A stretch of 63,561 nucleotides of DNA, taken from positions 658 through 64,218 of the forward strand of contig CAYORB010000002.1 of NCBI GenBank assembly GCA_964406295.1, written 5' to 3'. The notes beneath the pieces were generated by a model that had not been told where the DNA came from, ran no database searches, and was given only the letters and a program-made list of their open reading frames with translations. Origin of the DNA: an uncultured Candidatus Peribacteria bacterium. GTDB taxonomy: Bacteria; Patescibacteriota; Gracilibacteria; UBA1369; LOWO2-01-FULL-3. Within the stretch, counting starts at the first letter, position 1. Each line of letters starts with the position of its first letter. A program made the translations under genes and the position numbers. Shown piece after piece: positions 1-63,561 of the stretch.

Positions 1-2
1 AT

Positions 3-3000
3 GCTGAGGTAGAGGAAACCATTTCAATACAAAAAGGAACTGTAGTTGAAGAACAATTTCCAGCATCAACTATGGAAACCCTTGCAGCAGGAGCTGTTAT
101 TGACAAGAAGTTAATGGATGAATTAACTGCATTGAGAAATAGAGCTATCCCAATCGATAGGCAATTGGATCAACTTCATGAGGAAGGAAACAAAGATCCT
201 AAACGTGTTAGAGAACTGAAGCGTGAACAGTCAAGACTTAATAAACAAATAGCAAAATTAGAACGGAAAAGACAGCAACTTATAGACAAGATGGATGCTC
301 CTCAAGAGGCACGTTTAGCACATGATATAAGAATGGTAAAACGCTATGAAGCTTGCCAATATATGTCAGAGAAATTAGGTTTCGATGTTTCTAAACCTGA
401 TACAAAAATCACCTGTACTCTTGAAAATGGGCAGCAAGTTGAGAGAGAAATTATCGCTATAGTTTTTCATTCAAGTGGGAAAAATGTACCAGCCGATGCT
501 CCACTCACACCACATATAGTTTATGAAGAGGATGGTAAAAGAATGGGGCCACCTCATCGTACATATTTAGACTTTATAAGAGATATAATTAGGGATAATG
601 GACATGTGGAACTAACAAATCTAGATCAAGTAAACGAAGTTGCAACACACGAAACGGCTGGTGAAGGCATCAAGGCTCATCAACAATTCACGTCAAATGT
701 AAATGGCAGTACTTTTACAATTACAAATATAAGTAAGGACGGGCAAATAACCCTGGATCATTCTGTTGTGACTAAACATGCAAATGATCTAAGACTAAAT
801 ACTACACCTGATGAAAAATGGCATGATACTAAGCAGCAAACATTGAGTTTTGGACAATTTGCTCAGTTATTGCGTAGTAAATCGTATAGAAGATCTGATA
901 TTGGCACAGATGATCTGCCAGAAGCAGCAAGAAGAATTCATGAAGCTTTGAGAGGACGTTGTGAGAAGCTCAATAAGGCCTTATTACCACAAGGACAAAA
1001 GAATCATATCCAAGATGGGGGATTGCCGCCTGAAAATGGCTTTGTTCCACCAATGACAGGTGAAACAGCTTCAGTGTATCTAATTCATGGCGATCAAGTT
1101 TTCCAGGAGCAATGGACACCAAGTTTAGATGAAAACGGTCAAACTGTTTATAATAGAAAAAGAGTAAGATTGTATCCATACAGTCCACGGGCTTTGCTTG
1201 GGGCTGGTGTACCGACACGCTTTGCATCAAAGAAAAATCCTATAATGGACGCTAGAGAGATAGACCTAGATTCTCCTACAGGTAAATACGCTCCTTTGGC
1301 AGCCATTACAGCGAATAGAATGCTGGATATGGTTAGAGATGGGAATGTGATGAACGTGCCTCCATCTTTGCTTAAACAACACCCAAACGCTGGTAACCCC
1401 TCAACAGTTACGGTTCCTGGTGGTCCCGCAGGACATTTCAAATTAGATCCTAATGCAAATAAAGGTCGTGCCTTAGCCGTATCAGAAGAAAAATTTGATG
1501 TTGATGCCGGTGGGGACATGGCAGGCGCAGGAGCTATGGGGGGAGACATGGCAGGAGGTGAAGAAGAGGATGTGCCAAATACACTTGGTAGTAATGTCAC
1601 AGATGAAATGAAGCATCTTTCAGTAGTACCATATAACCAAGCCCGTAAAATAGGAGGTATGACTTTTGAGCAAGAGAGTTATTTAAAAACACTTTGGGCT
1701 GATACTAGAGTTTTCTCAGTCATGGATTTTTGGGAAATGGGGAAAAGTATGTGGGAATATTATGACAGACGATTTGATAGGAAGCAGAAGGAGAAATATT
1801 CAAGTGTAGGTAAACATTTACCGTTTTTCTCACCTGAAATGCAGCGTATTAATCAGTCTGCTGAAAATGAAGAAGTGAATCAATTTAAAGAAACTTTTGA
1901 AGAATTCGGTGCTTTGCAGATTCAAGAAAGATTAAGAATATCATCGAATCAAGATGAAGTGAAAGCGGCTTTCCAGGTGCTTAGTGATAAAGGGCATTTG
2001 CGTTGGGATGATGTCCAAATGTGGAAAAATTTCAATCAATTTGTAAGCGCATCTAACAAAATTCCTATTCCAGTTGATGGAGATCCTTATCGTATAGTTT
2101 CAGATGATCCAAATAGTCAACATTACAATAGAAATGGGTTTGATTACCTCAAAACAGCCCTAGATTCTGTTTGGGGAGAAGGTAGTTATGATGGCTGGAA
2201 AAACTCTAACCAATCAAATTACGCTAGTAAAGCGAGTTCTTATGAAGAGGAAGGTAAGGAGCTTGGAAATGTGGCAGGTTCACATACAACCAGGCTTGGT
2301 GAGTTGCTTCGTAAGCATAAAGCCGGTGAGTTTGTAGATCCACATCGTTATGAAGGACTTATTTTACATGCCATTAGAGATGGTAAAGCTACAATGCAGG
2401 CCAAATTATTTTATATTATCGAAGGTGTTGCTGCTGTAAATTCTCAGGGTAGAACCTTGATGTCATTTGACAGAGTTGCGCATATAGAAGGGAATTATAT
2501 TGCTGCTTTCCCTATTCTTGAACATTTCACATCAGGTGCACCAGATAGAGCGACTGGAGAAAGTGTTCCGTATACTCTGCAGGATTTCAAGAAATGGGTG
2601 CATATTTTTGATGATGGTGAACCAGGTAGATATCAGCCTGGGCGAATGGTTAATAAATTCCTTTGGGATCAAGTAATTACTTCTGAAACCACTAAGACTC
2701 GTATTAATAAAGCCTTGCGTAATGCTGAAGGTATCGATCACGATGATTATTATGCCTATCTTCCACCTGCAACTGAACAACAGATTACAGATGCCACCAA
2801 AGGTCAATCAGGCGGAGGTAAAAAATTCTTGACAGTAGAGGGATATAAAAACTGTTTTCCTGGATTTAGTCAGCTTATGCGTACATTTACAGAAAAAGGT
2901 GAATCAAAAAAACTAGCCCAAGCTATAGTTTCATACGTAAGATTTGAGTCCATAATGGCTGATAGATTTGAAAAAGGAAATGATACTTATCAAAGATTGG

Positions 3001-3380
3001 ATGATGAAATGGATAGAAATTGTGTAATGGCACCACATCCACCTAGTCATTTCCAAGGTGAGCTAAACGCTTTGGTGGACGGAATAGTTCATGCCTATGC
3101 AAATGAACCGGGAGGTGCTGAGTTAGTACAGGTAGCAGAAACAATGAGAAGAGATGTGGATATTAGAATTTTAAACACACCAGACGGAAAAAGGCAGCAA
3201 GATGAGGTGAATGCTGCCCTTAAGAGATTTAATTCAGTCTTTACAAACGCCGTAAATCAAGATGGTGGTTCTAAATTAATGGCACTTGTTGGTGGCGCAG
3301 ATAGAAGAGGCCAAATGACAGGAATGGACTACAATAGCGCGATAGAAATAGCCAAAGGCAAAGCCAAGTCAGATGACTAG
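3..3380 (+). CDS. large orphan protein (>=1102 aa), probably 5'-truncated by the window edge
   Basis: ORF track 72..3380. The same frame has no stop from nt 3 to 71 (AEVEETISIQKGTVVEEQFPAST then M), so the true start may lie upstream of the window. It has a charged heptad-like stretch (RELKREQSRLNKQIAKLERKRQQLIDKM), a Gly/Met/Asp linker (GGDMAGAGAMGGDMAGGEEED) and a W/Y-rich C-terminal ~600 aa. No signal peptide or TM segment. No family recognised. Confidence 0.6.
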   Translation, partial: AEVEETISIQKGTVVEEQFPASTMETLAAGAVIDKKLMDELTALRNRAIPIDRQLDQLHEEGNKDPKRVRELKREQSRLNKQIAKLERKRQQLIDKMDAPQEARLAHDIRMVKRYEACQYMSEKLGFDVSKPDTKITCTLENGQQVEREIIAIVFHSSGKNVPADAPLTPHIVYEEDGKRMGPPHRTYLDFIRDIIRDNGHVELTNLDQVNEVATHETAGEGIKAHQQFTSNVNGSTFTITNISKDGQITLDHSVVTKHANDLRLNTTPDEKWHDTKQQTLSFGQFAQLLRSKSYRRSDIGTDDLPEAARRIHEALRGRCEKLNKALLPQGQKNHIQDGGLPPENGFVPPMTGETASVYLIHGDQVFQEQWTPSLDENGQTVYNRKRVRLYPYSPRALLGAGVPTRFASKKNPIMDAREIDLDSPTGKYAPLAAITANRMLDMVRDGNVMNVPPSLLKQHPNAGNPSTVTVPGGPAGHFKLDPNANKGRALAVSEEKFDVDAGGDMAGAGAMGGDMAGGEEEDVPNTLGSNVTDEMKHLSVVPYNQARKIGGMTFEQESYLKTLWADTRVFSVMDFWEMGKSMWEYYDRRFDRKQKEKYSSVGKHLPFFSPEMQRINQSAENEEVNQFKETFEEFGALQIQERLRISSNQDEVKAAFQVLSDKGHLRWDDVQMWKNFNQFVSASNKIPIPVDGDPYRIVSDDPNSQHYNRNGFDYLKTALDSVWGEGSYDGWKNSNQSNYASKASSYEEEGKELGNVAGSHTTRLGELLRKHKAGEFVDPHRYEGLILHAIRDGKATMQAKLFYIIEGVAAVNSQGRTLMSFDRVAHIEGNYIAAFPILEHFTSGAPDRATGESVPYTLQDFKKWVHIFDDGEPGRYQPGRMVNKFLWDQVITSETTKTRINKALRNAEGIDHDDYYAYLPPATEQQITDATKGQSGGGKKFLTVEGYKNCFPGFSQLMRTFTEKGESKKLAQAIVSYVRFESIMADRFEKGNDTYQRLDDEMDRNCVMAPHPPSHFQGELNALVDGIVHAYANEPGGAELVQVAETMRRDVDIRILNTPDGKRQQDEVNAALKRFNSVFTNAVNQDGGSKLMALVGGADRRGQMTGMDYNSAIEIAKGKAKSDD

Positions 3381-5149
3381 AACGGGCTTCCTTCCTGACA
3401 TTTTTCTATCAATTCCTCTATTCCCATATTCACTTGGTTTTTTGTCGCATAATCACGCACAGCCAGATCGCCAGCTTTAACTTCTTTTTCACCAAGTACT
3501 ATCATATAAGGAGTTTTCTTTAACTCTGCATTACGGATTTTTTTACCAAGTTTTTCATTAGAATCATCCATTTCTACTCTGATTCCAGCCTCTTTTAATT
3601 TTGCATAAACATCATTCGCATAATCCAAGAATTTTTCAGAAACCGGCAAAACTCTAGCTTGCACAGGCGCTAACCACGCTGGAAAAGCTCCCGCATAATG
3701 TTCGATTAAGAAACCAATCAAACGTTCATGTGTGCTCAAAGGCGCTCTATGAATACAAATAGGTGTCTTTTCAGACCCATCCTTATCTGTATATGTCAGG
3801 TCGAAGCGTTTTGGCACTGCAAAATCCAGCTGATTTGTAGCAAGAGTAAATTCACGTCCAATAGCAGACCATATCTGTACATCAATTTTCGGTCCGTAAA
3901 AAGCCGCTTCATCATCCACTTCCACAAAGGGCACATTAGAATTCACCAAAGCAGAACGCACCTGATCCTCAGTCTTAATCCACAATTTTTCATTATCAAC
4001 ATATTTCTTACCCAAACCTTCTTTACCATGCTTGGATAATCTCATTTGATATTTTTCTATACCAAACAGATCAAAATAATATTGATAAAGCTCTATTACT
4101 TTTGTGAATTCCTCCTCAAATTGCTCTTCTGTGCAGTAAATATGCGCATCATTCATACACAAAGAACGCACTCTCATCAAACCAAATAAACTTCCCGAAT
4201 CCTCAAAACGGTAACAGTGACCGTATTCAGCAAACCTTTGCGGAAGATCCCTATAACTTTTCTTAATAGCAGAATAAATTTTATGATGATGAGGACAATT
4301 CATCGCCTTCAAGTAGTACTTTGTACTATCCATTTCCATCGCCGGATACATACTGTCTTCATAATAAGGCAGATGACCAGATTTAATATACAATTCTTCT
4401 TTGGCAATATGAGGACTACGCACAATCTCATACCCCTGTTCTTTTTCTTTCATTTTTGCCAATTTTTCTAAAAGTTCCACAATCACAGCACCTTTTGGTA
4501 ACCATAAAGGCAGCCCAGCTCCAACTTCTTCATCAAAAGTAAAAAGTTCCAGATCTTTACCTAACTTCCTATGATCACGTTTTTTAGCTTCCGCAAGCAT
4601 TTTTAGATAAGCATCCAGTTCTTCTTTTGTATTCCAACAAGTTCCATAAATTCTCTGTAACATAGGATTTTCCTCACTTCCTCTCCAATAAGCCCCAGCA
4701 ATACTCATCAATTTAATATTGGATATTTTACCAGTATTTTCCACATGCGGCCCTTCACAAAGATCCACAAACATCGCTTTATTATCCTGTGGACGAATAT
4801 TCTCATAAAAACTAATCACCTCACCTTGTTCCACAAACTCTTTGACTAACTCAGCCTTATAAACTTGACCAGTCTGTTCTAGAAATTTCACAGCCTCTTT
4901 TCCATCCTCTTCTCTCCTGACAAATTTCTGATTTTGTTTAATGATATGCTTCATTTTCTTTTCCAAAAGCGGCAAATCCTCAGGAATCAAAGTCCTGGGT
5001 AATTCAAAATCATAATAGTATCCATCATCAATTACGGGACCAATTCCCAATTTCGCTTCAGGGAACATATCCAAAACGGCCTGGGCTAACACATGCGCAC
5101 AAGAGTGACGCATTGCATGCAAATCTAAATTTTCTTTATTTTCAGACAT
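3377..5149 (-). CDS. thrS: threonyl-tRNA synthetase, short form lacking the N-terminal TGS domain
   Basis: 590 aa. It begins directly at the editing/SAD-domain HxxxH motif (MRHSCAHVLAQAV). Class II aaRS core and anticodon-binding region are recognisable (YWRGSEENPMLQRIYG, FRDLPQRFAEYGHCYRFE, HRAPLSTHERLIGFLIEHYAGAFPAWLAP). Confidence 0.95.
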   Translation of the reverse strand: MSENKENLDLHAMRHSCAHVLAQAVLDMFPEAKLGIGPVIDDGYYYDFELPRTLIPEDLPLLEKKMKHIIKQNQKFVRREEDGKEAVKFLEQTGQVYKAELVKEFVEQGEVISFYENIRPQDNKAMFVDLCEGPHVENTGKISNIKLMSIAGAYWRGSEENPMLQRIYGTCWNTKEELDAYLKMLAEAKKRDHRKLGKDLELFTFDEEVGAGLPLWLPKGAVIVELLEKLAKMKEKEQGYEIVRSPHIAKEELYIKSGHLPYYEDSMYPAMEMDSTKYYLKAMNCPHHHKIYSAIKKSYRDLPQRFAEYGHCYRFEDSGSLFGLMRVRSLCMNDAHIYCTEEQFEEEFTKVIELYQYYFDLFGIEKYQMRLSKHGKEGLGKKYVDNEKLWIKTEDQVRSALVNSNVPFVEVDDEAAFYGPKIDVQIWSAIGREFTLATNQLDFAVPKRFDLTYTDKDGSEKTPICIHRAPLSTHERLIGFLIEHYAGAFPAWLAPVQARVLPVSEKFLDYANDVYAKLKEAGIRVEMDDSNEKLGKKIRNAELKKTPYMIVLGEKEVKAGDLAVRDYATKNQVNMGIEELIEKCQEGSPF

Positions 5150-5262
5150 TCTAAAATAGGTTAAACAAATATAAAAACATCAGCTAGAATCGATCTAACT
5201 GCACATGTCCGTGCCCGTGACTACCAAAAGATGTTTAAACTTCATAATAACCCGATTTTAAA

Positions 5263-6345
5263 GTGAAACTTCTGAAACTTCAACTGGAAAATTTTCGTAA
5301 CTACAGCGAACATGTATATGAATTCGACCCTGAAAAGAATTTAACTATACTGGTAGGGAAAAATGGTAAAGGAAAAACAAATTTCCTTGAAGCCGTATAT
5401 CTGCTTTCTCTAGGTAAATCCTTCCGTTCTACTATACATGATGATCTGGTCAAATGGGAGAATCCTTATCTACGCTGCAAAGCCTATGCAAAAAGTGAAA
5501 ATGAAGACATGGAACTTGAAGTTTTTTATTCCCAATCACCGACACGACGTAAAAATTTCAAGAAAAATGAAGTAAATCTAAAACACAGTGATTATTTCGG
5601 TAATTTGCCTACGGTATTATTTCATCCTGAGGATCTAAATATGCTTTATCTTAGCCCCTCTTTGCGTAGACAGTATATGGATGTGCTGCTTTCTCAAAGC
5701 AATAGGGAGTACCTTCAAGCTCTAAGTAAATACAAGAAAACCCTGAAACAACGCAACGCCTTGCTCAATCAGATCAGAGAAGCACGTTTCCAAGGACAAG
5801 ATACAAAAGTACTTCTCGCTGATCTAGACGTATGGGACGAAGAAATAGCTCTTTACGGCCAAATAATAGTCGCTCACAGATCAACTTTTATAGAATTTCT
5901 CCAAACAGAGCTTACTAGGATCTATAGAGACATATCCGGCAATAAAGAAGAAATCCAATGCGTTTACCAAAGCAAAGTTTTAAATAATTACATAGAAAGT
6001 CTCAATGAACGTCGTGATGTGGATCTTATGCAAGCCAAGACAACTAGAGGACCTCATAGAGATGATATTGTTTTTAGCATAGATGCTAAGGAAATATGCA
6101 GTTCAGCCTCCAGAGGCGAGTTCCGTACCTTGCTTTTGGCAATAAAACTAGCCGAAATAGCTTATATACGCAAACATAGAGGCCTTAATCCAATATTGCT
6201 ACTAGACGATGTTTTTTCAGAGCTAGACCCAGATAGACAAACTCATCTCCTAGAAGCAATCAAAGACTGCCAAACCATCATCACCACCACAGAATTACCT
6301 GAAATATGCGAAAAAGAAGGGGAGTGGGATATTGTTAAATATTAA
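5263..6345 (+). CDS. recF: DNA replication and repair protein RecF
   Basis: GTG start. N-terminus LKLQLENFRNYSEHVYEF...LVGKNGKGKTNFLEAVYLLSLGKSFRS (Walker A), SMC-like signature SRGEFRTLLLAIKLAE and Walker B LLLDDVFSELD. Confidence 0.9.
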   Translation: MKLLKLQLENFRNYSEHVYEFDPEKNLTILVGKNGKGKTNFLEAVYLLSLGKSFRSTIHDDLVKWENPYLRCKAYAKSENEDMELEVFYSQSPTRRKNFKKNEVNLKHSDYFGNLPTVLFHPEDLNMLYLSPSLRRQYMDVLLSQSNREYLQALSKYKKTLKQRNALLNQIREARFQGQDTKVLLADLDVWDEEIALYGQIIVAHRSTFIEFLQTELTRIYRDISGNKEEIQCVYQSKVLNNYIESLNERRDVDLMQAKTTRGPHRDDIVFSIDAKEICSSASRGEFRTLLLAIKLAEIAYIRKHRGLNPILLLDDVFSELDPDRQTHLLEAIKDCQTIITTTELPEICEKEGEWDIVKY

Positions 6346-6431
6346 AGATTAAGAGATTTTTAAATCAGAGATTACCCCCTTGTTAAAGGAGAGATTTTGT
6401 GTTATAGTACTATAATCAAAAATAAAAACAA

Positions 6432-7322
6432 ATGGATCAAATCATACAAATAACAGTATCTCTTCTACTTGCCTGCGTGCCAGTGCTTATGTGGGGGTAT
6501 ATTTTCTTCCGAAAAAGTCCGGAAAACAGGAGGTTAACATTTCTGACTTTTGCAATCGGTGCTTTATCTGTATTTCCTATATTGATTTATAAATCTTTAT
6601 GGGCTTTCTTCCCTTGGATGAACGCCTTCGCTTTTGCTGATGGTTATAGCAGTGATCTTATAGGTTTCTCTAGCGCTTTGGTGTTGCCTTTGAGCGTTAT
6701 CATCACATTTATGATAGTTGGACTTATTGAGGAAGTGATGAAAATGCTTTCAGTTAGAGTTGTTGATGATAAACGCATTATGGACATAGACGATGCAATT
6801 GAATTTTTCATATTGGCAGCCCTTGGTTTTTCATTCACAGAAAACGCATTATATTTTTATAATATTTGGATTAGCCACGGAGCATCAAACCTGGTATTTC
6901 CTTTCCTATTCCGTTCCTCATTTTCAACCTTTGCACATCTGTTGTTTTCAGGTGTTCTTGGTTATTACTATGGAGTTGCATATTTTGCAAAACCTATCTT
7001 ACAGGAAGAAATTCGCAAAAACCGCAAACATTGGACAATTTACTTACATAAAATTTTCAATTTGAAAAAGGTGAGATTATTTCATGAAGAAAAATTACTT
7101 GAAGGATTGATAATTTCTATAGGACTTCACGCGATGTTTAATATCTTCCTTGAAATGGGACTTACATTTATGATCGTACCTTTCTTGGTAGGAGGTTATT
7201 TAACTCTGAATTATCTTTTCTCAAAGAAGGAAAATCACAAAAATTACGGAAAATTACTTAAAAATGAACGAAATCATATAATTTTAATTCCTCAAACAAT
7301 AAACAATACAAATGAAAAATAA
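6432..7322 (+). CDS. PrsW-family intramembrane protease-like membrane protein
   Basis: Polytopic membrane protein, 296 aa. Motifs match the PrsW/CAAX-like pattern: GLIEEVMK, FTENALYF, FAHLLFSGVLGYYYG, GLHAMFNIF. Confidence 0.6.
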   Translation: MDQIIQITVSLLLACVPVLMWGYIFFRKSPENRRLTFLTFAIGALSVFPILIYKSLWAFFPWMNAFAFADGYSSDLIGFSSALVLPLSVIITFMIVGLIEEVMKMLSVRVVDDKRIMDIDDAIEFFILAALGFSFTENALYFYNIWISHGASNLVFPFLFRSSFSTFAHLLFSGVLGYYYGVAYFAKPILQEEIRKNRKHWTIYLHKIFNLKKVRLFHEEKLLEGLIISIGLHAMFNIFLEMGLTFMIVPFLVGGYLTLNYLFSKKENHKNYGKLLKNERNHIILIPQTINNTNEK

Positions 7323-10300
7323 TACCATGAAAGAAAACAAATTAATATTCTTTAGAAATCCAAGACCAATGGCAGCTATGGATGAATCAGGACTTCCAAG
7401 AAGGTTAAATGAGTCTGAATCAGACCCTAAAAAAGAAAGAAGAGATGCTCAGCGATTAGCAAAAAGAAGAAAGGCATTGTTAAAACCTAAGGAAGGAAAA
7501 TCTCCTGCAGAGAAAAAGGAAATTAAAAAACTTGAAGGGAAGCTTGGTATTAGTAGACCTAAGCCAGAGCGCACTAGAAAAGGGCAAGAAAAACTAAGGA
7601 AGAGATTTGCTCAAATACAACGTGATTTAATAAACATAGAGGCAAGTCCACATGTGACAAAAAAGATAAAAGGAGTGCTAAAAGATGTTGTTCAAGGAAT
7701 TGAACCCAAAGAAGGATATGGGATACTAGGATATAGAGTTGCTAGGGCTGAAAAAATGCTTGGAAAAATATTAGAGCAAGTTGCACGTAGAGAAAAAGAA
7801 GAAGAAAAACAAACAATTCCTGCAGCAGAAAGCCTTGCTTATTTGCTTGATGATAAGTTAGATGAAAAAGGAAAAGCCAAACATGAAGCTGACATGGATG
7901 CATTTTTTAATACCCCTGACAATAAACAAACAGCATCACAAATAGCCAAAGAAAAAGCGGAAACAAGAGAATTTTATAAAGACTTAGGCATAACTCCAAA
8001 AGCTACAGGTGAAAGTATTGCAGAAAATAAAGATGGAAAAAGCAGAGGTGTTGAAAAAATCTATAAAGAAGAAAGCCCAGCACAACAATTAAAATCTATG
8101 ATTGGAACTTTCGAGCAGTCTTTAGTTAAATTTGATAAGAGACTTGCTGAATTAAATAGTGCAGCTAAAAAAATAAGAGACAGCATCAAAGGTTCTACAG
8201 TAAAAAGTCCTGAACTCAATGCAGTAGAAGCTGAAATTGTATCTATTACAAAAGAAATTGCTGAGACAAGGGGAAAATTTGATTTTTTATCAAAAAAGTT
8301 AAAAACATCAATTACAGAAGATTTTGCAATGACTGAATCTGAAACATTAACAGGAGTTATGGTTGCTTTAACTGATTCATTGGCTGAAGCTGAACACAAT
8401 ATATATGCGGCAAGTAGTGCAACAAATGAAGCTATTGAAAAATACAACGCAGGACAAGGTGCAGCTTTATTAAAAAGACAGGAGGAAGAGGAGGTTGAAG
8501 AAGAACCAAAGCCAGAAGTAGCTGAATTTAAAGAGGAAGAAAAGGAGGAGCCAGAACCAGCAGAATTACCTGATGAACTTAAAGTTCTTATTGGTAAAAA
8601 AGGTGAATTTGTTATGCCTGATGCAGAGTGGGGAAAAGAGGGAACAGAAGCTATTGTTACAGCTCAAAAAGCTGTAAGTGAAACACCAAAGCCAGTCCCA
8701 ATTAATGTAGAAGAAGAATTCAGAACAGGTTTAGATCGTGTTTCAAGAGAAGGAAGACGTATAAGACATACTTTAAATAATGTAGAATTATTGTATGAAA
8801 TAGTAAATGCAGACACTGAAGATAAAAAAGAAAATATGCTATTCGGATTAGTCAAAAAGAAAATCATAACTCTGCCAAAAGATATTAAGATAAATTCAGA
8901 AAATTTTGATAAAATTTATGAAAATGCAATCACAGACTTATTAAGCCAAGTTGATGTGAATTCAACTGATGAGCATAAAGATGAAGGTGTAAACGAACAA
9001 GCTAAAAATGTATTATACGAACTTATTACTCATGCTGAGGAAGAAGTTGGATTAGAGAAAAGTGAAAAAGCAAATTCAGGTGATGTGAAATTGAGAATAT
9101 CAAGATTGAAGGAAGCGACATATTTAAGATCAAAAACACTTTTCAAAAATGAATCTGATTATGAGACAGCTCTTGCAAGTTTTGAACAGAAACGAGAGTT
9201 AGGAGTCAGTTTAAAAGTTGAAACTGGTAATTTAGATTTTAGAGAAAAAATAGCTGAGGAAATAGGTCTACCACTTGAAGAATTAAGTGAAAAGGCGATA
9301 ATCAGAAATGGCTTTACAAGATGGAGAGATTTTTCATTAAAATTTATGATACCTACATTTGGTGAAGATTTGCTTAAAGAACAAGAGGATAAAAAAGGTG
9401 CATTGTCTTATTTAGCAACGTTTCAAAACACTCTTGATGTAATTGATAAATCAAAATTGAGTGATAAAATAAAAGAATCTACAAAGGACAATCTAATAGC
9501 AGCAGCAAAAGGTGATTTTACTAGGCCAGATTTATCTTTGGATGGAAGTTACATGATAGCAATTATTAAATTTATGGAAGCTACTATAAAAAATGGTAGA
9601 GAAATTAGTCTATTAAGAAAAAATGGAGTTATTAATGAAAAACAATTTTTAGCTCTTAGCAAGGCAGCGGCAGAAGGTAAATTGGAGGTTGCATATGATA
9701 TTGCTGAGTATAAAAAAGTACATGCAGTAGCACTGCAATTAGCTAAGGCATCGAATAAAAAACCTGAAGATTTTTATAAAGACAATTCATACAGTCTATT
9801 TAGTCAACTAAATAAACTGCGAAGCAGTCAGGTGCAAGAAAAGTTTAAAGTAGAAACCTTGGCAAGGATAAAGGGAGGTTTGGAAGATTTACTAGAAGAT
9901 GGATATTTAAGTAAAGAAAAATATGAGAAACATATTAAGAATGCCAATACAGACGATATTAGTAAATTAGAAGGGATCTTAAAAGCACATATGGAAGCTG
10001 CTAACAAGTATTTAAGCGAACCAAATATACTTGTTGATGCTGTATTTATGGGAATTGAGAATGTTACTACTATGACATTGCCTGAATATTATGCTGCAAA
10101 AAAAACATGGGAGGTGAAAAATAAGAAAAAGGCTGTAATGGCAGAAGTAGCTGATTATAAGAGAACCCCGCATGAGAATGTGAAAAAAGAACTACCAGAT
10201 GTTTCTAATCCAATTCAAAAAATAGGTAAAAGTGAATCTCTACCAATCGATGGGTATAAAACACAAGGAGGACTAGGTTATGCAAGAAAAGGGATAGAAA

Positions 10301-11067
10301 GAAAGGATACAGAGGATACATTTTCACGTGCAGACTTTGAGGCGGCAATAGCAAAACTGGAAAAAGCAGATAAAGAAGCGAGTGTTACACAATTAGATGA
10401 AGAAGTAGCTGACTTAAGTCCTGAAACAGACTGGCTAGATGAACTTATGTTAGATGAAAATGAGGAGCCTTCAAAAGAACAAGTTGCAGTGGAGCAGAAA
10501 CCAGAAATTCAGGATAGAATCAAAGAGATTATTGATGCAGCAGTTGCATCAGGAAAGAAAGATGGAATTACACATGATAAAATAAGAGAAAACATACAAA
10601 GTGAATTGAAAAAAGAGTACTACACCAGAGCTAAAGGTGTTATTGATAAAGTTTTTGCATCTGCAAAATCTGACAATGATAAATCTGATAAAATTCATGA
10701 AACTTTGGTGAAAGAGGGGATCATAAATGACTCAGATTTTCTAGCAGTTGGAGCAAATACAAAGGAGGATTTGCTTAACAGTGCTAAATCTCTAATAGAT
10801 GGAAGATTTTCAGAAAGTTTAGCTGATGGATCAGGCCTGCAATCAGAGGTAGTTCAAGCACCAGCAGGGAATGAAGATATGACTTTTACTACTGAGGATA
10901 CCAAACCTTATGACCCAGAGATGGAGAAAGCTCATGCTGGAGAACCAGAACCAGTAGAAGGTTTAGCTGTTGCGCCAGAAAAGGCAGACGTGCAAGCTGG
11001 TGCCCCAAAACCTGCTGACAAATTAGCTAAAGATGAAAGGAAAGATAATCTCAAAGGTGATGTTTAG
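7312..11067 (+). CDS. 1251-aa Lys/Glu-rich, coiled-coil-like orphan protein
   Basis: Long uninterrupted ORF that overlaps the PrsW-like gene by 11 nt (alternative ATG at 7327). It has a basic N-terminus, long K/E-rich helical-looking stretches and acidic E/P tracts. No TM segment or signal peptide. No family recognised. Confidence 0.7.
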   Translation: MKNNTMKENKLIFFRNPRPMAAMDESGLPRRLNESESDPKKERRDAQRLAKRRKALLKPKEGKSPAEKKEIKKLEGKLGISRPKPERTRKGQEKLRKRFAQIQRDLINIEASPHVTKKIKGVLKDVVQGIEPKEGYGILGYRVARAEKMLGKILEQVARREKEEEKQTIPAAESLAYLLDDKLDEKGKAKHEADMDAFFNTPDNKQTASQIAKEKAETREFYKDLGITPKATGESIAENKDGKSRGVEKIYKEESPAQQLKSMIGTFEQSLVKFDKRLAELNSAAKKIRDSIKGSTVKSPELNAVEAEIVSITKEIAETRGKFDFLSKKLKTSITEDFAMTESETLTGVMVALTDSLAEAEHNIYAASSATNEAIEKYNAGQGAALLKRQEEEEVEEEPKPEVAEFKEEEKEEPEPAELPDELKVLIGKKGEFVMPDAEWGKEGTEAIVTAQKAVSETPKPVPINVEEEFRTGLDRVSREGRRIRHTLNNVELLYEIVNADTEDKKENMLFGLVKKKIITLPKDIKINSENFDKIYENAITDLLSQVDVNSTDEHKDEGVNEQAKNVLYELITHAEEEVGLEKSEKANSGDVKLRISRLKEATYLRSKTLFKNESDYETALASFEQKRELGVSLKVETGNLDFREKIAEEIGLPLEELSEKAIIRNGFTRWRDFSLKFMIPTFGEDLLKEQEDKKGALSYLATFQNTLDVIDKSKLSDKIKESTKDNLIAAAKGDFTRPDLSLDGSYMIAIIKFMEATIKNGREISLLRKNGVINEKQFLALSKAAAEGKLEVAYDIAEYKKVHAVALQLAKASNKKPEDFYKDNSYSLFSQLNKLRSSQVQEKFKVETLARIKGGLEDLLEDGYLSKEKYEKHIKNANTDDISKLEGILKAHMEAANKYLSEPNILVDAVFMGIENVTTMTLPEYYAAKKTWEVKNKKKAVMAEVADYKRTPHENVKKELPDVSNPIQKIGKSESLPIDGYKTQGGLGYARKGIERKDTEDTFSRADFEAAIAKLEKADKEASVTQLDEEVADLSPETDWLDELMLDENEEPSKEQVAVEQKPEIQDRIKEIIDAAVASGKKDGITHDKIRENIQSELKKEYYTRAKGVIDKVFASAKSDNDKSDKIHETLVKEGIINDSDFLAVGANTKEDLLNSAKSLIDGRFSESLADGSGLQSEVVQAPAGNEDMTFTTEDTKPYDPEMEKAHAGEPEPVEGLAVAPEKADVQAGAPKPADKLAKDERKDNLKGDV

Positions 11068-11224
11068 CACTATATAAACATCACTAATTTGCACACAAAG
11101 GTATCTTTGAACCAATGCATCAATCTGACTTCGCCTATAGAAAGTATAGACAGATCGCTACTCAGCGCTATTGCTTTTTCAGTATTTCATTGCTAAACTG
11201 CCTATCCGTGTAAAAACAACATTG

Positions 11225-14113
11225 ATGGCAAACGATAAAATCATAGTAAAAGGGGCAAAAATCCACAATCTCAAAAATATTGATGTGGAAATTCCTCGTG
11301 ATAAATTTACAGTAATTACTGGACTTTCTGGCTCAGGTAAGTCATCTCTTGCCTTCGACACCATCTACGCAGAGGGGCAGCGTCGCTATGTCCAAAGTCT
11401 ATCGACCTATGCTCGAAACTTTCTGCAATCTATGGAAAAACCAGAAGTCGATTCTATTGAAGGATTGTCACCAGCTATATCTATCGATCAAAAAACAGCT
11501 TCTCGCAACCCGAGATCTACTGTTGGAACCGTCACTGAAGTATATGATTTTTTGAGACTGCTTTTTGCCAAAGTAGGGACACCACATTGTCCAAAATGCA
11601 CCAAACCAATTGAGAGACAAAGTCCACAGCAAATATTAGAGGATGTGGCTAAAATGAAAGAGGGGACAAAAATACTTGTACTTTCGCCTATTGTACGTGG
11701 TCATAAAGGTCAGCATTTGAGAGCAATTGAGAAAACCAAAAAGGAAGGTTTCGTACGTGTACGTGTAGATGGAGAGGTTTATTCCATACTAGATGTTCCT
11801 GAACTGGATGAGAATAAAAAACATGATATTGAGATCGTTGTTGATAGGCTTGTTGTAAAAGATTTTGGGAAAAAGACTAAAACTCTAAATTCTGGACAGG
11901 TTATAGATCTTCCAAACCCAGATCGTACTCGTATGGCAGATTCAATTGAAACTGCATTGAAATTTGGTGAAGGCTTGGTCTATATAGCAAATAACGACAC
12001 AGGTGATACAAAGGTGTATTCAGAGCATTTTGCTTGCCCTGCATGTTCAGTAAATTTACCGGAAATTGCACCTAGAAATTTCTCATTTAATAGTCCTCAT
12101 GGAGCTTGTGAAGAATGTCACGGACTTGGAACTAAACTGGAAATCGATCCAAACCTTGTTATGCCAAACAAGAAATTGAGTCTGGCTGAAGGAGCTATTA
12201 TGCCTTGGTCTACCACAACTTCTCATTTGAGTTGGTATAACAAATTATTGGCAAAAGTAGCAGAGGTTCGTAAATTTCCTATGAATAAACCCATTAAAGA
12301 TTTGCCAGCTGAAGCTTTAGATATTGTTTTGTATGGAGATAAAGATATGAAATATAAAGTGGAAATGAACAAAGGTGGGGAAGGTTCCGGTTTTAATGGC
12401 GAATATGAAACTACTTTTGAGGGAGTTATACCAAATTTAGAACGTCGTTATCTTGAAACTGATTCTGATTATGTTCGTAAAAAGATTGAAGGTTATATGC
12501 GTATTCTTCGTTGTCCTGTGTGTGAGGGAAAAAGGTTAAAACCTGAGATGCTTGCAGTAACAATTAATGAACTTTCGATTATTGATATGACTGAATTATC
12601 TATAGTTAAAGCTATAGAGATTTTCTCTGAACTAAAATTAAGTGCAAATAAAACAGAAATAGCAAACCAGATACTTCAAGAAGTGAAAAATAGACTTCAA
12701 TTTTTGGAGAATGTGGGCTTGTCATATTTAACACTTAATCGTACAGCAAACACTTTGTCAGGAGGAGAGGCTCAGCGTATACGTCTGGCTACTCAGATTG
12801 GATCACGTCTTTCAGGTGTTGTTTATGTTTTAGATGAGCCAAGTATAGGTTTACATCAAAATGACAACGACAAATTAATTAAAACTCTTTTAGAGCTTAG
12901 AGACGTAGGAAATACGGTTATTGTAGTAGAACATGACATTGATACTATGTTGGCATCTGATTATATTTTAGATATAGGCCCTGGTGCAGGTAAGCATGGT
13001 GGTAATGTTATAGCGCGTGGTGCTCCTGCTGAATTGATGAAAGATAAAAATTCGATTACTGGTAAATATCTATCAGGAAAAGAAGAAATTTCTGTTCCAA
13101 CAGAAAGAAGAAAAGGAAATGGTAAAGAAATTACTATTGTAAATGCAGCTGAACATAATTTAAAAAATATAAGTGTTAGCTTTCCTCTAGGAGCTTTTAT
13201 TTCTGTAACGGGCGTATCGGGGTCAGGTAAATCAACCTTGATTAATGACATTCTCGTAAAGAGCCTGTCTAAGGAGTTATATAGATCAAAAGCTATGCCA
13301 GGTGCACATGAAGAGATTACAGGGCTGGAGCACTTAGATAAGATAATTAATATAGATCAGTCACCAATAGGACGTACTCCACGATCAAATCCAGCTACTT
13401 ATACAGGTGTTTTTACTGATATTCGTGATCTTTTTGCTCAAACTCCTGAGGCAAAGTTGCGTGGATATAAGGCTGGTCGATTTAGTTTCAATGTAAAAGG
13501 TGGTCGTTGTGAGACTTGTTCAGGTGATGGTATTAAAAAGATAGAAATGCATTTCTTACCAGATATTTATGTACCATGTGAGGTATGTAAAGGGAAGAGA
13601 TATAACGAGGAGGCTTTGGAAGTGAGATACAGAGGTAAGAACATTTTTGAAATTTTAGAGATGACTGCCGAAGAAGCACTTGAATTTTTCCAGGCTATAC
13701 CAAGTATCAAAACTAAACTTCAAACTCTTGTAGATGTTGGTCTTGGTTATATTCATCTCGGACAGTCAGCTACTACTCTTTCAGGTGGAGAGGCGCAACG
13801 TATAAAATTATCAACTGAGCTATCAAAACGATCAACAGGAAAGACTATTTATATACTTGATGAGCCTACTACAGGTTTGCATTTCGATGATGTAAAAAAA
13901 CTTCTTACAGTTCTCCAGAAATTAGTAGATATGGGGAACACAGTTTTAGTAATAGAACATAACCTGGATGTTGTGAAATCCGTGGATTATATAATAGATA
14001 TGGGACCTGAAGGAGGAGACGCAGGTGGAATGGTTATAGCTAAAGGAACTCCTGAAGAGGTGGTTCAGGTAAAGGGGTCATATACAGGTAAATGGTTAAA
14101 GAAATTGATGTAA
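11225..14113 (+). CDS. uvrA: excinuclease ABC subunit A
   Basis: Canonical UvrA N-terminus [55 protein letters not shown]. Two ABC modules (second Walker [11 protein letters not shown]; signatures [12 protein letters not shown] and [12 protein letters not shown]) and zinc-finger CxxC pairs. The ORF track starts at a TTG at 11171, but the ATG at 11225 fits UvrA homologs better. Confidence 0.97.
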
Positions 14114-14309
14114 TCCCCGGGGATGAGCTTGCAGGGTATATTTTTAAGGGTAAATAGTTTGAGTGAAGGCATTGGCTCTACCAGAATAAAAGAGAAAAAG
14201 CGATGAATCTGCGAAACAGATTTAAACTTTTTAAGTTTTTCCTTATTAAAAAAGCGCCTCCCTCCCTGGGGAGAGCATGAAAACCCCTATATTCCACCCT
14301 AAAAACATT

Positions 14310-14590
14310 GTCTTAAGTTTAATTAAGTTGCCTAAAGTTTAATAAACTTTAGTAAAATCGTCTAAAATTTAATTAAATACGCTAAAATTTAGTCAAACAG
14401 GGGTTAAGTCGTCTTAAATTTAATAAAATATAAAAAAGTATTGCTAACTTAAATTAAGTTTGATAAATTTATCTTACGTTAAGCATAGCTACTTAAAAAC
14501 AAGGGAGTATTGATAAATTGTTCTAAATTTGCTAAAGTTTAATAAAATTTACTGAAGTTGAATTGAATTAAACTAAGTTAAATAAAGTTA
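14310..14590. repeat. array of at least 9 degenerate direct repeats, consensus about CTAAARTTTAATWAA
   Basis: Copies start at 14312, 14332, 14362, 14382, 14413, 14444, 14532, 14552 and 14573; 14332 and 14532 are identical. Spacings of 20, 30, 20, 31, 31, 88, 20 and 21 bp are mostly near-multiples of one helical turn. TTGATAAATT also occurs twice (14460, 14510). Confidence 0.8.
14510..14538 (+). promoter_or_regulatory. candidate sigma70-type promoter for the HTH gene, overlapping a repeat copy
   Basis: TTGATA (14510-14515), 17-nt spacer, TAAAGT (14533-14538). The -10 element lies inside the repeat copy at 14532. Confidence 0.3.
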
Positions 14591-14905
14591 ATGATCGAAA
14601 AGTTTTTCACCACAGAACAAGTTGCCAATATTCTTCAAGTTCATCCTTTCACCATTTTGAAATTCATCAAAGCTGGAAAATTGAAAGGAATCAAACTTGG
14701 ACGAGTCTATCGCATCAAAGAAAGTGATGTGAATGAATTTCTTGAATCAAGAATGACACAGAGCTCGCCAAAGAAAAAAGTAGTTGCTAAGCCTTCTAAA
14801 GAACCAAAAGCAGAACAAGCACCTCAAACACATAAAACTGAAAAACGTAGCCCTTACGACCTGGAAACAACAAAGAAGGATGACGATCATTACTATCTAA
14901 TCTAA
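14591..14905 (+). CDS. excisionase-family (MerR-superfamily) helix-turn-helix DNA-binding protein with a disordered K/E/P tail
   Basis: N-terminus FFTTEQVANILQVHPFTILKFIKAGKLKGIKLGRVYRIKESDVNEFLESR matches the excisionase-type HTH pattern (TIGR01764-like). The C-terminal ~50 aa are low complexity. Confidence 0.75.
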   Translation: MIEKFFTTEQVANILQVHPFTILKFIKAGKLKGIKLGRVYRIKESDVNEFLESRMTQSSPKKKVVAKPSKEPKAEQAPQTHKTEKRSPYDLETTKKDDDHYYLI

Positions 14906-14920
14906 ACACATTCAAATACC

Positions 14921-15094
14921 ATGATCATTCACTGCCTCTCATGCGGAAAGTCCATCTCAAGTCACGGGTGCAAATGCCCATACTGCATGGCAGAAATGAC
15001 AGACATAACATTTGAATTGAACGGAATAGAAATGGAAAAACCCAGATTTGCTGATAAATTTCGTAACGTAGTCCTGGGAATGGTAACTAAATAA
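14921..15094 (+). CDS. 57-aa zinc-ribbon protein, not in the ORF track because it is under 60 aa
   Basis: My own translation: MIIHCLSCGKSISSHGCKCPYCMAEMTDITFELNGIEMEKPRFADKFRNVVLGMVTK. It has CxxC...CxxC spacing. It starts 15 nt after the HTH gene stop and is followed by the terminator at 15176-15209. Confidence 0.45.
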   Translation: MIIHCLSCGKSISSHGCKCPYCMAEMTDITFELNGIEMEKPRFADKFRNVVLGMVTK

Positions 15095-15175
15095 TAAAAA
15101 AATTAATTATAAAAATCTTCAATTGCCCTTGTTGATTTGTGCCCACAACTCAACAAACAAAATCCTAGAAAAGCC

Positions 15176-15209
15176 CTAAAAAACTCTCCCTGCCCGGGAG
15201 GGTTTTTTT
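15176..15209. terminator. bidirectional rho-independent terminator between convergent units
   Basis: Stem CTCCC (15186-15190) pairs with GGGAG (15196-15200) around a 5-nt loop. An A-run lies upstream and T7 downstream, so a U-tail is available on both strands. Confidence 0.7.
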
Positions 15210-15276
15210 CATAGGCAAGCTTTCCGCTGGAGAAAGCGCTAGCCAGCACTTATCTGAAAATTAATTAGCTAAGGCT

Positions 15277-16407
15277 TCACCCCGGACATTGTCTTGAATT
15301 CATTGTGTCAGTTCCATCCAGCATCAACTTAAGCTTTGGAAAACTCTCGTCTATGATCTCAAGCAGACCATTCGAATCATTGCTGCGACCATCCAATTCG
15401 TTCACAAACATTTCTATCCCTTCGCTGCTATTCCCATATAAAACACTAAAATGCGCTCTCATTTCGGTTTCCATTTTATCAATTTCAAAGTCATGTTCTT
15501 GTAATATCATAGCGTTGAAAAGCTCAGATTGAGTGGGGGATGGTACATCACTATCAAAAGGGTTATCTGGAGCATTTTCCTTTGCACCAGCATAAAGTTC
15601 TGTTAAACCTTTTTTTGGCGGCATGCCGTTCACCTGTGCGGCAACAAAAGATCCCATAAAATCAACAAAACTATCGTCCGTAGTAAAAAGTTCTACGGTT
15701 TTTATACTGCTAATTTCTTTTCCTAGTTCTTTTGATTCTCTAGCAATTCCTTCACCTGCTTGCTTAAGACCACCATAATCCTCAGTGAAATGTTTATCAA
15801 ATTCTTTCCATTTTTTTTCAACTCCTTCCCAACTGCTGGATTCACAACGAATATAATTTTCTTTTCTATTCTGATATTTAATCTCTATGTTAAGAAAAAA
15901 ATCATCCAATTCTCTTTCAGTAAACATTCCTTCTTTTACATATTTTTCCTTCATTTCCCTATATATAAGATTGCGATCAACTGTTAGCTGATTATCATAA
16001 ATCCTAGTTTTCACAATATTATATGGCAAACTTAATAGTAGACCGCCATCAATAACATGTCTAACATAGTAAATCTCAGCTGTAATTTTATGATATGCAG
16101 CTTTTAATTGAGGCAATTTTTCATTTTCACAATTCAGAAAAGCTTTTCTAATATCACTGCGAATACTGTCCTGATAATCAACCAATCCAATAATATCTTG
16201 TGACTGGCATTGATTGCGATTTAGAACATCATTCCATGGTTCTATCACACCTTCCATTAAGCTATCGTTCCAAATCACAGAATCCAAAAATAAAGTGAAT
16301 TCAAAACCACCCTTTGCTGCACAGCGCATGATAGGTTCATCCTCAGCATAACCAGTTGAGCTAAATAGTATAAAAAATATTAAACTAATTGTTAGATTTT
16401 TCATCAT
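15277..16407 (-). CDS. secreted orphan protein (376 aa), last gene of the giant-protein operon
   Basis: Signal peptide MMKNLTISLIFFILFSSTGYA. The start overlaps the upstream stop (ATGA). C-terminus SFPKLKLMLDGTDTMNSRQCPG. Several conserved-looking Cys. Confidence 0.75.
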   Translation of the reverse strand: MMKNLTISLIFFILFSSTGYAEDEPIMRCAAKGGFEFTLFLDSVIWNDSLMEGVIEPWNDVLNRNQCQSQDIIGLVDYQDSIRSDIRKAFLNCENEKLPQLKAAYHKITAEIYYVRHVIDGGLLLSLPYNIVKTRIYDNQLTVDRNLIYREMKEKYVKEGMFTERELDDFFLNIEIKYQNRKENYIRCESSSWEGVEKKWKEFDKHFTEDYGGLKQAGEGIARESKELGKEISSIKTVELFTTDDSFVDFMGSFVAAQVNGMPPKKGLTELYAGAKENAPDNPFDSDVPSPTQSELFNAMILQEHDFEIDKMETEMRAHFSVLYGNSSEGIEMFVNELDGRSNDSNGLLEIIDESFPKLKLMLDGTDTMNSRQCPG

Positions 16408-18152
16408 GGTACATTTGGTTTTTCCTTGATCTTGGCAATGGCTTCAGTGTTAATTTTTCCATAAAGATCTCTGAAAGATTTGAATAAATTGTTCATATCT
16501 CGCATTTCCAATAAGACATTTCGCAGATAAAGCATTTGATTTGTTCCAGTATCCCCACTTTTATAAGTTTTAACTTGCTGAGCAGCTTTAGCAGCATATG
16601 AGTCAGAAGTTTCTTGTACTTGGTTTAAAATATCTATCTGACTACTACCTGAAGGTGCATTACTACGAATAAATTCACTAGCACCTTCAACTCCTGTATT
16701 AGCAGCGTCATCATCAGTAAATTGGATTTCTTGAAGTAACACAGGTTGATAGCGATTTGCAAAATCATTCCATTCATCAAAAATATTTTTACCAAAAATC
16801 AATTCATCATTAGCTGGAGTTGGTATGGGATTCCATATAGTAATAAACTGAATATTTAAAAGGCTGCCAGTTTTTTTACACTTCGCTGATTCCAATAAAT
16901 TCCCAGTTGCTTTGCCAGGTATAAGAGAATGACTCAAAGTTTTCTCCATTAGTTTATTAATTTTTTCTATTTCACATTGTATACAAGAATCTCCAGGATT
17001 ATAACTAGATAAAGTTTCTCTAATCAATTGAACACTAAGACACACAGATGCATTTGCTTGAATATATTCATTATCAGACCGCGCTGAAGCTCCAACAAAT
17101 TGTGGGGCAGGCGGTGATCCTCCAATGCTTTTAAAATTATCAATAAAGTCACCAACACCTTCCTTAGAAAAATTATTAACTGATCCACTGCCAGTATCAG
17201 GAAATCCAGGACACCAGGGACTACCCCAAGCACCAGCAGGAGCAGCTTGTAATTCTTCCTCTTCTTCTTCTAAATCTTCGTCATCATCTTCATCAAAACC
17301 AACAATACCATTCACATCATCTCCACCACCAGGTCCATTATTTCCATCATCTGCTACATCACGATCCGCTTCCTCTTCTTCAAATTGATCTATTGCATCT
17401 TTAGTGGGATCATCAGAGATACAAACATCTTCTTCTAAAATTTCAACCGGAACTTCTTCATCACCGATTTGCAAAACTGCAGCAGCGTCTTTTTCAGAAG
17501 TCAAAGCCAATCTATCAATCGCAACAGGAGTATCACTATATACATAATCATCAAAAGTTTCATCACGTTCAGTCGCATTATTAGGAGAATCAAGAGCTCC
17601 TACAAAATCCCCACCAACAGTACTAGCGGTTTCGTTAAAGAATAAAATCTTCTCAATAGTATCCAAATCATGAATCAAATCGAAACCTGAATCCGAAAGA
17701 TCACCATTAGCAAATATTTCACTTGGCTTAATGGCCATATCAACCTCTTGTTTTATATCATAAAGTTCTTTTATATCTTTGAAATCTTCCTGTGCATCTT
17801 TCAAAACAATCATTGCATCTTCCATAGTTAAAACTGTTCCTTTGCGGTCAGGTGAATTAAAAATTGGAGTCACAGAACCGTCCAAAACGGCTTGAGCTTC
17901 AGCTGTAGTCATACCATAATTAGCTGCTAAATCTCGCAATGCGTCTTTGTCTGGATATTCCATAGTCTTTTTATAAATGAGAAGATATAAATCCATTCCA
18001 TCTGCCAAATCAAAAACATCACTCCAAGAAAAGCTATCACTCGCAGCTCCATCACCATGAGCGATTTCGGCAACATCAACGCTAATCATTATCATAGTTA
18101 GGAAAACTCCTATGATAAGACCCCAGCTAATTGGTAAAAATTTTATTTTCAT
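16404..18152 (-). CDS. secreted or membrane-anchored orphan protein (582 aa) with an acidic Asp/Glu/Gly linker
   Basis: N-terminal hydrophobic segment ISWGLIIGVFLTMIMISV, acidic tract DDGNNGPGGGDDVNGIVGFDEDDDEDLEEEEEE, and a Cys-containing C-terminal domain with CIQC. The ATG immediately follows the upstream TAA. Confidence 0.75.
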   Translation of the reverse strand: MKIKFLPISWGLIIGVFLTMIMISVDVAEIAHGDGAASDSFSWSDVFDLADGMDLYLLIYKKTMEYPDKDALRDLAANYGMTTAEAQAVLDGSVTPIFNSPDRKGTVLTMEDAMIVLKDAQEDFKDIKELYDIKQEVDMAIKPSEIFANGDLSDSGFDLIHDLDTIEKILFFNETASTVGGDFVGALDSPNNATERDETFDDYVYSDTPVAIDRLALTSEKDAAAVLQIGDEEVPVEILEEDVCISDDPTKDAIDQFEEEEADRDVADDGNNGPGGGDDVNGIVGFDEDDDEDLEEEEEELQAAPAGAWGSPWCPGFPDTGSGSVNNFSKEGVGDFIDNFKSIGGSPPAPQFVGASARSDNEYIQANASVCLSVQLIRETLSSYNPGDSCIQCEIEKINKLMEKTLSHSLIPGKATGNLLESAKCKKTGSLLNIQFITIWNPIPTPANDELIFGKNIFDEWNDFANRYQPVLLQEIQFTDDDAANTGVEGASEFIRSNAPSGSSQIDILNQVQETSDSYAAKAAQQVKTYKSGDTGTNQMLYLRNVLLEMRDMNNLFKSFRDLYGKINTEAIAKIKEKPNVP

Positions 18153-18836
18153 TTATTGGCATTGGCTCGACGTTGAGTCGATAAATTTACTAGGAAATAA
18201 CATGACTTCTTTACGTATATCTTTTAATGATAATTTGTATTTAACTAGATTTTCAATAATTTCTTGGTATTTACGGTGCAGGGGATAAGCAATAGCAAAT
18301 TCATTATAAGCAGCCACAGTTCCTTCCATTATCGCTTTAGATTTATCCACTTCTTTCTCAATCGCATTGCCCTTTACAATCAATTCATCTATACGCCCCT
18401 GTATGCTGGAACTACTGCCGTCATGCAAACTATCTTTGATAGATTCAACTTGTCTCACAAATTCAAGGTAGATATAAAGAGCTTCCATAGAAACACAATA
18501 ACTACTAATATTTTCACCATTTTCTTCACATTTTTGTACTATAGTTAATAGACTATCTTTTTCTTTTTCAATATTTTCAGGTACAAGAAAATTTTTTCTT
18601 TTCTTAAGATCTTTCATAAAGGCATCGTCTTCCAAAAGTTCTTTCAAAGCATCAATTTTATCATTGAATAAATCATTCATCTCTTGATGATACAAATCGA
18701 ATATTATCTTGTAATGAAGATCAGAATCTCTGAAACTCAAACTTCTATTATTATCAGCATAAATAGTATAACTACCATATAAAACAGTATTTGTTATAAG
18801 AGCTACAAGCAAACTAATTATAATTCTTTTTATCAT
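18153..18836 (-). CDS. secreted helical orphan protein (227 aa)
   Basis: Signal or anchor peptide MIKRIIISLLVALITNTVLYG. There is a 0-nt spacer to both neighbouring genes. C-terminus LFPSKFIDSTSSQCQ. Confidence 0.7.
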   Translation of the reverse strand: MIKRIIISLLVALITNTVLYGSYTIYADNNRSLSFRDSDLHYKIIFDLYHQEMNDLFNDKIDALKELLEDDAFMKDLKKRKNFLVPENIEKEKDSLLTIVQKCEENGENISSYCVSMEALYIYLEFVRQVESIKDSLHDGSSSSIQGRIDELIVKGNAIEKEVDKSKAIMEGTVAAYNEFAIAYPLHRKYQEIIENLVKYKLSLKDIRKEVMLFPSKFIDSTSSQCQ

Positions 18837-19433
18837 TTAAATTGTTATACATTCTTGTAAGAAACCAGGTAGTTTTGATTTAAAAGTCATAAAGAAACCA
18901 TACATTTTTGCTATATGCATATTTAAATCACGAAGTTGACTATTTATAGACTTATATTTTTCTAACATAATAGTAGTTCTTTTTTGAGCGTTAGTATTTT
19001 TTATATGTTCAATCATTCTTTGTTTACCAAGATCTAAGTATGAATCTGTGATTTGCGAACAACTTTGAATAGCATCTATTTCATCAATCTTAACATTACT
19101 AAAACCATCTAACCTTCTAACACCAGTTTCCAAAGCATGAAAATTTTCCTGAATTTTCAATTTGTATTGGCTGTATCTAGCAATAGCAATATTTGTAAGA
19201 GAATCATTCGAACTTTTATTTTGGAAATTAGTTTCCAAAAATTTCAAGAATTCAATCAACTCTAAATCATAAACAGGTACTAAAGTATTTTGACAATCCG
19301 TAACAGATTTACTGCTTATCTCAGATGACAAAGTGTTTTTCAATAATTTTAATTCTTCTTCAGGAGATACAGCATAAACAATGTTTCCAAGTAGTAAAAA
19401 AAGAATAATTGTAAGAGAGATAAATTTTTTCAT
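18837..19433 (-). CDS. secreted helical orphan protein (198 aa)
   Basis: Signal peptide MKKFISLTIILFLLLGNIVYA. The start overlaps the giant-gene stop by 1 nt (TAATG). C-terminus TFKSKLPGFLQECITI. Confidence 0.7.
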   Translation of the reverse strand: MKKFISLTIILFLLLGNIVYAVSPEEELKLLKNTLSSEISSKSVTDCQNTLVPVYDLELIEFLKFLETNFQNKSSNDSLTNIAIARYSQYKLKIQENFHALETGVRRLDGFSNVKIDEIDAIQSCSQITDSYLDLGKQRMIEHIKNTNAQKRTTIMLEKYKSINSQLRDLNMHIAKMYGFFMTFKSKLPGFLQECITI

Positions 19434-22400
19434 TAATTTGATATTAATACTTCATTACCTTTTGAGAAAATATAACTTCGTTTTTCAGGATCTTCATAAT
19501 CAACATGAATGACAGGATAGAAAACATCTCCAGGCAGTACATCATCACCGTTTATAAATGTGGATACACAAGGACATGTATTACATTCAGCCGGTTCTAT
19601 ATATATGCCAGGCTCCCCATCTTTTGGTTCTGTAGCAATTCCAGTATTAGCTCTAGCAACAGAATCATCGCCGCTGTTATCATCGTCATCACCACCGTCA
19701 CCACCATCATCCATAGAACCATCACCACCGTCATCGCCATCATCCATAGAACCATCACCACCGTCATCACTAGATCCATCACCATTATCTCTATCATCAT
19801 CGGCATTGTCACTACCATTATCATCCATACCATTATCAAAATCTTTAGAACCACGTTCATCACTAGCATCAAGAGGGTTACTAAAACTCGCAACTTCATT
19901 TCCGTCAATTACACCACCCCCATCAGTATCAGGATTATATGGATCAGTTTTATAAATAAATATCTCAGCATTCGTACTAAGCCCATCATGGTCATGATCT
20001 TCAGATTCAGAATCACGAGGATTTAAACCATAAAGACATTCTTGTGAATTCAAAATTCCATCCTTATCAGGATCTTCATTTGGGGCATCTATATTGTATT
20101 TGCTTTCACAGAAATCAGACATTCCATCACCATCAGCATCAATTTCTTGGCATGAATGTATATCAAGAACTCTCTGTGTCATTACTAGCAATTCATCAAA
20201 AGTCATTTCTTTATCAGCTAAGGTAGCTTCTTGTTCTGTGATTATGTAATTATTAATCAAAAGTTTATCTTCAGTCATATATGGATCCAAATTTTGAGCA
20301 ACTAACAAAATTTCATTATACCAAGGATCACCTTCACCAACATCAGTCAAATCCACTATTTTTTCCATCTCAAGCGCACGTAAAATTATTTTCACAGATT
20401 CAGCTCTAGTTATTGTATTTAAAGGTCTGAATGGTAATAATCCTGAACTATCTTCTCTATTTCCTTTATAACCTTCCACTAATCCAAGCAAAGTAGCTTC
20501 TTTGATATAAGGATAATCACTATCCAAATTTTCTGAATCAAAAATAATATCATTATATCCCTCTCCTTCAGAGTAGGCTTCATAAGCTTCCGGTTTTCTT
20601 GGAATAATACAAAGCATATCCAACAATACTCTCACAAATTCCGCTCTGCTAACTAAATCAGCAGAATCAAATATACGTCCTTCTTCCAAATCCAAACTCT
20701 TAATAATATCAGCAAATTCACCTTGAGTGTAAGTATAGGCGCTGTACAGCGCTCCTGCAGATGGAGTACGAGGACTTCTAAATGGCAAATCATCTGAGCC
20801 AACTACGGTAAATCCATTAGCAGCTATATAGATTTCTGCTACTGCTGTCCCATTAACTGAAATAACAAAAATCAAAGGACTATTTTTCTGAAGATTTTCT
20901 TTCTTTTCTAAGCTAACTCCATCAGTCATGATAATCACATTTCCAGATGTATCTATCAAAGCCAAAGTTTCTTCCGTATCTCTATTTACAAGTATGGCAG
21001 CACCAGGATTACTTGGATCATCAGCTGCTAATTGAATAAGATCATATTGATCATCAATAATTACATCATTCATATTTACACCATTTAGATCTTTATAATT
21101 TGATTCATCAATTTCAAATTCTTCGTGTAATACCACATCAACATTCGGATCTGCGACTATTACAACTGAGCCCAAAACAACTCCGTCAGGACTAACTATA
21201 TCTGTTCTGGTAGGGGAGACAGGAACATGAGCTGGCTGCACAACTGCTTCATATCCATCAACTAAGATGTTAATATTTCCAGTCTCAGGATGAATTTCAG
21301 CAACTACTTCTTCGTTACTATTTTTAACTAAAATCATCCCTTCATCTTCAAAATCATTAATTTGATATTCGCCATTTATATCAGTTTCATTTTTCTCAAT
21401 TATATCCGTTTTCAATACCAACTTTGTTTTTCCGTCTACAACTCTGTAAATATAACGGTCTCTAATCAACGCAAAAGGAATATCAGACAAACGCGGTGAC
21501 ACCATACCAGTTGCAATATAAGTCCTGGCAAAACTAGGATTCAAACTAATTTCAGGAGCAAAAACATTTACTGTAATTTTTTGATTCGAAGAATTTTTAT
21601 TTTCATCTATCAAATGTAAAACAAATTCACGCTGACCTATGTCACCTTCATTAATAAAAGGACCGATTTTAAATACAAAACCATCTTCATTTAAATCAGG
21701 ATAAATACGTTCATCTAAAGTAGTAAACACCATGCCAGGAGTAGAAGAGTAAGGCTGTGTTTCTAAATAAGCTTCGACTATTTCACCATTAGCATCAAAA
21801 GATTTACTCGCATCGATTCTCAATTCTTCATATATGGACATATCAAATACAGAGGAATTAATCACAGGAAATGGAGCCTCAGTATCCGCACAAGATTGAG
21901 GAGCCAACAATGCATGCGTTGAACTAAGAGATCTTTTACCATCAGGAGTTAAGGCATAAACATATGCGTAATAATTAGCATTTTCTAATTCCAAACTTAC
22001 TTGAGGTTTATCTTTGTTTGATAATTGAAGTATCTGCTCTTCAGCTAAGTTAATCTCCGATAATAAAATCTGACTTTCTTTACTATCTATTGGATTTGTA
22101 AGAGCAATATATCTTTGATCAAGAATATCTCTATCAGAACCATAAATAGAAGATTTCAAAATAATCTCATAAGCGTAAATATCATCACCAGCACTTAGCC
22201 AGCTCAAATCAGCGGTACCACTATTTAAATACGGAGAACTCAAACCTTGCACAGCGATTTCACCATCATTTAGATAATCACTAATTGAAGTTCGGCTTTC
22301 TATTTTCTTACCCTTTGGTTGATCTTCGATTATTTCCTTATTCTCTTTCAAATAAACATCACCACCTAAAGAATAAACAATATCAACATCACTATCCTTA

Positions 22401-25400
22401 TCAACATTACTGAAAAGTGTATGAGTTTTCTTCTTCAGTTCAAAAGTATAATTGAGTATATTTTCGTTTAAACCATCATTACCTACAATATAGAATCCTT
22501 TAGCTTGCGGGCGGGAGTTATGTTGTTTTTTCGCTAACTCTCTTTGATCAATTGTGATGTCGCCAGCCAATAGAACTCTTTCTTCAATTTCATCTGCAGC
22601 TTCAGTAAGTTTTTCTTCAATAGCATCTCCAAAGAACGAAAATTCTACAGTCTCAGAACCTGAACTGCTAGGATGTGATGTAGCTACGAGTCTGGGTCTT
22701 TGTTCATCACTTTGAGCTAAAATACGTCCAAAATCCTCCAAATTATCAATATCTTCAAGCAATTCATTCGAATCATAAATACCATCTGCATAATCAATAA
22801 GAGAACCTCTTAGAGAAGCAAGTTTTTTGATAGCAGGATTATCAGATAATTTTTCATTAGAAATACTAAATTTAACATCAGCTAAACTACGATTTAATAA
22901 TGGATCATTATTTCCCAATAAAGTTTGACTTGCTACTAAATTATGAGTTTCAGGATAATCATATTTATCTAGACTTGAAATATATTCAGTCAAAATTTTA
23001 TTCACATCTTCCATAGCAGTTTTAATTTGCTCAAATTCAGCAAATTCAGGGGAATCCAAAGACGCACTAGGTCCGCTCACATTAATATCAATTTGTTCAT
23101 CTCCAAAAGGTAAATCAATTGCACCTCCCGCATTTTCTAAAGCTTTTTCAAATTGTTCATCAATAGCTTTTTGAATCAAATTACTCAAAATTTCTCCATA
23201 AGGAAATTGAGTATATTTATTAATATTCTTCACCATATTTTTCACTTTTTCATTCCAAACTTTGAAACCTTTTTTAGCTTTGTTGTAAATAAACTCAGTT
23301 TCTACATCAAATCTCAATTTAGCCGTAACTCTTATTTCCTTCACATAATCATATTGTATAGGCGGCCATTGCATACCAAGTTGAGAGATAATAGGTAAAA
23401 CCGCTTGTACACTTGGTTGAGTTAAAGTTTCAATTTCAGTTTCAAGGGCAGATTCAGGAACAGGAACCAAACCATTTTTCAACAAGCAAAGAACACGGAA
23501 AACAGGCTTAAGTTTTGATACAACTTGTAATACAGCATTAGGTATTTCAGGAATTTTTGGTGGACGTGGAATATCAGGTAGTTGAGGTAGAGGTAATGGT
23601 GGTAAGTCAGGCAAATCAGGTAATACAAAAGTTGGAATATCAGCCACATCAAATCCAGGGATTTCAAAACTCACTTCAGGTAAAAACTCAGGTAAAGTGA
23701 TACTTGGTAGATCTGGTAGTTTAATAGGTTCAGGATTAAACGTCACATCAGGCCACACAATTTTTACACCTGTTTTTATTTGAGAAAGATCAACTATTAG
23801 ATCAGGCCATTTTGGCATTTCTATGATAGGTGGATCTGGAATCGCAACGAAAATTTGCAATAAGAGGCTTAATTTACTAAACCTATCATTTTTACATTGA
23901 TCACAAGCAGTTTGATAATCTGCAGATAAATCCAATAACACTTGCCATTTTTTAAACGTTTCTATTGCAGTTTCAACAGCCTTCATCCAGCTTTCAACTA
24001 TTTTTTGTTGTTTACTGATATATCCACCAGTAAAGTTCATAATCGCATCTAAATAACATACTATTTGAGTAGCATATTTCGCTTCCAGATGTCTATAATT
24101 CAAAATTTTCCTTGGAAGAGAAGCCAATTGATCCAAAAGATCAAGTAGATCACTTACACCGTTAATAAAGTCATTCATATCAACTGTGATTTTGTCACAA
24201 ACTGTTTTTTTAGCTTCATTTTCATCACATTTCCAAACAGCCAAACGTTCATCCAGTTGCTTTTGCATATCCTTTTTCCATTTCTTCCATTGTTCTTTAT
24301 ATTTATCAATTTCTTTCTGCGAAACAGCCGGAATTCTTACCGCTATTTCCTTACCTTCTATTTGAATCAAAGGAATACTGCTTAAGGTAGTAGCAAAATC
24401 ATGAAAACTTTGGAAATTAACTTCACTCGTCGCTTTTACATTATTTTTTATAAACGGAACTACATCAGGAAGAATTAAATAAAATTTAGGAAAATCCAAT
24501 AATTTATTAAAAATTTCATCCATCTGATTATCTAACCAATTTGTTATAATACTAGGAAACCCTGGAATTTTCACATTACCTCCCAGTGAAGCAGAGACAG
24601 TGTCATTGTCAGACCCAAATCCGCTGTCAAATTCACCTCCTTCAATGTCAGCTGTGTTAGAACCATCTGAAACTATAACAGCTTTACCAATTTCTGAATC
24701 TACAACCGCCTCTTTAGCATCAGCTATGGCATCACCAACTGCACCAATCACAGAATCACAAATTCCTGAAGCTCCAGGAATACCTCCAGGTACTGCAATG
24801 GCATAACAAGGTGAGGCATGACCAGGTCCTGGTCCAACACAAACGGCAGTGCCTAGGCCACCAGATAGGGTAGGTGATATATACCACCTACCTGACGAAG
24901 GTGCAGAGGAAGGATAGAGAGGCATAAAGTAAGGAAGATTTGGCGTACCAATCGCAAGTGCTGCAGTACCAGGCGTTGCACCATCAGGTACAAAAGCAGC
25001 ATAGTTATATGGGATAGGGGAACAACCACCACCTGAACAACGTAAAAGCGACAAAGCATTTTCCATTTTATTTGCTAAAGCATCAGCAGCATTTTCATGC
25101 TTTTCAAACGCACCGTCCCACATATCACTACAACCGTTATAATCTGAATCATGACTTTGTTGATCAACATAGCCCTGAATAACATCCGGAGTTGGAATTT
25201 GAGAATCTCCAGACTCATTATTATCAACAACAGGCACAGCATTATATTTCAAATGTTTCACTCGTCCTAGGCTATCAATTCCTGATGAATATAAGTAACT
25301 GACAATGCCTTCAGGGTTAAGTTCAGGTCTTACCATTATATCCAAACGAGTATCTTTGTTATTAGCAGCGTCTTTATAGTCAGTAAAATTATTACCAATA

Positions 25401-28400
25401 TCAAATCTAACCTTTGGCATTTGCTTTATTGCCATACTGTATTTGATATTACGCATAGAATTAGCTGGGACAGAAATACCTTCAATAACATGTGAACGCA
25501 TAGACATACCAGTTTCTTGCCAAGTCAATTCATCACCACAATTAACGTCTATACACGTCAAAGTATCAGGAAGTAATTCCATGGACAATGCCGTGGCATC
25601 TGAAAGCATTAAGTTATTAATATTGGAATTGCTATTATTTTTTAAAGTGATTATGTAATCAATTTTATCACCCACATCAGCATTTTCACCATTTATATCT
25701 ATAGCGATTTTACTTGAGTTAACACCAAATTTAGTATCAGAAGATAGTTGCACAAAATCAAACTCTCGTGAAAACCTAAGAGCAGGAATATAGGACTCGG
25801 CCATCTGAGAATTACTTTCAAAAGCTGCTTGGGCCGCAATCGCTTGCTGCGCAAGCTCATCACCCGGCTTCGGCTCATCACTTTTTAAAGAAAACTGCAA
25901 TACTTTGTTTTCCACCAATCTAATCCCAGGATAATGTATAAAAACACTATCCTTTTGGTTTTGATTTTGATCAATTTCAAAACCAAAATCCCAATCACGA
26001 GGAGCTTCACTATCCAATCCAACACATTCTCCGTCTTTGATTTTATTATGATAAACAGATATTTGACCTGAAGAATTACTGACCACCAAATCCTCACAAC
26101 CATCAAGATTCATGTCATCAGATTTCATTTCATATATCTTTTTACCATCCAGCGCCAAATCCAAACTGTATCTATCAAACCCACCACCATTATTCATATA
26201 AAGTGAGACACATTCTTCCTCAGCATTACAACTCTCATTTGTCCCAACAACAATATCATCATAAGAATCGTTATTCACATCTATTTTAGCCACACTCAAA
26301 ACCTCTCCGAAAATATTCAGTACAATTCCTTTCTCCACATAATTCCTATTACTAATAGAATTCTCCAATAACTTAACAACACCATTTTTATAAACTAGAA
26401 GTAAATCCTCACGCCCATCTCCATTCATATCAAACTCAAGCATTTCCTTAATCTGCTCCTGACCGTTGTAAAGTTGTTTACCAAGATCACGACTATATCC
26501 ACTGCCATTGCTTACTAAATCCTCTTCAATATCAAGACTTATCATCGGATCACCATAAATAATTCCGACTTCAGAAGCATAGGGCATATGAGATTCTCCC
26601 ACTGAATTACCAGCTGCAAATAATAACATATGTTTATTTTCTCCTTGAAACCCAAGTCCAAAATTATTATTAACATCTTCTAATGAAGTCTGAGCAAAAC
26701 CAGGTTTATGTTCAGGAGCCAATGTATTTTCTTTATCCACTAAATACACACCCATAGGATGAGCAGTAGAATTCCTACTAAAAGAATCTTCTAATCCATA
26801 TTTTTTTGAATTAGAAGCAAGTTGAATAGCAAGACCAGGGAAAAGATTATTCCTACTACTATCAAAATTCATCTTCCTAACATTTTGACGGAAATTTTGA
26901 TTAATACTCACGACAGCATAAGGCAGCTCATTATAAGTCACAACAAAGGTCAAATGACTTAAACTAAGGTTATCATTTTCTTCAGGCAATCTAACAGAAA
27001 AATCATCACTATTAAGAAAAACTCTACCCAACTTATCAATCCTCACATGTCTTTCGCTACCTTCTTCTATGTATATCTCATCACCAATCAATTTAGCTTC
27101 AAGATTAGACTGTGGACTAATAATTTTCACATAAACACCTTCTTCTTTTGCATTTAATTCTTGTTCATTTTCCAGCAAACTCAATGCCAGCTCTTTAGGT
27201 TTCACCAAAAAAGTAGCCAATTCTTTTTTAGCGATTCTGTCAGATAATATAATTTTATGATAATCAAGTTTCTTAGACGCAGGAACTAAAACCGATTCAA
27301 TTTGATTAGACATGAGTTCTATAACTCCATAAGCGTCCACTGAAATCAGTTTTTTATATCCATCTGGATCAGCTGTTATAGCGCTCACGACTTGCGACTG
27401 CCCATTATACAAAATTTTCTGAGCCAAATTCTCTCTTAGCAATTCGTCACCAAAATCACCACCAAGTAAAGAAGTATACAAAGATCTAGGCGCAAATTTT
27501 TCTACATCACTAGCTCTAATAAATTTTTTCACATCCAAAGATAAATACGCAGAATCTAAGTCAGGGGATTTAGCCACAAAATTAACTTTACCAGATTTTC
27601 CTTTACTCACAATCTGAGTAGAAGCTATTCCTTCTAGACTTAGAGCACTTGCAGCCTCAAAATCAATAAGTTCATCACCAGCTTCACTCACAGCAAACTC
27701 AACTCTCCTTCCATTATCTTTACTTACAAGATTCCCAAAACTATCCAAAAGTCTTGCTTGTAGAAAAACACTTTCCTCAGGATTAGTACTTATAATTTTC
27801 TCAGAACTTATTAACTCAATTTGAGTTGCTTCACCAGCAACAGTTTTCAATTTAGCGTTTGTAGAGGCAAAACCTGGCACAGTAATAGAAATTTCAACAT
27901 TACCGGTTAAGCTAGAAGATTGAAACAGAGCATCAGCCGCTTTAACCACTCCAGCCTTCATTTTTTCTGCTGCTTGATTCTTAAATCCACCAAAACTAGA
28001 GGTCAAAATCTCAAAATCAATAGGTCCATTATAACTTCCAACCACTTGATCTTCATAAAGCATAGTCACTTCAAATCCAGCAATATCAGATTTATTTGCA
28101 AGGATTTCATCCACAGTATTAAAATTTCTATCCACTATATCTACAGCCAGCTCCACGCTATCCACCACATCAAGCGTGACAGAAGCTCCTATTTCATTCA
28201 CAAAATCAATCTCTCTCCATCTTTCACCAACTTCAAGAAATCTATTCTCCAAATTCCTATCCATCAAAACAAAAATCAGATGAGCTAAACCAACCTGATC
28301 CTTAGCTATTACATCCAATTCAGCTACACCTTCCATTGTATTTAACTGAGTACCCACAATCACTGAACTCATATCCACACTCGGATTTATTTCAACAACA

Positions 28401-31400
28401 TCATTACTAAATACAGCAACTTGAGAGAAATCATTATTCGCCAAATTCCCAAACTCATCATAAAGTGAAATCGTGAAATGCGATTTCGATTGATTATTCG
28501 CTACTAACAAAAAGCTATTAGCTTCAACTTCTATAGCTACAGGTTCTCCAGCTTCTAATTGTATTTCTTTCTTAGCATAAGGATAAATACCTTCACTAAT
28601 AACATCAGCACGTAGATTTACAAAACCAGTTTTAGTCCCAGTTTTTATACTAACAAAAGCGATTCCATTTTCAGTGCTAACAACATTTTCTCCAACAAAT
28701 TCAGCCAATTCATTATCCAAAGAAAATTTTAATTGATGTACGACATCAGAATCAATACCATCATTTCCCCATACTTGTACTTCAAATTCCATTATGCCTT
28801 CACCATCAGCAACAAGAGCATCTTCATCAGAGAAAATTTTAATCTCATTATTAGTAGAATTGATTTGAACAGCATTTGAAAATAAACCTTCATCAGTTTT
28901 CACTCTAAGGGTAGCCATACCTACAACATCACTTGCTCTTAATTTAAACTCAACTTTACCATTTTCAAATTGCTTAGAATCTGAACTCGTAACATCAAAA
29001 GCGACTTCCTCTTGAACAATTTCAAGATTACCTAGTTCTTTAGCATTCACTATCGCATTAGCATTTTCATCATAAGCAGTTCCGCTTACTATCACTTCAT
29101 CAGAAGTTTTCGTAGAAGCAACATATCTATCAACCTCCAATTCTATTCTATCAATTCTAGTAAGAGGGATTTCATTATCATCAAAATGAAAATTCGGATT
29201 AAATCCACAGGATTGTTCAAAATTCGGCACTGAAGTAAATCCGTCTATAAATATTTCCAATTCTTTAAGAAATTGATCCAACCATACAAACTCCCAGTCA
29301 TCTTCATCACCTTCTTCTTCAATAGCTTCAATATCCCTACCTTGTCCAACTCCAATATTTTGCTCCAAAGCATTAAACTCAGAATCTTCCTCAGGTAAAT
29401 CCTTATTAAAACTCATTCCAAAATAATCTTCCTGCCCATCAAACACTAAATAACTAGCTTCATATCCATTACTAGAATCATTTATATAAGCATCATGTTC
29501 CTTATCTCCATTCAAATAATATTCCAAAACATAATGATGTTTTTCATCTATATTCATATTTAACCAATCCAAAGCATCAGATAATTTCGCAGTAGAAGCT
29601 CTGCGTAAATTAAAACCACTGATCGGATAATCAGTAATATTAGTCACAACAGTGGCCAGATATTTATTTACTATTTCAGTTTCAATTTCTTCAAAAGTAT
29701 AAGTATTCGGTGCAGCACTTGGATCAATCAACATCTGAGCACCAGGCAAGCGAGACAACTCCTTAGCCTTATCACTTACGGCCTTGCTTACATCACTAAT
29801 ATCAGAGATTTCTTCATCAAAAAGATTTATATAATCAACTTTAGCAGTGAGACCCGAATGCGCCTTTGGAGTAGTGGGTTGAGTTTGAAACGCCACATAG
29901 CGTGGATTATCTATAGGCAAAGAAAACGAGTTTTTAGACTTTATCTGCTGGCTAATAGTATAAGGCGTTGGTTCATTGTGAACGATAATAGAGGAAATTT
30001 CACTACCATTTTCAGACTCAAATTGATGCGGATTTACGTTTAAAATTAAATCAGTATTAAAAACTTGTCCCCAGTTTTCTTCAGTCACTTTTTGTCTAAA
30101 TGATTCAGAACCAAAAGGGATAGTGTAAGTAGTTTCGTGAGAGAGTAGTTTTCTTGAGATTTCTGGCAAATTTTCACCATCTAAACCAAAAGCAGGATTA
30201 GCTTCTTCATAATCATAGAATTTTGTTTCAGCAACGCCATCCTCATCTTCATCAATAAATTTAAAATCAACAATTCCATCACCATCATTATCAATCCCAT
30301 CAAAAAGCCCAAAATGATCAGAAAAATTCGCAAGTGAAACAGATTCACCTAATGTATTAAGCATAATTTCACTAGCATTTAATTCATCCATACCTAACCA
30401 AATACCTTCTTTTGGACTAAAGTCACTGCTATCTTTTGGGGCACCACCATGTACATAATCAGGCTCATCACCCAAACGACTATCTGCAAACAAAGCAAAA
30501 GATTCCATCAACTGTCCATACCAATCAAGATCAAAAGTAGGAGCAGCACCAGGATTTCCAGTTGAAATATCTAAAACAAATTCATAAGGATTAGAATCAC
30601 TACCGCCTTTTTGATACGAAGGTAATCCAACACCAAAACAAGAATTAAGATAAACATCATCAATATCTTCAAAATCATTGGATGGAAATTTATATATATC
30701 CACTGAATTCTCCCAATCACTTACCCTGCCGGAATTTATAAAATCATTAGTCTTTTTAACATTTACAGGAAACTGAAGCACAGGCTCATCTTGACCAGGT
30801 ATGGTCATTTTAATTGGTGCCAAACTACCAGCAGGATCCAAAACAGGAATAGAAGCAACTCTGCCAAGACATCTATCACTATTTCTGAAAGCGGAATTTG
30901 CATTACATCCAGCCGAAGCATCATAAGCCTGACTGTTATAACCTAAGACATCATTTTCATATAAAGTAAACAGAGCACCATCACTATCACCCCAGTCACC
31001 TGGGAATTCTATATTTTTAGGAAAAACTGCAAACTCAATATCAGGTTCACTTTCAGGATCTTCATCCGTTGTTTGTTTTATATCATCAGTATCTTCATGA
31101 ACTTCAACAGTAAAACTAACATTTTCAGAACGTTTTTCATTACCACGATAATACTCAAAATTAATCACACCTAAAACACTTAACACACGAATATCTTTTA
31201 ACTTAGGACTTGATATCAATTCATCCGCATCATCCCAAATTTCCAAAGGCGCAGGCAATTGAGCCAAGGGATTATTAGGATCAAACCTCATAATTTCATC
31301 TTTTGAAGCCACATTAAATTTAAAATCTTTCAAGCTATCCAGTTCCTCATCTTTTATGGCATCCATAAATTTAACAACCTCATTATAACTCTCAGCTATA

Positions 31401-33256
31401 GCCTGATCGAATGTATAGGCGAAGCTTAAGTTACGGCCATTCACAGACTTAATTACATCACCTTCCTTTAAAATTTTTTCAAACGGACCTACATAATCAT
31501 CTTCCTCAATAGGATTATGAATAAAAGCAGGTATTCCATAATCAGGATTAGATTCAACAATAGCAGCAGTTTCAGTTATACCTCCTGAGACAAGAGTCCC
31601 GCTATAAGTTTGATTAGTCACTTTATATAATTCTTCTGGTGACACAATTCTGGTATTCACTCCAGCGGTGACAACTGGCATAGCAGTAAGAGGATTATCA
31701 GAACGCATTGACCTGGTTAAAATAGAATAATCCCCATCAACGCCTTCATCCTTAGGATTAAACTGTAAATTCTCATCAAAATACTCAGACTTAGTGGAAC
31801 CCAAATAAGGGGCGCATAATTTCGCACTTTCCAAATCATTTGCATTGATACCGTTTATGTACAAAGCACCATCTTTATCATTCAAATAATGAAACCGCAA
31901 AACATGATTAGTAATCCCCAAGGGTGGATCATCACCAAGAATTTCATCACCAAGTTCACCAAGCAATCCTTCCTCAGATTCATCAGTAACAAAAACAGTA
32001 AATTCTCTACCATTTTCACCAAAAGAACCTGTTAAAACTGTGGAATCCAATAGAGGCAAAGGCTGCTCAATTTTCTCAACTATTTCATTGATCTTTTTTT
32101 CAAGAGCATCGTTCACACTACGAATATAGTAACGTGTATAATCATCTTTCATACTGATAAGTTCAGGCATGCTATCAATATCCTTAGCGCTATAACGCCC
32201 CATATAATCAGCCCAATCATTTACACTGGAAATATAACGATTTAGAACCTTGTAATAAGGCAAAAAAGCTTGATCGATCACAGATTTCGAATAAATATCA
32301 GGCAAAGCAGCCATAGAATCAGAATTTTGAAGCGCATCCAAAAAATTCCCTTCACTAGGTTTCAAATCATTATCCTCACTAGCTTCAAGATCAAAATCTA
32401 TAGGTAAATCTTCAATCACACTCCCGTTTACCTCTTGAGCCCAAAATTTATTATATCGCATGTAGATCAGATCCTCACTAGCTTCAAGATATTTAATATA
32501 ACGTTTATAAACATCAGGATGCATCTGTTCTTCTTCATGCACAAGATCACCAAAGAAAAGTTTTCTATCAAAATCAGCAAACATAGGTTCGCCATCATAA
32601 TAGAGATGATTTTTATCAAAAAACTCAGCCAAATCATTCACACGTTTAGCTTTTATAACACCATGCCAAGCTTCAGGTTTAGGAAAACCAACATTTTCAT
32701 TTCTTTCAAAACTATTAGTTTTTTCGTCATAAATATAAGCTTTATCAACAAAATCAGTATAAGGAAACATACTAATAAACTTATTCCCTGATTTACTGAC
32801 TACAGGTAAAGGCACATCACCTATCAAAACCACACCTCTTAATTGATTTTCATGCGAACCATCCCCAGAAATATAGAGATTTTCAAGAGCTTCAGACAAA
32901 GTCACAACAGTATCGATCTCTTTATCAAAAAACAAAATCTTAACATCAGTAAGATCATTATTCTCTATCAAATCATCAGCATAACGACTAATTCTCTCCT
33001 CAATTCCATCTTCCCTTAAACCGTATTCATCCTGTAATTCAGTTTCTATATCCACACCACGCAAATCTTTATCCACAACCAAGACAACTAGGTCATAAAG
33101 AGTATCACTATCATTCTCCGCTTCCACCACTTCAACCTGCTTTATTTTTGCAGCATAAACTGGCATAGGAAAGACAAAAATCTGAGTAAAACTCAAACAA
33201 AAAAGAGAAGTATAAACTACAAATTTTTTAAGGAAAAAGGGAAGAGTCATAAGCAT
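19433..33256 (-). CDS. 4607-aa secreted multidomain giant surface protein (Ig-like array, FG-GAP/VCBS-like, DUF11-like, SLH-like, TSP3-like Ca-binding repeats)
   Basis: One uninterrupted 13.8-kb ORF with a signal peptide ending VYA.
- Invasin-type Ig-like repeats, about 27560-29170 (LYDEFGNL, LLDSFGNLV).
- FG-GAP/VCBS-like, about 26050-26470 (DMNGDGREDLLLV, DVNNDSYDDIVVG, DMNLDGCEDLVVS).
- DUF11-like, about 25380-25700 (GDKIDYIITLKNNSNSNINNLMLSD).
- SLH-like, about 20360-20690 (SRAEFVRVLLDML, TRAESVKIILRAL).
- Thrombospondin-type-3-like DxDxDG repeats, about 19890-20150.
- Acidic D/G tract, about 19650-19880. Confidence 0.9.
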   Translation of the reverse strand: MLMTLPFFLKKFVVYTSLFCLSFTQIFVFPMPVYAAKIKQVEVVEAENDSDTLYDLVVLVVDKDLRGVDIETELQDEYGLREDGIEERISRYADDLIENNDLTDVKILFFDKEIDTVVTLSEALENLYISGDGSHENQLRGVVLIGDVPLPVVSKSGNKFISMFPYTDFVDKAYIYDEKTNSFERNENVGFPKPEAWHGVIKAKRVNDLAEFFDKNHLYYDGEPMFADFDRKLFFGDLVHEEEQMHPDVYKRYIKYLEASEDLIYMRYNKFWAQEVNGSVIEDLPIDFDLEASEDNDLKPSEGNFLDALQNSDSMAALPDIYSKSVIDQAFLPYYKVLNRYISSVNDWADYMGRYSAKDIDSMPELISMKDDYTRYYIRSVNDALEKKINEIVEKIEQPLPLLDSTVLTGSFGENGREFTVFVTDESEEGLLGELGDEILGDDPPLGITNHVLRFHYLNDKDGALYINGINANDLESAKLCAPYLGSTKSEYFDENLQFNPKDEGVDGDYSILTRSMRSDNPLTAMPVVTAGVNTRIVSPEELYKVTNQTYSGTLVSGGITETAAIVESNPDYGIPAFIHNPIEEDDYVGPFEKILKEGDVIKSVNGRNLSFAYTFDQAIAESYNEVVKFMDAIKDEELDSLKDFKFNVASKDEIMRFDPNNPLAQLPAPLEIWDDADELISSPKLKDIRVLSVLGVINFEYYRGNEKRSENVSFTVEVHEDTDDIKQTTDEDPESEPDIEFAVFPKNIEFPGDWGDSDGALFTLYENDVLGYNSQAYDASAGCNANSAFRNSDRCLGRVASIPVLDPAGSLAPIKMTIPGQDEPVLQFPVNVKKTNDFINSGRVSDWENSVDIYKFPSNDFEDIDDVYLNSCFGVGLPSYQKGGSDSNPYEFVLDISTGNPGAAPTFDLDWYGQLMESFALFADSRLGDEPDYVHGGAPKDSSDFSPKEGIWLGMDELNASEIMLNTLGESVSLANFSDHFGLFDGIDNDGDGIVDFKFIDEDEDGVAETKFYDYEEANPAFGLDGENLPEISRKLLSHETTYTIPFGSESFRQKVTEENWGQVFNTDLILNVNPHQFESENGSEISSIIVHNEPTPYTISQQIKSKNSFSLPIDNPRYVAFQTQPTTPKAHSGLTAKVDYINLFDEEISDISDVSKAVSDKAKELSRLPGAQMLIDPSAAPNTYTFEEIETEIVNKYLATVVTNITDYPISGFNLRRASTAKLSDALDWLNMNIDEKHHYVLEYYLNGDKEHDAYINDSSNGYEASYLVFDGQEDYFGMSFNKDLPEEDSEFNALEQNIGVGQGRDIEAIEEEGDEDDWEFVWLDQFLKELEIFIDGFTSVPNFEQSCGFNPNFHFDDNEIPLTRIDRIELEVDRYVASTKTSDEVIVSGTAYDENANAIVNAKELGNLEIVQEEVAFDVTSSDSKQFENGKVEFKLRASDVVGMATLRVKTDEGLFSNAVQINSTNNEIKIFSDEDALVADGEGIMEFEVQVWGNDGIDSDVVHQLKFSLDNELAEFVGENVVSTENGIAFVSIKTGTKTGFVNLRADVISEGIYPYAKKEIQLEAGEPVAIEVEANSFLLVANNQSKSHFTISLYDEFGNLANNDFSQVAVFSNDVVEINPSVDMSSVIVGTQLNTMEGVAELDVIAKDQVGLAHLIFVLMDRNLENRFLEVGERWREIDFVNEIGASVTLDVVDSVELAVDIVDRNFNTVDEILANKSDIAGFEVTMLYEDQVVGSYNGPIDFEILTSSFGGFKNQAAEKMKAGVVKAADALFQSSSLTGNVEISITVPGFASTNAKLKTVAGEATQIELISSEKIISTNPEESVFLQARLLDSFGNLVSKDNGRRVEFAVSEAGDELIDFEAASALSLEGIASTQIVSKGKSGKVNFVAKSPDLDSAYLSLDVKKFIRASDVEKFAPRSLYTSLLGGDFGDELLRENLAQKILYNGQSQVVSAITADPDGYKKLISVDAYGVIELMSNQIESVLVPASKKLDYHKIILSDRIAKKELATFLVKPKELALSLLENEQELNAKEEGVYVKIISPQSNLEAKLIGDEIYIEEGSERHVRIDKLGRVFLNSDDFSVRLPEENDNLSLSHLTFVVTYNELPYAVVSINQNFRQNVRKMNFDSSRNNLFPGLAIQLASNSKKYGLEDSFSRNSTAHPMGVYLVDKENTLAPEHKPGFAQTSLEDVNNNFGLGFQGENKHMLLFAAGNSVGESHMPYASEVGIIYGDPMISLDIEEDLVSNGSGYSRDLGKQLYNGQEQIKEMLEFDMNGDGREDLLLVYKNGVVKLLENSISNRNYVEKGIVLNIFGEVLSVAKIDVNNDSYDDIVVGTNESCNAEEECVSLYMNNGGGFDRYSLDLALDGKKIYEMKSDDMNLDGCEDLVVSNSSGQISVYHNKIKDGECVGLDSEAPRDWDFGFEIDQNQNQKDSVFIHYPGIRLVENKVLQFSLKSDEPKPGDELAQQAIAAQAAFESNSQMAESYIPALRFSREFDFVQLSSDTKFGVNSSKIAIDINGENADVGDKIDYIITLKNNSNSNINNLMLSDATALSMELLPDTLTCIDVNCGDELTWQETGMSMRSHVIEGISVPANSMRNIKYSMAIKQMPKVRFDIGNNFTDYKDAANNKDTRLDIMVRPELNPEGIVSYLYSSGIDSLGRVKHLKYNAVPVVDNNESGDSQIPTPDVIQGYVDQQSHDSDYNGCSDMWDGAFEKHENAADALANKMENALSLLRCSGGGCSPIPYNYAAFVPDGATPGTAALAIGTPNLPYFMPLYPSSAPSSGRWYISPTLSGGLGTAVCVGPGPGHASPCYAIAVPGGIPGASGICDSVIGAVGDAIADAKEAVVDSEIGKAVIVSDGSNTADIEGGEFDSGFGSDNDTVSASLGGNVKIPGFPSIITNWLDNQMDEIFNKLLDFPKFYLILPDVVPFIKNNVKATSEVNFQSFHDFATTLSSIPLIQIEGKEIAVRIPAVSQKEIDKYKEQWKKWKKDMQKQLDERLAVWKCDENEAKKTVCDKITVDMNDFINGVSDLLDLLDQLASLPRKILNYRHLEAKYATQIVCYLDAIMNFTGGYISKQQKIVESWMKAVETAIETFKKWQVLLDLSADYQTACDQCKNDRFSKLSLLLQIFVAIPDPPIIEMPKWPDLIVDLSQIKTGVKIVWPDVTFNPEPIKLPDLPSITLPEFLPEVSFEIPGFDVADIPTFVLPDLPDLPPLPLPQLPDIPRPPKIPEIPNAVLQVVSKLKPVFRVLCLLKNGLVPVPESALETEIETLTQPSVQAVLPIISQLGMQWPPIQYDYVKEIRVTAKLRFDVETEFIYNKAKKGFKVWNEKVKNMVKNINKYTQFPYGEILSNLIQKAIDEQFEKALENAGGAIDLPFGDEQIDINVSGPSASLDSPEFAEFEQIKTAMEDVNKILTEYISSLDKYDYPETHNLVASQTLLGNNDPLLNRSLADVKFSISNEKLSDNPAIKKLASLRGSLIDYADGIYDSNELLEDIDNLEDFGRILAQSDEQRPRLVATSHPSSSGSETVEFSFFGDAIEEKLTEAADEIEERVLLAGDITIDQRELAKKQHNSRPQAKGFYIVGNDGLNENILNYTFELKKKTHTLFSNVDKDSDVDIVYSLGGDVYLKENKEIIEDQPKGKKIESRTSISDYLNDGEIAVQGLSSPYLNSGTADLSWLSAGDDIYAYEIILKSSIYGSDRDILDQRYIALTNPIDSKESQILLSEINLAEEQILQLSNKDKPQVSLELENANYYAYVYALTPDGKRSLSSTHALLAPQSCADTEAPFPVINSSVFDMSIYEELRIDASKSFDANGEIVEAYLETQPYSSTPGMVFTTLDERIYPDLNEDGFVFKIGPFINEGDIGQREFVLHLIDENKNSSNQKITVNVFAPEISLNPSFARTYIATGMVSPRLSDIPFALIRDRYIYRVVDGKTKLVLKTDIIEKNETDINGEYQINDFEDEGMILVKNSNEEVVAEIHPETGNINILVDGYEAVVQPAHVPVSPTRTDIVSPDGVVLGSVVIVADPNVDVVLHEEFEIDESNYKDLNGVNMNDVIIDDQYDLIQLAADDPSNPGAAILVNRDTEETLALIDTSGNVIIMTDGVSLEKKENLQKNSPLIFVISVNGTAVAEIYIAANGFTVVGSDDLPFRSPRTPSAGALYSAYTYTQGEFADIIKSLDLEEGRIFDSADLVSRAEFVRVLLDMLCIIPRKPEAYEAYSEGEGYNDIIFDSENLDSDYPYIKEATLLGLVEGYKGNREDSSGLLPFRPLNTITRAESVKIILRALEMEKIVDLTDVGEGDPWYNEILLVAQNLDPYMTEDKLLINNYIITEQEATLADKEMTFDELLVMTQRVLDIHSCQEIDADGDGMSDFCESKYNIDAPNEDPDKDGILNSQECLYGLNPRDSESEDHDHDGLSTNAEIFIYKTDPYNPDTDGGGVIDGNEVASFSNPLDASDERGSKDFDNGMDDNGSDNADDDRDNGDGSSDDGGDGSMDDGDDGGDGSMDDGGDGGDDDDNSGDDSVARANTGIATEPKDGEPGIYIEPAECNTCPCVSTFINGDDVLPGDVFYPVIHVDYEDPEKRSYIFSKGNEVLISN
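19705..19768. repeat. 33-nt-period tandem duplication inside the acidic tract of the giant gene
   Basis: The 31-nt string CATCATCCATAGAACCATCACCACCGTCATC occurs at 19705-19735 and again at 19738-19768. It encodes GGDGSMDDGDD / GGDGSMDDGGD. Confidence 0.85.
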
Positions 33257-33427
33257 TAATATACAGCCACAATTTTAACATATAAAGGGACATTTCTCAC
33301 TGTTTTTTTACTTTTCTATGCATCATAAAAAGCTCAACTAGCGGCCTCTTGATAAAAGTAAAAGCCCAGCCAGATTTCTCCAGCCGGACCTTTCAAAATT
33401 CAAACTAAATTTTTAATCCAAACTTTC

Positions 33428-33928
33428 TTATTGGATCAATGTTAAATAACAATCTCCACCATCAGTTTTCAAAACAGGATTCTTATTAGCAGCAACTACA
33501 CAATCATAATTCCCACTAGGATCATTTTCAACATTTGTAATAAATCCGTGACTATAGTCTAAGCCTGCATCAAATTTAATATATTTATATTGTCCAGTAC
33601 AACCATCAGTAACATTATTTGGGTCAGGATCAACAGGGAAAACACCTGAAAAATCAGCTAAATTATCAGAAATCAATTTACCAATAGTACCAGCACCACC
33701 AGCAGCAGCATCATTAGCTACACATCCTCCATCAGCAGGTAGAACAGCCCTTTCAAGTATTTTTGATACCATAAAATTTTCTAATTTTTGAACTGATGCC
33801 AGTCTTTGTGCATCATTTCCTTTTCCAATCGCTCCGAACAGTGTTGGCAAGAAAGCAACAGCCAGAATACCGATAATGGCTATTACTATCAGCAATTCAA
33901 TAAGGGTGAAACCTTTTCGATTTTTCAT
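33428..33928 (-). CDS. type IV prepilin (N-terminal cleavage/methylation domain)
   Basis: MKNRKG|FTLIELLIVIAIIGILAVAF: short basic leader, Gly at -1, Phe at +1, Glu at +5 and a hydrophobic alpha1 helix. 166 aa with C-terminal Cys pairs. Flanked by 99- and 171-nt spacers. Confidence 0.9.
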   Translation of the reverse strand: MKNRKGFTLIELLIVIAIIGILAVAFLPTLFGAIGKGNDAQRLASVQKLENFMVSKILERAVLPADGGCVANDAAAGGAGTIGKLISDNLADFSGVFPVDPDPNNVTDGCTGQYKYIKFDAGLDYSHGFITNVENDPSGNYDCVVAANKNPVLKTDGGDCYLTLIQ

Positions 33929-34027
33929 AATTAATGAGGTTAAAATCTACAAAGCCTATTCTAGTTGAAAGAAAAGCCCAGTGCTACAGTTAAAGGTTGA
34001 CGTGAGCCAACATTATAGTCTCGCAAC

Positions 34028-35284
34028 TTAAAGTGCACCTGATAAATTAGCTAGTTTCATAATAGGCAACATAATAGCTGCTACAACAGTTCCTACTGTA
34101 AGGCCAACAATAACCAAAATTATCGGTTCTATAATTTTTGAAATACCAGCAACGGCCGTATCCACTTCTTCTTCATAAAATTCAGCTACTTTCTCAGTAA
34201 TTTCGCCAAGTTGAGCTGTTTTTTCACCAACATCTATCATATTTACAAGCATAGGTGGGAAAAGCGAACTTTCACTAAGATTTTCTGCTAAAGGAATACC
34301 TTGTTTAATATCCTCTATAGATAATAGTAATCTTCTTTTATAAACTTCATTGCCTATAGAATTCGCTGTGATTTCCATAGTTTTCACAATGGATACGTTA
34401 CTATCTAGAAGGTTGTTCAAAGAACGAGCAAATCTGGATAAACAACTTTTTTTCAATAATCCTCCAAAAATAGGAATACTTAGCTTAAATTTATCTAATA
34501 AATACATTCCTTCTTTAGTTTTTTTCAAAAATGAGAAAATCAGAAACATTGCACATAAGCCAATTGCAAGCAGCATTCCATTTGCAATTATAAAATCACT
34601 GGTAAATACCACAGCTTTAGTAATTCCAGGCAAATCTCCACCCATTGAATCAAAAAGTTGAGTTAATTGAGGTATAACATAAACCATCATGGCTACAATC
34701 ACAGCAATCAATAGGGAAAAAATCACAATTGGATACATCATCGCACTCTTAACTTTTGACTTCATCATATAAGCTTTTTCAGTATCAGTAGCCAGGTTTG
34801 CCAGTACTTTGCTTAATTGCCCAGAGGCTTCACCAGATTGAATCATACCCATTTCAGCTTCATGAAAAATATCTGAAAATTGTAACATTGAAACTGATAA
34901 ACTTTCCCCTTCTTCAATAGTTTTAGCCATATCAGTCACAACAGTAGCCATTCTTGGGCTATCCTGCATCTGTGAAACTAGTGATTTCAAAGCTTTCACC
35001 ATTGGAATACCAGCATTTATCATTACTGATAAAAGATGATAAAAATTAGCTTTTTCTTTCACTTTCACACCGGATTTAGAGACCATATAGTTATTAACCT
35101 TGTCATACCAGCGTTTAAAAAAATTACTACTGATGATTTTTTTGCTTGAGATTTGATCTAAAACAACACCCTCAGAGTCTTCTTCTATAGTTAAGGTAAC
35201 ACCGCTACTGGCAGCCGATATCTCTCCAGCGAGGTTGAAACTCTCTGTACCACTTGTTGCGAAATTATCTTTTGCTTCTGGCAT
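34028..35284 (-). CDS. pilC: type IV pilus/T2SS platform protein (PilC/GspF family)
   Basis: 418 aa with the two-fold T2SSF architecture: three TM segments, duplicated cytoplasmic helical domains, typical C-terminus GLTVGTVVAAIMLPIMKL. Confidence 0.88.
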   Translation of the reverse strand: MPEAKDNFATSGTESFNLAGEISAASSGVTLTIEEDSEGVVLDQISSKKIISSNFFKRWYDKVNNYMVSKSGVKVKEKANFYHLLSVMINAGIPMVKALKSLVSQMQDSPRMATVVTDMAKTIEEGESLSVSMLQFSDIFHEAEMGMIQSGEASGQLSKVLANLATDTEKAYMMKSKVKSAMMYPIVIFSLLIAVIVAMMVYVIPQLTQLFDSMGGDLPGITKAVVFTSDFIIANGMLLAIGLCAMFLIFSFLKKTKEGMYLLDKFKLSIPIFGGLLKKSCLSRFARSLNNLLDSNVSIVKTMEITANSIGNEVYKRRLLLSIEDIKQGIPLAENLSESSLFPPMLVNMIDVGEKTAQLGEITEKVAEFYEEEVDTAVAGISKIIEPIILVIVGLTVGTVVAAIMLPIMKLANLSGAL

Positions 35285-35285
35285 T

Positions 35286-36701
35286 TTATTCTGATTTACG
35301 AGCTACTCTGTATACTTCTTCAAGGGTGGTAAGTCCTTCCAGGGCTTTTATAATTCCAGCCTGTTCTAGCGTTACCATTCCGTTTCTTTGTGCAGCTTCT
35401 TGTATCTCCATAACAGAGGCACTATCTGCTATAAGTTTTCTCAATTCATTATTCATTCTAAAAACTTCATATAACCCAACTCGGCCATGATATCCAACGT
35501 TATTACATTCAGCACAACCGGGTGCATCGTAAAATTTCAGTCCGCTTAGAAGGGCAGGGTCCACCTCATCTTTCACTCCCAATTTATCCATAGCGTTCTT
35601 AACAAGTTCAAGTATATCAGGGCTAACTACAGCCTCTTTTTTGCATTTTTCACAAATCCGTCTAACCAACCTTTGAGCAATAATTAGTTCAATTGTTGAT
35701 GTCAAAAGATAGGGTTGAATACCCATATTCACAATACGAGTAATTGATTCAACAGCAGAATTAGTATGCAGAGTTGAGAATACCAAATGACCTGTCAGCG
35801 AAGCTTCGATCGCAGTATTTCCAGTTTCTTTATCACGAATCTCACCTACCATTATAATATCAGGATCCTGACGAAGAGCTGATCTCATACCTGAAGCAAA
35901 ATCATATTCAATATCATGATGAACCTGGCTTTGATTTAAACCATCCAGTTGAATTTCCACAGGATCTTCAATAGTCAAAATATTCACATCAATTTTATTT
36001 AATCTACTTAAGCAAGAATATAGAGTTGTTGTTTTACCTGAACCTGTAGGACCTGTATTGATAATAATCCCATTTGGAGATTGCAAAGCTTCCTGCAAAT
36101 TTTTCAAACCAATACCAGAAATACCAAGATCAGGTAGATCTGGGATTTTTCTAGATTTATCTTGTATACGCATTACTATCTTTTCCCCATTAACAGTTGG
36201 TAGAGTGGAGATACGTAAATCCATTTCACGACCATCTTTCGTTGTAACATCAGCACGACCATCTTGAGGTAACCTCTGTTCATCAATCTTCAAATTGGAC
36301 ATGATTTTTATTCTAGAAACAACGGCTGGATGAAGATTTACCGGGTACTCAACAATGGGTCTCAAAACACCATCAATTCTATAACGAATTCGTACTGTGC
36401 TTTCCATACTTTCTATATGTATATCACTAGAACCTGAATCCAATGCATAACTAATAGCCACCATAACCATTTGTGGCACATTAGCTGACAAAATAGCATC
36501 TTGAAGTTGTTTCAATTTATTTTCTGCCATAGGTGATTGCACACCGGCAGCAGCTTGAGCAACCACAGTAGCTTGAGCAGTTGGAGCCACAGTTCCATTG
36601 GCCACCAAATCAGGAACAGCCGATACTTGAGTAGCAGGGGCGGCCCCCCCAGACACAGGCATTGCCTGTTGAACTTGTTGTTGAGTTAGGGGATTATCCA
36701 C
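35286..36701 (-). CDS. pilB: type IV pilus assembly ATPase (PilB/GspE family)
   Basis: Walker A GPTGSGKTTT, Asp box, Walker B IIMVGEIRD, His box GHLVFSTLHTN, tetracysteine CEKC...CAEC. The N-terminal ~60 aa are Q/A/V-rich low complexity. Confidence 0.93.
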   Translation of the reverse strand: MDNPLTQQQVQQAMPVSGGAAPATQVSAVPDLVANGTVAPTAQATVVAQAAAGVQSPMAENKLKQLQDAILSANVPQMVMVAISYALDSGSSDIHIESMESTVRIRYRIDGVLRPIVEYPVNLHPAVVSRIKIMSNLKIDEQRLPQDGRADVTTKDGREMDLRISTLPTVNGEKIVMRIQDKSRKIPDLPDLGISGIGLKNLQEALQSPNGIIINTGPTGSGKTTTLYSCLSRLNKIDVNILTIEDPVEIQLDGLNQSQVHHDIEYDFASGMRSALRQDPDIIMVGEIRDKETGNTAIEASLTGHLVFSTLHTNSAVESITRIVNMGIQPYLLTSTIELIIAQRLVRRICEKCKKEAVVSPDILELVKNAMDKLGVKDEVDPALLSGLKFYDAPGCAECNNVGYHGRVGLYEVFRMNNELRKLIADSASVMEIQEAAQRNGMVTLEQAGIIKALEGLTTLEEVYRVARKSE

Positions 36702-36707
36702 AGTTAT

Positions 36708-37319
36708 TTATTGAAAATAAGCGTTAATTTGTACAGAGAAACTGATGATTTTAGGACCATCATCTTCATCTTCGTCTTCAAAATTTAGGCGTATAGATGA
36801 AATATCCATCAAACGAGTATTTCCGTTCAAAGTTCCTGAATTTTCAATTAAGTGAAGAAATTTTATGAAATTATTGCTTGAACTCCTGATAGTCATTCTC
36901 AGAGGCAAGACGCTATATTTTTCCTTTTTCACAACATTTTGAAAATTAATATTCGAAACTTCAAAAGGATTATGTCTTTTCGCTAGTTTTTGTTCATATG
37001 AATCAATTTGCCTTGTCAGCTCAGTATAAGCGTTGTCCGGTGGGAAGATATCCGCCAATTTTGTATTAATTTCTTTATCCAAAGCATCAAATTCAACTTT
37101 TAAAGAATTATAATTTGTTTCTTCATTAACAGATTCTTCTGATAAAAAAGCAACAAATTCTTCACCACTTCCTATACCACTTTTAGCCATATCATATCTT
37201 ATCCATTGTTTATAACCGTAAAAACCAAGTAGAACAATTAATAGTAGACAGGCAAAAGCATAGACCTTAGTTTGGAATTTTTGCTGTCTCTCTAAAATTT
37301 GATAAGTAGTATTGCTCAT
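36708..37319 (-). CDS. PilO-like bitopic pilus alignment protein (tentative)
   Basis: 203 aa: short cytoplasmic N-terminus, one TM (VYAFACLLLIVLLGFYGY), a coiled-coil segment, then an alpha/beta-looking C-terminal domain. It sits directly upstream of pilB. The assignment rests on architecture and context only. Confidence 0.5.
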   Translation of the reverse strand: MSNTTYQILERQQKFQTKVYAFACLLLIVLLGFYGYKQWIRYDMAKSGIGSGEEFVAFLSEESVNEETNYNSLKVEFDALDKEINTKLADIFPPDNAYTELTRQIDSYEQKLAKRHNPFEVSNINFQNVVKKEKYSVLPLRMTIRSSSNNFIKFLHLIENSGTLNGNTRLMDISSIRLNFEDEDEDDGPKIISFSVQINAYFQ

Positions 37320-37321
37320 AA

Positions 37322-38536
37322 TTAATTGTTAGCCAAGTTCAGTGATAATTTTAATATGGCAGTATAGCCATCCGTCAAAGAACCAGATTTATTGAACGAA
37401 TTCATATCAGCACCTTCAAAAGTATCTGAGTCATTGAATTCATCAATCAGATTAGCGATCATCGTAAAATTAGTAGTATCAAATCTTTTCGTCTCTCCAA
37501 CAATAGAAATTCTTCGATTTACACTATCAAAATCATAGCTGGTATAACGTATACCACCCAGTTCGTTATAATAATCATCAGTATAATATCCATCCACTGC
37601 AATAGTTCTCAGGTCAATTTCATCCATAATATCTGACCATTTGATTCTTTTTTCTTTAATATTTTGTATTGAAGTAAGGTTGCTTGTTAAGAGTGAGTTC
37701 ATATCTTTAACAAATACATAAACATCTTCATCTGACATAGCATCAAAATCAGAATTTATAATCAGATTTTTTAACTCAGTATTATTCACTAATGCTATAG
37801 TTTGAGTATAAGTTTTAAATTCTCTTAAAGCTTCTGTTTCCTCATTTTCAGCTAAAGACTGAGCTTTTTTGCTTAGAACAGTTGTTAGTTTATCTCTAAA
37901 CATGGTCTCCAAATCACCACCTTCATTAGTCAAATCCACAGAAATATTTTTAATATAAAGCTCACGGGAATTATTGATTGCCACCTTAATATTTTCTTTC
38001 AATTCAGTCATTTGTTCTAAAGATTCACGTTTTTCTGATTTTGTAGAAGTTTGGCTTACAGAAACATCATAATTTTGTAAATAACTATCACCACTATAAC
38101 TAAAAATATCTAAATATCCTTTGATTTGTAGGTATCTATGAAGATTAATATTAGTTTGTAGTTTAATAATTTCCGCATTAGTCACGGCAAGGTCTTGTGA
38201 AACATTAGGAATATCCAGGTTATTGGTGATAGATTCCAGGCTTTTCGTTAGTTGAGTACTAAAAAAAAGAAAAGAACCAATACCAGCCACAACCAAGAAA
38301 CTAGCTGTAATTTTCAAAATAAGTAATAATATACTTTTTGGAGGTTCCATTCCTTGAAGCAGAGATTGATCTATCTCTGGTGCTATCCCAAGAATATTTT
38401 CTTCTCCTGTAGCTGTTTCTGTAGAAACAATACTGCTTACAAGAGCAGAATCATCAGCCTTTGTATCTTTGATATCAAGAGGATTGATAGGCTGAGGTTC
38501 AGGTGCAGCCGCTTCAGTCTGTTTTTCTTCTGCCAT
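37322..38536 (-). CDS. bitopic membrane protein, first gene of the pilus cluster (possible PilN-like; not an actin-like PilM)
   Basis: 404 aa: disordered acidic N-terminus, a single TM (ILLLILKITASFLVVAGIGSFLFF) and a ~310-aa external domain. There is a 2-nt gap to the next gene. Confidence 0.55.
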   Translation of the reverse strand: MAEEKQTEAAAPEPQPINPLDIKDTKADDSALVSSIVSTETATGEENILGIAPEIDQSLLQGMEPPKSILLLILKITASFLVVAGIGSFLFFSTQLTKSLESITNNLDIPNVSQDLAVTNAEIIKLQTNINLHRYLQIKGYLDIFSYSGDSYLQNYDVSVSQTSTKSEKRESLEQMTELKENIKVAINNSRELYIKNISVDLTNEGGDLETMFRDKLTTVLSKKAQSLAENEETEALREFKTYTQTIALVNNTELKNLIINSDFDAMSDEDVYVFVKDMNSLLTSNLTSIQNIKEKRIKWSDIMDEIDLRTIAVDGYYTDDYYNELGGIRYTSYDFDSVNRRISIVGETKRFDTTNFTMIANLIDEFNDSDTFEGADMNSFNKSGSLTDGYTAILKLSLNLANN

Positions 38537-38560
38537 TTATTTTGGTTTTTATATCATATT

Positions 38561-38589
38561 ATTATAGCAAAAAAACACGCAAGAGTAAA
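38561..38589 (-). promoter_or_regulatory. candidate promoter of the pilus cluster
   Basis: On the minus strand: TTTACT (38589-38584), 17-nt spacer, perfect TATAAT (38566-38561). It lies 25 nt upstream of the ATG at 38536. Confidence 0.5.
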
Positions 38590-38602
38590 GCATCTAAGAA
38601 CA

Positions 38603-38637
38603 ACAAAAAACCTCGATTCTAAGATCGAGGTTTTTAT
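38603..38637. terminator. rho-independent terminator after rplL (bidirectional form)
   Basis: 9-bp stem AACCTCGAT (38609-38617) pairs with ATCGAGGTT (38624-38632) around a 6-nt loop. An A-run lies on one side and a T-run on the other. Confidence 0.8.
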
Positions 38638-38657
38638 TCAATTTTGAACAATTTCTA

Positions 38658-39092
38658 CTATTTAAGTTCAACAGTAGCACCAGCTTCTTCAAGTTTCTTT
38701 TGAAGTTCTTCAGCTTCAGCAGGTTCAACACCTTCTTTAACAGCTTTTGGAGCACCATCAACTAGATCTTTAGCTTCTTTTAGACCAAGACCAGTGATTT
38801 CACGTACAGCCTTGATAACAGCGATTTTTTGACCACCAGCAGCAGCAAGAATAACATCTTTTTTACCATCACCAGCAGCAGCAGCATCGTCACCACCACC
38901 AGCAGCAGCACCACCAGCAACCATCATTGGAGCAGCAGCAGATACACCGAATTTTTCTTCAAGTGCTTTTACAAGGTTAGCTAAATCCATAACAGGTAGT
39001 TTTTCTACCAAATCCATGATTTTAGCAGCATCCTTACTTAGTTCTACAGATGGAGCAGCAGCTTCCTCTGTTTTTGTTTCTTCATCTGACAT
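38658..39092 (-). CDS. rplL: 50S ribosomal protein L7/L12
   Basis: Dimerisation N-terminus, Ala/Gly hinge and conserved C-terminal domain ([34 protein letters not shown]...[11 protein letters not shown]). Confidence 0.96.
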
Positions 39093-39124
39093 AATTATAA
39101 AAGTTAATTATTTATTAAATAAAA

Positions 39125-39658
39125 TTAAACGGATTGTTCTTGTTTTTCCTTAACAGCGTTAAGAACTCGCACAAACCCAGCCAAAGTATTGTTAAGTACT
39201 CCATGGAAACCTTGAACTGGATATTTAACCAAGTATACAAATTTCCCAAGCAATTCTTCTCTACCAGGTAATAAGGCCAGTGCTTTTGCTTCTGCAACAG
39301 TGATAACTTTTCCTTCAAAAATACCACCTCTTAGCTGTAAGTTTTCATTTTTCTTTGAAAATAAATGAACTGTTTTAGCAGCAGAAATTTCATCTTCCAT
39401 ACTAAAAGCTGCACCAACAGAACCTTCCAAAGATTCATCAGGTATTTCTCCAAATCCTGCTTCTTTAGCAGCAAGTTTCAACAAAGTTCTTTTAGCAACT
39501 TTAAATTGAACACCTTTTTCACGCATGTCTTTGCGTAGTTCGCCCATGTCTAGGACTGAAAGACCTTTGAAATCAGCAAAGATTACTGATTTAGCCTCCT
39601 TCATCTTCTCAACCAATTGAGAGACCAAGTCTTCCTTTTGTGCTTTTGTTAACGGCAT
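39125..39658 (-). CDS. rplJ: 50S ribosomal protein L10
   Basis: MPLTKAQKEDLVSQLVEKMKEAKSVIFADFKGLSVLDMGELRKDMREKGVQFKVAKRTL is a typical L10 N-terminus. It sits immediately upstream of rplL. Confidence 0.94.
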   Translation of the reverse strand: MPLTKAQKEDLVSQLVEKMKEAKSVIFADFKGLSVLDMGELRKDMREKGVQFKVAKRTLLKLAAKEAGFGEIPDESLEGSVGAAFSMEDEISAAKTVHLFSKKNENLQLRGGIFEGKVITVAEAKALALLPGREELLGKFVYLVKYPVQGFHGVLNNTLAGFVRVLNAVKEKQEQSV

Positions 39659-39768
39659 TGTTATTTTTAGATTAAAAAAAATCTCGACTGCGAGATAGAG
39701 TGAGATTGATTCAAAGCAACTATGTTGTTTGTCTCGGCAGGACTTATGAGAGCCTACTATCTATGACG
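39659..39768 (-). promoter_or_regulatory. rplJ 5' leader with an intrinsic-terminator-like hairpin (putative L10-leader-type attenuator)
   Basis: On the minus strand: stem ATCTCG/CGAGAT (39696-39681) with a 4-nt loop, followed by T7 (39680-39674), ending about 15 nt before the rplJ ATG. Confidence 0.4.
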
Positions 39769-39775
39769 CACAAGC

Positions 39776-39803
39776 ATTCTAGCGGAAAAACTTGCCATGT
39801 CAA
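39776..39803 (-). promoter_or_regulatory. candidate rplJL promoter
   Basis: On the minus strand: TTGACA (39803-39798), 16-nt spacer, TAGAAT (39781-39776). Confidence 0.55.
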
Positions 39804-39859
39804 ATAATTTTATTTCAAAATCAGAAATACACCATTAAGCACATATTATAAAAAAGGTG

Positions 39860-39888
39860 TTGACAGAACCACTAAAACATCGTAAGGT
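39860..39888 (+). promoter_or_regulatory. candidate promoter of the 39918 gene
   Basis: TTGACA (39860-39865), 17-nt spacer, TAAGGT (39883-39888). Confidence 0.45.
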
Positions 39889-39917
39889 CTCGATCCATGA
39901 TTTTTTAACATATACAA

Positions 39918-40361
39918 ATGAGCATTGAACAAATTCAAAATAATGAAATCAATATCGATGAAGTGGTAGCAGACATAAATTCTTTACCAAAACATATTAC
40001 TATAGCAATCGCTTATTTGCTTCAAGAGGCTGTAGATTTTTTAAATAATGCCACACCTAACTATATAACAAAGTTTGCTTGGGTGCTAGATATGGCAGCT
40101 GAAGATCTTGAAGCTGACCAATTTATACAAAGTATAAATTATTTCAAACAAGTTGATACTACGTTTTGCTCTAGAATTAAAGAAAATTTAGAATTATTAC
40201 CAGATAAAATTCTTTATGAAATTACTTATTTACTTGAAAAAGTTTCAGAAAAATTAGAAAAGGTAAATAGTTATACTATTGCTGGAGACATATTAGAAAT
40301 TGCTGATAATATGTGGTACACAGTGGAAATCATTCTTGAAGAAGAAGCGAATACACATTAA
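39918..40361 (+). CDS. acidic helical orphan protein (147 aa)
   Basis: ORF with its own promoter-like element. No TM segment or signal peptide. No family recognised. Confidence 0.55.
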   Translation: MSIEQIQNNEINIDEVVADINSLPKHITIAIAYLLQEAVDFLNNATPNYITKFAWVLDMAAEDLEADQFIQSINYFKQVDTTFCSRIKENLELLPDKILYEITYLLEKVSEKLEKVNSYTIAGDILEIADNMWYTVEIILEEEANTH

Positions 40362-40385
40362 AAATTGTATTTTCCATAAATCCAT

Positions 40386-41639
40386 TTATGTTTCTTCAAT
40401 TCTTATATATCCTTTCTTTTGCGCACTACCTTTGGCAACTTCTCTTCTTTCAAAAGCATCAATATCAGCTTTCGTAATGGTCTTATAATATGCAGGGTGT
40501 ATCCAATCTTCATCACCTCGTATCAAACCAAATTTAATATTAAAAGCAATGTCCTCATCGCTTAAACCTTTATTCTTTTTGGCTTTGTCCTTTAGATGTT
40601 TGAGCATAAAATCAACATTTCTTTCCACCTGTTTAGGCATTTTGTATTCATATTTACTGCCATATAGTGGTTGGTCTTTTGCATGGGCTTCACCTTGTTC
40701 ACTTGCCACTTTATCCATATAAGCGTTCATATCTAGGACATTACGAATGAATTCTGCTGGACTTCTTCCTTCTATTTTCTTCCATCTAGTAGTCCCTGTA
40801 AATGAACCATCATCATTTTTTTCAAATTCAAAATAATTATGACCACCACCAGTACTATGACTGGCAATAACAGCAGTAAATATATTTGAATTTGGCACTT
40901 TTCCAGTTACCTTTACATCTATTTCAACACCACTAATATTTAAATGAGCAAAGGGATTAGACGCATCTTTCATAGATTCTGGTATTGGACGAGTATTTGA
41001 ATATAAAGCTTGTGGTTTCAATTTTGTTGAACCACCATATTCTAAGACAGTTCTTGCACTGCCTCTATTGCTTAACACTAAATCTAAAACTTGAGTTTTA
41101 CCATTTATTCGTCTTTTTGCCTTTTTAGCTGCATAGGCTAGTTGAAACAAGCTAGCCGAACCATATAATACATGCTGTGGAAGCATTCCATTTTTCTTTG
41201 CTAAATCTTCGATATTGGCTCTGGTTTCTTTCCAATTATCGCGCTTGTTAATCTTCATCTTAGAAAACGCATGAGCAAACCGAAAGAAAGTTTGCATATA
41301 AGCGCTTTGTGAGAGATTCGAAAAATTTGTACGAACCTGAATTTTTGGATCATTTATATATCCAATTAAATTAGAGACTCTATTTTGCATCTTTTCATAC
41401 CAACGGTTAGTTCTACGCCTTTCCCTGCTAAATGGTCTAGGATTAACCTTCCCAACAGCTATTTTAGGTCTACGTGTAACTTGCCTGGCAATTTTTTCAC
41501 CATAAGCAAATTTTCTCCAATTATCAGCAGCTTTTTCAGCACTTTCAGCATCTCTATAAGGTTTTTCTCCAGATTCCTTAAATTGATCAGTATCCATCGG
41601 ATTGTCCAAAGCTTGACCTAAGCTATCAAATTCACCCAT
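40386..41639 (-). CDS. orphan protein (417 aa) with a basic N-terminal region
   Basis: Long ORF with a coding-like, non-repetitive composition. No signal peptide. No motif I can assign. Confidence 0.65.
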   Translation of the reverse strand: MGEFDSLGQALDNPMDTDQFKESGEKPYRDAESAEKAADNWRKFAYGEKIARQVTRRPKIAVGKVNPRPFSRERRRTNRWYEKMQNRVSNLIGYINDPKIQVRTNFSNLSQSAYMQTFFRFAHAFSKMKINKRDNWKETRANIEDLAKKNGMLPQHVLYGSASLFQLAYAAKKAKRRINGKTQVLDLVLSNRGSARTVLEYGGSTKLKPQALYSNTRPIPESMKDASNPFAHLNISGVEIDVKVTGKVPNSNIFTAVIASHSTGGGHNYFEFEKNDDGSFTGTTRWKKIEGRSPAEFIRNVLDMNAYMDKVASEQGEAHAKDQPLYGSKYEYKMPKQVERNVDFMLKHLKDKAKKNKGLSDEDIAFNIKFGLIRGDEDWIHPAYYKTITKADIDAFERREVAKGSAQKKGYIRIEET

Positions 41640-41701
41640 AGTATTTATTTTTATTTCACAAAATTATACCATTTTAAAGGCATAAAGTCTATACTACCAC
41701 C

Positions 41702-42613
41702 ATGCAAACCGAGTTATCCACAAAAATCCAAGAGTTTTTATCAACAGCAAAGAAGCCGTTGATAGTATTATTGGGACCAACAGCTTCCGGCAAGACTTCA
41801 CTGTCTTTAGACATTGCTAGACAGTTCAAAGGAGAAATCATTTCAACAGATTCGCGTCAAATTTATACAGAAATGGACATAGCAACTGACGCTTTAACAG
41901 AGGAACAGCAAGAGGGGATTCCTCATCATATGATTGGCATCTGCAAGCCGGATCAGGTTTTGACAATGCCTGAATACAAGGATATGGCACTGAAAAAAAT
42001 TGAAAAAATATATAAGGAAAAACATATTCCTATGCTGGTTGGTGGGACGGGTCTTTATAGTACAGCTATTATGGAAGGCTATGACACGCCTCGCATTCCG
42101 CCTGATATGGAATTTCGCAAACAACTTGAAAAAGAAGCTGAAGAGAAAGGTGTTGAGTATTTACATAAAAAGCTTGAAAAACTTGATCCTAAAGCAGCTG
42201 CAAAAATCCATCCAAATAATTTACGTTATGTAATTCGCGCAATAGAAATCAATAAAACTACAGGAAAACCTAAACAAGATATAAAATTTGAATCATCATT
42301 TGATGTTTTAATGATAGGAATTAAAAGAGATAGAACTGAACTATATAATCGTATTAATAAACGAGTAGATGAACAGGTGGAGAATGGCTTATTGGAAGAG
42401 GTTCAGGCTTTGTTGGACAAGGGGTATGATGAAAATCTCCCATCAATGACTTCTTTAGGAGTAAAAGAAATTATACCTTATTTAAAAGGGGAAATGGAAC
42501 TCAATCATTGTTTGGAAATTTTGAAGCGTAATACAAGACGTTATGCAAAACGTCAAATGACATGGTTTAGGAGATATGATACTGTGCTGTGGCTCAATCC
42601 GAAAGAGACTTGA
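41702..42613 (+). CDS. miaA: tRNA dimethylallyltransferase
   Basis: P-loop GPTASGKTSLSLDIA followed by EIISTDSRQIYTEMDIAT and GGTGLY motifs. TGA stop. Confidence 0.93.
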   Translation: MQTELSTKIQEFLSTAKKPLIVLLGPTASGKTSLSLDIARQFKGEIISTDSRQIYTEMDIATDALTEEQQEGIPHHMIGICKPDQVLTMPEYKDMALKKIEKIYKEKHIPMLVGGTGLYSTAIMEGYDTPRIPPDMEFRKQLEKEAEEKGVEYLHKKLEKLDPKAAAKIHPNNLRYVIRAIEINKTTGKPKQDIKFESSFDVLMIGIKRDRTELYNRINKRVDEQVENGLLEEVQALLDKGYDENLPSMTSLGVKEIIPYLKGEMELNHCLEILKRNTRRYAKRQMTWFRRYDTVLWLNPKET

Positions 42614-42638
42614 TTAAGGGCCACTAAATAAAAAAAAT

Positions 42639-43016
42639 ATGGCAAAAAATCTTAAAGAATTATGTGAACTGGCTGCCAAATTACGTAGTGAGACAGGTTG
42701 TCCTTGGGATAGAAAACAAACTATTTCAAGTATGCTCAAATATATTGATGAAGAAATAGAAGAAGTACGAGAAGCAATAGCAAACGGTGATCATGATAAT
42801 CTTCGTGAGGAACTGGGTGATGTACTTTTTCAACTGGTAATGATAACACAAATTGCCGGGGAAAAAGGGTATTTCACAATGGATGATGTCGTGGCAGATA
42901 TTGGGAAGAAGATAGTGGACAGGCATACTTGGGTTTTTGGTGATGAAAAAGCCGAAACTCCTGAGGAGGCATTGGAACTTTGGAAGAAAAACAAAGAAAA
43001 GGAAAAAAGAAAATAA
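42639..43016 (+). CDS. mazG: MazG-family nucleoside triphosphate pyrophosphohydrolase (single domain)
   Basis: CPWDRKQTISSMLKYIDEEIEEVREAI...ELGDVLFQLV...DRHTWVF pattern. Confidence 0.85.
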   Translation: MAKNLKELCELAAKLRSETGCPWDRKQTISSMLKYIDEEIEEVREAIANGDHDNLREELGDVLFQLVMITQIAGEKGYFTMDDVVADIGKKIVDRHTWVFGDEKAETPEEALELWKKNKEKEKRK

Positions 43017-43029
43017 TATAAATTTAAAA

Positions 43030-44688
43030 ATGTCTATTTTAAGAAAAAAGTGGAATGTTATTAACAAAAATGATCATTCAGCATTAGAAAAGGTTTTAGA
43101 AAATCGCATTGATATAAAAAATTCTGAAATCCAAGAACTTCATGATCCTTTTCTTTTTAATGATATGAAAAAAGCAGTTGAGAGAATTGCTGAAGCCATA
43201 GAAAATCAAGAGAAAATTGTGATTTTTGGTGATTATGATGTTGATGGTATTACTGCATCTGCGATCTTGATAGGTATACTTAGAAAATTAAATGCAAATA
43301 TTATATATAGGTTGCCAAACAGGGTAAATGATGGTTATGGACTATCAGATAAGTTTATAAATGAGTTTATAGAAGAAGGTGTAAATCTGATTATAACTGT
43401 AGATTGTGGAATCGCTTGTGTTGATCAAATAGCTATGGCCGATGAAAATGGAATTGATACAATTATCACTGATCATCACAGAATTCAGGCTAGAATACCT
43501 AAGGCCTATGCAATACTGCATCCAAAAGATAATTCATCTTATCCTTGCGACGAATTAACAGGGGCCGGTGTTGCATTTAAGCTAGCACAAGCATTAATCG
43601 AAACTAATGTAGATGAGTCAGAAAGGGAAAATTTTCTTAATTCTTTACTGGAATTTGCTTGTATGGGGACAATTTCTGATATGGGACCTCTATATGGGGA
43701 AAATAGATTAATTGTACAGCGTGGGTTGAAAGGTATATCTAAAACTCAGTGGCCAGGTTTGGAAGAATTAAAAAAAGTAGCTAAAATATCAAACGATAAA
43801 GCGGTCACCGCCAGTGCTATAGGTTTTCAACTAGGACCAAGAATAAATGCTGCAGGACGTATTGGGGATCCATATAAAGCTCTCGAATTGCTCATCCGAG
43901 ATGATAATGGCCCAGAAACAGAGCAATTAGCGGCTGAGCTCGAAACTTTAAATTTGCAGAGACGCGAAATGACAGAACAGGCTATAGAAAGCGCTATTAG
44001 CCGTATAGATTCTGAAAACCCACCATGTCTTATTTTTGAGTACAGTGCTGATTGGCATGTTGGAGTACTGGGACTTATTGCCGGAAAACTTTCAGAAAAA
44101 TACGGACGACCATCAATAATTTTAAAGGATAAAGGGGATACATTAGTTGCTTCTGCTCGTAGTTTAGAATATTTTAATATAATAGAGGCAATAACTGCTT
44201 GTTCTGAGCATTTAGTTTCTTTTGGAGGACATGCTCAAGCTGCAGGACTTACTATAGAGAAATCCAAACTTCCTGAATTTATAGAAGCAATTGAAAAATA
44301 CGCAAAGGAGAAACTTAAAAACATAGAGTTAGAACCTACTTTAAACATTGATTGTGAAATACAAGGCAAAGAGATTAATATGAGTTTTTTAGACAAGATA
44401 ACTAATCTTGCACCATTTGGTGTTGGAAATGCTTCTCCTAAATTTCTTATTAGAAATGTATCTGTTGAATCTCCTGCTCAAGTTGGTAAAGATAAGAATC
44501 ATTTAAGATTTACCATAAATACTGCGACAAAAAATTATAGGGTTATAGCATTTCGCATGGGAGGGGTCTTGGAACAAGTAAAGAATAATCCAAGTATTGA
44601 CCTAGTGTTCACAATCGAGAAGAATAATTGGAATGGCAGAGAATATATTGGGATTCAAGCACTAGACTTTCAAATTAATGGAGAGTAA
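43030..44688 (+). CDS. recJ: single-stranded-DNA-specific exonuclease RecJ
   Basis: DHH-family motifs (FGDYDVDGIT, TVDCG, ITDHH) and DHHA1 GGHAQAAG. The ATG at 43030 (MSILRKKW) is preferred over the track start at 42937, which would overlap mazG by 80 nt. Confidence 0.92.
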   Translation: MSILRKKWNVINKNDHSALEKVLENRIDIKNSEIQELHDPFLFNDMKKAVERIAEAIENQEKIVIFGDYDVDGITASAILIGILRKLNANIIYRLPNRVNDGYGLSDKFINEFIEEGVNLIITVDCGIACVDQIAMADENGIDTIITDHHRIQARIPKAYAILHPKDNSSYPCDELTGAGVAFKLAQALIETNVDESERENFLNSLLEFACMGTISDMGPLYGENRLIVQRGLKGISKTQWPGLEELKKVAKISNDKAVTASAIGFQLGPRINAAGRIGDPYKALELLIRDDNGPETEQLAAELETLNLQRREMTEQAIESAISRIDSENPPCLIFEYSADWHVGVLGLIAGKLSEKYGRPSIILKDKGDTLVASARSLEYFNIIEAITACSEHLVSFGGHAQAAGLTIEKSKLPEFIEAIEKYAKEKLKNIELEPTLNIDCEIQGKEINMSFLDKITNLAPFGVGNASPKFLIRNVSVESPAQVGKDKNHLRFTINTATKNYRVIAFRMGGVLEQVKNNPSIDLVFTIEKNNWNGREYIGIQALDFQINGE

Positions 44689-44697
44689 AATCTGACT

Positions 44698-45978
44698 ATG
44701 AGAAAAATCCTGATTCTTGCAATAGCTTTTATGATTCTAACTGGCAGTGTTCATGCTGCAGATATGGATAAATGGTACCTGTATAACACTTCAGGCAAAA
44801 TCCATAACTTTTCTGTTAGCTTCCCAACCGACTGGAAAGCCCAAAATATTTCAGATAGCAAACACGGTTTTTCTCCAAGTGATAACTTTGAGGACCCATT
44901 TTATATAATTCAGGAATTTGAAGGTCAAAGTTTTGAGCAAGTAATAGAACATTATCGTACAGAGGGAGGACCTATGCTCTCTTTCAAAGATTTTATATTT
45001 CAATCAAGCAGTGAAGATATTATAGCTAGAGAAGTTATTTACGATAAGATGAGTATAAAAATGATTAAAAGAGGGACGGTAATTTTTACTTTCCTGCCTA
45101 AGAACAATCAAGAGAAAAAGAATGAAGAGGTATTTGATAATATTTTCAACTCTTTTCACTTCAGTGATAATTGGCATCAGTATATAGATTTAGGTGAGAA
45201 TTATAGTTTCATTTTTCCAAAAAATATGGATCTAAATACCATTAATAATGGAGTAGAAATTTTAGATGAAGATATTACAGTTTTTTCCGTACTACTACAG
45301 GAAGATGGAGAACTAAAAAACAAGGAGAAGAATTATCATATAGATGTAGATGAACAAAATTCTTCTTTCACTGAAATAATGGAAAGTTTTAATTTCTTTG
45401 ATATTGATGAAATTGAAGAAGATTATTCTTCATTTTTATATTTTCCTGATGTAAGGGATAATCATAAAAACAGCACTGCCATTAATAGGTTAGTGAAAGA
45501 TAAGGTTATAGAAGGATATTTAGATGGTACATTCAAACCAAATGGAGAGATAAATCGTGCTGAACTTACAAAAATGGTAGTAGCTACAAAAAACAATCCC
45601 GATCCTTCAAGGTATTCAAATTGTTTTCCGGATGTAGTAGAAGAATGGTTTGCTCCTTATATTTGTTATGCCAAAAACAGAAGATGGGTGACTGGGTATC
45701 AGGATGGAAGCTTTAAACCAGAATCAAGCGTTAATCGGGTAGAGGCATTAAAAATAATACTTGAAGCTTTGATTAATTACGATATAAATGCCGAGCTAGA
45801 AGATGAATCAATAACAGATATAGACACTGAAATGTGGTATGGATCTTATTATAGCTTTGCTTCAAATAATAACTTGCTTGATACAGAACATGTTATAAAC
45901 AACAAATATATTCCAGACGGAAATATCTCTAGAAAAGAAGTGGCAGAGATCATATACCGCATACAACAAATGCCCTAG
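44698..45978 (+). CDS. secreted protein with three C-terminal SLH domains
   Basis: Signal peptide MRKILILAIAFMILTGSVHA. SLH repeats FPDVRDNHKNSTAINRLVKDKVIEGYLDGTFKPNGEINRAELTKMVV and CFPDVVEEWFAPYICYAKNRRWVTGYQDGSFKPESSVNRVEALKIIL, plus a third. Confidence 0.85.
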   Translation: MRKILILAIAFMILTGSVHAADMDKWYLYNTSGKIHNFSVSFPTDWKAQNISDSKHGFSPSDNFEDPFYIIQEFEGQSFEQVIEHYRTEGGPMLSFKDFIFQSSSEDIIAREVIYDKMSIKMIKRGTVIFTFLPKNNQEKKNEEVFDNIFNSFHFSDNWHQYIDLGENYSFIFPKNMDLNTINNGVEILDEDITVFSVLLQEDGELKNKEKNYHIDVDEQNSSFTEIMESFNFFDIDEIEEDYSSFLYFPDVRDNHKNSTAINRLVKDKVIEGYLDGTFKPNGEINRAELTKMVVATKNNPDPSRYSNCFPDVVEEWFAPYICYAKNRRWVTGYQDGSFKPESSVNRVEALKIILEALINYDINAELEDESITDIDTEMWYGSYYSFASNNNLLDTEHVINNKYIPDGNISRKEVAEIIYRIQQMP

Positions 45979-46084
45979 CTCCTGACCCCAAACTCTTGAT
46001 ACAATGCTAGCCAATTATGACTAGTCAAGTTCTTGACATATTTATGAAAATGTTTTAGAATTATACAATACATTTAACCAAGAA

Positions 46085-47401
46085 ATGAGAAATAGTACAC
46101 AGCAACATGTAGTAGATATAATCAATAGAAGCGAGAGTATTTTAATTCTCCCTTCATCTCCGCTGGACGGTGATTCTTTAGGGGCTTCTATAAGTTTATA
46201 TACAGCACTAAATAAGCTTGGGAAAGCCGTAACTGTGATTTGTAGTGATCCTATTCCTGAAGTTTATCAATTTTTGCCAAACAGTAAGGTGGTGGGGAAT
46301 AAACTGGTATCTTCTAATGATTTCATTATAAGTTTGGATTATGATGAATCCGAGATTAAAGAGATAAAAACTATTATAGAAGATAAACGAGTAAATATAG
46401 TTATAACTCCAAAAAAAGAGAATCAAATTTCTGAAGGAAATATTTCATTTAATAGGGGGGAAATGTCTTATGATTTGATTATAACCGTAGATTGTGCTGA
46501 ATTATCACAACTCCGTTCTATTTATGAAAATAATATTGAGATGTTTCAAAAAATTCCAGTTGTAAATATTGATCATCACATATCAAATGCTCATTATGGG
46601 AAAATTAATCATGTAGATATCATGGCAGCTTCTACAACAGAATTAATTACACCAATGCTTGAGCAATTATCTAAGGAACATGATATGAAATTGATAGATG
46701 AAAATGTTGCAACACTTTTATTAACAGGAATTATAACTGACACAGGTAGTTTCCAAAACGCCAACACAACACCTAAATCATTTGAGGTAGCTTCTGATCT
46801 TATTGCATATGGGGCAAGGCAGCAGGAGATTATTCAATGCATTTATAAAACTAAGCAGCTTAGCCAACTTAAACTATGGGGTAGGGTACTGACAAAAATT
46901 CAAACTGATGAAAAATATCGTGTGGTTTGGTCAGCTCTTAGTCAGCAAGATTTTCGTGATACCGGTAGTGTTGAAGATGAAACTGGTGATATTATAGACG
47001 AATTAATGACTAATGCTCCAGGTGCTGAAATCGTTGTTTTAATGAAAGAGCGTAAAGATTCTAGTATTTCTGTTAGTGTACGTACTACGAGTGCAGCTAT
47101 TGATAGTTCAAAAATTGCTGAACACTTTGGTGGAGGTGGGCATACTCAGGCAGCTGGATTCCGTATTAAAGATATGGATTTAGTAGAAGCGGAATATAAG
47201 GTGGTGGACTATATCAAAGAATTTCAAGCTGAACGTCTTAGATTAGATTTGGAAGAAGATGAAATCCCAACAAAAGTTCAAGCAAAAGTTCAAGCAAAGG
47301 AAGAGGTTAAACCTCAATCTAAGAAAAAAACTAATGGGATTAAACCAAAGACTCCGGTAGAATCACCAAAGTCTAAAGTTTTATATAAATTTGAAAATTA
47401 A
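46085..47401 (+). CDS. DHH/DHHA1 phosphoesterase (NrnA-like oligoribonuclease/pAp phosphatase)
   Basis: PLDGDSLGAS, TVDCA, NIDHHISN and GGGGHTQAAGF motifs. The Lys-rich C-terminal tail contains a tandem KVQAKVQAK. Confidence 0.85.
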   Translation: MRNSTQQHVVDIINRSESILILPSSPLDGDSLGASISLYTALNKLGKAVTVICSDPIPEVYQFLPNSKVVGNKLVSSNDFIISLDYDESEIKEIKTIIEDKRVNIVITPKKENQISEGNISFNRGEMSYDLIITVDCAELSQLRSIYENNIEMFQKIPVVNIDHHISNAHYGKINHVDIMAASTTELITPMLEQLSKEHDMKLIDENVATLLLTGIITDTGSFQNANTTPKSFEVASDLIAYGARQQEIIQCIYKTKQLSQLKLWGRVLTKIQTDEKYRVVWSALSQQDFRDTGSVEDETGDIIDELMTNAPGAEIVVLMKERKDSSISVSVRTTSAAIDSSKIAEHFGGGGHTQAAGFRIKDMDLVEAEYKVVDYIKEFQAERLRLDLEEDEIPTKVQAKVQAKEEVKPQSKKKTNGIKPKTPVESPKSKVLYKFEN

Positions 47402-47405
47402 AATT

Positions 47406-48662
47406 TTAGAGAGTATCTAAAAAATCCATCCAATAGATAATTTCTGCTACTTGGCCTCTTGTTAATAGGTCATCTGGTTTAATATAAGCTGCAAAAGATA
47501 AATTTTTATTATTCGCAAAATTAACATAAGCTTCATACCATGAAGTTCCAGATTCAAAATTGACGACATTATATGCTTTCAGTATGATTTTTAGACCTTC
47601 AGCATAGTTTATAAAATCTCCAGGTTTAAAATTACCACTTGCATGTCCGTTCACAATGCCATGAGCTTTAGCAAAACAAATAAATTCTGTATACCATAAG
47701 TTTGCTTCAACATCAGGAAAACATTTCGTTTCATTACTTGCAAAAGGGGCATATGAATCTTGGCTATTTAAAGCTGCCACAATAATTTTTGTAAACTCTG
47801 CTCTATTGATTTTTTCATCAGGTCTATATGTTCCGTCATCATAACCTTTAACAATATTTGAATGTTCTACATAACGTATGGCATCTTTATATTTATAAGT
47901 TTTTGTATCATCAAATTTAGAAGGTAAAACTACACATAAATTATTTTCCACCTCATCTTCAGTACAGCTTGCAAACACACCAAATTGACAAATCGGAAGG
48001 TAACCTTCGCCAGGAATTGTTGGTGCAGATCCTACAACCCCACCCAAACGAGTTTGGCAATTTTCAATAAAAGCTGTGTCATCACTATCTATACTTCCAC
48101 AATCACCGCTTAAAATTTCTTTATTATCACATTCTTTTTCATCAAAAACACAGGAGAATAATTGCTCATTTGTAACTTCATGTCTTGTAATTAAGGAAGA
48201 ACCACCAAGCACAGAGCAGCGTGATTTGGCAGTATCCCAAGCATCTTCTACTTCACAATTTTCTCCAGCAATATCTTGTTGATCACATTCACCTAGCTCA
48301 CCAAAATCACAATAAACTTCTCTTTCTCCAGTAGATTCATTAACAATTCTTTCTTTCGCATTGCCTCCAAGCTCAGAACAAGATTTCAATGTTTCTACTT
48401 CTTTATTTGATTTGATTGGACAATTGCCATTAATTAGTTGGTTTTCTCCACAATCAGAAGATCCTGCAAAATAACAAACCATTTCATAAACACCACTAAT
48501 TGCTGCCAGTTCAAAATATTCATGACCACCAAGTTCATGACAAATTTCTACTGCACGAGTTTGTTGTTCACTGTATTCATGTGGCTTTAAAGCTAAAGCC
48601 AATGCCGAGCTACTTAACACTAACACAAGAGCGAGGGAAGCTCTCAAAATTAGATTTTTCAT
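47406..48662 (-). CDS. secreted protein with four tandem DUF333-like 4-Cys modules and three C-terminal SLH domains
   Basis: Signal peptide. The pattern C-x2-LGG-x(12-17)-C-x-F-x(4-5)-C-x(7-9)-C occurs four times (CHELGG.., CSELGG.., CSVLGG.., CQTRLGG..). These are followed by SLH repeats (KDAIRYVEHSNIVKGYDDGTYRPDEKINRAEFTKIIV, and others). Confidence 0.8.
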   Translation of the reverse strand: MKNLILRASLALVLVLSSSALALALKPHEYSEQQTRAVEICHELGGHEYFELAAISGVYEMVCYFAGSSDCGENQLINGNCPIKSNKEVETLKSCSELGGNAKERIVNESTGEREVYCDFGELGECDQQDIAGENCEVEDAWDTAKSRCSVLGGSSLITRHEVTNEQLFSCVFDEKECDNKEILSGDCGSIDSDDTAFIENCQTRLGGVVGSAPTIPGEGYLPICQFGVFASCTEDEVENNLCVVLPSKFDDTKTYKYKDAIRYVEHSNIVKGYDDGTYRPDEKINRAEFTKIIVAALNSQDSYAPFASNETKCFPDVEANLWYTEFICFAKAHGIVNGHASGNFKPGDFINYAEGLKIILKAYNVVNFESGTSWYEAYVNFANNKNLSFAAYIKPDDLLTRGQVAEIIYWMDFLDTL

Positions 48663-48691
48663 AGGAAAGACGTTAAATATTTATAAAAAAA

Positions 48692-49438
48692 TTAAAGTTG
48701 ATTCATTATATCTTCTGAAATATCAAAATTACTATATACATTTGAAACATCATCATCATCTTCCAGAGCTTCAAGTAGTTTTAAAACTTTTCTAGCTTTT
48801 TCCACAGTATCTATATCAACAGGATTTTTAGCTATATAAGTGATTGATGCGTTTTCAATTTCAAAACCAGTTTTTTCCAAATTATCTCTAACAGCCATCA
48901 AATCATTAGGTGAAGTAATGATTTCAAACACAGAATTTTCAACACTAAAATCCTCAGCTCCAGCATCGATTACTTCCAATTCCGCTTCATCTTGATCTTT
49001 GTCACCAGCCTTAGCGATAATCATTCCTTTTTTATCAAACATCCAAGCCACAGCACCAGCTCCTCCCATATTACCACCATTTTTCGTAAAAACAGTTTTC
49101 ACACTAGCCACACTACGATTTTTATTATCAGTAATCACTTCAACCAAAACAGCAGTACCTTCAGGTCCCATTCCTTCATACATAGCTTCAACATAAACTG
49201 CACCATCTTTATCTTGACCTGAACCTTTTTTAACAGCTTTATCTATATTAGAGTTTGGAACATTATCAGCTTTCGCATTAGCAATAGCTGAACGCAAAGC
49301 AGGATTCATATTAACATCAGCACCACCACGAGCTGCAATCGCTATTAGTTTCGCATGTTTAGTGAAAATCTTTCCACGTTTAGCATCAGCCGCGCCTTTC
49401 TTATGTTTAATCGAGTGCCATTTCGAGTGTCCAGACAT
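48692..49438 (-). CDS. yebC: YebC/PmpR-family transcriptional regulator
   Basis: MSGHSKWHSIKHKKGAADAKRGKIFTKHAKLI is a family-diagnostic N-terminus. Confidence 0.93.
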   Translation of the reverse strand: MSGHSKWHSIKHKKGAADAKRGKIFTKHAKLIAIAARGGADVNMNPALRSAIANAKADNVPNSNIDKAVKKGSGQDKDGAVYVEAMYEGMGPEGTAVLVEVITDNKNRSVASVKTVFTKNGGNMGGAGAVAWMFDKKGMIIAKAGDKDQDEAELEVIDAGAEDFSVENSVFEIITSPNDLMAVRDNLEKTGFEIENASITYIAKNPVDIDTVEKARKVLKLLEALEDDDDVSNVYSNFDISEDIMNQL

Positions 49439-49473
49439 AAATTAAATTTAAAATATTCCCAAAGATTATAAAC

Positions 49474-50391
49474 CTAAGACTTTCTTTTTGCAAAGATCCT
49501 CTGCATAGGAATCAATCCTATACACCAGGCAACTTCATAGAGAACAGTGAGCAGAACAGTAGTGGAATCAAAATACTGAGTAGCAATCACAATAGCTAAT
49601 CCAACATTTGAATAAGCCATTACAACAATACTAACAACTAAATCATCACGATTTTTCAGATAAGGAAGTGCAGCAAATAAATGGAAAAATAGAGACAGTC
49701 CTATAACAATAAGGGTACTAAATAAAGCAGTTTTAGGATCTCCAACCAGTTCTTTTGAATAAGGAGCAATAGCAACCATCATAAAAATAAAAAGATCAAT
49801 ACTGATAATACTTGCAGCATATTTACTAACATTTTTACAAAATTTTGGTGTGAAAAACTCTAAAACTAGAGCTATCAAAAATGGGATAAAAACCATTCCG
49901 AACAAGAACAGGAACATAGATATAATATCGAAACTCACTTCTGAGCCAAGTGTGTAATGGAAAAGTAAGGGTAGGGAAAAAGGCACCAAAAGATTAGTAA
50001 GAATAGCTAAAACCAGACCGACTTTCACATCACCTCTGAATAAAATCAATAAACCAGGAGTGGCTACAGCTGCAGGTATAGCCGCCAAAAGCATCATACC
50101 TGGTAAGTATTGAGGTGGAAGAAATTGTCCTAAGAAAAAAACAATCAAAGGTAAAACCAATAATTTATTCAAAGTTAATACAGTGATAAATTTTGCTCTT
50201 CGGAAATCTTTTATGAATTCCAAAAGATTTATTTTGATCATTGACACCAAAAGTAGAATAAAAAGACCTAGTATAATAACTTTATCCGCAATATTAGACA
50301 AGTCAACAAATTGTCCCATCACCAACCCCATTGCTATCCCAAAAGAAGCTAAAATACCAAAATGATTTTCAAAGAATTTAAGTAATTTCAT
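49474..50391 (-). CDS. polytopic transporter, bile acid:sodium symporter (BASS/SBF)-like
   Basis: 305 aa with about 9-10 TM segments. The family call rests on size and topology plus weak motif resemblance only. Confidence 0.45.
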   Translation of the reverse strand: MKLLKFFENHFGILASFGIAMGLVMGQFVDLSNIADKVIILGLFILLLVSMIKINLLEFIKDFRRAKFITVLTLNKLLVLPLIVFFLGQFLPPQYLPGMMLLAAIPAAVATPGLLILFRGDVKVGLVLAILTNLLVPFSLPLLFHYTLGSEVSFDIISMFLFLFGMVFIPFLIALVLEFFTPKFCKNVSKYAASIISIDLFIFMMVAIAPYSKELVGDPKTALFSTLIVIGLSLFFHLFAALPYLKNRDDLVVSIVVMAYSNVGLAIVIATQYFDSTTVLLTVLYEVAWCIGLIPMQRIFAKRKS

Positions 50392-51566
50392 TATATATGA
50401 TTTTTAACAGCATCAGCTATTGCTTCGCACACGCCTTTTTCGAATACTCCAGGTATGATTTTCTCTGCTGTAGGAGATGGAACCAGTGCTGCCAACTGTT
50501 CAGCAGCAGCTAACTTCATTTTAATATTGATTTCTGAACATCGGGCATCTAAAGCCCCACGAAAAATCCCAGGAAATACTAAAACATTATTAATTTGATT
50601 TGGATAATCTGACCTACCTGTTGCCACAATTGCAGCACCAGCAGATTTTGCAAGAGCAGGATCAATTTCAGGATTAGGATTAGACATAGCAAAAATAATC
50701 GCTCCTTCGTTCATAGATTTAACCATTTCTTCACTTACAATATCAGACTGAGAAACTCCAATAAAAATATCAGCAGACACCATAGCTTCAGCCAATCCAC
50801 CGTTAATCATTTCACGATTAGTAACTTTCACAATCTCCTCTTTAGCACGGTTTAAATTTTCACGGCCTTCATATAAAAGTCCTTTGCTATCCTGTAAAAT
50901 AAGATTTTTAAAACCGTATTCCAAAAATAATTTACTAATAGCAATACCAGCCGCACCAGCACCACTAATCACAACTTTCACTTCTTTTTTATTTTTCCCA
51001 ACTAATTTCAAAGAATTTATAATACCAGCTAAACAAACAATGGCTGTTCCATATTGATCATCATGAAAAACAGGTATATCCAAAGCTTCAATTAAACGTT
51101 TTTCAATCTCAAAACAACGCGGTGCAGAAATATCTTCAAGATTAATACCACCAAAAGATGGTGCCAATGCTTTTACAATTTGTACGATTTCTTCAGGATC
51201 TTGAGTATCCAAACAAATTGGAATCGCATCAACTCCTCCAAATTCCTTAAACAAAGCACATTTCCCTTCCATCACAGGCATCCCAGCCAATCCACCTATA
51301 TTTCCTAAACCAAGAACAGCTGATCCATCACTAATAACTGCAACAGTATTTCCACGGCTAGTATATTCATAAGATAATTCAGGATTTTTAGCAATTTTTC
51401 GGCAAGGTTCGGCCACTCCAGGCGTATAATAAAGACTTAAATCATCCTTAGTTTTCATTGGAACTTTTAGACCGGTTTCTAATTTTCCTTTATATTTTTT
51501 ATGTGCTTCAAGCGCACGTTGATTAATATCATTCATAATTTGGTGGGGTATCAGGTGGTATAACAT
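50391..51566 (-). CDS. NAD(P)-dependent malic enzyme (short form)
   Basis: YYTPGVAEPCRKIA, VAVISDGSAVLGLGNIG, PVMEGKCALFKEFGGVDA and a GAGAAGIA Rossmann motif. The probable start is the ATG at 51536 (MNDINQ). Confidence 0.9.
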   Translation of the reverse strand: MLYHLIPHQIMNDINQRALEAHKKYKGKLETGLKVPMKTKDDLSLYYTPGVAEPCRKIAKNPELSYEYTSRGNTVAVISDGSAVLGLGNIGGLAGMPVMEGKCALFKEFGGVDAIPICLDTQDPEEIVQIVKALAPSFGGINLEDISAPRCFEIEKRLIEALDIPVFHDDQYGTAIVCLAGIINSLKLVGKNKKEVKVVISGAGAAGIAISKLFLEYGFKNLILQDSKGLLYEGRENLNRAKEEIVKVTNREMINGGLAEAMVSADIFIGVSQSDIVSEEMVKSMNEGAIIFAMSNPNPEIDPALAKSAGAAIVATGRSDYPNQINNVLVFPGIFRGALDARCSEINIKMKLAAAEQLAALVPSPTAEKIIPGVFEKGVCEAIADAVKNHI

Positions 51567-51774
51567 TAGGTTCAGAAGTAGGGAAAACTCCGGATGTTCC
51601 AGGATTTACAGTAACAACCCCTTTTGAATCACCGATCAAAATCGATTCCAATAAATCATCAGTGCCAAACAAAAAAGACATCACAAAACTGGCAATAGCA
51701 ACCGCAATCACAATCAAAGCAGCAATCACAACCGGAAAATAACTATTTTCATCTCCATTTTGATAATTAGGCAT
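51529..51774 (-). CDS. small single-pass membrane protein (81 aa)
   Basis: One TM (FPVVIAALIVIAVAIASFVMSFLF). It sits in series between the SLH gene and the malic enzyme gene. No family recognised. Confidence 0.45.
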   Translation of the reverse strand: MPNYQNGDENSYFPVVIAALIVIAVAIASFVMSFLFGTDDLLESILIGDSKGVVTVNPGTSGVFPTSEPNVIPPDTPPNYE

Positions 51775-51783
51775 TTATAAGGG

Positions 51784-53103
51784 TTAAAAAGCTGTCGTTT
51801 CACCTGCTCGTGTATCCAATATAACATCAGAAGCACGCTCATACTTTATAGTATAATCCAAAACATCGCTATAATAATAATCAACAGGTCCCGTCCCAAC
51901 ACCTATAGTATCGGTTTCAATAATTAACTTATTTGGCAGCATATTAACTATATCCATACCTTTATTTTCAACTAAAACATGTTCGAAAATCTTGCTCATC
52001 AATCCACTGTAATCTTCTTGAGGGACAACAGGAAGTTCAACATAATCTAGAGAGGAAAGCATTGTTTTCATGAATTGCTGCAATTGGAAGCCGAGTATAC
52101 CATCTCCGTATTCAGTATAAACAACAAGCACATCACCATTATTCAAGTAAATATACCAGTCTACAACTCTTTCCTCAGGGTAAAGGATTTCCAAAGCATC
52201 AAAAGCACCAAATTTAAATTCCTTATACTCAGCATTCGCAAAAGCCGTACGTATATTTTCAAAATATTGTAGAGATTCCAATTCCAAGTTGTTTTCATCC
52301 AGATTTACTCTCAATACAGCAGAATTCGGATATACTCTAGCATCAGAAAATTGTAAAAACTCACGATCCGGTTTAAAGAAAATGATCTCATTTTTTTCTT
52401 CAATAATCTCCCAATCTTTCGGTGCAAATTTTATTTTAAAAGGCAGAATATCGCTCTCATAATAATCCCAATTTCTTTCAATCGGGAAAGGAGTTTCATT
52501 ATTCTCAACTACAATTAACATCCTATATAAAAGTTCAGCAAAAGCAGATCTTGTCATAGCCTGATCAGGATGTACAGCACCATAATCATCAGAAAAAACC
52601 ATATTATGATTACGTGCATAATAAAAATACGGCGCAAACCAATCATCTAGTTCAACATCAGTAAAAAACATTTCATCAATATCTCCAGTCAAAGTTTTAC
52701 CTGAAGCCATGAGCATCATTTTTAAACTTTCAGACATATTTACAGTATCAGCAGGTTTAAAACTACCATCAGGATAGCCATCTATAATAGAATTCATATT
52801 TGCACCCATTACATACTCAAAATACCAAGACCCCAGTTCAACATCTGGAAATTTTGCAGTATAACTAGCTGAATGATCTATTTCAAAAGCTTCAACAATC
52901 ATTTTCAAAGCCTCTGCTCTATTTACCAAATTGTCAGGACCAAAAGTTCCATCAGGATAGCCATTGATAATATCTCTATCATCTAAAAACTCTATAGCAT
53001 AATAATTACCGTGATCCTCAGCTACATCAGGAAAAGATCCGGTTGCATAAGCCGAGCCGGAACTTAAGACGAAAATAACAAAGAATGATAAGAACTTTTT
53101 CAT
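51784..53103 (-). CDS. secreted protein with three N-terminal SLH domains
   Basis: Signal peptide MKKFLSFFVIFVLSSGSAYA, then FPDVAEDHGNYYAIEFLDDRDIINGYPDGTFGPDNLVNRAEALKMIV, FPDVELGSWYFEYVMGANMNSIIDGYPDGSFKP and FTDVELDDWFAPYFYYARNHNMVF. Confidence 0.85.
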   Translation of the reverse strand: MKKFLSFFVIFVLSSGSAYATGSFPDVAEDHGNYYAIEFLDDRDIINGYPDGTFGPDNLVNRAEALKMIVEAFEIDHSASYTAKFPDVELGSWYFEYVMGANMNSIIDGYPDGSFKPADTVNMSESLKMMLMASGKTLTGDIDEMFFTDVELDDWFAPYFYYARNHNMVFSDDYGAVHPDQAMTRSAFAELLYRMLIVVENNETPFPIERNWDYYESDILPFKIKFAPKDWEIIEEKNEIIFFKPDREFLQFSDARVYPNSAVLRVNLDENNLELESLQYFENIRTAFANAEYKEFKFGAFDALEILYPEERVVDWYIYLNNGDVLVVYTEYGDGILGFQLQQFMKTMLSSLDYVELPVVPQEDYSGLMSKIFEHVLVENKGMDIVNMLPNKLIIETDTIGVGTGPVDYYYSDVLDYTIKYERASDVILDTRAGETTAF

Positions 53104-53132
53104 AGTAAAAACAATATAACATAGACCAAGAT

Positions 53133-54449
53133 CTATGAATATATCAACTCACCAGGAGTATATCTATCTAAATCATCTTCACCAATAAGTTCTATAAGCC
53201 TTTCCACCACCTCATCAAATTCCACTGTTTCTTGTATACCTTTTTCCATATCACGAATAATAGCTGTGCCTTCCCTAACCTCAGTGATTCCTATCAAAAC
53301 AGTATACGGAACCTTGAATTTATTAGCCAATCTCAATTGAACATTGATAGATCCTTTTCCTAAAGCTCCCATACTTCTGAGACCGGCATTCCGCATATCA
53401 CTAATCAGAGGTAGACATTTTCTCTTAGCTTCTTTACCCAGTTGAGCTACAAAAACATGCAAATCATCTTTATGAGGTACTTTGATTTTCGCTCTTTTCA
53501 TATTCGCAATTAATCTCTCAACACCAGCAGAAAATCCCATACCTTCTGTAGGTTGTCCACCAAGCATCTCTGCCAAACTATCGTAACGACCACCACCACC
53601 TATGGCATTTTGAGAACCTTTTTCCTTATCCCAAAACTCAAAAACTGTTCTTGAATAATAATCTAAACCACGCACCAAACGACTATTTTCTACATACTCA
53701 ATCCCAAGTTCATCCAAATACCCTTTCAATTCTTCATGATGAGCAAGCGAATCAGCATCTAAATAATCTTTCATATGCGGCGCCAATTCAGCTAAAATCT
53801 GACAATCTTCTTCCTTACAATCCAGCAATCTCAAAGGATTTTTATCTAATCTATGTTTACAAGTCTCACATAAAGATCTTTCCTTACCAACATAATAATC
53901 TTGCAATACTTGCATATATTTTTTCCTATCTTCACTTGTACCAATAGTATTTAGCTGCAATGTGAAAATATCATCAACACCAAGATCCATATTAATTCTA
54001 TGAGCCAAATGTATAACTTGCGCATCCAAAGCAGGATCATTTTCACCAAGTACTTCCAAACCAAACTGCCAAAATTGTCTATATCTGCCTTTTTGAGGTC
54101 TATCGTATCTAAAATGAGGTTCAAAATAATATAACATCACAGGTTGAGGCAATTGACTCATGCCATGTTGAATATAACTACGAACAACACCAGCGGTTCC
54201 TTCAGGTTTTAGTGTAAGGCTACGTCCTTTTTGATCCTCAAAAGTATACATTTCTTTTGAAACAATATCAGAAGTATCACCAATCGTACGTTTAAAAACA
54301 TCAGTGAACTCAAAAACAGGTGTACTAATACGACGAAAACCAGCTTGTCTAGCCCTATGTCTAACTACTTTTTTGATAAATGTATAGTAATCATGATCAT
54401 CCGGAAGAATATCATGAACTCCTTTTGCTGTGCGAAACACTTCTGACAT
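53133..54449 (-). CDS. hisS: histidyl-tRNA synthetase
   Basis: GVHDILPDD, class II motifs (MYTFEDQKGRSLTLKPEGT; FRYDRPQKGRYRQFWQFG; GGGGRYD) and a C-terminal anticodon-binding domain. Confidence 0.94.
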   Translation of the reverse strand: MSEVFRTAKGVHDILPDDHDYYTFIKKVVRHRARQAGFRRISTPVFEFTDVFKRTIGDTSDIVSKEMYTFEDQKGRSLTLKPEGTAGVVRSYIQHGMSQLPQPVMLYYFEPHFRYDRPQKGRYRQFWQFGLEVLGENDPALDAQVIHLAHRINMDLGVDDIFTLQLNTIGTSEDRKKYMQVLQDYYVGKERSLCETCKHRLDKNPLRLLDCKEEDCQILAELAPHMKDYLDADSLAHHEELKGYLDELGIEYVENSRLVRGLDYYSRTVFEFWDKEKGSQNAIGGGGRYDSLAEMLGGQPTEGMGFSAGVERLIANMKRAKIKVPHKDDLHVFVAQLGKEAKRKCLPLISDMRNAGLRSMGALGKGSINVQLRLANKFKVPYTVLIGITEVREGTAIIRDMEKGIQETVEFDEVVERLIELIGEDDLDRYTPGELIYS

Positions 54450-54545
54450 AAACTAGATTGAATAAATACAACTAAACAAACACACTGGATAATACTTTAC
54501 CACTTTTCCGCTTATTATCAAGGAGAAGAAATTTTCTTACTCAGA

Positions 54546-55232
54546 TTAATTACTAATATCAGCTCTTGCTCTTGCACCATTAATAGCTTCTTCCAAATCT
54601 CTAGCAGCACCAGCAACTATACGAGTAGCCCTCAGGTTCCCAGTATCATGAGGCTGTACAGGAGTCTCAATAAAAGGTAATTTTTCATGATTTACTACTG
54701 AACCTTCTTTAATTTCTCCTACAAGCACTCCATCCGCACCTATTTCTATACCAGCAAAATCTGTAACATCACCACCTGGCGCAAAGGTTTCAACCATGGC
54801 TCTACCTGTAAGATTTCCTGTATCAAATGATACTTCAACAATACGTCCTCCCAACGGTCCTCCCAATGGTCCCTCCAAAAGATCTCCATCTAAATCCATA
54901 TCACTTGCCGCAGTTTGACAACTAATATCAACTCCAGGTTCAGTTGTAGATTTCATTCGACATTTTGTGACTACACTATGAATAATGACACGAACAGTAT
55001 CACCACTAATTTCAACCTCTCCATTTCCTAGATTAGTAACCATAGCTTGAACTCCAGCACCTATAGTACCAGCAACATTCGTATCTTCAATATTAACTGG
55101 AGGCAACATATCATCCTCTTCCACTCCACATCCTTGTGACATTGCAAATGCAGATAATAATAGTAAAGGTGTAGGTAATTCTTTTAATACTTTTGGTGAG
55201 TTCATAATAAGTATATTATTTTTTAAGCCCAC
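54546..55232 (-). CDS. probable lipoprotein or secreted orphan protein
   Basis: Hydrophobic leader ending AMSQGC (the likely start is the ATG at 55205). Gly-rich beta-looking body with a tandem GPLGGPLGG. Confidence 0.6.
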   Translation of the reverse strand: MGLKNNILIMNSPKVLKELPTPLLLLSAFAMSQGCGVEEDDMLPPVNIEDTNVAGTIGAGVQAMVTNLGNGEVEISGDTVRVIIHSVVTKCRMKSTTEPGVDISCQTAASDMDLDGDLLEGPLGGPLGGRIVEVSFDTGNLTGRAMVETFAPGGDVTDFAGIEIGADGVLVGEIKEGSVVNHEKLPFIETPVQPHDTGNLRATRIVAGAARDLEEAINGARARADISN

Positions 55233-55326
55233 AATTAAACACTTTTAAAGAGGATTGTCAAACTTTTGCCATGTTTTGGCTTATTGCTGGTCGAAATCTA
55301 ATTTTATTCATCCCCGGGGATGAGTC

Positions 55327-56331
55327 CTAAATCTCAAAACTACTTTCTGGAGTGACGTTCTGGCTTTTGGGAAGGGTTTCTGGTACTTCGCGTTGTAGGA
55401 AATATCCAGCACAAGCTATCATCGCTGCATTATCTGTGCAGTATTTTATTGATTTTGGGAATCTAAATTTAAAATTTGAAGGCAATCTTTCAATAATAAC
55501 CTCTCTTAAGCGAAGATTTGCTGAAACACCACCTACTAAATGCACCTCTTTTATTCCAGGATATTTTTCTATCGCTCGCATCAATTTACCAGCTAATACA
55601 TCCACAACCGCTTCTTGAAAACTGGCAGCAACATCAGCTTTATCAGCGTCTTTGTTTTTTGTGATTAAATCTAAAACAGAAGTTTTTAAACCTGAAAAAC
55701 TAAAATCTAAGCTGTCTTTATCCAACCAGGCTCTGGGCAATTTAAAAGCATTTTTATCACCATTCTCAGCTAATTTTGCGATCTCTGGTCCTCCTGGGTA
55801 TCTCAAGCCAAGCAATCTAGCTACTTTATCAAAAGCTTCACCAGCAGCATCGTCTCTTGTTTCACCCAAAACTTCAAAATCACCATGTCCTCGCATTAAA
55901 ACCAATTCATTATGCCCTCCCGACACAGTTAAAAGCAAAATAGGAAACTCAGGCTCCTCATCTATAGCAAGCCAAGTGGAGTACATATGTCCAATTATAT
56001 GTTGCACTGGAATGAGCTTTTTATTTTTTACATGGGCAATAACAGAAGCAGTTTCAGTGCCTATTATGAGGGAAGAGATCAGTCCAGGACCTTTTGTGAC
56101 AGCTAAAGCGTCAATATCATCCCATTTGCAATTGGCTTCTTTTAGGCATTCATCTAAAACCGGGATCATTTTTAAAACATGTTCTCGGGCTGCAACTTCA
56201 GGCACAACTCCGCCTGTTTTTGCGTGGATATCGATTTGAGAAGAAATTGTATTTGCCAAAACTTTTTGACCGTCTTCTACGATAGCAGCTGCCGTTTCGT
56301 CACAAGATGTTTCTATAGATAGAATTTTCAT
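55327..56331 (-). CDS. tsaD: tRNA N6-adenosine threonylcarbamoyltransferase
   Basis: MKILSIETSCDETAAAIV..., HIIGHMY and the Kae1/TsaD ASKHA-fold pattern GGVSAN. Confidence 0.94.
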   Translation of the reverse strand: MKILSIETSCDETAAAIVEDGQKVLANTISSQIDIHAKTGGVVPEVAAREHVLKMIPVLDECLKEANCKWDDIDALAVTKGPGLISSLIIGTETASVIAHVKNKKLIPVQHIIGHMYSTWLAIDEEPEFPILLLTVSGGHNELVLMRGHGDFEVLGETRDDAAGEAFDKVARLLGLRYPGGPEIAKLAENGDKNAFKLPRAWLDKDSLDFSFSGLKTSVLDLITKNKDADKADVAASFQEAVVDVLAGKLMRAIEKYPGIKEVHLVGGVSANLRLREVIIERLPSNFKFRFPKSIKYCTDNAAMIACAGYFLQREVPETLPKSQNVTPESSFEI

Positions 56332-56350
56332 GAGCTCAGTGTAGTAAAAA

Positions 56351-57727
56351 ATGCGAAAATATGCTAGAATTACTCAGATGAAACCAACTTCACTAGAAAT
56401 CATCGAAATACTAAAAAAAGCTGGACACCAGGCATATTGGGCTGGTGGATGTGTTCGTGATATGCTTTTGGGAACTAAACCAAAAGATTTTGATATAGTG
56501 ACTTCAGCTAAACCTGATGAAATAGAACAACTTTTAGATCATACTATTCCAATTGGTAAGAAATTTGGTGTAATTTTAGCGATAAAGAACGGTCACCACT
56601 TTGAAGTAGCAAGCTTTCGATCTGATTCAGGATATTCAGATGGCAGAAGGCCGGATGCGGTGGAGTTTACTTCAGCAAAGGAGGATGCTTTTCGTAGAGA
56701 CTTTACGATCAACGCTCTTTTTTATGATCCTGATGCAGATAAAGTAATAGACTACACCAATGGGGAAGTGGATATGAGAGATGGATTGATACGATTTATA
56801 GGCAATCCCGAAGAACGCATTTTAGAAGATCATTTACGTATTTTACGTGCTGTGCGTTTCAAGAATAGTTTAAATTTTCAATATCATCCGGACACATATA
56901 CTGCTATCAAAAAGCATGTAGATTTGATAACAAAAATTTCAACAGAAAGGATACGTGATGAACTTATAAAAATGATTATGGGAGATAATCCGGGGCAGGC
57001 TTTTGAAGAATTATTTGAGATAGGAGCCTTGGAACTACTTATACCTGAGCTAACTAAAATGAAAGGTTTGGCTCAACCTCTGCAATATCACCAGGAAGGG
57101 GATGTTTGGGATCATTCGATTAGGGCTTTAGAAGCTTTGACAAACGAGGATGATGATCCAAATCCTTTACCTGAAAAACCGCCATCTCTGGCTTTGAAAT
57201 TAGCAACATTTATGCACGACATAGGTAAATTTGATACCTTTATAGTAGATGAAAATCGTATTCGATATGACGAACATGCTTCAGTGGGTGCAAAAACAGC
57301 AGTAGAAATCCTCAAGCGTCTAAAATTTGATAAGAAGACAATCAAAAGAGTAAAATGGTTAATTGAACATCATATGATGGTTCTGCCTCTATTCAAAATG
57401 AATGAAGGTCGCCGTCGTCATTGGTTTATGCAACCAGGATTTGAAGAACTTCTTGAAGTATATAGAGCTGATGCAATGGGAATAATTCCAATGGATATTT
57501 CAATGTACGAGAAACTCAAAAAACTATATCATCATGAGATAGCAAAGCTTAAACTGATGCCTAAAAATCTGCTTAGCGGCACTGAGATTATGAAATTGCT
57601 TAAGATAGAACCAGGTAAACAAATAGGCAAGATTTTAAAAGACCTCCGCGAGAAACAACTCAACGGAGATCTTAAAACGAAAAACGAAGCAAAACTCTAT
57701 GTACAAAAGGTTTTTGGCACTATTTAA
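56351..57727 (+). CDS. cca: CCA-adding enzyme / poly(A) polymerase-family tRNA nucleotidyltransferase with an HD domain
   Basis: GGCVRDMLLG...DFDIVT, RRDFTINAL and HD region FMHDIGK. An alternative ATG lies at 56378. Confidence 0.88.
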   Translation: MRKYARITQMKPTSLEIIEILKKAGHQAYWAGGCVRDMLLGTKPKDFDIVTSAKPDEIEQLLDHTIPIGKKFGVILAIKNGHHFEVASFRSDSGYSDGRRPDAVEFTSAKEDAFRRDFTINALFYDPDADKVIDYTNGEVDMRDGLIRFIGNPEERILEDHLRILRAVRFKNSLNFQYHPDTYTAIKKHVDLITKISTERIRDELIKMIMGDNPGQAFEELFEIGALELLIPELTKMKGLAQPLQYHQEGDVWDHSIRALEALTNEDDDPNPLPEKPPSLALKLATFMHDIGKFDTFIVDENRIRYDEHASVGAKTAVEILKRLKFDKKTIKRVKWLIEHHMMVLPLFKMNEGRRRHWFMQPGFEELLEVYRADAMGIIPMDISMYEKLKKLYHHEIAKLKLMPKNLLSGTEIMKLLKIEPGKQIGKILKDLREKQLNGDLKTKNEAKLYVQKVFGTI

Positions 57728-58860
57728 ATCAACTTCTTCTTCTTCATCATCTTGAAATAATCCAGTTTAGTTACCACAACAGTACCTACTCCGATTAGGA
57801 ATAGCGCTATATTTATAATCCAACCAATAAAAGGAATCATTCCCACCAAATAATAGGCAAATAATATAAGAGTAAGTACAGAGAAAAGTTTAGTAACAGA
57901 TACTTTTCTTTTATAATTCAAAAAATAACTACCAATCCAAGCACAAGTAAAAATCTTCGCTAAATAAACAACAATAATCATCAACGACATCAATATCAAA
58001 GCAAAAGGAATCCCTACGATAGTTATCATCAAAATGATAAATCCAATAAACGCAGCTATTACAGTTAATAATCCAATTCCAAAAGATCTAAGAACATTTT
58101 CATTAGCAAGTTTCCCACCATTTATAAGCATTTTTGGCATAAGCAATACCATGAACACCATCAATAAAACAGCAGCTAGAAAATTAACAAATTTTTCTAA
58201 CAGAAAGAAATATGTCAATTCTTCTACAACATTCTCTTTCTCAAATGCATTAAAAGATGTTTCACCTTTAACAACTCCACTTGGAACATTTCCTTCAATC
58301 AAAGCTGAGTATTTCAAATTTCCACCAATATAAGCATTTTCATCAATATCAATAGTATCTTCAACAGTGATCATGATATTTCTTTCAACAACTCCGTTTA
58401 AAATAAAAGCTCCAATACCACCACGGACATCTTCAAGCACTTTTCCATCAATAGTCAGTACACCAGTTCCAGCAAGTACACTTCCACCAATAACAGAATC
58501 TCTACTGATATCAATCTGTCCACCAGCACCAACAACATCATCCCCAACATTTCCATTAATCATAATCTGTCCACCTAAAACCCTTATGTCACCTGTGACA
58601 TTCCCGTTTACAGTGACCTTACCACCACCAACAACTAAATCTTCTAATATATTTCCATTTACAGTAACTTGGCCACCAGTGATATACAGATCTCCATTTA
58701 TATCAGCATCAATATCAGCTTTTGCTGCCATAACATAGGCATCATCCAATAAAGTTTCTTTAATTTCGAAATTCTCTCCTACTTGTAAAGTAACAGCATA
58801 AGTCGGAATGCTGGTGATCAAAAACAGCCCACCAAAGAACAGTGATAAAAATTTTTTCAT
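57724..58860 (-). CDS. exported beta-helix repeat (bactofilin/polymer-forming-like) protein with a polytopic C-terminal membrane anchor
   Basis: Signal peptide MKKFLSLFFGGLFLITSIPTYA (the track start 58893 lies 11 codons upstream). Repeats follow with a period of about 20 aa (GGQVTVNGNILEDLVVGGGKVTVNGNVTGDIRVLGGQIMINGNVGDDVVGAGGQIDI), then 4-5 TM segments. Confidence 0.65.
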   Translation of the reverse strand: MKKFLSLFFGGLFLITSIPTYAVTLQVGENFEIKETLLDDAYVMAAKADIDADINGDLYITGGQVTVNGNILEDLVVGGGKVTVNGNVTGDIRVLGGQIMINGNVGDDVVGAGGQIDISRDSVIGGSVLAGTGVLTIDGKVLEDVRGGIGAFILNGVVERNIMITVEDTIDIDENAYIGGNLKYSALIEGNVPSGVVKGETSFNAFEKENVVEELTYFFLLEKFVNFLAAVLLMVFMVLLMPKMLINGGKLANENVLRSFGIGLLTVIAAFIGFIILMITIVGIPFALILMSLMIIVVYLAKIFTCAWIGSYFLNYKRKVSVTKLFSVLTLILFAYYLVGMIPFIGWIINIALFLIGVGTVVVTKLDYFKMMKKKKLI

Positions 58861-58896
58861 GGAAAAAGGATTAAGATAAAACAATCCTACCACAAT

Positions 58897-60282
58897 CTAT
58901 CTTTCTAATAAACATACGTTCTCGACATGATAAGTATGAGGGAACATATCTACCGGTTGAACTTTTTTCACTTTATATCCATATTCAGCAAAGAACTGAC
59001 AATCTCTAGCTAAGGTAGCTGGATTACAGGAAACATATATAATTTGATTACAATCAAAGTCATTTATTTTATTAATCATCTTACCTGTAAGTCCAGCACG
59101 TGGAGGATCTACAACAATCAAAGAAGGTCTTTCTTTCATAGTATGTAAAACCTTGCCTACATCACCTAGGAAGAAATCAGCGTTGAATATTTTATTTTTT
59201 AAAGCATTTTCTCTTGCAGCGATCACAGCTGATTCATTTAGTTCAACTCCAAGAACACCTTCAACATGCTTAGCTAAAAACAGCCCAATAGTTCCAGTTC
59301 CACAGAACAAATCAAAGACTAACTTTTGTGGCTTGTTTAGGGCCATTTCTAGAACCTGACTATACAGAATTTCTGCTTGTAAAGTATTCACTTGGAAAAA
59401 AGATTGTGGACGAATATCGAAACTCAATTTTTCTTCACCAATATGCATTTCTTCATGCAAAGCCGCCTTACCATGCAATAATTTTTCAACAACTTTTCTC
59501 GGTTGACCTCTCTTGCTAATATCTTTAATCCAATAAATTGAAACTATTTTCTGATCACCAGTATCAATTTCCATCAACATTTTCACAAATTTCTCAATCC
59601 CTTCATCAAAATCTTCAGGTAAATCATCTGACGTTTTTAAATTAATCATCACTTCATTTGTTCTCTTGCCTTCTCGTATGAATATTCCTTTCAAAAAACC
59701 TTCACCACAAGAATATTTAAATGGAGGCCAAGTCAAAGCTCTCATAAATTCTCTGATTTCGTTCAGGATTTTATAAGACACTTCAGACTGCAGATGACAT
59801 TCTTCCAAATCCATAATATCAAATCGTCTTCCAGGAACATGCATTCCCAAAGTGAAATTCATATCAGCATCATAACCAAAAGAAAACTCCATTTTATTCC
59901 TATAATAAAACTGATTTTGGCAGGGGATTACGTCTTCAACTGGAGCATCAGAAATTCTGCCTATGCGCTCAAAAGCATCAATCACAGCTTTCTTTTTGAA
60001 CTCTAATTGTTGTTCATATGGTATGAATTGCATCTGACAACCACCACAAATTCCAGAATATTTACATTTAGCCTTAACCCTATCTGGAGATTCTTTTACA
60101 AATTCAACTAAATCAGCTTCCATAAATTGTTTCTTTATTCTGGTTAGTGAAACTTTAACTATATCACCAGGCATAGTTTTTTTCACAAAAACAGCAATGC
60201 CTTCATGTTTACCAATTCCAGCACCACCGAAAGCAAGTGTGTGAATTTCAATCTCGATAATTTCTCCTTTCTTTAACTGCAT
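58897..60282 (-). CDS. 23S rRNA (uracil-C5)-methyltransferase, RlmD/RumA family
   Basis: TRAM-like N-terminus, 4-Cys cluster (CKYSGICGGCQMQ), SAM motif DLFCGTGTIG, and the catalytic region PPRAG...YVSCNPATLARD. Confidence 0.88.
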   Translation of the reverse strand: MQLKKGEIIEIEIHTLAFGGAGIGKHEGIAVFVKKTMPGDIVKVSLTRIKKQFMEADLVEFVKESPDRVKAKCKYSGICGGCQMQFIPYEQQLEFKKKAVIDAFERIGRISDAPVEDVIPCQNQFYYRNKMEFSFGYDADMNFTLGMHVPGRRFDIMDLEECHLQSEVSYKILNEIREFMRALTWPPFKYSCGEGFLKGIFIREGKRTNEVMINLKTSDDLPEDFDEGIEKFVKMLMEIDTGDQKIVSIYWIKDISKRGQPRKVVEKLLHGKAALHEEMHIGEEKLSFDIRPQSFFQVNTLQAEILYSQVLEMALNKPQKLVFDLFCGTGTIGLFLAKHVEGVLGVELNESAVIAARENALKNKIFNADFFLGDVGKVLHTMKERPSLIVVDPPRAGLTGKMINKINDFDCNQIIYVSCNPATLARDCQFFAEYGYKVKKVQPVDMFPHTYHVENVCLLER

Positions 60283-60318
60283 AGTGCAGCGGAGCTTAAC
60301 AGAGCTGTATTAAAAAGT

Positions 60319-61176
60319 CTACTGAGTATCTTCTGAACCGTGTTTCACACCAGCTGAAGTTTCAGCTTGTATACTTTCTGGAGTTTCTTCAGTTTTTCCC
60401 ATTTCAGGATTTAAAAGTGTGTCATCAAGTTGTAATTGAACATCATCTTTGATAGTAGCAATCGGAGTAGTGGATTCTTGATGTCCAGGCCTAAGTTCAG
60501 CTGGTTTTACAACCCATTCTCCTTCATGTCCTTCACTAACAAAATTTAATTCAGGGAAAATTTTTCTAAAACTTTCAAGTGCCGCTTGTGAATCTTCAGG
60601 ACTTGGATGAGCACCAGCCTTAGATAATTGATGCATTGCATAAATTCCATCGAAATCACGGGCATAATACATTTCATAAATTGTTTCAACATTAGAATCA
60701 CATTCTTCAGCAAAAGAAATCATTTCCTGTGCATCATAAATAGTCTCAAAACCATTAGGGAAAAATGTAGCAGTCATGGCATCAAGAAGATCCTCTTGCA
60801 TCATATCCTTATCTTGGTGCAACAATTCATGTGCGATCGCTGAAGCCATTCTAGCTGCAGGATGCATAAAAACAATAGGATCAACTTCTACATGCGCCTC
60901 ATGAGCTTCACCAATAATATTCCCATCCATTGTTTTAAAATGGATTTTGCTTAAATCCATATCAACCTTATCTCCACATTTTTGCTGAACAAGCGCAATA
61001 GAGGTTTTTAGAACTTCAGAGGCTTTTGCAGCATCAACTTCTCGTCCTCCAATCATGGTTTTTTCACCAACACTTATTCCAGCTAATTGTTCCCCTGCAT
61101 CAGAGGCTTTTGTTATTTCATTCATTGTGAAATTATAACACAAAAGCGACTGAAGAGCAAATGCTGAGACTTCCAA
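60319..61176 (-). CDS. orphan protein with an HExxH motif (possible zinc metallopeptidase)
   Basis: AIAHELLHQDKD is the only HExxH. No signal peptide. Acidic C-terminal tail. An alternative start (MNEITK) lies at 61125. Confidence 0.55.
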   Translation of the reverse strand: MEVSAFALQSLLCYNFTMNEITKASDAGEQLAGISVGEKTMIGGREVDAAKASEVLKTSIALVQQKCGDKVDMDLSKIHFKTMDGNIIGEAHEAHVEVDPIVFMHPAARMASAIAHELLHQDKDMMQEDLLDAMTATFFPNGFETIYDAQEMISFAEECDSNVETIYEMYYARDFDGIYAMHQLSKAGAHPSPEDSQAALESFRKIFPELNFVSEGHEGEWVVKPAELRPGHQESTTPIATIKDDVQLQLDDTLLNPEMGKTEETPESIQAETSAGVKHGSEDTQ

Positions 61177-61205
61177 AGTTCCAGAGATATTTCCAGAGGC
61201 TCAGT

Positions 61206-63284
61206 CTAAACTTCATCGAAAGTTTCTCTGAAAAACCATTTGATAACTTTCCAATTATCATTACGTGGAGACAAGGTATAAGCGTGATTTTCGTTTGCAC
61301 AACCAGGATCAGGCTCACCAGCAGCTTCTGCTTGAGCCATCAATTCATTGCAATTTTCTTTAGTAATATATGGTGGTACATAGAGTACGTTGGCTGAAGA
61401 TAAAACATCATTAGAAACAATTTCATAGTTTTGGTAGCGGAAATAGTAGGCCAGCGCTTCATCCATTTTTATATCTGTTTCAGTTTTTTCTAATACTGAT
61501 TTGATTATAGAATAAATAGTATCTGCATCACCAAAACCAAAGTTACGAGCTTTTGATTGTAAAGCTTGAAGTATCATCTGCTGTCTCTCAGCTCTGGCAA
61601 AATCAGAGGAAGTATGACGGGTTCTCGCAAGTCGTAGGGCTTCTTTTCCACCTAGGTGGTAGTCGCCAGGAGGATAATTGAGAGTACCTTCAACACCATT
61701 ATCTATAGTACGATAAGTAGGATCCACAACAGCTTTTTCCAGACTGATATCAATTCCACCAATTAAATCAACGACTTCAATAAAAGCGTACATATCTATT
61801 AAAATATATTTATCCAACTCATATCCAGTGATATCACTTAGCACTTTTTTCAATTCAAGCATTCCGTATAAATTGGCAAGAGCATTAATTTTGCGTCCCT
61901 TGTACCAAAGATCACGCGGTATACTTATCATCTTAATTTTCTGAGTTTCCTCATTAATATGCGCAAAAATCATAGTATCGATCAGACTACCATGCTTACC
62001 AGCTATCAAAATATTAAAAGTACCGTTTTCCGTCTCAGAATTATTATAATTCGGAATATATTCAGGGATTTCTAAAGTTTTTTTTTTGAACTCAGGATCA
62101 AAGAACAAAATATTTTCTGAATTAGTACCATCAGGCTGCACTATATTAATAACCCCCGTTGTTTTTTCCACAACCAAAGAACTAACATGTACATCATTCA
62201 TATTATAAATATCAAAATACATACGTTCATCATCTTCACGAACATCATCAGAAATATACAAACCATTATCATCCAATAATAACTGAAACCCCGGATCATT
62301 TAAAGTTTTCTTCATAGATTTAAGTGAATCATAAGCTTTTTTCTCAACCAAAGTTTGTGTATCAAGTCTATCAATAAATGCTAAAATATCCGCCCCAAAT
62401 TTTTCTGTATTTTTAGAATTAGAATTATTAGTAAGATCAATCAAACTAACCACAAGTGACGCTTTATCCAATAATATTTCTCCAATTATTTCACCATTTT
62501 GATTAAAAATACGCCAATTTTCATCAATTGAAATATTTAATGATTTCATTTTATTAATCACCAAATCATGAGTAAGAACTGTAACAATTTTTGATTCTAT
62601 TTCAGCAACATCAGCCAAATATTCTTGTAAACTAACTTTATTTTCACTTAAAAATTTAACTGTTTGATCATAAAAACTATTAAAACTCAAAGGGCTCAAT
62701 TTTTCTTTAGATTTAATAGTTTTCCTATATAGATGAGCATCAATAAGATCTAAATAGAAAGTTAAAATTAATTTTTCATTTTCATCAATAACCTGCAATT
62801 CCCAAGCTTCAGCAGTTTTTTTGATATCTGAAAGTGTCAAACCACCTTGTTTTAAGAATGCTATGAATTTTTCAGATCCACTTAGTTGATTTAAAAGACC
62901 TGTATTCAAATTCATTCTTTTAGAAAGTCTTTGATTCACTGCCAGGTAATCAATGTATTTAAACAGCGCTAACTGAACCATATCGTTATTTTTGTCACTG
63001 TTTTCTAGAGTGGCAGGGGAGTCTAAGTTTGTGTAGGTTGCTGTCGGTAGGCGTAAAAATTGCCGAACTTCATTTAAATCCTCCCCTATATTCATATAGG
63101 TTTGACGCATATCACCAACTTCAGAAATCAAAGAAGTATCATTATCTTTAAGACGTGAAAAAGTACCAATTGTTCTGTGAATTTGAATAAAATTGAACAA
63201 AAAGAAAAAAATAACTATTCCCCAAAAAATATTTTTTTTCGTAAGAAATTTCATTATTTTTTCTTTATAGCTAAGACCAAACAT
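61206..63284 (-). CDS. LytR-CpsA-Psr (LCP) family cell-wall glycopolymer transferase with a ~400-aa N-terminal extension
   Basis: N-terminal TM (IFWGIVIFFFLFNFIQI). The LCP core lies in the C-terminal third (FNILIAGKHGSLIDTMIFAHINEETQKIKMISIPRDLW, GGIDISLEKAV, LRLARTRHTSSDFARAERQQMILQAL). Confidence 0.85.
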   Translation of the reverse strand: MFGLSYKEKIMKFLTKKNIFWGIVIFFFLFNFIQIHRTIGTFSRLKDNDTSLISEVGDMRQTYMNIGEDLNEVRQFLRLPTATYTNLDSPATLENSDKNNDMVQLALFKYIDYLAVNQRLSKRMNLNTGLLNQLSGSEKFIAFLKQGGLTLSDIKKTAEAWELQVIDENEKLILTFYLDLIDAHLYRKTIKSKEKLSPLSFNSFYDQTVKFLSENKVSLQEYLADVAEIESKIVTVLTHDLVINKMKSLNISIDENWRIFNQNGEIIGEILLDKASLVVSLIDLTNNSNSKNTEKFGADILAFIDRLDTQTLVEKKAYDSLKSMKKTLNDPGFQLLLDDNGLYISDDVREDDERMYFDIYNMNDVHVSSLVVEKTTGVINIVQPDGTNSENILFFDPEFKKKTLEIPEYIPNYNNSETENGTFNILIAGKHGSLIDTMIFAHINEETQKIKMISIPRDLWYKGRKINALANLYGMLELKKVLSDITGYELDKYILIDMYAFIEVVDLIGGIDISLEKAVVDPTYRTIDNGVEGTLNYPPGDYHLGGKEALRLARTRHTSSDFARAERQQMILQALQSKARNFGFGDADTIYSIIKSVLEKTETDIKMDEALAYYFRYQNYEIVSNDVLSSANVLYVPPYITKENCNELMAQAEAAGEPDPGCANENHAYTLSPRNDNWKVIKWFFRETFDEV

Positions 63285-63437
63285 TTAGAGCGATTTAGTG
63301 GGAAGAGTGAGGACATTTTATGAAAAATCCAGGTTAATTGCAAACCAAAAGCTTGTAATTTTCTACTTGCAATTTTTTATCGTGTCAGTTAAATTTTTAC
63401 GGCAGTCAGATACTGACTAAAAAGTCTTTGAAAACTA

Positions 63438-63512
<75 letters not shown>

Positions 63513-63516
63513 AAAA

Positions 63517-63537
63517 GCCCAGAGAAGGGCATTTTTT
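63517..63537 (+). terminator. weak terminator-like hairpin after tRNA-Gly
   Basis: GCCC (63517-63520), loop AGAGAA, GGGC (63527-63530), then ATTTTTT. The stem is only 4 bp. Confidence 0.35.
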
Positions 63538-63561
63538 AATTCAATTGCAAAAATATCTCAA

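Follow-up and report, generated by a model that had tools for sequence, protein, structure and literature searches.

The 477-bp gap between uvrA (11171-14113, + strand) and the gene of a 104-aa winged-helix protein (14591-14905, + strand) holds an array of short direct repeats in helical phase. The analysis confirmed this array, which shows a stronger 10-bp periodicity than any other part of its 1.18-Mb genome. The array and the helix-turn-helix (HTH) gene that follows it are conserved as a pair across a class-level lineage of uncultured CPR bacteria. On balance, and with moderate confidence, the array is taken to be an operator at which the adjacent 104-aa protein would bind cooperatively, head to tail, and regulate its own synthesis. 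The source genome has a G+C content of 35% and consists of 70 contigs; the window referred to below is the whole 63.5-kb stretch of DNA that was analysed (contig C2, positions 658-64218). The records of its relatives carry the names of Candidatus Peregrinibacteria, Peribacteria or Gracilibacteria metagenome-assembled genomes (CPR).

Repeat unit and periodicity of the array

The repeat unit is 10 bp in length, with the consensus AGTTTAATAA (about 14 bits in a position weight matrix (PWM) trained on related loci), and includes a near-palindromic core, TAAANTTTA. Among the related loci, conservation is 93-100% at positions T3, T4, A6, T8 and A10. Base autocorrelation reaches 0.53, 0.53 and 0.49 at lags of 10, 20 and 30, respectively, with a value of about 0.25 off phase. 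The Fourier peak lies at exactly 10.0 bp, and Tandem Repeats Finder returned periods of 10 and 20. Runs of AAA and TTT are also phased at 10.0 bp, with an additional 5-bp sub-harmonic. When the genome was scored in sliding 280-bp windows, the array gave a periodicity score of 0.289 against a genome mean of 0.001 (sd 0.019; z about 15), and the ten best of the 28,538 genome windows for 10-bp periodicity are all located in the array region. The core TAAANTTTA is present in 76 copies in the genome, six of them within one 300-bp span here, with no other 300-bp span containing more than two.

Eleven units on the + strand score at least 6 bits, and all of these are in register 0 or +1 (mod 10) across 270 bp. 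About ten degenerate units occupy most of the intervening positions, giving approximately 20 phased positions that fall into three clusters, with all units on one strand and in a single helical register (±1 bp). The distal cluster, array A (14312-14395, + strand), is formed of eight successive 10-bp positions with strong units starting at 14316, 14336, 14346, 14366 and 14386 (PWM scores of 8.5-13.4 bits, all in register 0), and falls in the best periodicity window of the genome. Array B (14417-14466, + strand) possesses units starting at 14417, 14447 and 14457, which are in register +1 and score 7.8-11.6 bits. The proximal cluster, array C (14526-14590, + strand), consists of six to seven 10-bp positions with strong units starting at 14536, 14566 and 14576 (6.2-13.4 bits, register 0). 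Runs of at least two units at 10-bp spacing were identified five times in this genome (G000), three of them at the array. In the complete 998-kb genome of a relative (G007) there is one such run, at the orthologous locus.

The first-pass annotation had described at least nine copies of a motif of about 15 bp in this region. The repeats it saw are real, but their unit is 10 bp and they make up approximately 20 phased positions; autocorrelation, tandem-repeat finding and the PWM all rule out the 15-mer as the basic unit. At one mismatch or fewer, the 15-mer CTAAARTTTAATWAA is found within 14310-14590 at 14312, 14332, 14362, 14413 and 14532 on the + strand and once on the - strand, with a seventh copy at 14382 carrying two mismatches. 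The start-to-start spacings that had been given (20, 30, 20, 31, 31, 88, 20 and 21 bp) can be read in the sequence, although three of the copies (at 14444, 14552 and 14573) are degenerate. The proposed helical phasing was borne out, as one register is kept across 270 bp here, and it holds across more than 60 related loci. The motif is also special within the window, as had been claimed: no site at one mismatch or fewer was found in the 63.5 kb outside 14310-14590. Across the whole 1.18-Mb genome there are 11 such sites, six of which are in the array, while three of those outside it (contig C29) are part of an unrelated 135-nt repeat. Genome-wide scans rule out the motif being a generic AT-rich word.

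Conservation of the array, its promoters and its neighbours

The HTH gene is single-copy and was found in 53 of 61 relatives. Among named Peregrinibacteria loci, 40 of 45 share the order uvrA, array, HTH gene, zinc-ribbon gene and convergent surface-protein operon. In Peregrinibacteria, 43 loci have at least 200 bp of upstream DNA, and at every one of them 10-bp periodicity across the 6-kb locus is highest in a 200-bp window located 150-470 bp upstream of the ATG. The scores of these windows range from 0.109 to 0.326, and even the lowest surpasses the best (0.099) of 20,251 control windows drawn from the same loci. An independent set of loci agrees that the array accompanies the HTH gene. Among 20 loci belonging to 11 other families, 17 score above all 3,854 control windows and all 20 score above the 99th percentile. 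The tie between array and HTH gene that the first-pass annotation had proposed is therefore upheld across more than 60 related loci, and the comparison of homologous loci that it had suggested found both elements kept in 43 of 43 Peregrinibacteria loci. The array is also present where the upstream neighbour is a gene other than uvrA, which indicates that it follows the HTH gene. Upstream of the three other HTH_17-like genes of this genome, a periodic array is absent.

The module is conserved over genomes ranging from 24% to 51% G+C, and AT-rich units are retained in the genome of a sister family with 51% G+C. The phase-folded unit, A.TT[T/A]AATAA, is essentially constant across the class, as are, with near-invariance, the recognition helix and wing of the protein (LQxHxxTxLK[FY]IK and GRVYRI). 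Because both protein and unit are almost invariant, no informative covariation between them was found across families, and the two are thus linked by association only. The units are strongly directional: over 44 loci, TAAAGTTTAA occurs 75 times and its reverse complement twice, and TTTAATAAA occurs 113 times against 13 for its reverse complement, with the units directed toward the gene. The layout of three clusters is likewise kept among the related loci. A counterpart of array A, with three to six units, occupies the matching relative place in more than 40 of them, and the second cluster (array B) is also conserved in relatives.

Two candidate sigma-70-type promoters precede the HTH gene. The putative distal promoter, P2 (14441-14469, + strand), consists of TTGCTA (14441-14446), a spacer of 17 nt and TGa-TAAATT (14461-14469). 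It corresponds to cTATTGAAAA-N17-TGnTAAatT, a block that is conserved in 18 of the 20 loci aligned, the form in relatives being TTGaAA-17-TGnTAAatT, and the alignment places the last two units of array B (14447 and 14457) inside its spacer. The putative proximal promoter, P1 (14510-14538, + strand), has an extended -10 and consists of TTGATA (14510-14515), 17 nt and TGcTAAAGT (14530-14538); the promoter scan gave it nine of 12 matches, with the TG. The overlap of the last repeats with a promoter TTGATA-17-TAAAGT had been noted previously, and it holds in that the scan finds this promoter and that it aligns with a conserved one in relatives (TTGaAA/TTGTAA-17-TGnTAAAAT). Array C extends from the -10 of P1 over the whole 5' leader to the ATG, and in most of the 20 aligned loci the first unit of this cluster starts inside the -10 (TGGTAAAATTTAATAAACTTTAATAAA...). 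Between P2 and P1, directly 5' of the -35 of the latter, lies a conserved box (14492-14507, + strand; CTTAAAAACAAGGGAG / CTTAAAAACAAGGAG) that is near-invariant as AAAACAAGGAG across 20 loci. It may act as an UP-like element or belong to the leader of P2. A small ORF across the conserved AAACAAGGAG box was considered and rejected, as the frames differ between loci.

The spacer from the uvrA stop codon to the array (14114-14309, no strand assigned) is genome-specific and lies outside the conserved module. In relatives the distance from the uvrA stop codon to the first unit is 20-60 bp. This spacer contains a CCCCGGGG palindrome and, on the minus strand, a terminator-like hairpin with a T-run (14257-14274); no second copy of it was found elsewhere in the genome. 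A search of the spacer and the array against Rfam gave no matches, even at E <= 1, and a structured RNA in either was rejected on that basis.

Downstream of the HTH gene, and separated from it by 15 nt, is an ORF for a 57-aa zinc-ribbon protein (CxxC...CxxC; 14921-15094, + strand). It is a conserved operon partner, being located directly 3' of the HTH gene in 40 of 45 related loci, and was also seen in translations of two distant families (f7 and f41). Family searches with the 57-aa protein gave no match. A Shine-Dalgarno sequence is absent before both genes, as read from the sequence. A bidirectional terminator-like hairpin (15184-15200, with terminator scan matches on both strands) separates the HTH/zinc-ribbon unit from the convergent surface-protein operon, which encodes secreted proteins.

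The winged-helix protein and the putative operator

The 104-aa protein comprises an excisionase-family winged HTH domain (aa 1-55), a disordered linker rich in K, E and P, and an acidic C-terminus ending in HYYLI. It scores 52.2 bits against HTH_17 (PF12728; cut-off of 27) and 49.9 bits against TIGR01764 (cut-off of 28.8). Its best matches in the PDB by sequence are the complexes of BldC with DNA (6AMA and 6AMK), followed by Xis of mycobacteriophage Pukovnik. With NCBIfam BldC subfamily NF033787 it scores 20.7 bits, which is below the cut-off of 77, and for this reason it is not classed as a member of the BldC family; it is treated here as working like BldC or Xis. An AlphaFold2 (AF2) model built with 24 orthologues has a pLDDT above 90 for aa 1-50 and below 60 in the tail. 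The predicted fold is beta-alpha-alpha-beta-beta-alpha (aa 5-55), a stand-alone winged HTH without the coiled coil or effector domain of MerR. Foldseek analysis of the model placed BldC first (6AMA and 6AMK; target-normalised TM of 0.77-0.86, rmsd of 1.3-1.9 Å, 32-37% identity), followed by Xis, the RdfS excisionase, RacA and the centromere-binding domain of pSK1 Par. Residues K26 and H46, with which BldC contacts bases, are replaced here by F20 and V39.

Alignment of the 24 orthologues shows the winged HTH to be almost invariant, the charged linker to vary between 30 and 95 residues, and the acidic C-terminus ending in HYYII to be conserved. In other orders of the class, most homologues have a length of 56-70 aa, with no tail. 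When the other ORFs of the genome were searched for an HYYII-type ending, four matches to a loose pattern were found, all without the acidic-HYY context, and a shared C-terminal signal of this type is consequently unconvincing. Classical MerR regulators possess a C-terminal coiled-coil dimerisation helix, an effector domain and a palindromic operator within a promoter spacer of 19-20 bp. The protein was rejected as such a regulator: its tail is disordered, with neither a coiled coil nor a long helix in the AF2 model, its putative sites form direct repeats, and P1 and P2 each have a spacer of 17 nt.

In the proposed operator model, the 104-aa protein would recognise the 10-bp unit A-N-T-T-T-A-A-T-A-A and form a chain, head to tail and with one protomer per 10-bp unit, in a mode like that of BldC. 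Given a period of 10.0 bp and one register over 270 bp, the protomers would be positioned on nearly one face of the helix, and binding should therefore be cooperative and bend the DNA. Array C would cover the -10 of P1, the start site and the leader, while array B would cover the spacer of P2, so that occupancy of these two clusters would be predicted to shut off synthesis of the HTH and zinc-ribbon proteins. The result would be autorepression of the HTH/zinc-ribbon operon. Array A, 90-200 bp upstream, may nucleate or stabilise the assembly, possibly via looping. We infer the adjacent protein to be the probable binder, and repression to be the probable sign of the regulation, from features of the DNA and its neighbouring gene, and the head-to-tail stoichiometry of one protomer per unit is suggested by analogy; same-strand units at 10-bp spacing, with their 75:2 orientation, are indirect evidence of head-to-tail oligomerisation.

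Several observations sit against the operator model. The array is the sole dense site of the genome, and a conserved regulator that targets only itself would be odd. The period is 10 bp rather than the 9 bp of BldC, the score of the protein falls short of the BldC cut-off and contact residues are replaced. Furthermore, phased A3/T3 tracts are expected to be curved, and such curvature could stimulate promoters without a protein.

This last point underlies a different explanation, in which the array is protein-independent curved promoter DNA or the site of a different nucleoid protein and the winged HTH protein is not its recogniser. Phased A3-N-T3 tracts would then be easily wrapped DNA boosting two weak promoters whose genes lack Shine-Dalgarno sequences, or else HU/IHF-like proteins or the zinc-ribbon partner would occupy the units. 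The phasing of AAA and TTT at exactly 10.0 bp with its 5-bp sub-harmonic is as expected of curved DNA, arrays A and B are placed where UP elements or upstream curved DNA act, and array C lies within an A/U-rich leader without a Shine-Dalgarno sequence. Curvature needs no fixed word, however, yet T3, T4, A6, T8 and A10 are conserved at 93-100%, and the 75:2 strand orientation is maintained across genomes of 24% to 51% G+C. In addition, no other promoter of the genome has a comparable array, and the array stays with the HTH gene despite a change of neighbour. This explanation is accordingly considered unlikely. Less likely again is a centromere-like or anchoring role, with the array as the sole chromosomal landmark for a nucleoprotein complex of the winged HTH protein and autoregulation as a by-product. 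Here the disordered tail and HYYII would recruit a segregation or positioning partner, as in the single-protein systems of pSK1 Par or RacA. A single dense array per genome, the presence of DNA-bound pSK1 Par and RacA among the fold matches, a conserved tail whose invariant C-terminal motif is shared by no other protein of the genome, and the absence of ParB_N from five of five genomes tested are all consistent with such a site. CPR bacteria often lack ParB, and its absence is no proof of a centromere. Moreover, most other families keep the array although their orthologues, at 56-70 aa, have neither the tail nor HYYII, the AF2 model has no coiled coil, and in two complete genomes the locus is not near dnaA, unlike most chromosomal centromeres. 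As a long shot, a polymer of the winged HTH protein on its sole dense site could tether or position the chromosome of ParB-less Peregrinibacteria, perhaps with the zinc-ribbon partner. If true, a CPR class would share a chromosomal counterpart of pSK1 Par or RacA, in which one protein serves a centromere or anchor.

Of the functions that the first-pass annotation had offered for such an array (iterons, a partition centromere or an operator), the operator is the best supported, through the kinship of the protein with BldC and Xis, the directionality of the units and their coverage of two promoters; a partition centromere is a lesser possibility, and iterons or an origin are unsupported, with dnaA located elsewhere and the skew without a switch. 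Replication origin iterons, or a polar terminus like that of B. subtilis, where rtp lies beside TerI/TerII, are very improbable here. The cumulative GC skew of the window does peak at about 14 kb, genes converge just downstream, recF is 8 kb upstream, the locus in G007 is 46.5% of the circle from dnaA and the directionality of the units is compatible with a polar barrier. On the other hand, dnaA is on a different contig (C8) and, in G007, 464 kb away; DnaA boxes and a Rep gene are absent; and the coding strand switches where the skew of the window changes. The GC-skew analysis that had been proposed as a check for an origin or terminus gave a negative answer in this complete relative, with a skew of about -0.3 in each 20-kb bin and no switch at the locus, and sampled skew in another relative (G037) shifts around 0-75 kb and again around 600-675 kb rather than at 232 kb. 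Neither the adjacent Rep or DnaA gene nor the GC-skew minimum typical of an iteron-type origin was found. That the repeats are arm sites for the excisionase (recombination directionality factor) of an integrated mobile element is scarcely credible. The protein does match the excisionase family, and Xis proteins bind phased direct repeats, but the HTH gene has a single copy and occurs in 53 of 61 relatives, synteny is constant in 40 of 45 loci, no recombinase gene is found within the conserved neighbourhood and the units are grouped around promoters instead of a crossover core. The integrase, att site and mobile element that would accompany such a factor were looked for and not found. An operator bound by the adjacent winged HTH protein thus continues to be the reading favoured here.

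Comparison with known systems

A small autoregulating winged HTH protein on phased direct repeats is already known. What is new is the 10-bp unit, its approximately 20 positions in three clusters over two promoters and the single site per genome, together with the added tail motif, the zinc-ribbon partner and the conservation through a CPR class. CPR bacteria (Patescibacteria) are uncultured and, to our knowledge, almost nothing is known of their gene regulation or DNA organisation. In this case the sequence by itself is enough to pair a DNA-binding protein with its probable target. A sharply defined unit, a fixed geometry of 10.0 bp and two conserved promoters make this a regulator that could be tested in vitro without culturing the organism. 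A search of the accessible literature found no paper linking BldC-like proteins with Patescibacteria or Peregrinibacteria. Under the operator model, the binding mode of BldC, known so far chiefly from work on Streptomyces, would also apply in a distant phylum and on a far longer array of several clusters. With its conserved tail motif and zinc-ribbon partner, the system may have an extra layer, such as turnover or recruitment of a partner, that is absent from BldC.

RTP of B. subtilis is a winged-helix protein that binds sites just upstream of its own gene and is autoregulating. It belongs to a different winged-helix family and binds as dimers on imperfect inverted sites and, unlike TerI/TerII with RTP, the locus described here has no sign of a terminus in the skew data. 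In the par system of pSK1, the centromere repeats are located upstream of the par gene itself, and Par has a disordered C-terminal region. The protein described here resembles pSK1 Par (8CSH) and RacA (5I44) in its winged-helix fold and in the predicted binding of many repeated sites by one small protein. It differs from them in that its locus is chromosomal and not origin-proximal and in the absence of a coiled coil from its predicted structure.

Excisionases such as Xis and RdfS form cooperative filaments on phased direct repeats that are about one helical turn apart, and lambda-type Xis binds head to tail with one protomer per unit. The 104-aa protein has the fold and the Pfam/TIGRFAM family in common with lambda-type and mycobacteriophage Xis and with RdfS (4J2N and 8DGL). 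Oligomerisation of RdfS has been reported (PMC11963761). Unlike the genes of Xis and RdfS, the HTH gene has no associated integrase, att site or mobile element, being instead a core chromosomal gene in conserved synteny, and the repeats are located on its own promoters.

BldC of Streptomyces binds 9-bp AT-rich direct repeats, AATTxxxx(C), head to tail and in variable number, with the DNA being distorted and bent (Schumacher et al. 2018; PMC5859096). The protein described here is, like BldC, a small stand-alone winged helix of the MerR/Xis type, and BldC is its top match by both sequence and fold. Its putative targets are similarly short AT-rich direct repeats that are variable in number, directional and located at promoters. 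The unit is 10 bp (A.TTTAATAA) rather than 9 bp, and there are approximately 20 phased positions in three clusters where BldC uses two to four repeats. Further features that set it apart from BldC are the disordered tail with its C-terminal HYYII, the zinc-ribbon operon partner and the single dense site per genome.

Sequences flanking the array and the tail of the HTH protein

The 196 bp that separate uvrA from the phased array of direct repeat units (14114-14309) are missing in the relatives. This spacer contains a palindrome at the uvrA stop codon, CCCCGGGG, as well as a terminator-like hairpin followed by a T-run on the minus strand (14257-14274), an arrangement that would be consistent with a short transcript running divergently away from the array. 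Between the two candidate promoters of the HTH gene lies a box, CTTAAAAACAAGGAG (14492-14507), that is near-invariant across 20 aligned loci. It is Shine-Dalgarno-like in appearance, and no conserved ORF was found 3' of it in these 20 loci.

The protein encoded by the HTH gene (14591-14905) and its orthologues carry a terminal acidic-HYYII motif in the tail (residues 85-104), with a second, semi-conserved motif in the middle of the linker of the form aromatic-x-hydrophobic (e.g. PYDLE, HFDL and NYDLE). In outline, this tail is reminiscent of a degron or of the C-terminal tip of SSB, which is acidic and hydrophobic.

Other repeats in the genome

Three of the genome matches outside the array to the 15-bp motif proposed in the first-pass annotation are explained by a direct repeat of approximately 135 nt. 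Its two copies lie outside the window on contig C29 of the same genome (5786-5925 and 6986-7126; locus L171, 287-426 and 1487-1627), enclosing a thioredoxin-reductase-like gene, and the second copy possesses perfect terminal inverted repeats of 21 nt (GCTAATTAAATTTTAGCTAAG ... CTTAGCTAAAATTTAATTAGC). Comparison of the repeat with Rfam yielded no hit. A MITE is one possible identity, a structured RNA another.

A second repeat field paired with a small HTH gene, unrelated to the array, was also observed in this genome: the heptamer GTAGACA/TGTCTAC is present at least twenty times, pointing either way, in a further HTH_17-like ORF and in the DNA preceding it (about 28370-28800 on contig C9; locus L172, 70-500).

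Replication-associated genes and strand composition

The search for a ParB_N domain was negative in all five Peregrinibacteria genomes covered (G000, which holds the array, and G007, G019, G037 and G045), three of which are estimated to be 100% complete. The genes dnaA, dnaN and recF usually form a cluster. In G000 this cluster is split: the window has a recF-like gene (SMC_N; 5263-6345) at a distance of 8 kb on the upstream side of the array, and dnaA is carried by another contig.

For the relative G007, whose genome is a single contig (PGYE01000001.1; 998,424 bp; loci L081-L130), GC skew is approximately -0.3 in all 20-kb bins, with no change of sign along the whole chromosome at this bin size. 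Despite this one-signed skew, both strands are used by ORFs of at least 200 aa (339 versus 280). Typical skew curves have been ascribed to Peregrinibacteria (PMC7143001); the one-signed strand disparity of G007 resembles that reported in the same study for a Microgenomates genome.

Follow-up and report, generated by a model that had tools for sequence, protein, structure and literature searches.

Giant surface proteins encoded beside pilus-type genes

In Omnitrophota, giant genes lie downstream of a type II secretion/pilus-like locus, according to the available text of West-Roberts et al. (bioRxiv 10.1101/2023.11.21.568195). For Ca. Peribacter riflensis and other Peribacteria, the accessible part of PMC4736985 describes large extracellular cysteine-rich proteins together with type IV pili and proposes a role in attachment, and the accessible part of PMC8080830 describes type IV pili together with giant surface proteins in the related predator Vampirococcus. 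We analyzed a 63-kb stretch of an uncultured Peregrinibacteria (Peribacteria) genome (hereafter the window), in which pilus genes are followed by a gene for a 4607-aa surface protein (the giant) and four small coupled genes, g7 to g10.

The arrangement recalls that of Omnitrophota, where the available text places a very large surface protein gene directly after gspE/pilB, gspF/pilC and small class III signal-peptide genes and proposes attachment to other cells as its role. However, the Omnitrophota giants described there exceed 30,000 aa and carry many transmembrane segments and SecA-like domains, whereas the window giant has 4,607 aa, no transmembrane segment beyond its signal and an SLH-type anchor, and belongs to a different phylum. 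The window locus also has no gspD, and that text describes nothing equivalent to the four coupled genes that follow the giant (bioRxiv 10.1101/2023.11.21.568195). Peribacter riflensis and Vampirococcus, which belong to the same or a sister lineage, share large exported cysteine proteins, some with FG-GAP domains, and pili; the accessible parts of PMC4736985 and PMC8080830 contain no description of the cassette of pilin, giant and four small genes, of the SLH anchor and CxxCxC motif of the giant, or of the families to which the four small proteins belong.

Two adjacent operons

The locus consists of ten ORFs, g1 to g10, all on the minus strand. Our ORF map bore out the coordinates, gaps and overlaps given in the original prediction, with intergenic gaps of 2, 6, 1, 99 and 171 nt from g1 to the giant gene and the junctions TAATG, TAAATG, TAAATG and ATGA along giant/g7/g8/g9/g10. 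The proposed promoter-like element was found before the pilus operon (38561..38589, minus strand; TTTACT-17-TATAAT, TG-extended; 10/12 matches, a consensus match only), as was the rplL hairpin (38606-38635), and the bidirectional terminator was located as a two-way terminator-like hairpin at the end of the giant operon (15184..15200). These elements had been taken as the two ends of a single 23-kb unit, which did not hold. The 171-nt gap between the pilin and giant genes contains an intrinsic terminator 3' of the pilin gene (33360..33393, minus strand), with a 15-bp GC-rich stem, a U-tail on the coding strand and a dG of about -20 kcal/mol (-20.1). Downstream of this hairpin, in the same gap, lies a TG-extended -10-like site within a weak promoter-like site for the giant operon (33272..33300, minus strand; GTGAGA-17-TAAAAT with upstream TG; 9/12 matches, again by consensus only). 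Because a terminator and a promoter-like site intervene, the ten genes do not form one transcription unit; toxin-antitoxin or opposite-strand genes between the pilin and giant genes in some relatives also oppose a single unit, and a hairpin with a T-tail is present in 48/61 related pilin-giant spacers. Judged by these signals, the locus is two adjacent operons that are predicted to be transcribed separately, one for the pilus and one for the giant and the four small genes.

The identities of three proteins of the first operon were clear by Pfam, as had been proposed: a PilB-type assembly ATPase (35286..36701, minus strand; T2SSE, 2.3e-128), a PilC platform protein with three TM-like regions (34028..35284, minus strand; T2SSF over two stretches, 1.4e-52) and a 166-aa prepilin with the class III signal peptide KGFTLIELL (33428..33928, minus strand; N_methyl, 1.6e-10; TIGR02532, 4.5e-9). 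PilB identity is 58-83% in relatives. The two bitopic proteins upstream had been regarded as orphans. The 404-aa g1 product (37322..38536, minus strand) has one TM segment at residues 66-94 and gave no match in a Pfam search of the window copy; 2/9 of its orthologs match Pfam PilN (best 9.5e-4), and its gene precedes the PilO-like gene in all relatives. The PilO-like call for the 203-aa g2 product (36708..37319, minus strand) was weak for the window copy, which fell under the Pfam PilO cut-off (5.7e-4; 20.5 bits against 22); PilO was matched by 4/9 orthologs. The pair is thus most simply read, from these ortholog matches, as divergent PilN and PilO, and the first operon as a predicted type IV pilus operon encoding a divergent PilN-like protein, a PilO-like protein, PilB, PilC and pilin.

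The giant protein and its four partner proteins

The giant (19433..33256, minus strand) is predicted to be an exported surface protein, with an N-terminal signal-like segment and no other TM segment. It is non-repetitive, a search for internal repeats having found none, and it matched no annotated giant-protein family. Orthologs are about 40% identical over the full length, and all 31 mature cysteines are kept in 5/5 of them. Residues 90-620 (31397..32989, minus strand) form a conserved N-terminal domain with about 50% identity among 12 orthologs and no Pfam or PDB sequence match. Conservation peaks, at 57-64% identity, in an FG-GAP (integrin-type beta-propeller) region at about residues 2266-2400 (26057..26461, minus strand; Pfam FG-GAP, 1.6e-6), and orthologs match FG-GAP_3. 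Together with Ig-like signals (Invasin_D3, GH2_C5 and DUF11) and TSP3-type Ca-binding signals, this agrees with the integrin-like, Ig-like and Ca-binding modules anticipated for the giant. No adhesive domain of known ligand was identified.

Near the C-terminus, at about residues 4180-4370 (20147..20719, minus strand), lie three SLH repeats with TRAE-type motifs, a predicted wall-binding anchor. Pfam SLH was matched in 11/11 orthologous segments and in the window copy (1.2e-5; 25.6 bits against a cut-off of 20.8). The original description of the giant as wall-anchored therefore stands in effect, through a triple SLH module; a sortase signal, sought as an LPXTG motif or a C-terminal hydrophobic segment, was not found. 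The profile of the module matches the SLH trimers of the Gram-positive S-layer proteins SpaA of Paenibacillus alvei (6cwc; about 148 residues of the trimer) and Sap of Bacillus anthracis (3pyw), which likewise have triple SLH repeats with TRAE-type motifs. In contrast to SpaA and Sap, the giant carries its SLH repeats near the C-terminus, ahead of TSP3 repeats and a CxxCxC domain; its other ~4,000 residues are unrelated to them, and it has four dedicated partner genes. The CxxCxC motif (CNTCPC, residues 4558-4563; 19568..19585, minus strand) is present in each of the nine copies that were aligned, among them the most distant ones (L058, L093 and L095). A comparable gene order is that of Flavobacterium sprC-sprD-sprB-sprF, in which the gene for a surface protein of several thousand residues shares a transcript with those for a few small accessory proteins required for its display. 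SprB, however, is highly repetitive and is exported by the type IX system of a diderm, whereas the window giant is non-repetitive, Sec-exported and SLH-anchored, and no sequence relation was found.

The four small genes follow on the same strand. g7 (18837..19433, minus strand), whose start overlaps the giant stop in TAATG, encodes a 198-aa exported protein with 3 conserved cysteines, the last of which lies 4 residues from the C-terminus. g8 (18153..18836, minus strand; 0-nt gap to g7) encodes a 227-aa exported protein, also with 3 conserved cysteines, the last being the penultimate residue. The 582-aa g9 product (16404..18152, minus strand) begins with a long hydrophobic segment (a possible signal anchor) and a helical N-domain, which an acidic linker joins to a Cys-rich C-domain containing CxxC; its family comprises 301 clusters at 50% identity. 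g10 (15277..16407, minus strand), which overlaps g9 by ATGA, encodes a 376-aa exported, all-helical protein with 5 conserved cysteines, the last of which lies 3 residues from the C-terminus, and has 83 homologs that carry no annotation. The conserved cysteine count is thus odd in g7, g8 and g10, and each has one of these cysteines at its very C-terminal end. Ordinary Sec-type N-termini occur in all five proteins, the giant and g7-g10, and no class III (pilin-type) signal peptide was present in g7-g10. The small proteins lay outside characterized families, as had been suspected: Pfam, NCBIfam and PDB sequence searches gave no match for any of the four. The two that were modeled by AF2 are predicted to be largely helical; the g9 model (mean pLDDT 67.6, with the conserved Cys-rich core at low confidence) had no Foldseek or PDB match, and the g10 model (pLDDT 73) had no Foldseek match better than E = 1.

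Conservation and possible functions of the locus

The order giant-g7-g8-g9-g10 is identical in all ten related Peregrinibacteria loci extending through the four small genes, even at 21-24% g10 identity. Gaps within the cassette are <=21 nt in the eight loci measured, the most distant copies included. These comparisons, which bear out the expected linkage in every related locus extending beyond the giant, support a single cassette in which the giant and g7-g10 are tightly coupled and strictly conserved together. The expected synteny with pilus genes, the prepilin above all, was also found in nearly all relatives: at least 79/83 related loci have a pilin gene upstream of the giant, and 42/45 loci with >=4.5 kb of upstream DNA have PilB/PilC there. 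In L087, rplJ-rplL is inverted and the pilus-giant block is intact. This layout, conserved across the whole lineage, marks the locus as a strong candidate for the cell-attachment apparatus of Peregrinibacteria.

We give about even credence to a reading in which the two operons form a lineage-wide surface locus, the giant and g7-g10 building an attachment organelle used with the pilus. The first operon would assemble a type IV pilus from the PilN-like and PilO-like proteins, the PilB ATPase, the PilC platform and the major pilin. The giant, exported by Sec, would be held non-covalently on the cell wall by the three SLH repeats of its C-terminal region, with ~4,000 residues facing outward, including the FG-GAP propeller, Ig-like modules and the conserved N-terminal head domain. 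The translationally coupled g7-g10 would be exported, produced in fixed proportion and joined with the C-terminal region of the giant in a stoichiometric extracellular complex, with g9 possibly its membrane-proximal member. Because g7, g8 and g10 each have a spare C-terminal cysteine and the giant an invariant CxxCxC, this complex would probably be stabilized by intermolecular disulfides; what suggests the physical association is coupling and cysteine arithmetic. Host cells, prey cells or surfaces may be the targets, which the pilus would contact and pull and the giant complex would hold.

Whether the pilus belongs to such an organelle bears on a second reading, in which the pilus, serving motility or DNA uptake, and the giant operon are independent and neighbors by descent only, on a shared collinear segment. 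The giant would then act at the cell surface in association with the S-layer, in a structural or protective role, and would have accessory subunits of its own. Relatives keep the whole thrS-rplJ neighborhood collinear, and the housekeeping flanks (rplJ-rplL upstream; HTH_17, uvrA, PrsW, recF and thrS downstream) are equally syntenic, so that adjacency of pilus and giant is by itself no proof of joint function. The conserved terminator between the operons and the tolerated insertion, in some lineages, of unrelated genes into the stretch from PilC through the pilins to the giant fit this reading, as do three further SLH proteins encoded in the window, a sign that this organism commonly has surface proteins of the SLH type. 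Against it, the pilin gene stands immediately before the giant in 56 loci and 1-3 ORFs away in most others, still precedes the giant in L065, L066 and L068, which have no PilB/PilC within 4-7 kb, and is separated from the giant by 8-36 nt in the most distant lineage. A giant is likewise paired with pilus/type II secretion genes in the unrelated Omnitrophota, in the available text (bioRxiv 10.1101/2023.11.21.568195). We regard descent alone as a rather unlikely account, and a functional link between pilus and giant as plausible but unproven from genomic comparison.

It is more doubtful still that the pilus-like machine is a secretion or assembly device (type II secretion or a Com-like pseudopilus) that helps to move the giant and its partner proteins across the wall and S-layer by pushing or threading, a role that the available text proposes for Omnitrophota giants. 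The pilus gene set is minimal, with a single pilin beside PilB, PilC and the PilN/O-like proteins, and the 63-kb window has no PilT, PilD or PilM, an absence that, for PilT and PilD, is uninformative for the rest of the genome. The conserved pilin-to-giant order, and the gspE/gspF and class III signal-peptide genes upstream of giants in that text (bioRxiv 10.1101/2023.11.21.568195), would suit such a device. However, with Sec-type N-termini on all five proteins and a presumably monoderm cell, Sec export alone could suffice, and the strong terminator behind the pilin gene is of the kind typically seen with a major pilin expressed at high level. Most improbable is a pilus-tip adhesin like PilY1/PilC1, with g7-g10 as priming or adaptor subunits: the giant does resemble these large non-pilin proteins in its propeller-type domain, its Ca-binding repeats and its place directly after pilin genes, but it is four times larger, has no PilY1 domain match, is set apart from the pilin genes by a terminator, in an operon of its own, and carries an SLH wall-binding module that is hard to square with a dynamic filament, and g7-g10 lack pilin-type signals.

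Convergent to the giant operon, an HTH_17 gene (14591..14905, plus strand; Pfam HTH_17, 7.4e-14) follows g10, and it occupies the same position in L002, L003, L004, L012, L093, L095, L096 and L097.

Gene map and predicted transcription units of the pilus-giant region

An ORF check of the window found the ten minus-strand genes exactly where the original prediction had placed them, running from g1 (37322..38536, 404 aa) and g2 (36708..37319, 203 aa) through PilB, PilC and the prepilin gene to the giant gene (19433..33256, 4607 aa) and the small genes g7 (18837..19433), g8 (18153..18836), g9 (16404..18152) and g10 (15277..16407). The spacings of the pilus genes (2, 6, 1, 99 and 171 nt) were borne out, as were the coupled junctions giant/g7 (TAATG), g7/g8 (TAAATG), g8/g9 (TAAATG) and g9/g10 (ATGA). 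Consensus scanning recovered the promoter-like element, at 38561-38589, as well as the hairpin of rplL (38606-38635), and the two-way hairpin was recovered at 15184-15200. Both g9 and g10 end in a TGA stop codon, and therefore the standard code applies; with the 4,607-codon frame open under table 11, an alternative genetic code was ruled out. An Rfam scan of the window matched only a tRNA-Gly.

The proposal that all ten genes form one transcription unit was contradicted by the 171-nt pilin-giant gap. A terminator hairpin, overlooked in the earlier sequence-only reading, lies there at 33393..33360 on the coding (-) strand, with a 15-bp GC-rich stem followed by a U-run and a dG of about -20 kcal/mol. 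Past the hairpin, the consensus scan placed a TG-extended -10-like site at 33300..33272 (-). Together these elements make two transcription units, not one, the most likely organization of the region. On the upstream side, rplJ-rplL (38658-39658, -) is followed by the pilus operon and not by rpoB-rpoC, which normally adjoin these genes in bacteria, and this detachment is common to nearly all related loci.

Within the pilus operon, PilB is unambiguously a PilB/GspE-type assembly ATPase (Pfam T2SSE, 2.3e-128) and PilC a PilC/GspF polytopic platform protein (Pfam T2SSF, 1.4e-52, in two stretches), and the prepilin, equally unambiguous, carries the class III signal peptide KGFTLIELL (N_methyl 1.6e-10, TIGR02532 4.5e-9). 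The two remaining proteins, g1 and g2, had been read as bitopic orphans. The product of g2 matched Pfam PilO at 5.7e-4, just under the cut-off, and PilO was also matched by 4 of 9 orthologs; the bitopic g1 has two orthologs out of nine that match PilN weakly (about 1e-3). The orphan annotation is amended to likely PilN (g1) and likely PilO (g2). Outside the TM segment, the profiles of g1 and g2 show no relationship to each other, and sequence or profile searches of both against the PDB gave nothing significant. None of PilM, PilD (prepilin peptidase) and PilT (retraction ATPase) was found among the scanned window ORFs.

An SLH-bearing giant protein and four small exported proteins

The N-terminus of the giant protein is of the Sec type, and the rest of the chain lacks hydrophobic segments. 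The giant is conserved along its entire length (~20-64%), and Pfam and NCBIfam recognized islands only: FG-GAP (1.6e-6), Ig-like domains (Invasin_D3, GH2_C5, DUF11) and TSP3-type Ca-binding repeats. Firmer scores were obtained with its orthologs (TSP3_bac 5.8e-8, FG-GAP_3, SLH 8.4e-13). Sequence or profile searches of the giant against the PDB returned nothing significant, and its N-terminal 530-residue domain, among the better-conserved parts, had no Pfam or PDB sequence match.

Residues 4180-4370 form a triple SLH module with TRAE-type motifs. Pfam SLH was detected in all 11 orthologous segments, the window copy scoring 25.6 bits against a curated cut-off of 20.8, and the SLH profile of the giant aligned with ~148 residues of the SpaA SLH trimer (6cwc) and also with Sap (3pyw). 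This module indicates that the giant is bound to the wall non-covalently, not via LPXTG. The wall binding that had been predicted thus stands, and the annotation of a sortase-anchored protein was replaced by that of an SLH-anchored one: there is no LPXTG motif, no hydrophobic stretch follows the N-terminal signal, and the C-terminus reads ...KGNEVLISN. Three paralogous SLH proteins of ~420-440 aa are also encoded in the window, at 44698-45978 (+), 47406-48662 (-) and 51784-53103 (-), with E values of 1e-19 to 1e-22. SLH anchoring is evidently in wide use in this organism, and an S-layer is probable. An acidic Asp/Gly-rich insert (DDGGDGSMDDG...) at giant residues ~4470-4545 (window ~19650-19900) was seen in the window copy and is missing from the five aligned orthologs.

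All of g7-g10 carry an N-terminal hydrophobic export signal, and that of g9, at ~21 residues, is long enough for a possible signal anchor. The original prediction that the small proteins belong to no characterized family held: none of the four matched Pfam, NCBIfam or PDB sequences, singly or as profiles. No significant pairwise similarity, and hence no paralogy, was detected among g7-g10, g1 and g2. The g10 family comprises 83 clusters at 90% identity, none with a name other than 'hypothetical protein'. For g9, an exhaustive search gave 301 representatives (clusters) at 50% identity, whereas a word-indexed search with its C-terminal profile returned just six fragments of this large family.

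AF2 modelled g10 (76-sequence alignment) as an all-helical protein with a mean pLDDT of 73 and a core, residues 60-190, above 85. The g9 model (98 sequences; mean pLDDT 67.6) has a helical N-domain, modelled with confidence, and a long helix at its C-terminal end, and its conserved Cys-rich centre with a CxxC was modelled poorly. Residues ~370-470 of g9 (SCxxCE, KATGN, AKCK, NPIPTPxND) are the most conserved and the least confident (pLDDT ~40-50), and may fold only within a complex; the acidic linker of g9 is variable. Foldseek searches of both models against the PDB found nothing with E below 1. We regard g7-g10 as four new exported protein families, for which no relative with a known function or fold was detected.

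All 31 cysteines of the mature giant are kept in 5 of 5 orthologs, and a CxxCxC motif ~50 residues before its C-terminus is present in 9 of 9 aligned copies, the most distant included. Three conserved cysteines occur in g7, three in g8 and five in g10, and each of these proteins has one of them 1-5 residues before its C-terminus. With three such spare cysteines on one side and the three of the giant's motif on the other, the two sides may pair by intermolecular disulfides. The reading that we favour, with about an even chance of being right, is a pilus operon whose major-pilin gene is terminated, next to a five-gene operon for an SLH-anchored, disulfide-rich surface complex. The giant and its four subunits would build this complex in fixed proportion, and its role would be to attach to other cells or to surfaces in company with the pilus.

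Conservation of the locus in relatives

The giant as query retrieved 12 loci among species-representative genomes, at ~40% identity over the full length. Ten are labelled Peregrinibacteria/Peribacteria, one Nitrospirota and one Gracilibacteria. The cassette (the giant gene plus g7-g10) under the latter two labels, in L006 (JAUVQE010000014) and L008 (JAOZTS010000052), sits in Peregrinibacteria-like gene content, which suggests mis-binning or lumped taxonomy. A profile of giant residues 90-620 added 80 metagenome loci, with identity from 63% down to about 22%. The neighbourhoods of the related loci were read by local tblastn and ORF analysis.

As far as the contigs extend, the order rplJ, rplL, g1, g2, PilB, PilC, pilin(s), giant is constant. 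PilB/PilC were found in 42 of the 45 loci whose upstream sequence extends for at least 4.5 kb. In at least 79 of 83 loci the giant is preceded by a prepilin gene, which directly adjoins it in 56. In three loci (L065, L066 and L068), PilB/PilC are absent within 4-7 kb upstream, yet a pilin gene precedes the giant; the upstream genes there encode a CHASE2 cyclase, AbiEii, Fic and an M23 peptidase. In L066 and L068, the CHASE2 adenylate cyclase gene is directly upstream of the pilin gene. Downstream of the giant, the order g7-g8-g9-g10 is identical in every locus extending that far, also around the g10 homologs that are most distant (21-24% identity). Gaps within the cassette were at most 21 nt in eight measured loci (L002, L003, L004, L010, L012 and L093-L095), and in L096 and L097 the order is unchanged with gene calls abutting or overlapping.

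The adjacency of pilus and giant may be merely inherited, the two operons having stayed together as parts of a collinear block. Housekeeping flanks behave likewise: rplJ-rplL precede g1 in almost all loci, and the thrS-side flank after g10 (HTH_17, uvrA, PrsW, recF, thrS) matches the window in L096 and L097. Pilus-giant adjacency is therefore a weaker sign of joint function than first appears. In L087, rplJ-rplL is inverted and the block from g1 to the giant is unbroken. We give mere inheritance a minor but real chance. The HTH_17 gene (MerR/excisionase-type; window 14591-14905, +), convergent on the cassette end, follows g10 in all eight related loci extending that far, the most distant included, and may be a dedicated regulator or merely part of the collinear block.

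A canonical hairpin with a T-tail was present in 48 of 61 pilin-giant spacers (30-400 nt). In L085-L090, the deepest marine lineage, just 8-36 nt separate pilin and giant, with no terminator. Between pilin and giant, other loci carry additional genes: ORFs on the opposite strand (L005, L013, L014); three PIN-like toxin genes in L063 (2243-4674) and an AbiEii-like gene in L004 (1235-2510), these two called by eye (the former from N-termini); and a Fic gene in L065 (4943-5938). An AbiEii gene also lies near the junction in L068 (3263-4114). With such repeated insertions, the junction looks like a hot spot for toxin-antitoxin-type genes. Between PilC and the pilins, one sublineage has an extra SLH protein of ~1,450 aa (L051 3552-7892; L057 3428-7795; L063 1-930), recognized by Pfam SLH in the L051 copy and the 5'-truncated L063 ORF and by size and position alone in L057. 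An ORF of 696-761 aa occupies this place in L006, L033 and L034.

Candidate attachment apparatus and comparison with known systems

Peregrinibacteria are an uncultured and widespread lineage within the candidate phyla radiation. The locus, conserved throughout this lineage, offers a concrete candidate attachment apparatus: an SLH-anchored giant with a conserved head domain, the four new exported protein families and a pilin gene almost always adjoining. A bolder form of the two-operon reading would make the cassette a hitherto undescribed five-protein surface organelle, specific to Peregrinibacteria: an SLH-anchored fibre of 4,600 residues, each CxxCxC cysteine disulfide-bound to the lone C-terminal cysteine of one of three new helical proteins (g7, g8 and g10), with g9 (CxxC, possible membrane anchor) catalysing or scaffolding, and the whole obligately coupled to the adjacent pilus as a host-capture device. 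We consider this version fairly unlikely.

In Omnitrophota, giant genes have been reported to follow gspE/gspF and pilin-like genes (bioRxiv 10.1101/2023.11.21.568195), and the pilus-like machine has been proposed there to export or assemble the giant. Such an export or assembly device would be an improbable reading here. As in Omnitrophota, gspE/gspF and class III signal-peptide genes lie upstream of the giant; gspD is absent from our locus. Giants of the Omnitrophota type combine many TM segments with a SecA-like DEAD domain; in the window giant, no TM segment was found beyond the signal, and Pfam gave no match to such a domain. A PilY1-like tip adhesin carried by the adjoining pilus is very improbable: the SLH anchor speaks against it, and the C-terminal PilY1 propeller domain (Pfam Neisseria_PilC family) is not among the matches of the giant or two orthologs.

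A fibrillar adhesin consists of a stalk of tandem repeat domains and an adhesive domain (PMC8286594). A repetitive adhesin of this kind was rejected: self-BLASTP detected no internal repeat in the giant at E below 1e-3, and its Ig-like matches are isolated. Where an adhesive domain is concerned, the giant has an FG-GAP propeller region and an N-terminal domain of 530 residues without a match. The hallmarks of a type I-secreted RTX adhesin were not found: genes for an ABC transporter and a membrane fusion protein are not in the cassette, the N-terminus is Sec-type, and the Ca-binding repeats belong to the TSP3 type and not to the RTX nonapeptides.

For Peribacteria (PMC4736985), and likewise for Vampirococcus (PMC8080830), pili and large exported proteins containing cysteines are noted in general terms. 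No description of this particular cassette, its SLH anchor, its CxxCxC motif or the families of the four small proteins was found in the available text of the literature searched. The locus represents a second independent instance, after Omnitrophota, of giant surface genes behind pilus/type II-secretion-like genes, and this recurrence may point to a design shared more generally by ultra-small bacteria that live as episymbionts or predators.

Elsewhere in the window, two large plus-strand ORFs (72-3380, 1102 aa; 7312-11067, 1251 aa) have Lys/Glu-rich charged termini, without a Pfam match or an obvious signal peptide, and L097 has a 1104-aa ORF in a comparable position.

Follow-up and report, generated by a model that had tools for sequence, protein, structure and literature searches.

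Covarying cysteines suggest a disulfide-linked complex of four exported subunits encoded beside a giant surface protein in Peribacteria

Four genes that follow the gene of a giant surface protein in an ultra-small, uncultured bacterium of the Candidatus Peribacteria (Peregrinibacteria) probably encode a disulfide cross-linked hetero-oligomer of four Sec-exported subunits accompanying the giant adhesin, a reading to which we assign a probability of about 0.65. The genes lie in a window of 63,561 nucleotides, the whole stretch of DNA that was analyzed. The reading builds on observed conservation and synteny, on homology between two of the four protein families and on the covariation of cysteines between the encoded proteins.

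The locus is transcribed from the minus strand. The secreted giant (4607 aa, 19433-33256), recognized through Pfam, NCBIfam and synteny, is followed by p198 (family a, 198 aa, 18837-19433, minus), p227 (family b, 227 aa, 18153-18836, minus), p582 (family c, 582 aa, 16404-18152, minus) and p376 (family d, 376 aa, 15277-16407, minus). The stop codon of the giant gene overlaps the p198 start in TAATG, the p198-p227 and p227-p582 junctions both read TAA and then ATG with no gap, and p582 and p376 overlap in ATGA; a bidirectional terminator-like hairpin (15186-15200, no strand assigned) closes the operon 3′ of p376. All four ORFs are real and tightly coupled, and their position, lengths, C-termini and translational coupling are as an earlier, sequence-only reading had described them. 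That reading had also given each protein an N-terminal signal or anchor peptide, which is borne out: a basic stretch precedes a single TM-like hydrophobic segment in all four and in most orthologues (p198 55/59, p227 61/63, p582 66/69, p376 56/60). The N-termini are of Sec type, with K/R, a hydrophobic core and an A-x-A-like site, and none of the four proteins has a further TM-like window after residue 45.

The order giant-p198-p227-p582-p376 is kept across Peribacterales and other orders of the class. The four genes are syntenic with the giant gene at 78 loci and also in those other orders, with the giant gene always first, and the module is single-copy. p582 is the most conserved subunit, its family occurring in 57 of the 61 relatives and all 48 high-quality genomes sampled in the order, and in 84 of 151 genomes of the class. 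None of the 596 cluster representatives of p582-family homologues carries a name. Pfam, NCBIfam and PDB gave no match for p198, p227, p582 or p376, and fold searches gave no significant match, so their function is read from context only; it is probably host attachment.

Part of that context is the giant itself, which contains Ig-like/Big, FG-GAP and DUF11 modules (Pfam, NCBIfam), a highly conserved central region that includes a CDQC motif (23894-23905), and a C-terminal CxxCPC (19568-19585) that is invariant in 53/53 sequences. Directly upstream, also on the minus strand, lie type IV pilus genes (33428-38536; Pfam N_methyl, T2SSF, T2SSE, PilO) encoding a 166-aa pilin (33428-33928, minus; N_methyl match, 1.6e-10), PilC (34028-35284, minus), PilB (35286-36701, minus), a PilO-like protein (36708-37319, minus) and a 404-aa protein (37322-38536, minus). 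The genome also encodes VKOR and two DsbA-like proteins.

The C-termini of the four proteins share less literal sequence than they first appear to. An F-[KP]-[SK] motif proposed for all four is indeed present in each here, but it recurs in few orthologues (p198 3/59, p227 10/63, p582 7/69, p376 1/60), and the glutamine noted before the terminal cysteine is conserved in the p376 family (47/60) and not in the others. Conserved instead are a final amphipathic helix, a cap that is aromatic or proline, and a short tail. Amphipathicity is pronounced in the C-terminal helix of each of the four proteins, with a strong 3.5-residue periodicity, and the caps read tF..KLPgf...C in the p198 family and fP.kFiDaTtt.C in the p227 family. 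The near-terminal cysteine itself proved well conserved: C195 of p198 (codon 18849-18851) is kept in 54 of 59 orthologues, C226 of p227 (codon 18159-18161) in 61 of 63, always as the penultimate residue, and C374 of p376 (codon 15286-15288), within a conserved RQC, in 57 of 60. These cysteines lie 1-3 residues from the C-terminus here and 0-6 in orthologues, with one residue always following in the p227 family and 0-5 in the p376 family. Of this genome's ORFs of 150 aa or longer, only 5.8% carry a cysteine in their last six residues, which places its recurrence here above chance.

The suggestion that the proteins are largely helical holds for p227 and in part for p582. The AF2 model of p227 (pLDDT 89.9) is an all-helical bundle (helices 41-67, 76-82, 95-104, 111-138 and 144-211) in which a short loop lies between C103 and C114 and the tail (212-226) is an unstructured coil of lower pLDDT within an otherwise confident model. 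p198, which has conserved C47 and C125 besides C195, is probably helical as well. In p582, a helical domain (NGDxxDSGFDL) at the N-terminus is followed by a linker that is acidic and disordered, then by a cysteine-rich core (C371, CIQC at 390/393, and TGNLLESAKC425K, with the C425 codon at 16878-16880) and a long C-terminal helix. Its model of helices and two small hairpins shows no pilin-like match; the N-terminal domain and the 73-residue terminal helix are confident, whereas 247 of 581 residues fall below pLDDT 50, including the cysteine-rich core, so that the surroundings of C425 are poorly defined in the single-chain model. C244 and C314 show single, partner-less losses in a few homologues.

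Of the paralogous family of four that had been proposed, only two members are demonstrably related. On profile comparison the p198 and p227 families are homologous (paralogous) over their full length, with an HHalign probability of 95% (E 2.7e-8 to 3.7e-8), or 90% (E 1.5e-6; reversed control 0.03) once signal peptides are removed; a p198 HMM run against all ORFs of the genome matched p227 at 2e-4, and the C-terminal cysteines of the two families align with each other. For p582 and p376, HHalign gave a non-significant 15% (E 0.0017), confined to the last 80 columns, and the remaining pairs reached at most 15%. An echo of the giant's CDQC in the CIQC of p582 found no support either: profiles of the giant's central region are unrelated to all four proteins (P at least 0.05), and each motif is conserved inside its own family.

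The main evidence for bonds between subunits comes from the joint presence and absence of cysteines in about 60 related genomes. C195 of p198 and C374 of p376 are both present in 49 and both absent in 3, with no discordant genome. Relatives carry further tail cysteines, and these behave likewise: an extra cysteine of the p198 family and the last cysteine of the p582 family occur together in 23 and are both missing in 36, and the p582- and p376-tail cysteines at positions equivalent to 572 and 365 occur together in 43 and are both missing in 17, again with none discordant. In this genome the corresponding residues are I572 and V581 of p582 and G365 of p376. An unbiased all-against-all scan of cysteine columns added a fourth pair, C226 of p227 and the internal C425 of p582 (60 both, 2 neither, 0 discordant). 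C226 is missing only in L032 and L041, separate lineages on the tree, which are also the only two genomes without C425. Just two co-losses stand behind this pair. The scan, whose result depends on alignment columns, counted a single discordant genome for c572/d365 and a single one for a195/d374, the a195/d374 case being a mis-assigned ORF. As controls it recovered plausible intramolecular pairs, C29-C93 and C67-C188 within p376 and 4383-4407 within the giant. When mapped on a tree that excludes the tail columns, the tail pairs require at least 6+6, 4+4 and 2+2 independent changes.

Tail cysteine counts, given in the order a, b, c, d, form the patterns 2122, 1112, 1101, 0100, 2111 and 0111 in the 48 complete gene sets, all of them sub-graphs of one triangle in which b is always 1. 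Families a, c and d have two cysteines each in 19 of the 48 genomes, and the pairwise covariation fits the edges a-c, c-d and d-a. The three rules for the tail pairs also held at four additional metagenome loci, all of which had both the p227 and the p582 cysteine; two of them, L128 (2111) and L129 (1121, a pattern not seen before), had been picked solely by the tail of the p582 homologue, when the p198- and p376-family tails had yet to be read, and the other two were 1112. Outside the tails, each protein of this genome has an even number of cysteines (2, 2, 6 and 4 for p198, p227, p582 and p376), with C425 counted among the six of p582; an odd number is left over in p582 once C425 is paired. 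In other orders the tail patterns are less regular. Covariation of this kind records coupled gain and loss and is not itself a bond, and a partner shared by both cysteines could produce it too. With that qualification, it supports the earlier suggestion that the terminal cysteines form intermolecular disulfides and sharpens it to particular residues.

It is very unlikely that each tail cysteine instead stabilizes its own C-terminus, as a local intramolecular disulfide or a free thiol, with no covalent complex needed. In many orthologues the tail does carry a second cysteine 4-9 residues before the near-terminal one (C-x4-6-C in 22/59 of family a, C-x8-C in 43/60 of family d, and C-x8-C with both cysteines in 25/69 of family c), but tails with a single cysteine occur in 27 of the 48 genomes and in patterns such as 1112, 1101, 2111, 0111 and 1121, which purely intramolecular loops cannot explain. 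The loss of a cysteine always coincides with a loss in another protein and not with that of its neighbor in the tail, patterns expected of independent loops, such as 2·0·2 or 0·2·2, were never seen, and p227 lacks a second tail cysteine in every orthologue. Joint bonding to a third component, whether paired cysteines of the giant, a site for a metal or cofactor, or a molecule of the cell envelope, is unlikely. The giant's invariant CxxCPC, its odd mature cysteine count in six of seven full-length orthologues and the loss of the p582 CxxC (390/393) as a unit in two homologues would suit it. However, no cysteine in the last ~2900 residues of the giant covaries with any subunit cysteine, which leaves a covalent link between subunits and giant unsupported; stepwise loss of ligand pairs (6 to 4 to 2 to 0) would be incompatible with a shared metal site, and direct pairing covers every observed pattern with fewer assumptions.

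It is very unlikely, too, that the four are diverged paralogues in which a common C-terminal signal (F-[KP]-[SK]…Q-C) directs processing or attachment. The homology of families a and b with their aligned cysteines, the helix and tail ending all four proteins, and weak C-terminal similarities with E values below those of reversed controls (c-d 5e-4 to 2e-3, a-c 9e-4; controls 0.007-0.16) speak for it. Against it, the literal motif is not conserved, families c and d show no significant similarity over their full length, either to a and b or between themselves, and the partner of the p227 cysteine is an internal p582 residue and not a common acceptor. Known C-terminal sorting signals consist of a signature motif, a hydrophobic C-terminal helix and a basic tail; none of the four proteins has this architecture when compared with LPXTG/sortase, PEP-CTERM, MYXO-CTERM and related signals, and all lack a C-terminal TM segment or basic anchor. 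A CaaX prenylation box (C-aliphatic-aliphatic-X) places the cysteine exactly four residues from the C-terminus of a cytosol-exposed protein; p198 ends in CITI, yet three residues follow the cysteine in only 34 of 59 orthologues (range 1-6). The export signals on all four proteins are also at odds with CaaX. Lower still do we rate the chance that the four are accessories of the type IV pilus, standing in for minor pilins or a tip complex, and not partners of the giant. The locus resembles operons of the ATPase-platform-pilin-minor pilin type, and the order PilO-PilB-PilC-pilin(s)-giant-a-b-c-d holds in 6/6 other Peribacterales genomes examined. Type IV pilins are marked by a short basic leader, G and F/M-T-L-x-E, and by an alpha-beta fold whose long N-terminal helix packs against a beta-sheet; such a class III (prepilin) leader is absent from all four proteins, the N_methyl profile matched none of them at E up to 1, and p227 is a helical bundle and not of the pilin fold. 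In other orders, moreover, the module is not adjacent to pilus genes, none being found in the ~13-17 kb examined upstream of the giant gene.

For the favored disulfide-linked hetero-oligomer, the four genes would be co-translated with the giant and yield the exported subunits of a single extracytoplasmic assembly, each ending in an amphipathic helix and a short flexible tail. The tail cysteines would form specific inter-subunit disulfides, presumably through the DsbA-like/VKOR system, and in this genome the predicted bonds are p198 C195-p376 C374 and p227 C226-p582 C425. Two tail cysteines each in the p198, p582 and p376 families may be the ancestral state, probably kept by many relatives, and would allow three interchain bonds (a-c, c-d and d-a) that together form a triangle, from which later lineages would have lost whole bonds, always both partners together. 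The helices may run as a parallel bundle, and the complex, co-encoded in Peribacterales with a type IV pilus, would most likely be a structural component of the giant adhesin, as its stalk, base or cap, for attachment to other cells. A broader picture is tentative, and we hold it to be doubtful as a whole: a class-wide, as yet undescribed attachment organelle (Peregrinibacteria, Gracilibacteria, Absconditabacteria) in which p198, p582 and p376 would form a parallel three-chain helical stalk with a fibrinogen-like disulfide ring, p227 would be covalently plugged into the p582 core, and the complex would anchor or cap the giant. The covariation yields a testable prediction of four named cysteines and two heterodimers, p198-p376 and p227-p582, and a wiring diagram for a complex beyond the reach of single-chain structure prediction. 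More generally, covariation in cysteine presence across syntenic genes may point to inter-subunit disulfides in uncultivated organisms.

[quoted passage not shown] A role in attachment has been proposed both for large exported proteins rich in cysteine from Peribacteria (Anantharaman et al., 2016, PMC4736985) and for the giant surface proteins of Vampirococcus (Moreira et al., 2021, PMC8080830). The present system resembles these in belonging to the same clade and in having secreted, cysteine-containing envelope proteins beside pilus genes; the parts of those reports consulted treat large proteins in general, with no mention found of four small subunits, a conserved gene order behind one giant gene or cysteine pairing. 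The matched gain and loss of cysteines suggests that the four subunits make up a previously undescribed cell-surface complex. In type IVa pili, PilY1 forms a tip complex with minor pilins. PilY1 and the giant are alike in being large non-pilin adhesins that carry a propeller-type module, with genes next to those of several small accessory proteins and of the pilus machinery, but the small proteins here have neither prepilin leaders nor a pilin fold, and the module occurs without adjacent pilus genes in other orders.

In fibrinogen, disulfide rings join three distinct chains through two nearby cysteines in each, every chain being bonded to both others, and each ring lies where a multi-chain coiled coil ends; the laminin coiled coil is likewise stapled by disulfides. 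To our knowledge, no heterotrimeric disulfide ring of the fibrinogen-like kind has been described in a bacterium. The present proteins have no sequence or fold relationship to fibrinogen or laminin, are bacterial and extracytoplasmic, and owe their putative ring to covariation only. The ring would be partly or wholly lost in many lineages, this genome keeping only a-d; a fourth subunit, b, would be tied to an internal cysteine of c; and the coiled coil is putative. The likeness would lie in the arrangement, with three chains carrying two close cysteines each at the ends of long amphipathic helices, whose predicted bonds would form a ring.

The genes a, b, c and d encode proteins of 198, 227, 582 and 376 aa (p198, p227, p582 and p376) and lie on the minus strand, directly behind the ORF of a 4607-aa secreted surface protein, the giant (19433-33256, minus strand). 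The stop codon of the giant overlaps the start of a (TAATG), the a/b and b/c junctions consist of TAA followed by ATG without a gap, c and d overlap in ATGA, and a terminator-like hairpin is found downstream of d. p198, p227 and p582 share one continuous frame of 3030 nt (window 16404-19433, minus strand), broken only by the two TAA-ATG junctions; junctions and frames differ at other loci, and read-through is thus not conserved. Each subunit opens with K/R ahead of a hydrophobic segment, and no other stretch of it is TM-like. The same N-terminus, again as the sole TM-like stretch, occurs in 55/59 (a), 61/63 (b), 66/69 (c) and 56/60 (d) orthologues. All four families are single-copy in this genome, which is 1.18 Mb in size.

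The sequence-only reading had proposed that these coupled secreted proteins are divergent paralogs, all four sharing a C-terminal F-[KP]-[SK]-x motif and three of them a near-terminal Cys preceded by Gln. The C-termini do read as quoted, and coupling, secretion and the conserved near-terminal Cys stand, whereas the literal motif, the Gln and the four-way paralogy do not. Only 4% of the ORFs in this proteome contain F-[KP]-[SK], yet it occurs in only 3/59 (a), 10/63 (b), 7/69 (c) and 1/60 (d) orthologues and thus does not define the families, and a Gln before the Cys is conserved in d alone. The Cys itself is retained in most orthologues of a (C195, 54/59), b (C226, 61/63) and d (C374, 57/60), and in b it is penultimate in every orthologue that has it; by comparison, among the ORFs of this genome with 150 aa or more, just 5.8% carry a Cys in their last six residues. 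Distant c orthologues have terminal Cys at the positions occupied here by I572 (47/69) and V581 (25/69), both of which the clade of this genome has lost.

With regard to paralogy, the homology of a and b extends along the entire proteins (HHalign 95%, E 2.7e-8 to 3.7e-8) and persists once the signal peptides are removed (90%, E 1.5e-6; reversed control 0.03); an HMM of a run against all ORFs of the genome matches b at 2e-4. No other subunit pair is significant by HHalign, the nearest being a weak c-d alignment over the last 80 columns (15%, E 0.0017), and BLASTP among the four subunits and the giant found no similarity. An echo between the CIQC motif of p582 and the CDQC motif of the giant had also been suggested; in HHalign, the profile of the highly conserved CDQC region revealed no relationship to the four families.

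The tail cysteines vary in concert between subunits. In the 48 genomes where none of the four genes is incomplete, six patterns of tail-Cys number (in the order a, b, c, d) occur: 2122 (19 genomes), 1112 (17), 1101 (8, including this genome), 0100 (2), 2111 (1) and 0111 (1). The count in b is always one and the sum of a, c and d is always even; single-Cys tails occur in 27/48 genomes. Three pairs of positions agree without exception: the extra Cys of a with the last Cys of c (23 both, 36 neither, 0 discordant), c572 with d365, the latter a Gly in this genome (43 both, 17 neither, 0 discordant), and a195 with d374 (49 both, 3 neither, 0 discordant). All remaining pairings of these six cysteines show discordant genomes. 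On a tree of the c family built with the tail columns left out, the minimum numbers of changes are 6 and 6, 4 and 4, and 2 and 2 for the members of the three pairs, respectively, so that their agreement does not reflect one inherited event.

Scanning every Cys column without bias adds a fourth pair, b C226 and c C425, the latter within the motif TGNLLESAKCK. Each is absent only from the same two loci (L032 and L041), which belong to separate lineages, and the pair thus amounts to two co-losses only. The scan depends on alignment columns, and in it c572/d365 and a195/d374 each have a single discordant genome, that for a195/d374 being a mis-assigned ORF; as controls, it also recovers plausible pairs within one protein (d29-d93, d67-d188 and giant 4383-4407). 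A profile search for more p227 homologues yielded only eight proteins and no further natural experiments.

Independent intramolecular loops would produce patterns that are found in none of the 48 genomes; those observed are all sub-graphs of one bond triangle (a-c, c-d and d-a). Newly found c homologues with a near-terminal tail Cys, scored as lacking c1, led to two further contigs. In one (L128), a has two Cys and d only the last, matching prediction, while the other (L129) has only the proximal Cys in a, two in c and only the first in d, a new pattern (1121) that obeys the three tail-pair rules. Two additional follow-up loci show pattern 1112. Outside the tails, the subunits of this genome carry 2 (a), 2 (b), 6 (c) and 4 (d) Cys, all even numbers, the six of c being C425 together with C244, C314, C371, C390 and C393. 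The giant was also considered as the source of a partner for p227 C226 and rejected, as L032 and L041 keep all Cys of the giant and the covarying partner is instead p582 C425. More generally, no Cys in the last 2900 residues of the giant covaries with a subunit Cys; the same region was examined for a partner of p582 C244 or C314 in two homologues that lack these, and one apparent loss is probably an alignment shift. The mature giant has an odd Cys count in 6/7 full-length orthologues, which is only suggestive. CaaX-like prenylation of the tail Cys, a sortase-type sorting signal at the subunit C-termini and a minor-pilin identity of the subunits were likewise considered and rejected. Independent evidence from evolution supports the earlier suggestion of intermolecular disulfides, for which particular pairs of residues can now be named.

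Other cysteine motifs in the module are also conserved. CIQC of p582 (C390 and C393; window 16974-16985) is invariant in 69/69 orthologues, and in two distant homologues (P0203 and P0214) both Cys are replaced together, a joint loss that points to a coupled pair, either a disulfide or a metal site. Approximately 45 residues from its C-terminus, the giant carries C-x2-C-P-C, or C-x3-C-P-C in some orthologues (residues 4558-4563, window 19568-19585), a motif type invariant in 53/53 orthologues. Its residues ~3000-3320 (window 22900-24300) are extremely conserved, with sCdxCKnDRFskLglL, PKWPD, ILCLLKxGliPvPE and a reiterated LPDLPPLPLP tract, and match neither known domains nor any of the four subunits.

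Genes for oxidative folding are encoded outside the window. At C38:7240-8131, a gene for a DsbA-like thioredoxin immediately precedes a VKOR gene, and a second DsbA-like gene is found elsewhere (C28:13233-13730). Together, these genes give this 1.18-Mb genome an extracytoplasmic disulfide-forming system.

Searches of Pfam and NCBIfam with a, b, c and d returned nothing above noise, Pfam run on all 69 p582-family members did not find a recurrent family, and subunit profiles had no match among PDB sequences. AlphaFold2 predicts b confidently as an all-helical bundle (pLDDT 89.9) with a last helix at 144-211 and an unstructured 15-residue tail. The c model is mixed (pLDDT 61.6); its confident parts are a helical domain at the N-terminus and, at the C-terminus, a helix of 73 residues, while the strongly conserved Cys-rich core (~316-480) is of low confidence, as would fit a core that folds on assembly. 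Foldseek gave no match at E <= 0.001 for p582 against PDB or for p227 against PDB and BFVD, the hits being generic helical bundles (best E ~0.2, TM scores <= 0.36). The C-terminal regions of a, b, c and d alike display a strong 3.5-residue hydrophobic periodicity.

The c family is found in 57/61 relatives and 48/48 high-quality relatives, those retrieved with p582 being Candidatus Peregrinibacteria or Peribacteria, and in 84/151 genomes taken from the whole class, some of them from lineages that use TGA as a sense codon. It comprises 596 representatives at 50% clustering, none of which has a functional name in the sources searched. The order giant, ~200 aa, ~230 aa, ~590 aa and ~380 aa is near-exceptionless across 78 loci. 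In six further Peribacterales genomes the upstream order is a 404-aa protein, PilO, PilB, PilC, one to four pilins and the giant, some of these regions ending short of PilO or the 404-aa gene. Three other orders keep the giant-a-b-c(-d) module with no pilus genes nearby; the stable association is thus with the giant, and pilus linkage is order-specific. In another genome of this class, one with TGA recoded (G129, L122-L123; code 25), the module adjoins rplJ/rplL and encodes a giant of 3893 aa, proteins of 417 and 481 aa, a b-like protein of 404 aa and a c of 639 aa, the subunits being enlarged in that lineage. Downstream of the module here lie an HTH_17 ('excisionase-type') gene (14591-14905, plus strand) and UvrA (11171-14113, plus strand). 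Four unrelated metagenome contigs (L128-L131) share this arrangement, so the HTH gene is a resident conserved neighbor convergent with the operon rather than the remnant of a mobile element.

The simplest account of these patterns is a single secreted hetero-oligomer in which specific disulfides between chains would hold the four subunits together. Because synteny is invariant and translation coupled, the complex is probably linked to the giant, and an attachment function is suggested by this link together with published views of large exported proteins of this clade as attachment factors (PMC4736985, PMC8080830). Neither the protein families nor the module seem to have been described in the literature searched. 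In this genome, the predicted bonds are p198 C195-p376 C374 and p227 C226-p582 C425. Ancestrally, three bonds at the end of the terminal helices may have joined the tails of a, c and d into a ring, an arrangement that shares only its working principle with the disulfide rings of fibrinogen.

Follow-up and report, generated by a model that had tools for sequence, protein, structure and literature searches.

A clade-conserved giant surface protein of Peregrinibacteria and its four-partner operon, with a candidate role in host contact

Peregrinibacteria and related lineages are uncultured, have reduced genomes and presumably live on other cells; we know of no account to date of how Peregrinibacteria contact their hosts. 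Giant envelope proteins of these lineages have been viewed as putative host-attachment factors (PMC8080830, PMC4736985, PMC11452946). The locus described here raises the question of what such a gene provides: at ~14 kb, it takes up ~1% of a genome of ~1–1.5 Mb, and a first-pass annotation made from the letters alone had read it as a mosaic of adhesin modules around a long centre of no recognisable fold.

The giant gene and its family

The window (the whole stretch of 63,561 nucleotides that was analysed) contains the giant gene as a single, intact open reading frame (ORF) with an ATG start, which encodes 4,607 amino acids and lies at exactly the coordinates given in the first-pass annotation (19433..33256; ORF list and translation, with collinear homologues). 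This and all other features lie on the minus strand, and residue r of the giant protein begins at nucleotide 33256−3(r−1). A Sec-type signal peptide, also proposed in the first-pass annotation, can be read from the sequence at residues 1–35 (33152..33256), ending in ...VYA and followed by AK. It is the sole strongly hydrophobic non-beta segment, and no further TM-like stretch was found in the 4,607-aa protein. Acidic residues outnumber basic ones (809 versus 374), and a motif search located five DxDxDGxxD sites.

Homologue searches revealed ~100 full-length, collinear proteins of 4,000–5,600 aa, and the conserved core described below was present in 134 species genomes at about one locus per genome. 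The giant ORF is therefore real, and a chance, fused or artefactual reading frame is ruled out. According to the locus survey, the family is confined to Peregrinibacteria, Peribacteria, Gracilibacteria and Altimarinota genomes. Conservation spans the whole length of a mostly non-repetitive protein, including the parts that lack any known match, and the housekeeping neighbourhood of rplJ/rplL and uvrA is kept across 30% sequence divergence. As judged from sequence comparison, the giant gene is a conserved, clade-wide, single-copy and collinear family, a point overlooked in the first-pass annotation.

Overall, ~3,100 residues (36–1360, 1900–2210 and 2700–4190), about two-thirds of the protein, had no Pfam or PDB profile match, and phmmer of the whole protein against PDB returned weak EF-hand-like matches only. 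The Ig-like, FG-GAP, DUF11, SLH and Asp-rich repeats, the acidic tract and the Cys-containing end all lie where they had first been placed. The unmatched centre noted at ~20700–25100 was likewise devoid of Pfam, NCBIfam and PDB-profile matches, but its extent had been understated, as residues 36–1360 and 1900–2210 are unmatched too; known adhesin repeats thus do not cover everything. We also rejected the idea that the unmatched stretches are cryptic copies of Ig-like, propeller or DUF11 domains, with the exception of a duplicated ~160-aa module at residues 1967–2132 (26861..27358) and 3982–4155 (20792..21313), the two copies of which align with an hhalign probability of 97.4 (E = 1.3e-11).

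Wall anchor, partner genes and pilus neighbourhood

Three SLH repeats at residues 4186–4368 (20153..20701) form a predicted wall anchor, identified by Pfam, the family profile and repeat comparison. Pfam SLH scored 15.6 bits at residues 4245–4286 in the whole-protein scan, below the cut-off of 20.8; with residues 4180–4607 scanned alone, the model (PF00395) reached 22.0 bits (E = 1.6e-4), so the SLH-like modules of the first-pass annotation pass the profile threshold at the level of the segment. SLH was matched in eight of 10 family members (best E = 2.6e-7), and the family profile covered positions 18–173 of the 182-aa SLH trimer of P. alvei SpaA (E = 1e-4), which the profile alone finds, as single-sequence phmmer of the segment against PDB gave no match. 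The three ~60-aa segments also match one another (hhalign 95.6, 91.0 and 79.2%), and near-invariant [TS]RAE-type motifs occur in two of them: repeat 1 bears [TS]-R4204-[AK]-[ED] (R in 85/86) and repeat 2 bears T-R-A4285-E4286 (A in 83/86, E in 85/86), with repeat 3 degenerate. Three other proteins with 68–78-bit SLH matches and an LCP ligase are encoded in the same window, and SLH anchoring is, by these predictions, clearly used by the source organism; neither an SLH-binding polymer nor a CsaB pyruvyl-transferase was found within the 63 kb. Because the SLH module sits at residues 4186–4368, ~4,150 residues would be placed outward of the anchor, in line with the >4,000 first suggested.

Beyond the anchor follow TSP3/EF-hand-like Asp-rich repeats, putatively Ca-binding (residues 4369–4458; 19883..20152), at the place where thrombospondin-type-3-like DxDxDG repeats had been seen. 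Their profile matches are weak (NCBIfam MtsD thrombospondin-3 region; lanmodulin/EF-hand in PDB, E = 0.01), with TSP3_bac matched in 3/10 members. The Asp/Gly acidic low-complexity tract, also recognised earlier, occupies residues ~4470–4532 (19661..19849) and differs in length among homologues (gap fraction ~0.7). The protein closes with a small, family-specific domain (19436..19621; conservation and HMM) that contains the previously noted ECNTCPC at residue 4557, with C4558-x-x-C4561-P-C4563 invariant. Its HMM matched only the ends of giant genes (85 loci), and a general sorting tag was rejected.

Four accessory genes follow the giant gene. The first, d198 (18837..19433), has its start and the giant's stop in common at nucleotide 19433 and encodes a predicted secreted protein with a near-C-terminal conserved Cys and no family match; d227 (18153..18836) is likewise secreted, has a conserved penultimate Cys and has a homologue 3′ of the Altimarinota giant as well. 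The third, d582 (16404..18152), combines an N-terminal hydrophobic anchor with an acidic tract, and d376 (15277..16407) is a secreted protein with a conserved ...QC.. tail. Orthologue comparison (sequence features for d582) thus places a conserved C-terminal Cys in three of the four partners (d198, d227 and d376); prepilin motifs were found in none of them, and kinship with the giant or with one another was tested and rejected. Gene junctions overlap or abut by 0–4 nt, and terminator-like hairpins stand at both sides of the five-gene unit, one with a 15-bp stem between the pilin gene and the giant gene (33393–33360) and one directly after d376 (15200–15186). Orthologues of the four partners, from d198 to d376, were present in 53/63, 59/60, 57/57 and 48/51 loci, in identical order in 50/50. 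By all sequence indications, the giant and its four unannotated secreted partners are an undescribed, translationally coupled operon conserved across the clade.

We consider it somewhat probable that the giant is a lineage-specific surface fibre complex, anchored to the wall and serving host contact, in Peregrinibacteria-type CPR/Patescibacteria. After export by Sec, its SLH repeats would hold it on a secondary cell-wall polymer and the protein would extend outward as a long fibre, stiffened by Ca, that carries the head at its far end, while the acidic linker and the CxxCPC domain beyond the anchor would remain wall- or membrane-proximal. There the CxxCPC end may join the four partners, possibly by disulfides or a shared metal site; this partner link is speculation from Cys counts. 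The assembled complex would then mediate contact with, or attachment to, other cells (presumably the host), in concert with the type IV pilus encoded alongside. We infer the adhesion role solely from the domain types (Ig-like, integrin-like propeller and DUF11), which make up <25% of the protein.

Host-specific adhesins normally vary through repeat expansion. Single-copy, full-length collinear conservation is unusual for such an adhesin, and a structural or mechanical machine fits this pattern at least as well. It is possible, though on the whole we think it unlikely, that the giant and its four partners are a fixed structural envelope or motility apparatus (a scaffold, spacer or ‘leg’) with a mechanical core rather than an adhesin. 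This reading draws on end-to-end conservation that includes the core, on the invariant order and translational coupling of the five genes, on the retention of rplJ/rplL and uvrA over 30% divergence and on the motor-driven pilus genes that adjoin; the five-gene unit itself, however, contains no motor or ATPase. Gliding bacteria have giant surface proteins with accessory genes (Flavobacterium SprB with SprC/D/F; Mycoplasma mobile Gli349/Gli521/Gli123), and the operon logic would be comparable, with one or two giants and a few small partners in an apparatus for surface motility or attachment. That analogy comes from general background, no sequence or fold kinship with SprB or Gli349/Gli521 was detectable, and the envelope and secretion route differ. 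We also know of no information on motility in Peregrinibacteria-type organisms.

Usually, a type IV pilus locus immediately precedes the giant operon. In the window, this locus comprises a type IV pilin with a GFTLIEL prepilin motif (33428..33928; Pfam and motif) and pilus assembly genes for PilC/T2SSF, PilB/T2SSE, a PilO-like protein and a 404-aa bitopic protein (34028..38536; Pfam), the latter group with orthologues in two relatives’ loci (L001 and L002); PilT was not found in the pilus locus. A pilin gene occurs ≤3 kb upstream of the giant in ~14 of 24 informative loci, and no pilus genes were found near the giant of the Altimarinota relative. Given these counts and the strong hairpin between pilin and giant, the pilus link is frequent, not obligatory. 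The same facts bear on the idea that the giant is dedicated cargo, with PilB, PilC and pilin working as a T2SS-like pseudopilus that pushes a folded, Sec-exported protein of ~500 kDa through the wall. A Sec signal peptide on a very large folded extracellular protein, and conserved adjacency to T2SSE, T2SSF and pilin genes in a locus lacking PilT, would suit such a route. We nevertheless regard it as improbable, as the adjacency is not universal, the terminator-like hairpin separates pilin and giant, pilT may sit elsewhere in the genome and no monoderm precedent was found.

Core, middle modules and head

Within the favoured surface fibre, the best-conserved portion of the unmatched centre is a core domain at residues 2695–3350 (23207..25174; conservation map, AF2 and Foldseek). 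It is marked by a CSGGGC motif, a Gly/Pro-rich hydrophobic beta stretch, a long Cys-studded helical hairpin, a PKWPD motif and the polyproline block LPDLPPLPLPxLPDxPRPPKIP. At least 560 representative proteins carry the core, and among the 150 listed all were giants or fragments; by sequence, the core defines a superfamily that comprises at least 560 clusters of proteins. The AF2 model of the 650-aa core was of low confidence (pLDDT 60) and had no Foldseek match at E≤0.001. Its best, non-significant matches were mostly to actinoporin-fold pore formers, which we rejected as noise: with E ~1 or worse, TM ~0.2 and rmsd of 10–20 Å (that is, >10 Å), they are not evidence. Residues 3351–3981 (21314..23206) had no Pfam or PDB match in profile searches and contain a DxDxDxD site at residue 3619.

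The actinoporin-type matches to the core would fit a membrane-inserting or fusogenic module by which an episymbiont or predator breaches its prey, as would the Gly/Ala/Pro-rich hydrophobic stretch, the Cys-stapled long hairpin and a Trp/Pro-rich segment; predators that harm the membranes of their hosts are known among related lineages (PMC8080830). Beyond the insignificance of the matches and the low-confidence model, no core segment has a TM-like hydrophobicity score, and the core is internal, with ~1,300 residues between it and the anchor and ~2,700 between it and the tip, which leaves membrane attack quite doubtful.

N-terminal to the core, an Ig-like array of the Big_1/invasin D3/GH2-C5 type spans residues 1363–1903 (27548..29170; Pfam and PDB profile matches), as first reported at ~27560–29170. 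Pfam matches fall at 1476–1552 (Big_1), 1574–1608 (Invasin_D3) and 1813–1903 (Glyco_hydro2_C5). In the segment scan, GH2_C5 passed its cut-off (34.9 versus 32), with Invasin_D3 (32.2 versus 33) and Big_1 (27.7 versus 34.9) each below theirs; among 10 family members, the three models matched 10, 8 (8e-17) and 6 (5e-14), respectively. A DUF11/TIGR01451-type repeat at residues ~2517–2626 (25379..25708), claimed at ~25380–25700, was borne out by NCBIfam TIGR01451 at 2524–2567 (26.2 versus a cut-off of 24), with Pfam DUF11 falling short (17 bits versus 24.6).

Between the array and this repeat lies an FG-GAP/integrin-alpha-type propeller region (residues ~2200–2450; 25907..26659; Pfam, PDB profile and motifs), in agreement with the FG-GAP/VCBS repeats placed at ~26050–26470. 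FG-GAP and FG-GAP_3 matched residues 2276–2339 in the whole-protein scan, and both passed their cut-offs when the segment was scanned, over three stretches (37.0 versus 22.1 and 42.5 versus 26.9). Ca-type DxDxDGxxD sites occur at 2276 and 2381, and the PDB profile search matched integrin alpha-4/alpha-6 (E ~4e-5). The likeness to integrin alpha and bacterial FG-GAP (VCBS) propellers lies in these repeats, loops and profile matches, but the region accounts for only ~250 residues of the giant.

A Ca-binding propeller with DxDxDG loops, encoded directly downstream of pilin genes, is also what would be expected of a PilY1/PilC-type adhesin that sits at or near the pilus tip and regulates or caps the neighbouring pilus. 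We disfavour this reading and rate it as very unlikely: the giant's signal is of the Sec type and not that of a prepilin, a protein fixed to the wall by SLH repeats could not ride on a pilus tip, Pfam scans gave no PilY1 or Neisseria_PilC match at E≤1, and prepilin motifs are missing from the four partners.

The N-terminal head extends over residues 36–~1350 (29207..33151; AF2 model, conservation map and family searches), of which 36–1235 were modelled by AF2 as one compact unit (pLDDT 80.4, pTM 0.76) and 400–950 are lineage-variable inserts. Pfam and PDB sequence and profile searches gave no family match for the head, and the N-domain profile search matched same-clade fragments only. A Ca-loop-like motif, DGxDNDGDGxxD, at residues 983–997 (30266..30310; motif search) corresponds to the DNDGDG site noted earlier (residue 989, nt ~30292), and G983, D986, D989, N990 and D997 are invariant in the family.

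The first-pass annotation had also suggested, as speculation, a resemblance of the N-terminal region to gingipain (C25), and this finds tentative support at the fold level only. An alpha/beta subdomain at residues ~54–220 (32597..33097; Foldseek, with approximate boundaries from model secondary structure) has a predicted gingipain/caspase-like fold: RgpB took ranks 1–3 in a Foldseek search with the head model (prob 1.00, E = 0.07–0.13), at a target-normalised TM of 0.23–0.24 over ~170 columns. In a viral structure library, metacaspases came on top with a probability of ~0.2, none significant. No sequence likeness to RgpB was detected (no PDB match with the N-domain profile; hhalign probability, 0.2%; Smith–Waterman z = 1.1), and the giant had no Peptidase_C25 Pfam match at E≤1. 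The modelled similarity to RgpB (C25, clan CD) thus concerns a ~170-residue subdomain that differs from it in lacking the catalytic Cys and any profile or C25 family match. D168, W197-H198 and D237 are invariant in the family’s N-terminal region; a search for a His/Cys catalytic dyad was negative, since residues 21–480 contain no cysteine and W197-H198 has no Cys partner. An active C25 protease head is therefore refuted and has next to no probability in our view, despite RgpB as the best Foldseek match and the fitting motif pattern (VVLIGDVPLPV...FPYTDF...WHGVI...HLYY); other catalytic chemistry via the invariant D168, H198 and D237 is conceivable.

More tentatively, and with considerable doubt, the giant and its partners may be an undescribed, wall-anchored host-contact machine of the Peregrinibacteria/Gracilibacteria branch of the CPR, functionally tied to the type IV pilus. 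In it, the core would be a new fold with a mechanical or membrane-active role, and the head a new multi-domain unit for recognition or enzymatic work, derived from a gingipain-like scaffold that has been disarmed.

Relation to known surface systems

Like the SLH surface proteins P. alvei SpaA, B. anthracis Sap/EA1 and the C. thermocellum anchoring scaffoldins, the giant combines Sec export with an SLH module that is made up of three repeats and bears motifs of the TRAE type, and would display its functional part outside the wall. It differs from them in having the SLH module near the C terminus, with Ca repeats, an acidic linker and a Cys domain on its C-terminal side, in displaying ~4,150 residues that are mostly without a known fold, in its four dedicated partner genes and in its occurrence in CPR bacteria. 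With giant non-fimbrial adhesins (Salmonella SiiE, Pseudomonas LapA and Marinomonas MpIBP) it shares size, acidity, Ca sites, Ig-like domains and, by analogy, a presumed attachment role. Those proteins, however, consist mostly of tandem Ig-like repeats, are type I-secreted and are retained in the outer membrane, whereas the giant has ~540 Ig-like residues, an SLH anchor and mostly non-repetitive conserved sequence. Pfam scans of the giant gave no RTX-type family or T1SS signal at E≤1, and an RTX/Bap-type type I-secreted adhesin does not agree with the missing RTX family, the family-specific C-terminal domain and the mostly non-repetitive sequence.

What is new here is the single-copy, collinear, clade-wide family, its coupled four-partner operon and the proximity to pilus genes; none of these, nor the compact head, had been noted in the first-pass annotation. 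At least two large conserved modules, the 650-aa core and most of the 1,200-aa head, are new to Pfam and PDB and are targets for structural work, and the operon can serve as a marker when CPR cell surfaces are compared or examined by cryo-ET. Together, the size of the giant, its end-to-end conservation across the clade, its four partners and its pilus neighbourhood make it a prime candidate for a host-interface apparatus.

Module map, wall anchor and unassigned regions

The giant secreted protein is encoded by a single uninterrupted ORF (19433..33256, minus strand; ATG start; 4,607 aa according to the ORF list and translation), in which residue r begins at nt 33256-3(r-1). Every module named in the first-pass annotation was found where it had been placed: DNDGDG (residue 989, motif search), Ig-like matches (1476 to 1903, Pfam), FG-GAP (2276-2339, Pfam), a DUF11/TIGR01451 repeat (2524-2567, NCBIfam), SLH (4245-4286, Pfam), Asp-rich Ca-type repeats (4369-4458), an Asp/Gly tract (~4470-4532) and ECNTCPC (residue 4557, motif search). 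The N-terminus, MLMTLPFFLKKFVVYTSLFCLSFTQIFVFPMPVYA followed by AK, is the sole strongly hydrophobic non-beta segment, so the protein has no further membrane anchor. Its composition is strongly acidic (Asp+Glu 809 versus Lys+Arg 374). Short ORFs (100-170 aa) that overlap the Asp/Gly-rich tract (19505-20026 and 19560-19955, plus strand; 19597-19908, minus strand) were rejected as genes, being by-products of low-complexity sequence.

A scan of the whole protein returned only FG-GAP (Pfam) and TIGR01451 (NCBIfam) above curated cut-offs. Because short domains drop several bits within a 4,607-aa sequence, we re-scanned it with Pfam as ten segments, in which FG-GAP (37.0 bits), FG-GAP_3 (42.5) and the Ig-like Glyco_hydro2_C5 (34.9) passed, Invasin_D3 (32.2 versus 33) and Big_1 (27.7 versus 34.9) fell slightly under their cut-offs, DUF11 was also under its Pfam cut-off, and no Pfam family was found in segments 36-480, 440-960, 940-1360, 1900-2210, 3340-3620, 3600-3910 and 3890-4200. 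Against all sequences of the PDB, a profile built from ten diverse members of the family recovered Ig-like domains, integrin alpha propellers and the SpaA SLH trimer of P. alvei, and nothing for profile positions 1-1350 or ~2600-4130. Together, these searches leave ~3,100 of the 4,607 residues without assignment; an earlier claim of about 1,500 central residues without a recognisable fold was thus right about the absence of a match and too low in extent. A module of ~160 aa occurs twice, at residues 1967-2132 and 3982-4155 (26861-27358 and 20792-21313, minus strand; hhalign 97.4%, E 1.3e-11), and carries recurring (I/V)D..G.(I/V) hairpin-like motifs.

The SLH modules near the C-terminus, which the first-pass annotation had staked on profile thresholds, exceed the cut-off at segment level (22.0 versus 20.8 bits). 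SLH was found in 8 of 10 family members (best E 2.6e-7), and the family profile spans residues 18-173 of the 182-aa SpaA SLH module (E 1e-4). Residues 4186-4244, 4245-4305 and 4306-4368 resemble each other at the profile level (95.6, 91.0 and 79.2%), with [TS]-R-A-E motifs near-invariant in repeats 1 and 2 across the family. Placing the anchor at 4186-4368 leaves ~4,150 mature residues N-terminal to it, in line with the more than 4,000 proposed. SLH anchoring is evidently in use in the source organism, since three more gene products of the window, of 418-439 aa, have SLH matches of 68-78 bits (44698-45978, plus strand; 47406-48662 and 51784-53103, minus strand) and could be S-layer or wall proteins, and the window also carries the gene for a LytR-CpsA-Psr (LCP)-family wall-polymer ligase (61206-63284, minus strand).

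Conserved core and N-terminal head

The protein belongs to a family of ~100 homologues of 4,000-5,600 aa, collinear end to end at ~37% identity and carrying solely generic names (VCBS/FG-GAP/DUF11/SLH-domain-containing, or hypothetical). The centre of the protein is no spacer: in a conservation map built on 86 full-length homologues, residues 2740-3300 rank with the best-conserved stretches. Invariant positions include C2740-G-G-G-C2745-x-P-x-P-x-N, cysteines 2806, 2817, 2833, 3010, 3020, 3067, 3118, 3121 and 3257, P2898-G-F-P, W2907, P-K-W-P-D at 3148-3152 and a polyproline block, LPDLPPLPLPxLPDxPRPPKIP, at 3213-3236. AlphaFold2 modelled this core (residues 2695-3350, 28 rows) at low confidence (pLDDT only 60, pTM 0.35), with a Gly/Pro-rich hydrophobic stretch forming a small beta sheet, a disordered Ser/Gly/Asp loop, a very long helical hairpin at ~2980-3119, a beta hairpin after PKWPD, an extended Pro-rich stretch and terminal helices. 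Foldseek returned nothing from the PDB with E<=0.001 for this model, and a likeness to actinoporins was dismissed (top matches E ~1, TM ~0.2, rmsd >10 A).

When 1.84 billion cluster representatives were searched exhaustively with an HMM of the core, 560 proteins matched at E<=1e-3, 340 of them at <=1e-30. The best 150 of the 560 were all giant proteins or their fragments, with the core lying 2,000-3,800 residues from the N-terminus in the complete ones, and on this basis the core is the hallmark of a large superfamily not yet characterised. Using one genome per GTDB species, we found core-encoding loci in 134 genomes, all titled Peregrinibacteria, Peribacteria, Gracilibacteria, Altimarinota or 'Patescibacteria group' with one exception. 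That exception, a 'Nitrospirota' MAG contig (JAUVQE010000014.1), encodes a Peregrinibacteria-type giant with an upstream pilin and 50% core identity, and its label probably reflects misbinning in the public record. Among more distant giants, one (P0095) shares the N-domain and core at 24% identity, while others (P0096-P0101) share only the N-domain.

Residues 36-1235 are confidently predicted to form domains packed in one body, or head, given the high pTM across 1,200 residues (AlphaFold2 on a 26-row alignment: mean pLDDT 80.4, pTM 0.76). Gingipain R (RgpB; 1cvr, 4ief) took ranks 1-3 in a Foldseek search of the PDB (probability 1.00, 169-177 columns aligned, 18% identity, E 0.07-0.13), the other matches being generic Rossmann-like folds; metacaspases came first, not significantly, in a viral structure library. 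The apparent likeness to RgpB is confined to the fold, with none at the sequence level: Pfam scans did not find Peptidase_C25, an eight-sequence N-domain profile matched no PDB entry, hhalign against RgpB residues 1-251 (sequence checked against 4ief/1cvr) gave 0.2% and Smith-Waterman gave z = 1.1. A His/Cys dyad was looked for and not found, as residues 21-480 contain no cysteine, and the domain was rejected as a C25 cysteine protease. The speculative gingipain/C25-type resemblance is therefore supported in fold only.

Even very distant carriers retain Y128, P151, P165, D168, F169, W197, H198, D237, Y253, R267, D371 and E386 as invariant residues. Residues 400-950 vary between lineages, and distant members have 730-900 residues in place of the 1,200. 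Though modelled with high confidence, the other ~1,000 head residues matched nothing in the PDB at E below 0.2. Near-invariant His/Glu/Asp-rich motifs occur late in the head (residues ~940-1350; 29207-30439, minus strand), namely S1089..H1093-N-E-P-T..T1100, P1114-I-D-x-P-R-Y, D1237-x-K-H1240 and G1264-Y-E..Y1269; they could form a metal or catalytic site in a region with no family or fold match.

Five-gene operon and pilus neighbourhood

The genomic context of pilus genes and four partner genes had been overlooked in the first-pass annotation. Downstream lie ORFs of 198, 227, 582 and 376 aa (d198, d227, d582 and d376), whose N-termini resemble signal peptides or anchors and which match no family; they are detectably related neither to each other nor to the giant. 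Neighbouring genes abut or overlap by 0-4 nt: nt 19433 is used by both the giant and d198, d198/d227 abut at 18836/18837 and d227/d582 at 18152/18153, and d582/d376 overlap at 16404-16407. The giant and its four partner genes seem to make up a single tightly coupled operon that has a start of its own, followed by a terminator-like hairpin after d376 (15200-15186; consensus match only). Across 80 species loci (L006-L085), each gene being scored only where sequence allowed, orthologues were present for d198 in 53/63, d227 in 59/60, d582 in 57/57 and d376 in 48/51, in identical order in 50/50; an Altimarinota relative retains a d227 homologue (E 2e-10).

Three partners (window 15277-19433, minus strand, and L006-L085) carry a conserved cysteine 2-5 residues before their C-terminal end, namely d198 (...LPGFLxxC[IV]T..; 54/55), d227 (...FIDATSxxCx; 58/61) and d376 (...[RK]QCxx; 49/51). 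The giant's C-terminal domain, confined to its family, has an invariant CxxCPC, and its three cysteines may pair with the three tails through disulfides or a shared metal site. Directly past the operon on the opposite strand, a small HTH_17-type gene (14591-14905, plus strand), conserved there in most loci (tblastn, ~50/80), may be a local regulator. In distant relatives the operon is directly followed by a Trypsin_2+SLH protease (L004 24852-27221, minus strand) or a 712-aa SLH protein (L005 26695-28833, plus strand).

Upstream on the same strand are a 404-aa bitopic protein, a PilO-like protein, PilB/T2SSE, PilC/T2SSF and a type IV pilin with a GFTLIEL prepilin motif. Between the pilin stop and the giant start lie a strong terminator-like hairpin (33393-33360, minus strand; 15-bp stem then T run; consensus match only), which would suit strong expression of the pilin and attenuated read-through beyond it, and promoter-like hexamers (33300-33258; consensus match only). 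The order rplJ-rplL, pilus genes, pilin(s), giant, four genes, HTH gene, uvrA recurs elsewhere, with the whole rplJ-to-uvrA arrangement kept at 35% and 30% identity. A pilin lies <=3 kb upstream in ~14/24 informative loci; the P0094 locus has a pilin with PilB/PilC not adjacent, and no pilus genes were found near the Altimarinota giant. In HGW-Peregrinibacteria-1 (L001 6920-9885), PilC is separated from the giant by a NUDIX hydrolase and four pilin genes in tandem, where the window has one pilin. Large ORFs of 1,102 and 1,251 aa at 72-3380 and 7312-11067 (plus strand) lack any Pfam match.

Proposed role of the complex

The giant thus has an export signal, a near-C-terminal SLH anchor, several Ca-binding loops, a compact N-terminal head and a conserved core, and is coupled in an operon with four secreted partners, frequently adjacent to pilus genes. 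Its general kind, a giant SLH-anchored, presumably adhesive surface protein of a CPR bacterium, is already known; the conserved core, head architecture and five-gene operon are new. We found no description of the family, core or operon in the searchable literature, where a survey of huge proteins reports Peregrinibacteria as enriched in such proteins, without COG assignments, and nothing further (PMC11573180).

An adhesive role is suggested by the domain types and by general proposals that giant envelope proteins of these lineages are adhesive (PMC8080830, PMC4736985, PMC11452946). The main rival, that the giant is part of a structural or mechanical apparatus, fits about as well, given its end-to-end conservation and single-copy status. 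Pilus-dependent translocation of the giant across the wall, a PilY1-like tip adhesin and a membrane-attack module are less likely candidates; an active protease is refuted as a cysteine protease. In the favoured reading, the giant would be a long wall-anchored fibre with its head distal, and the tail beyond the anchor (Ca repeats, acidic linker and CxxCPC domain) would form a wall- or membrane-proximal base with the Cys-tailed partners. Such a complex, together with the pilus, would mediate contact with other cells.
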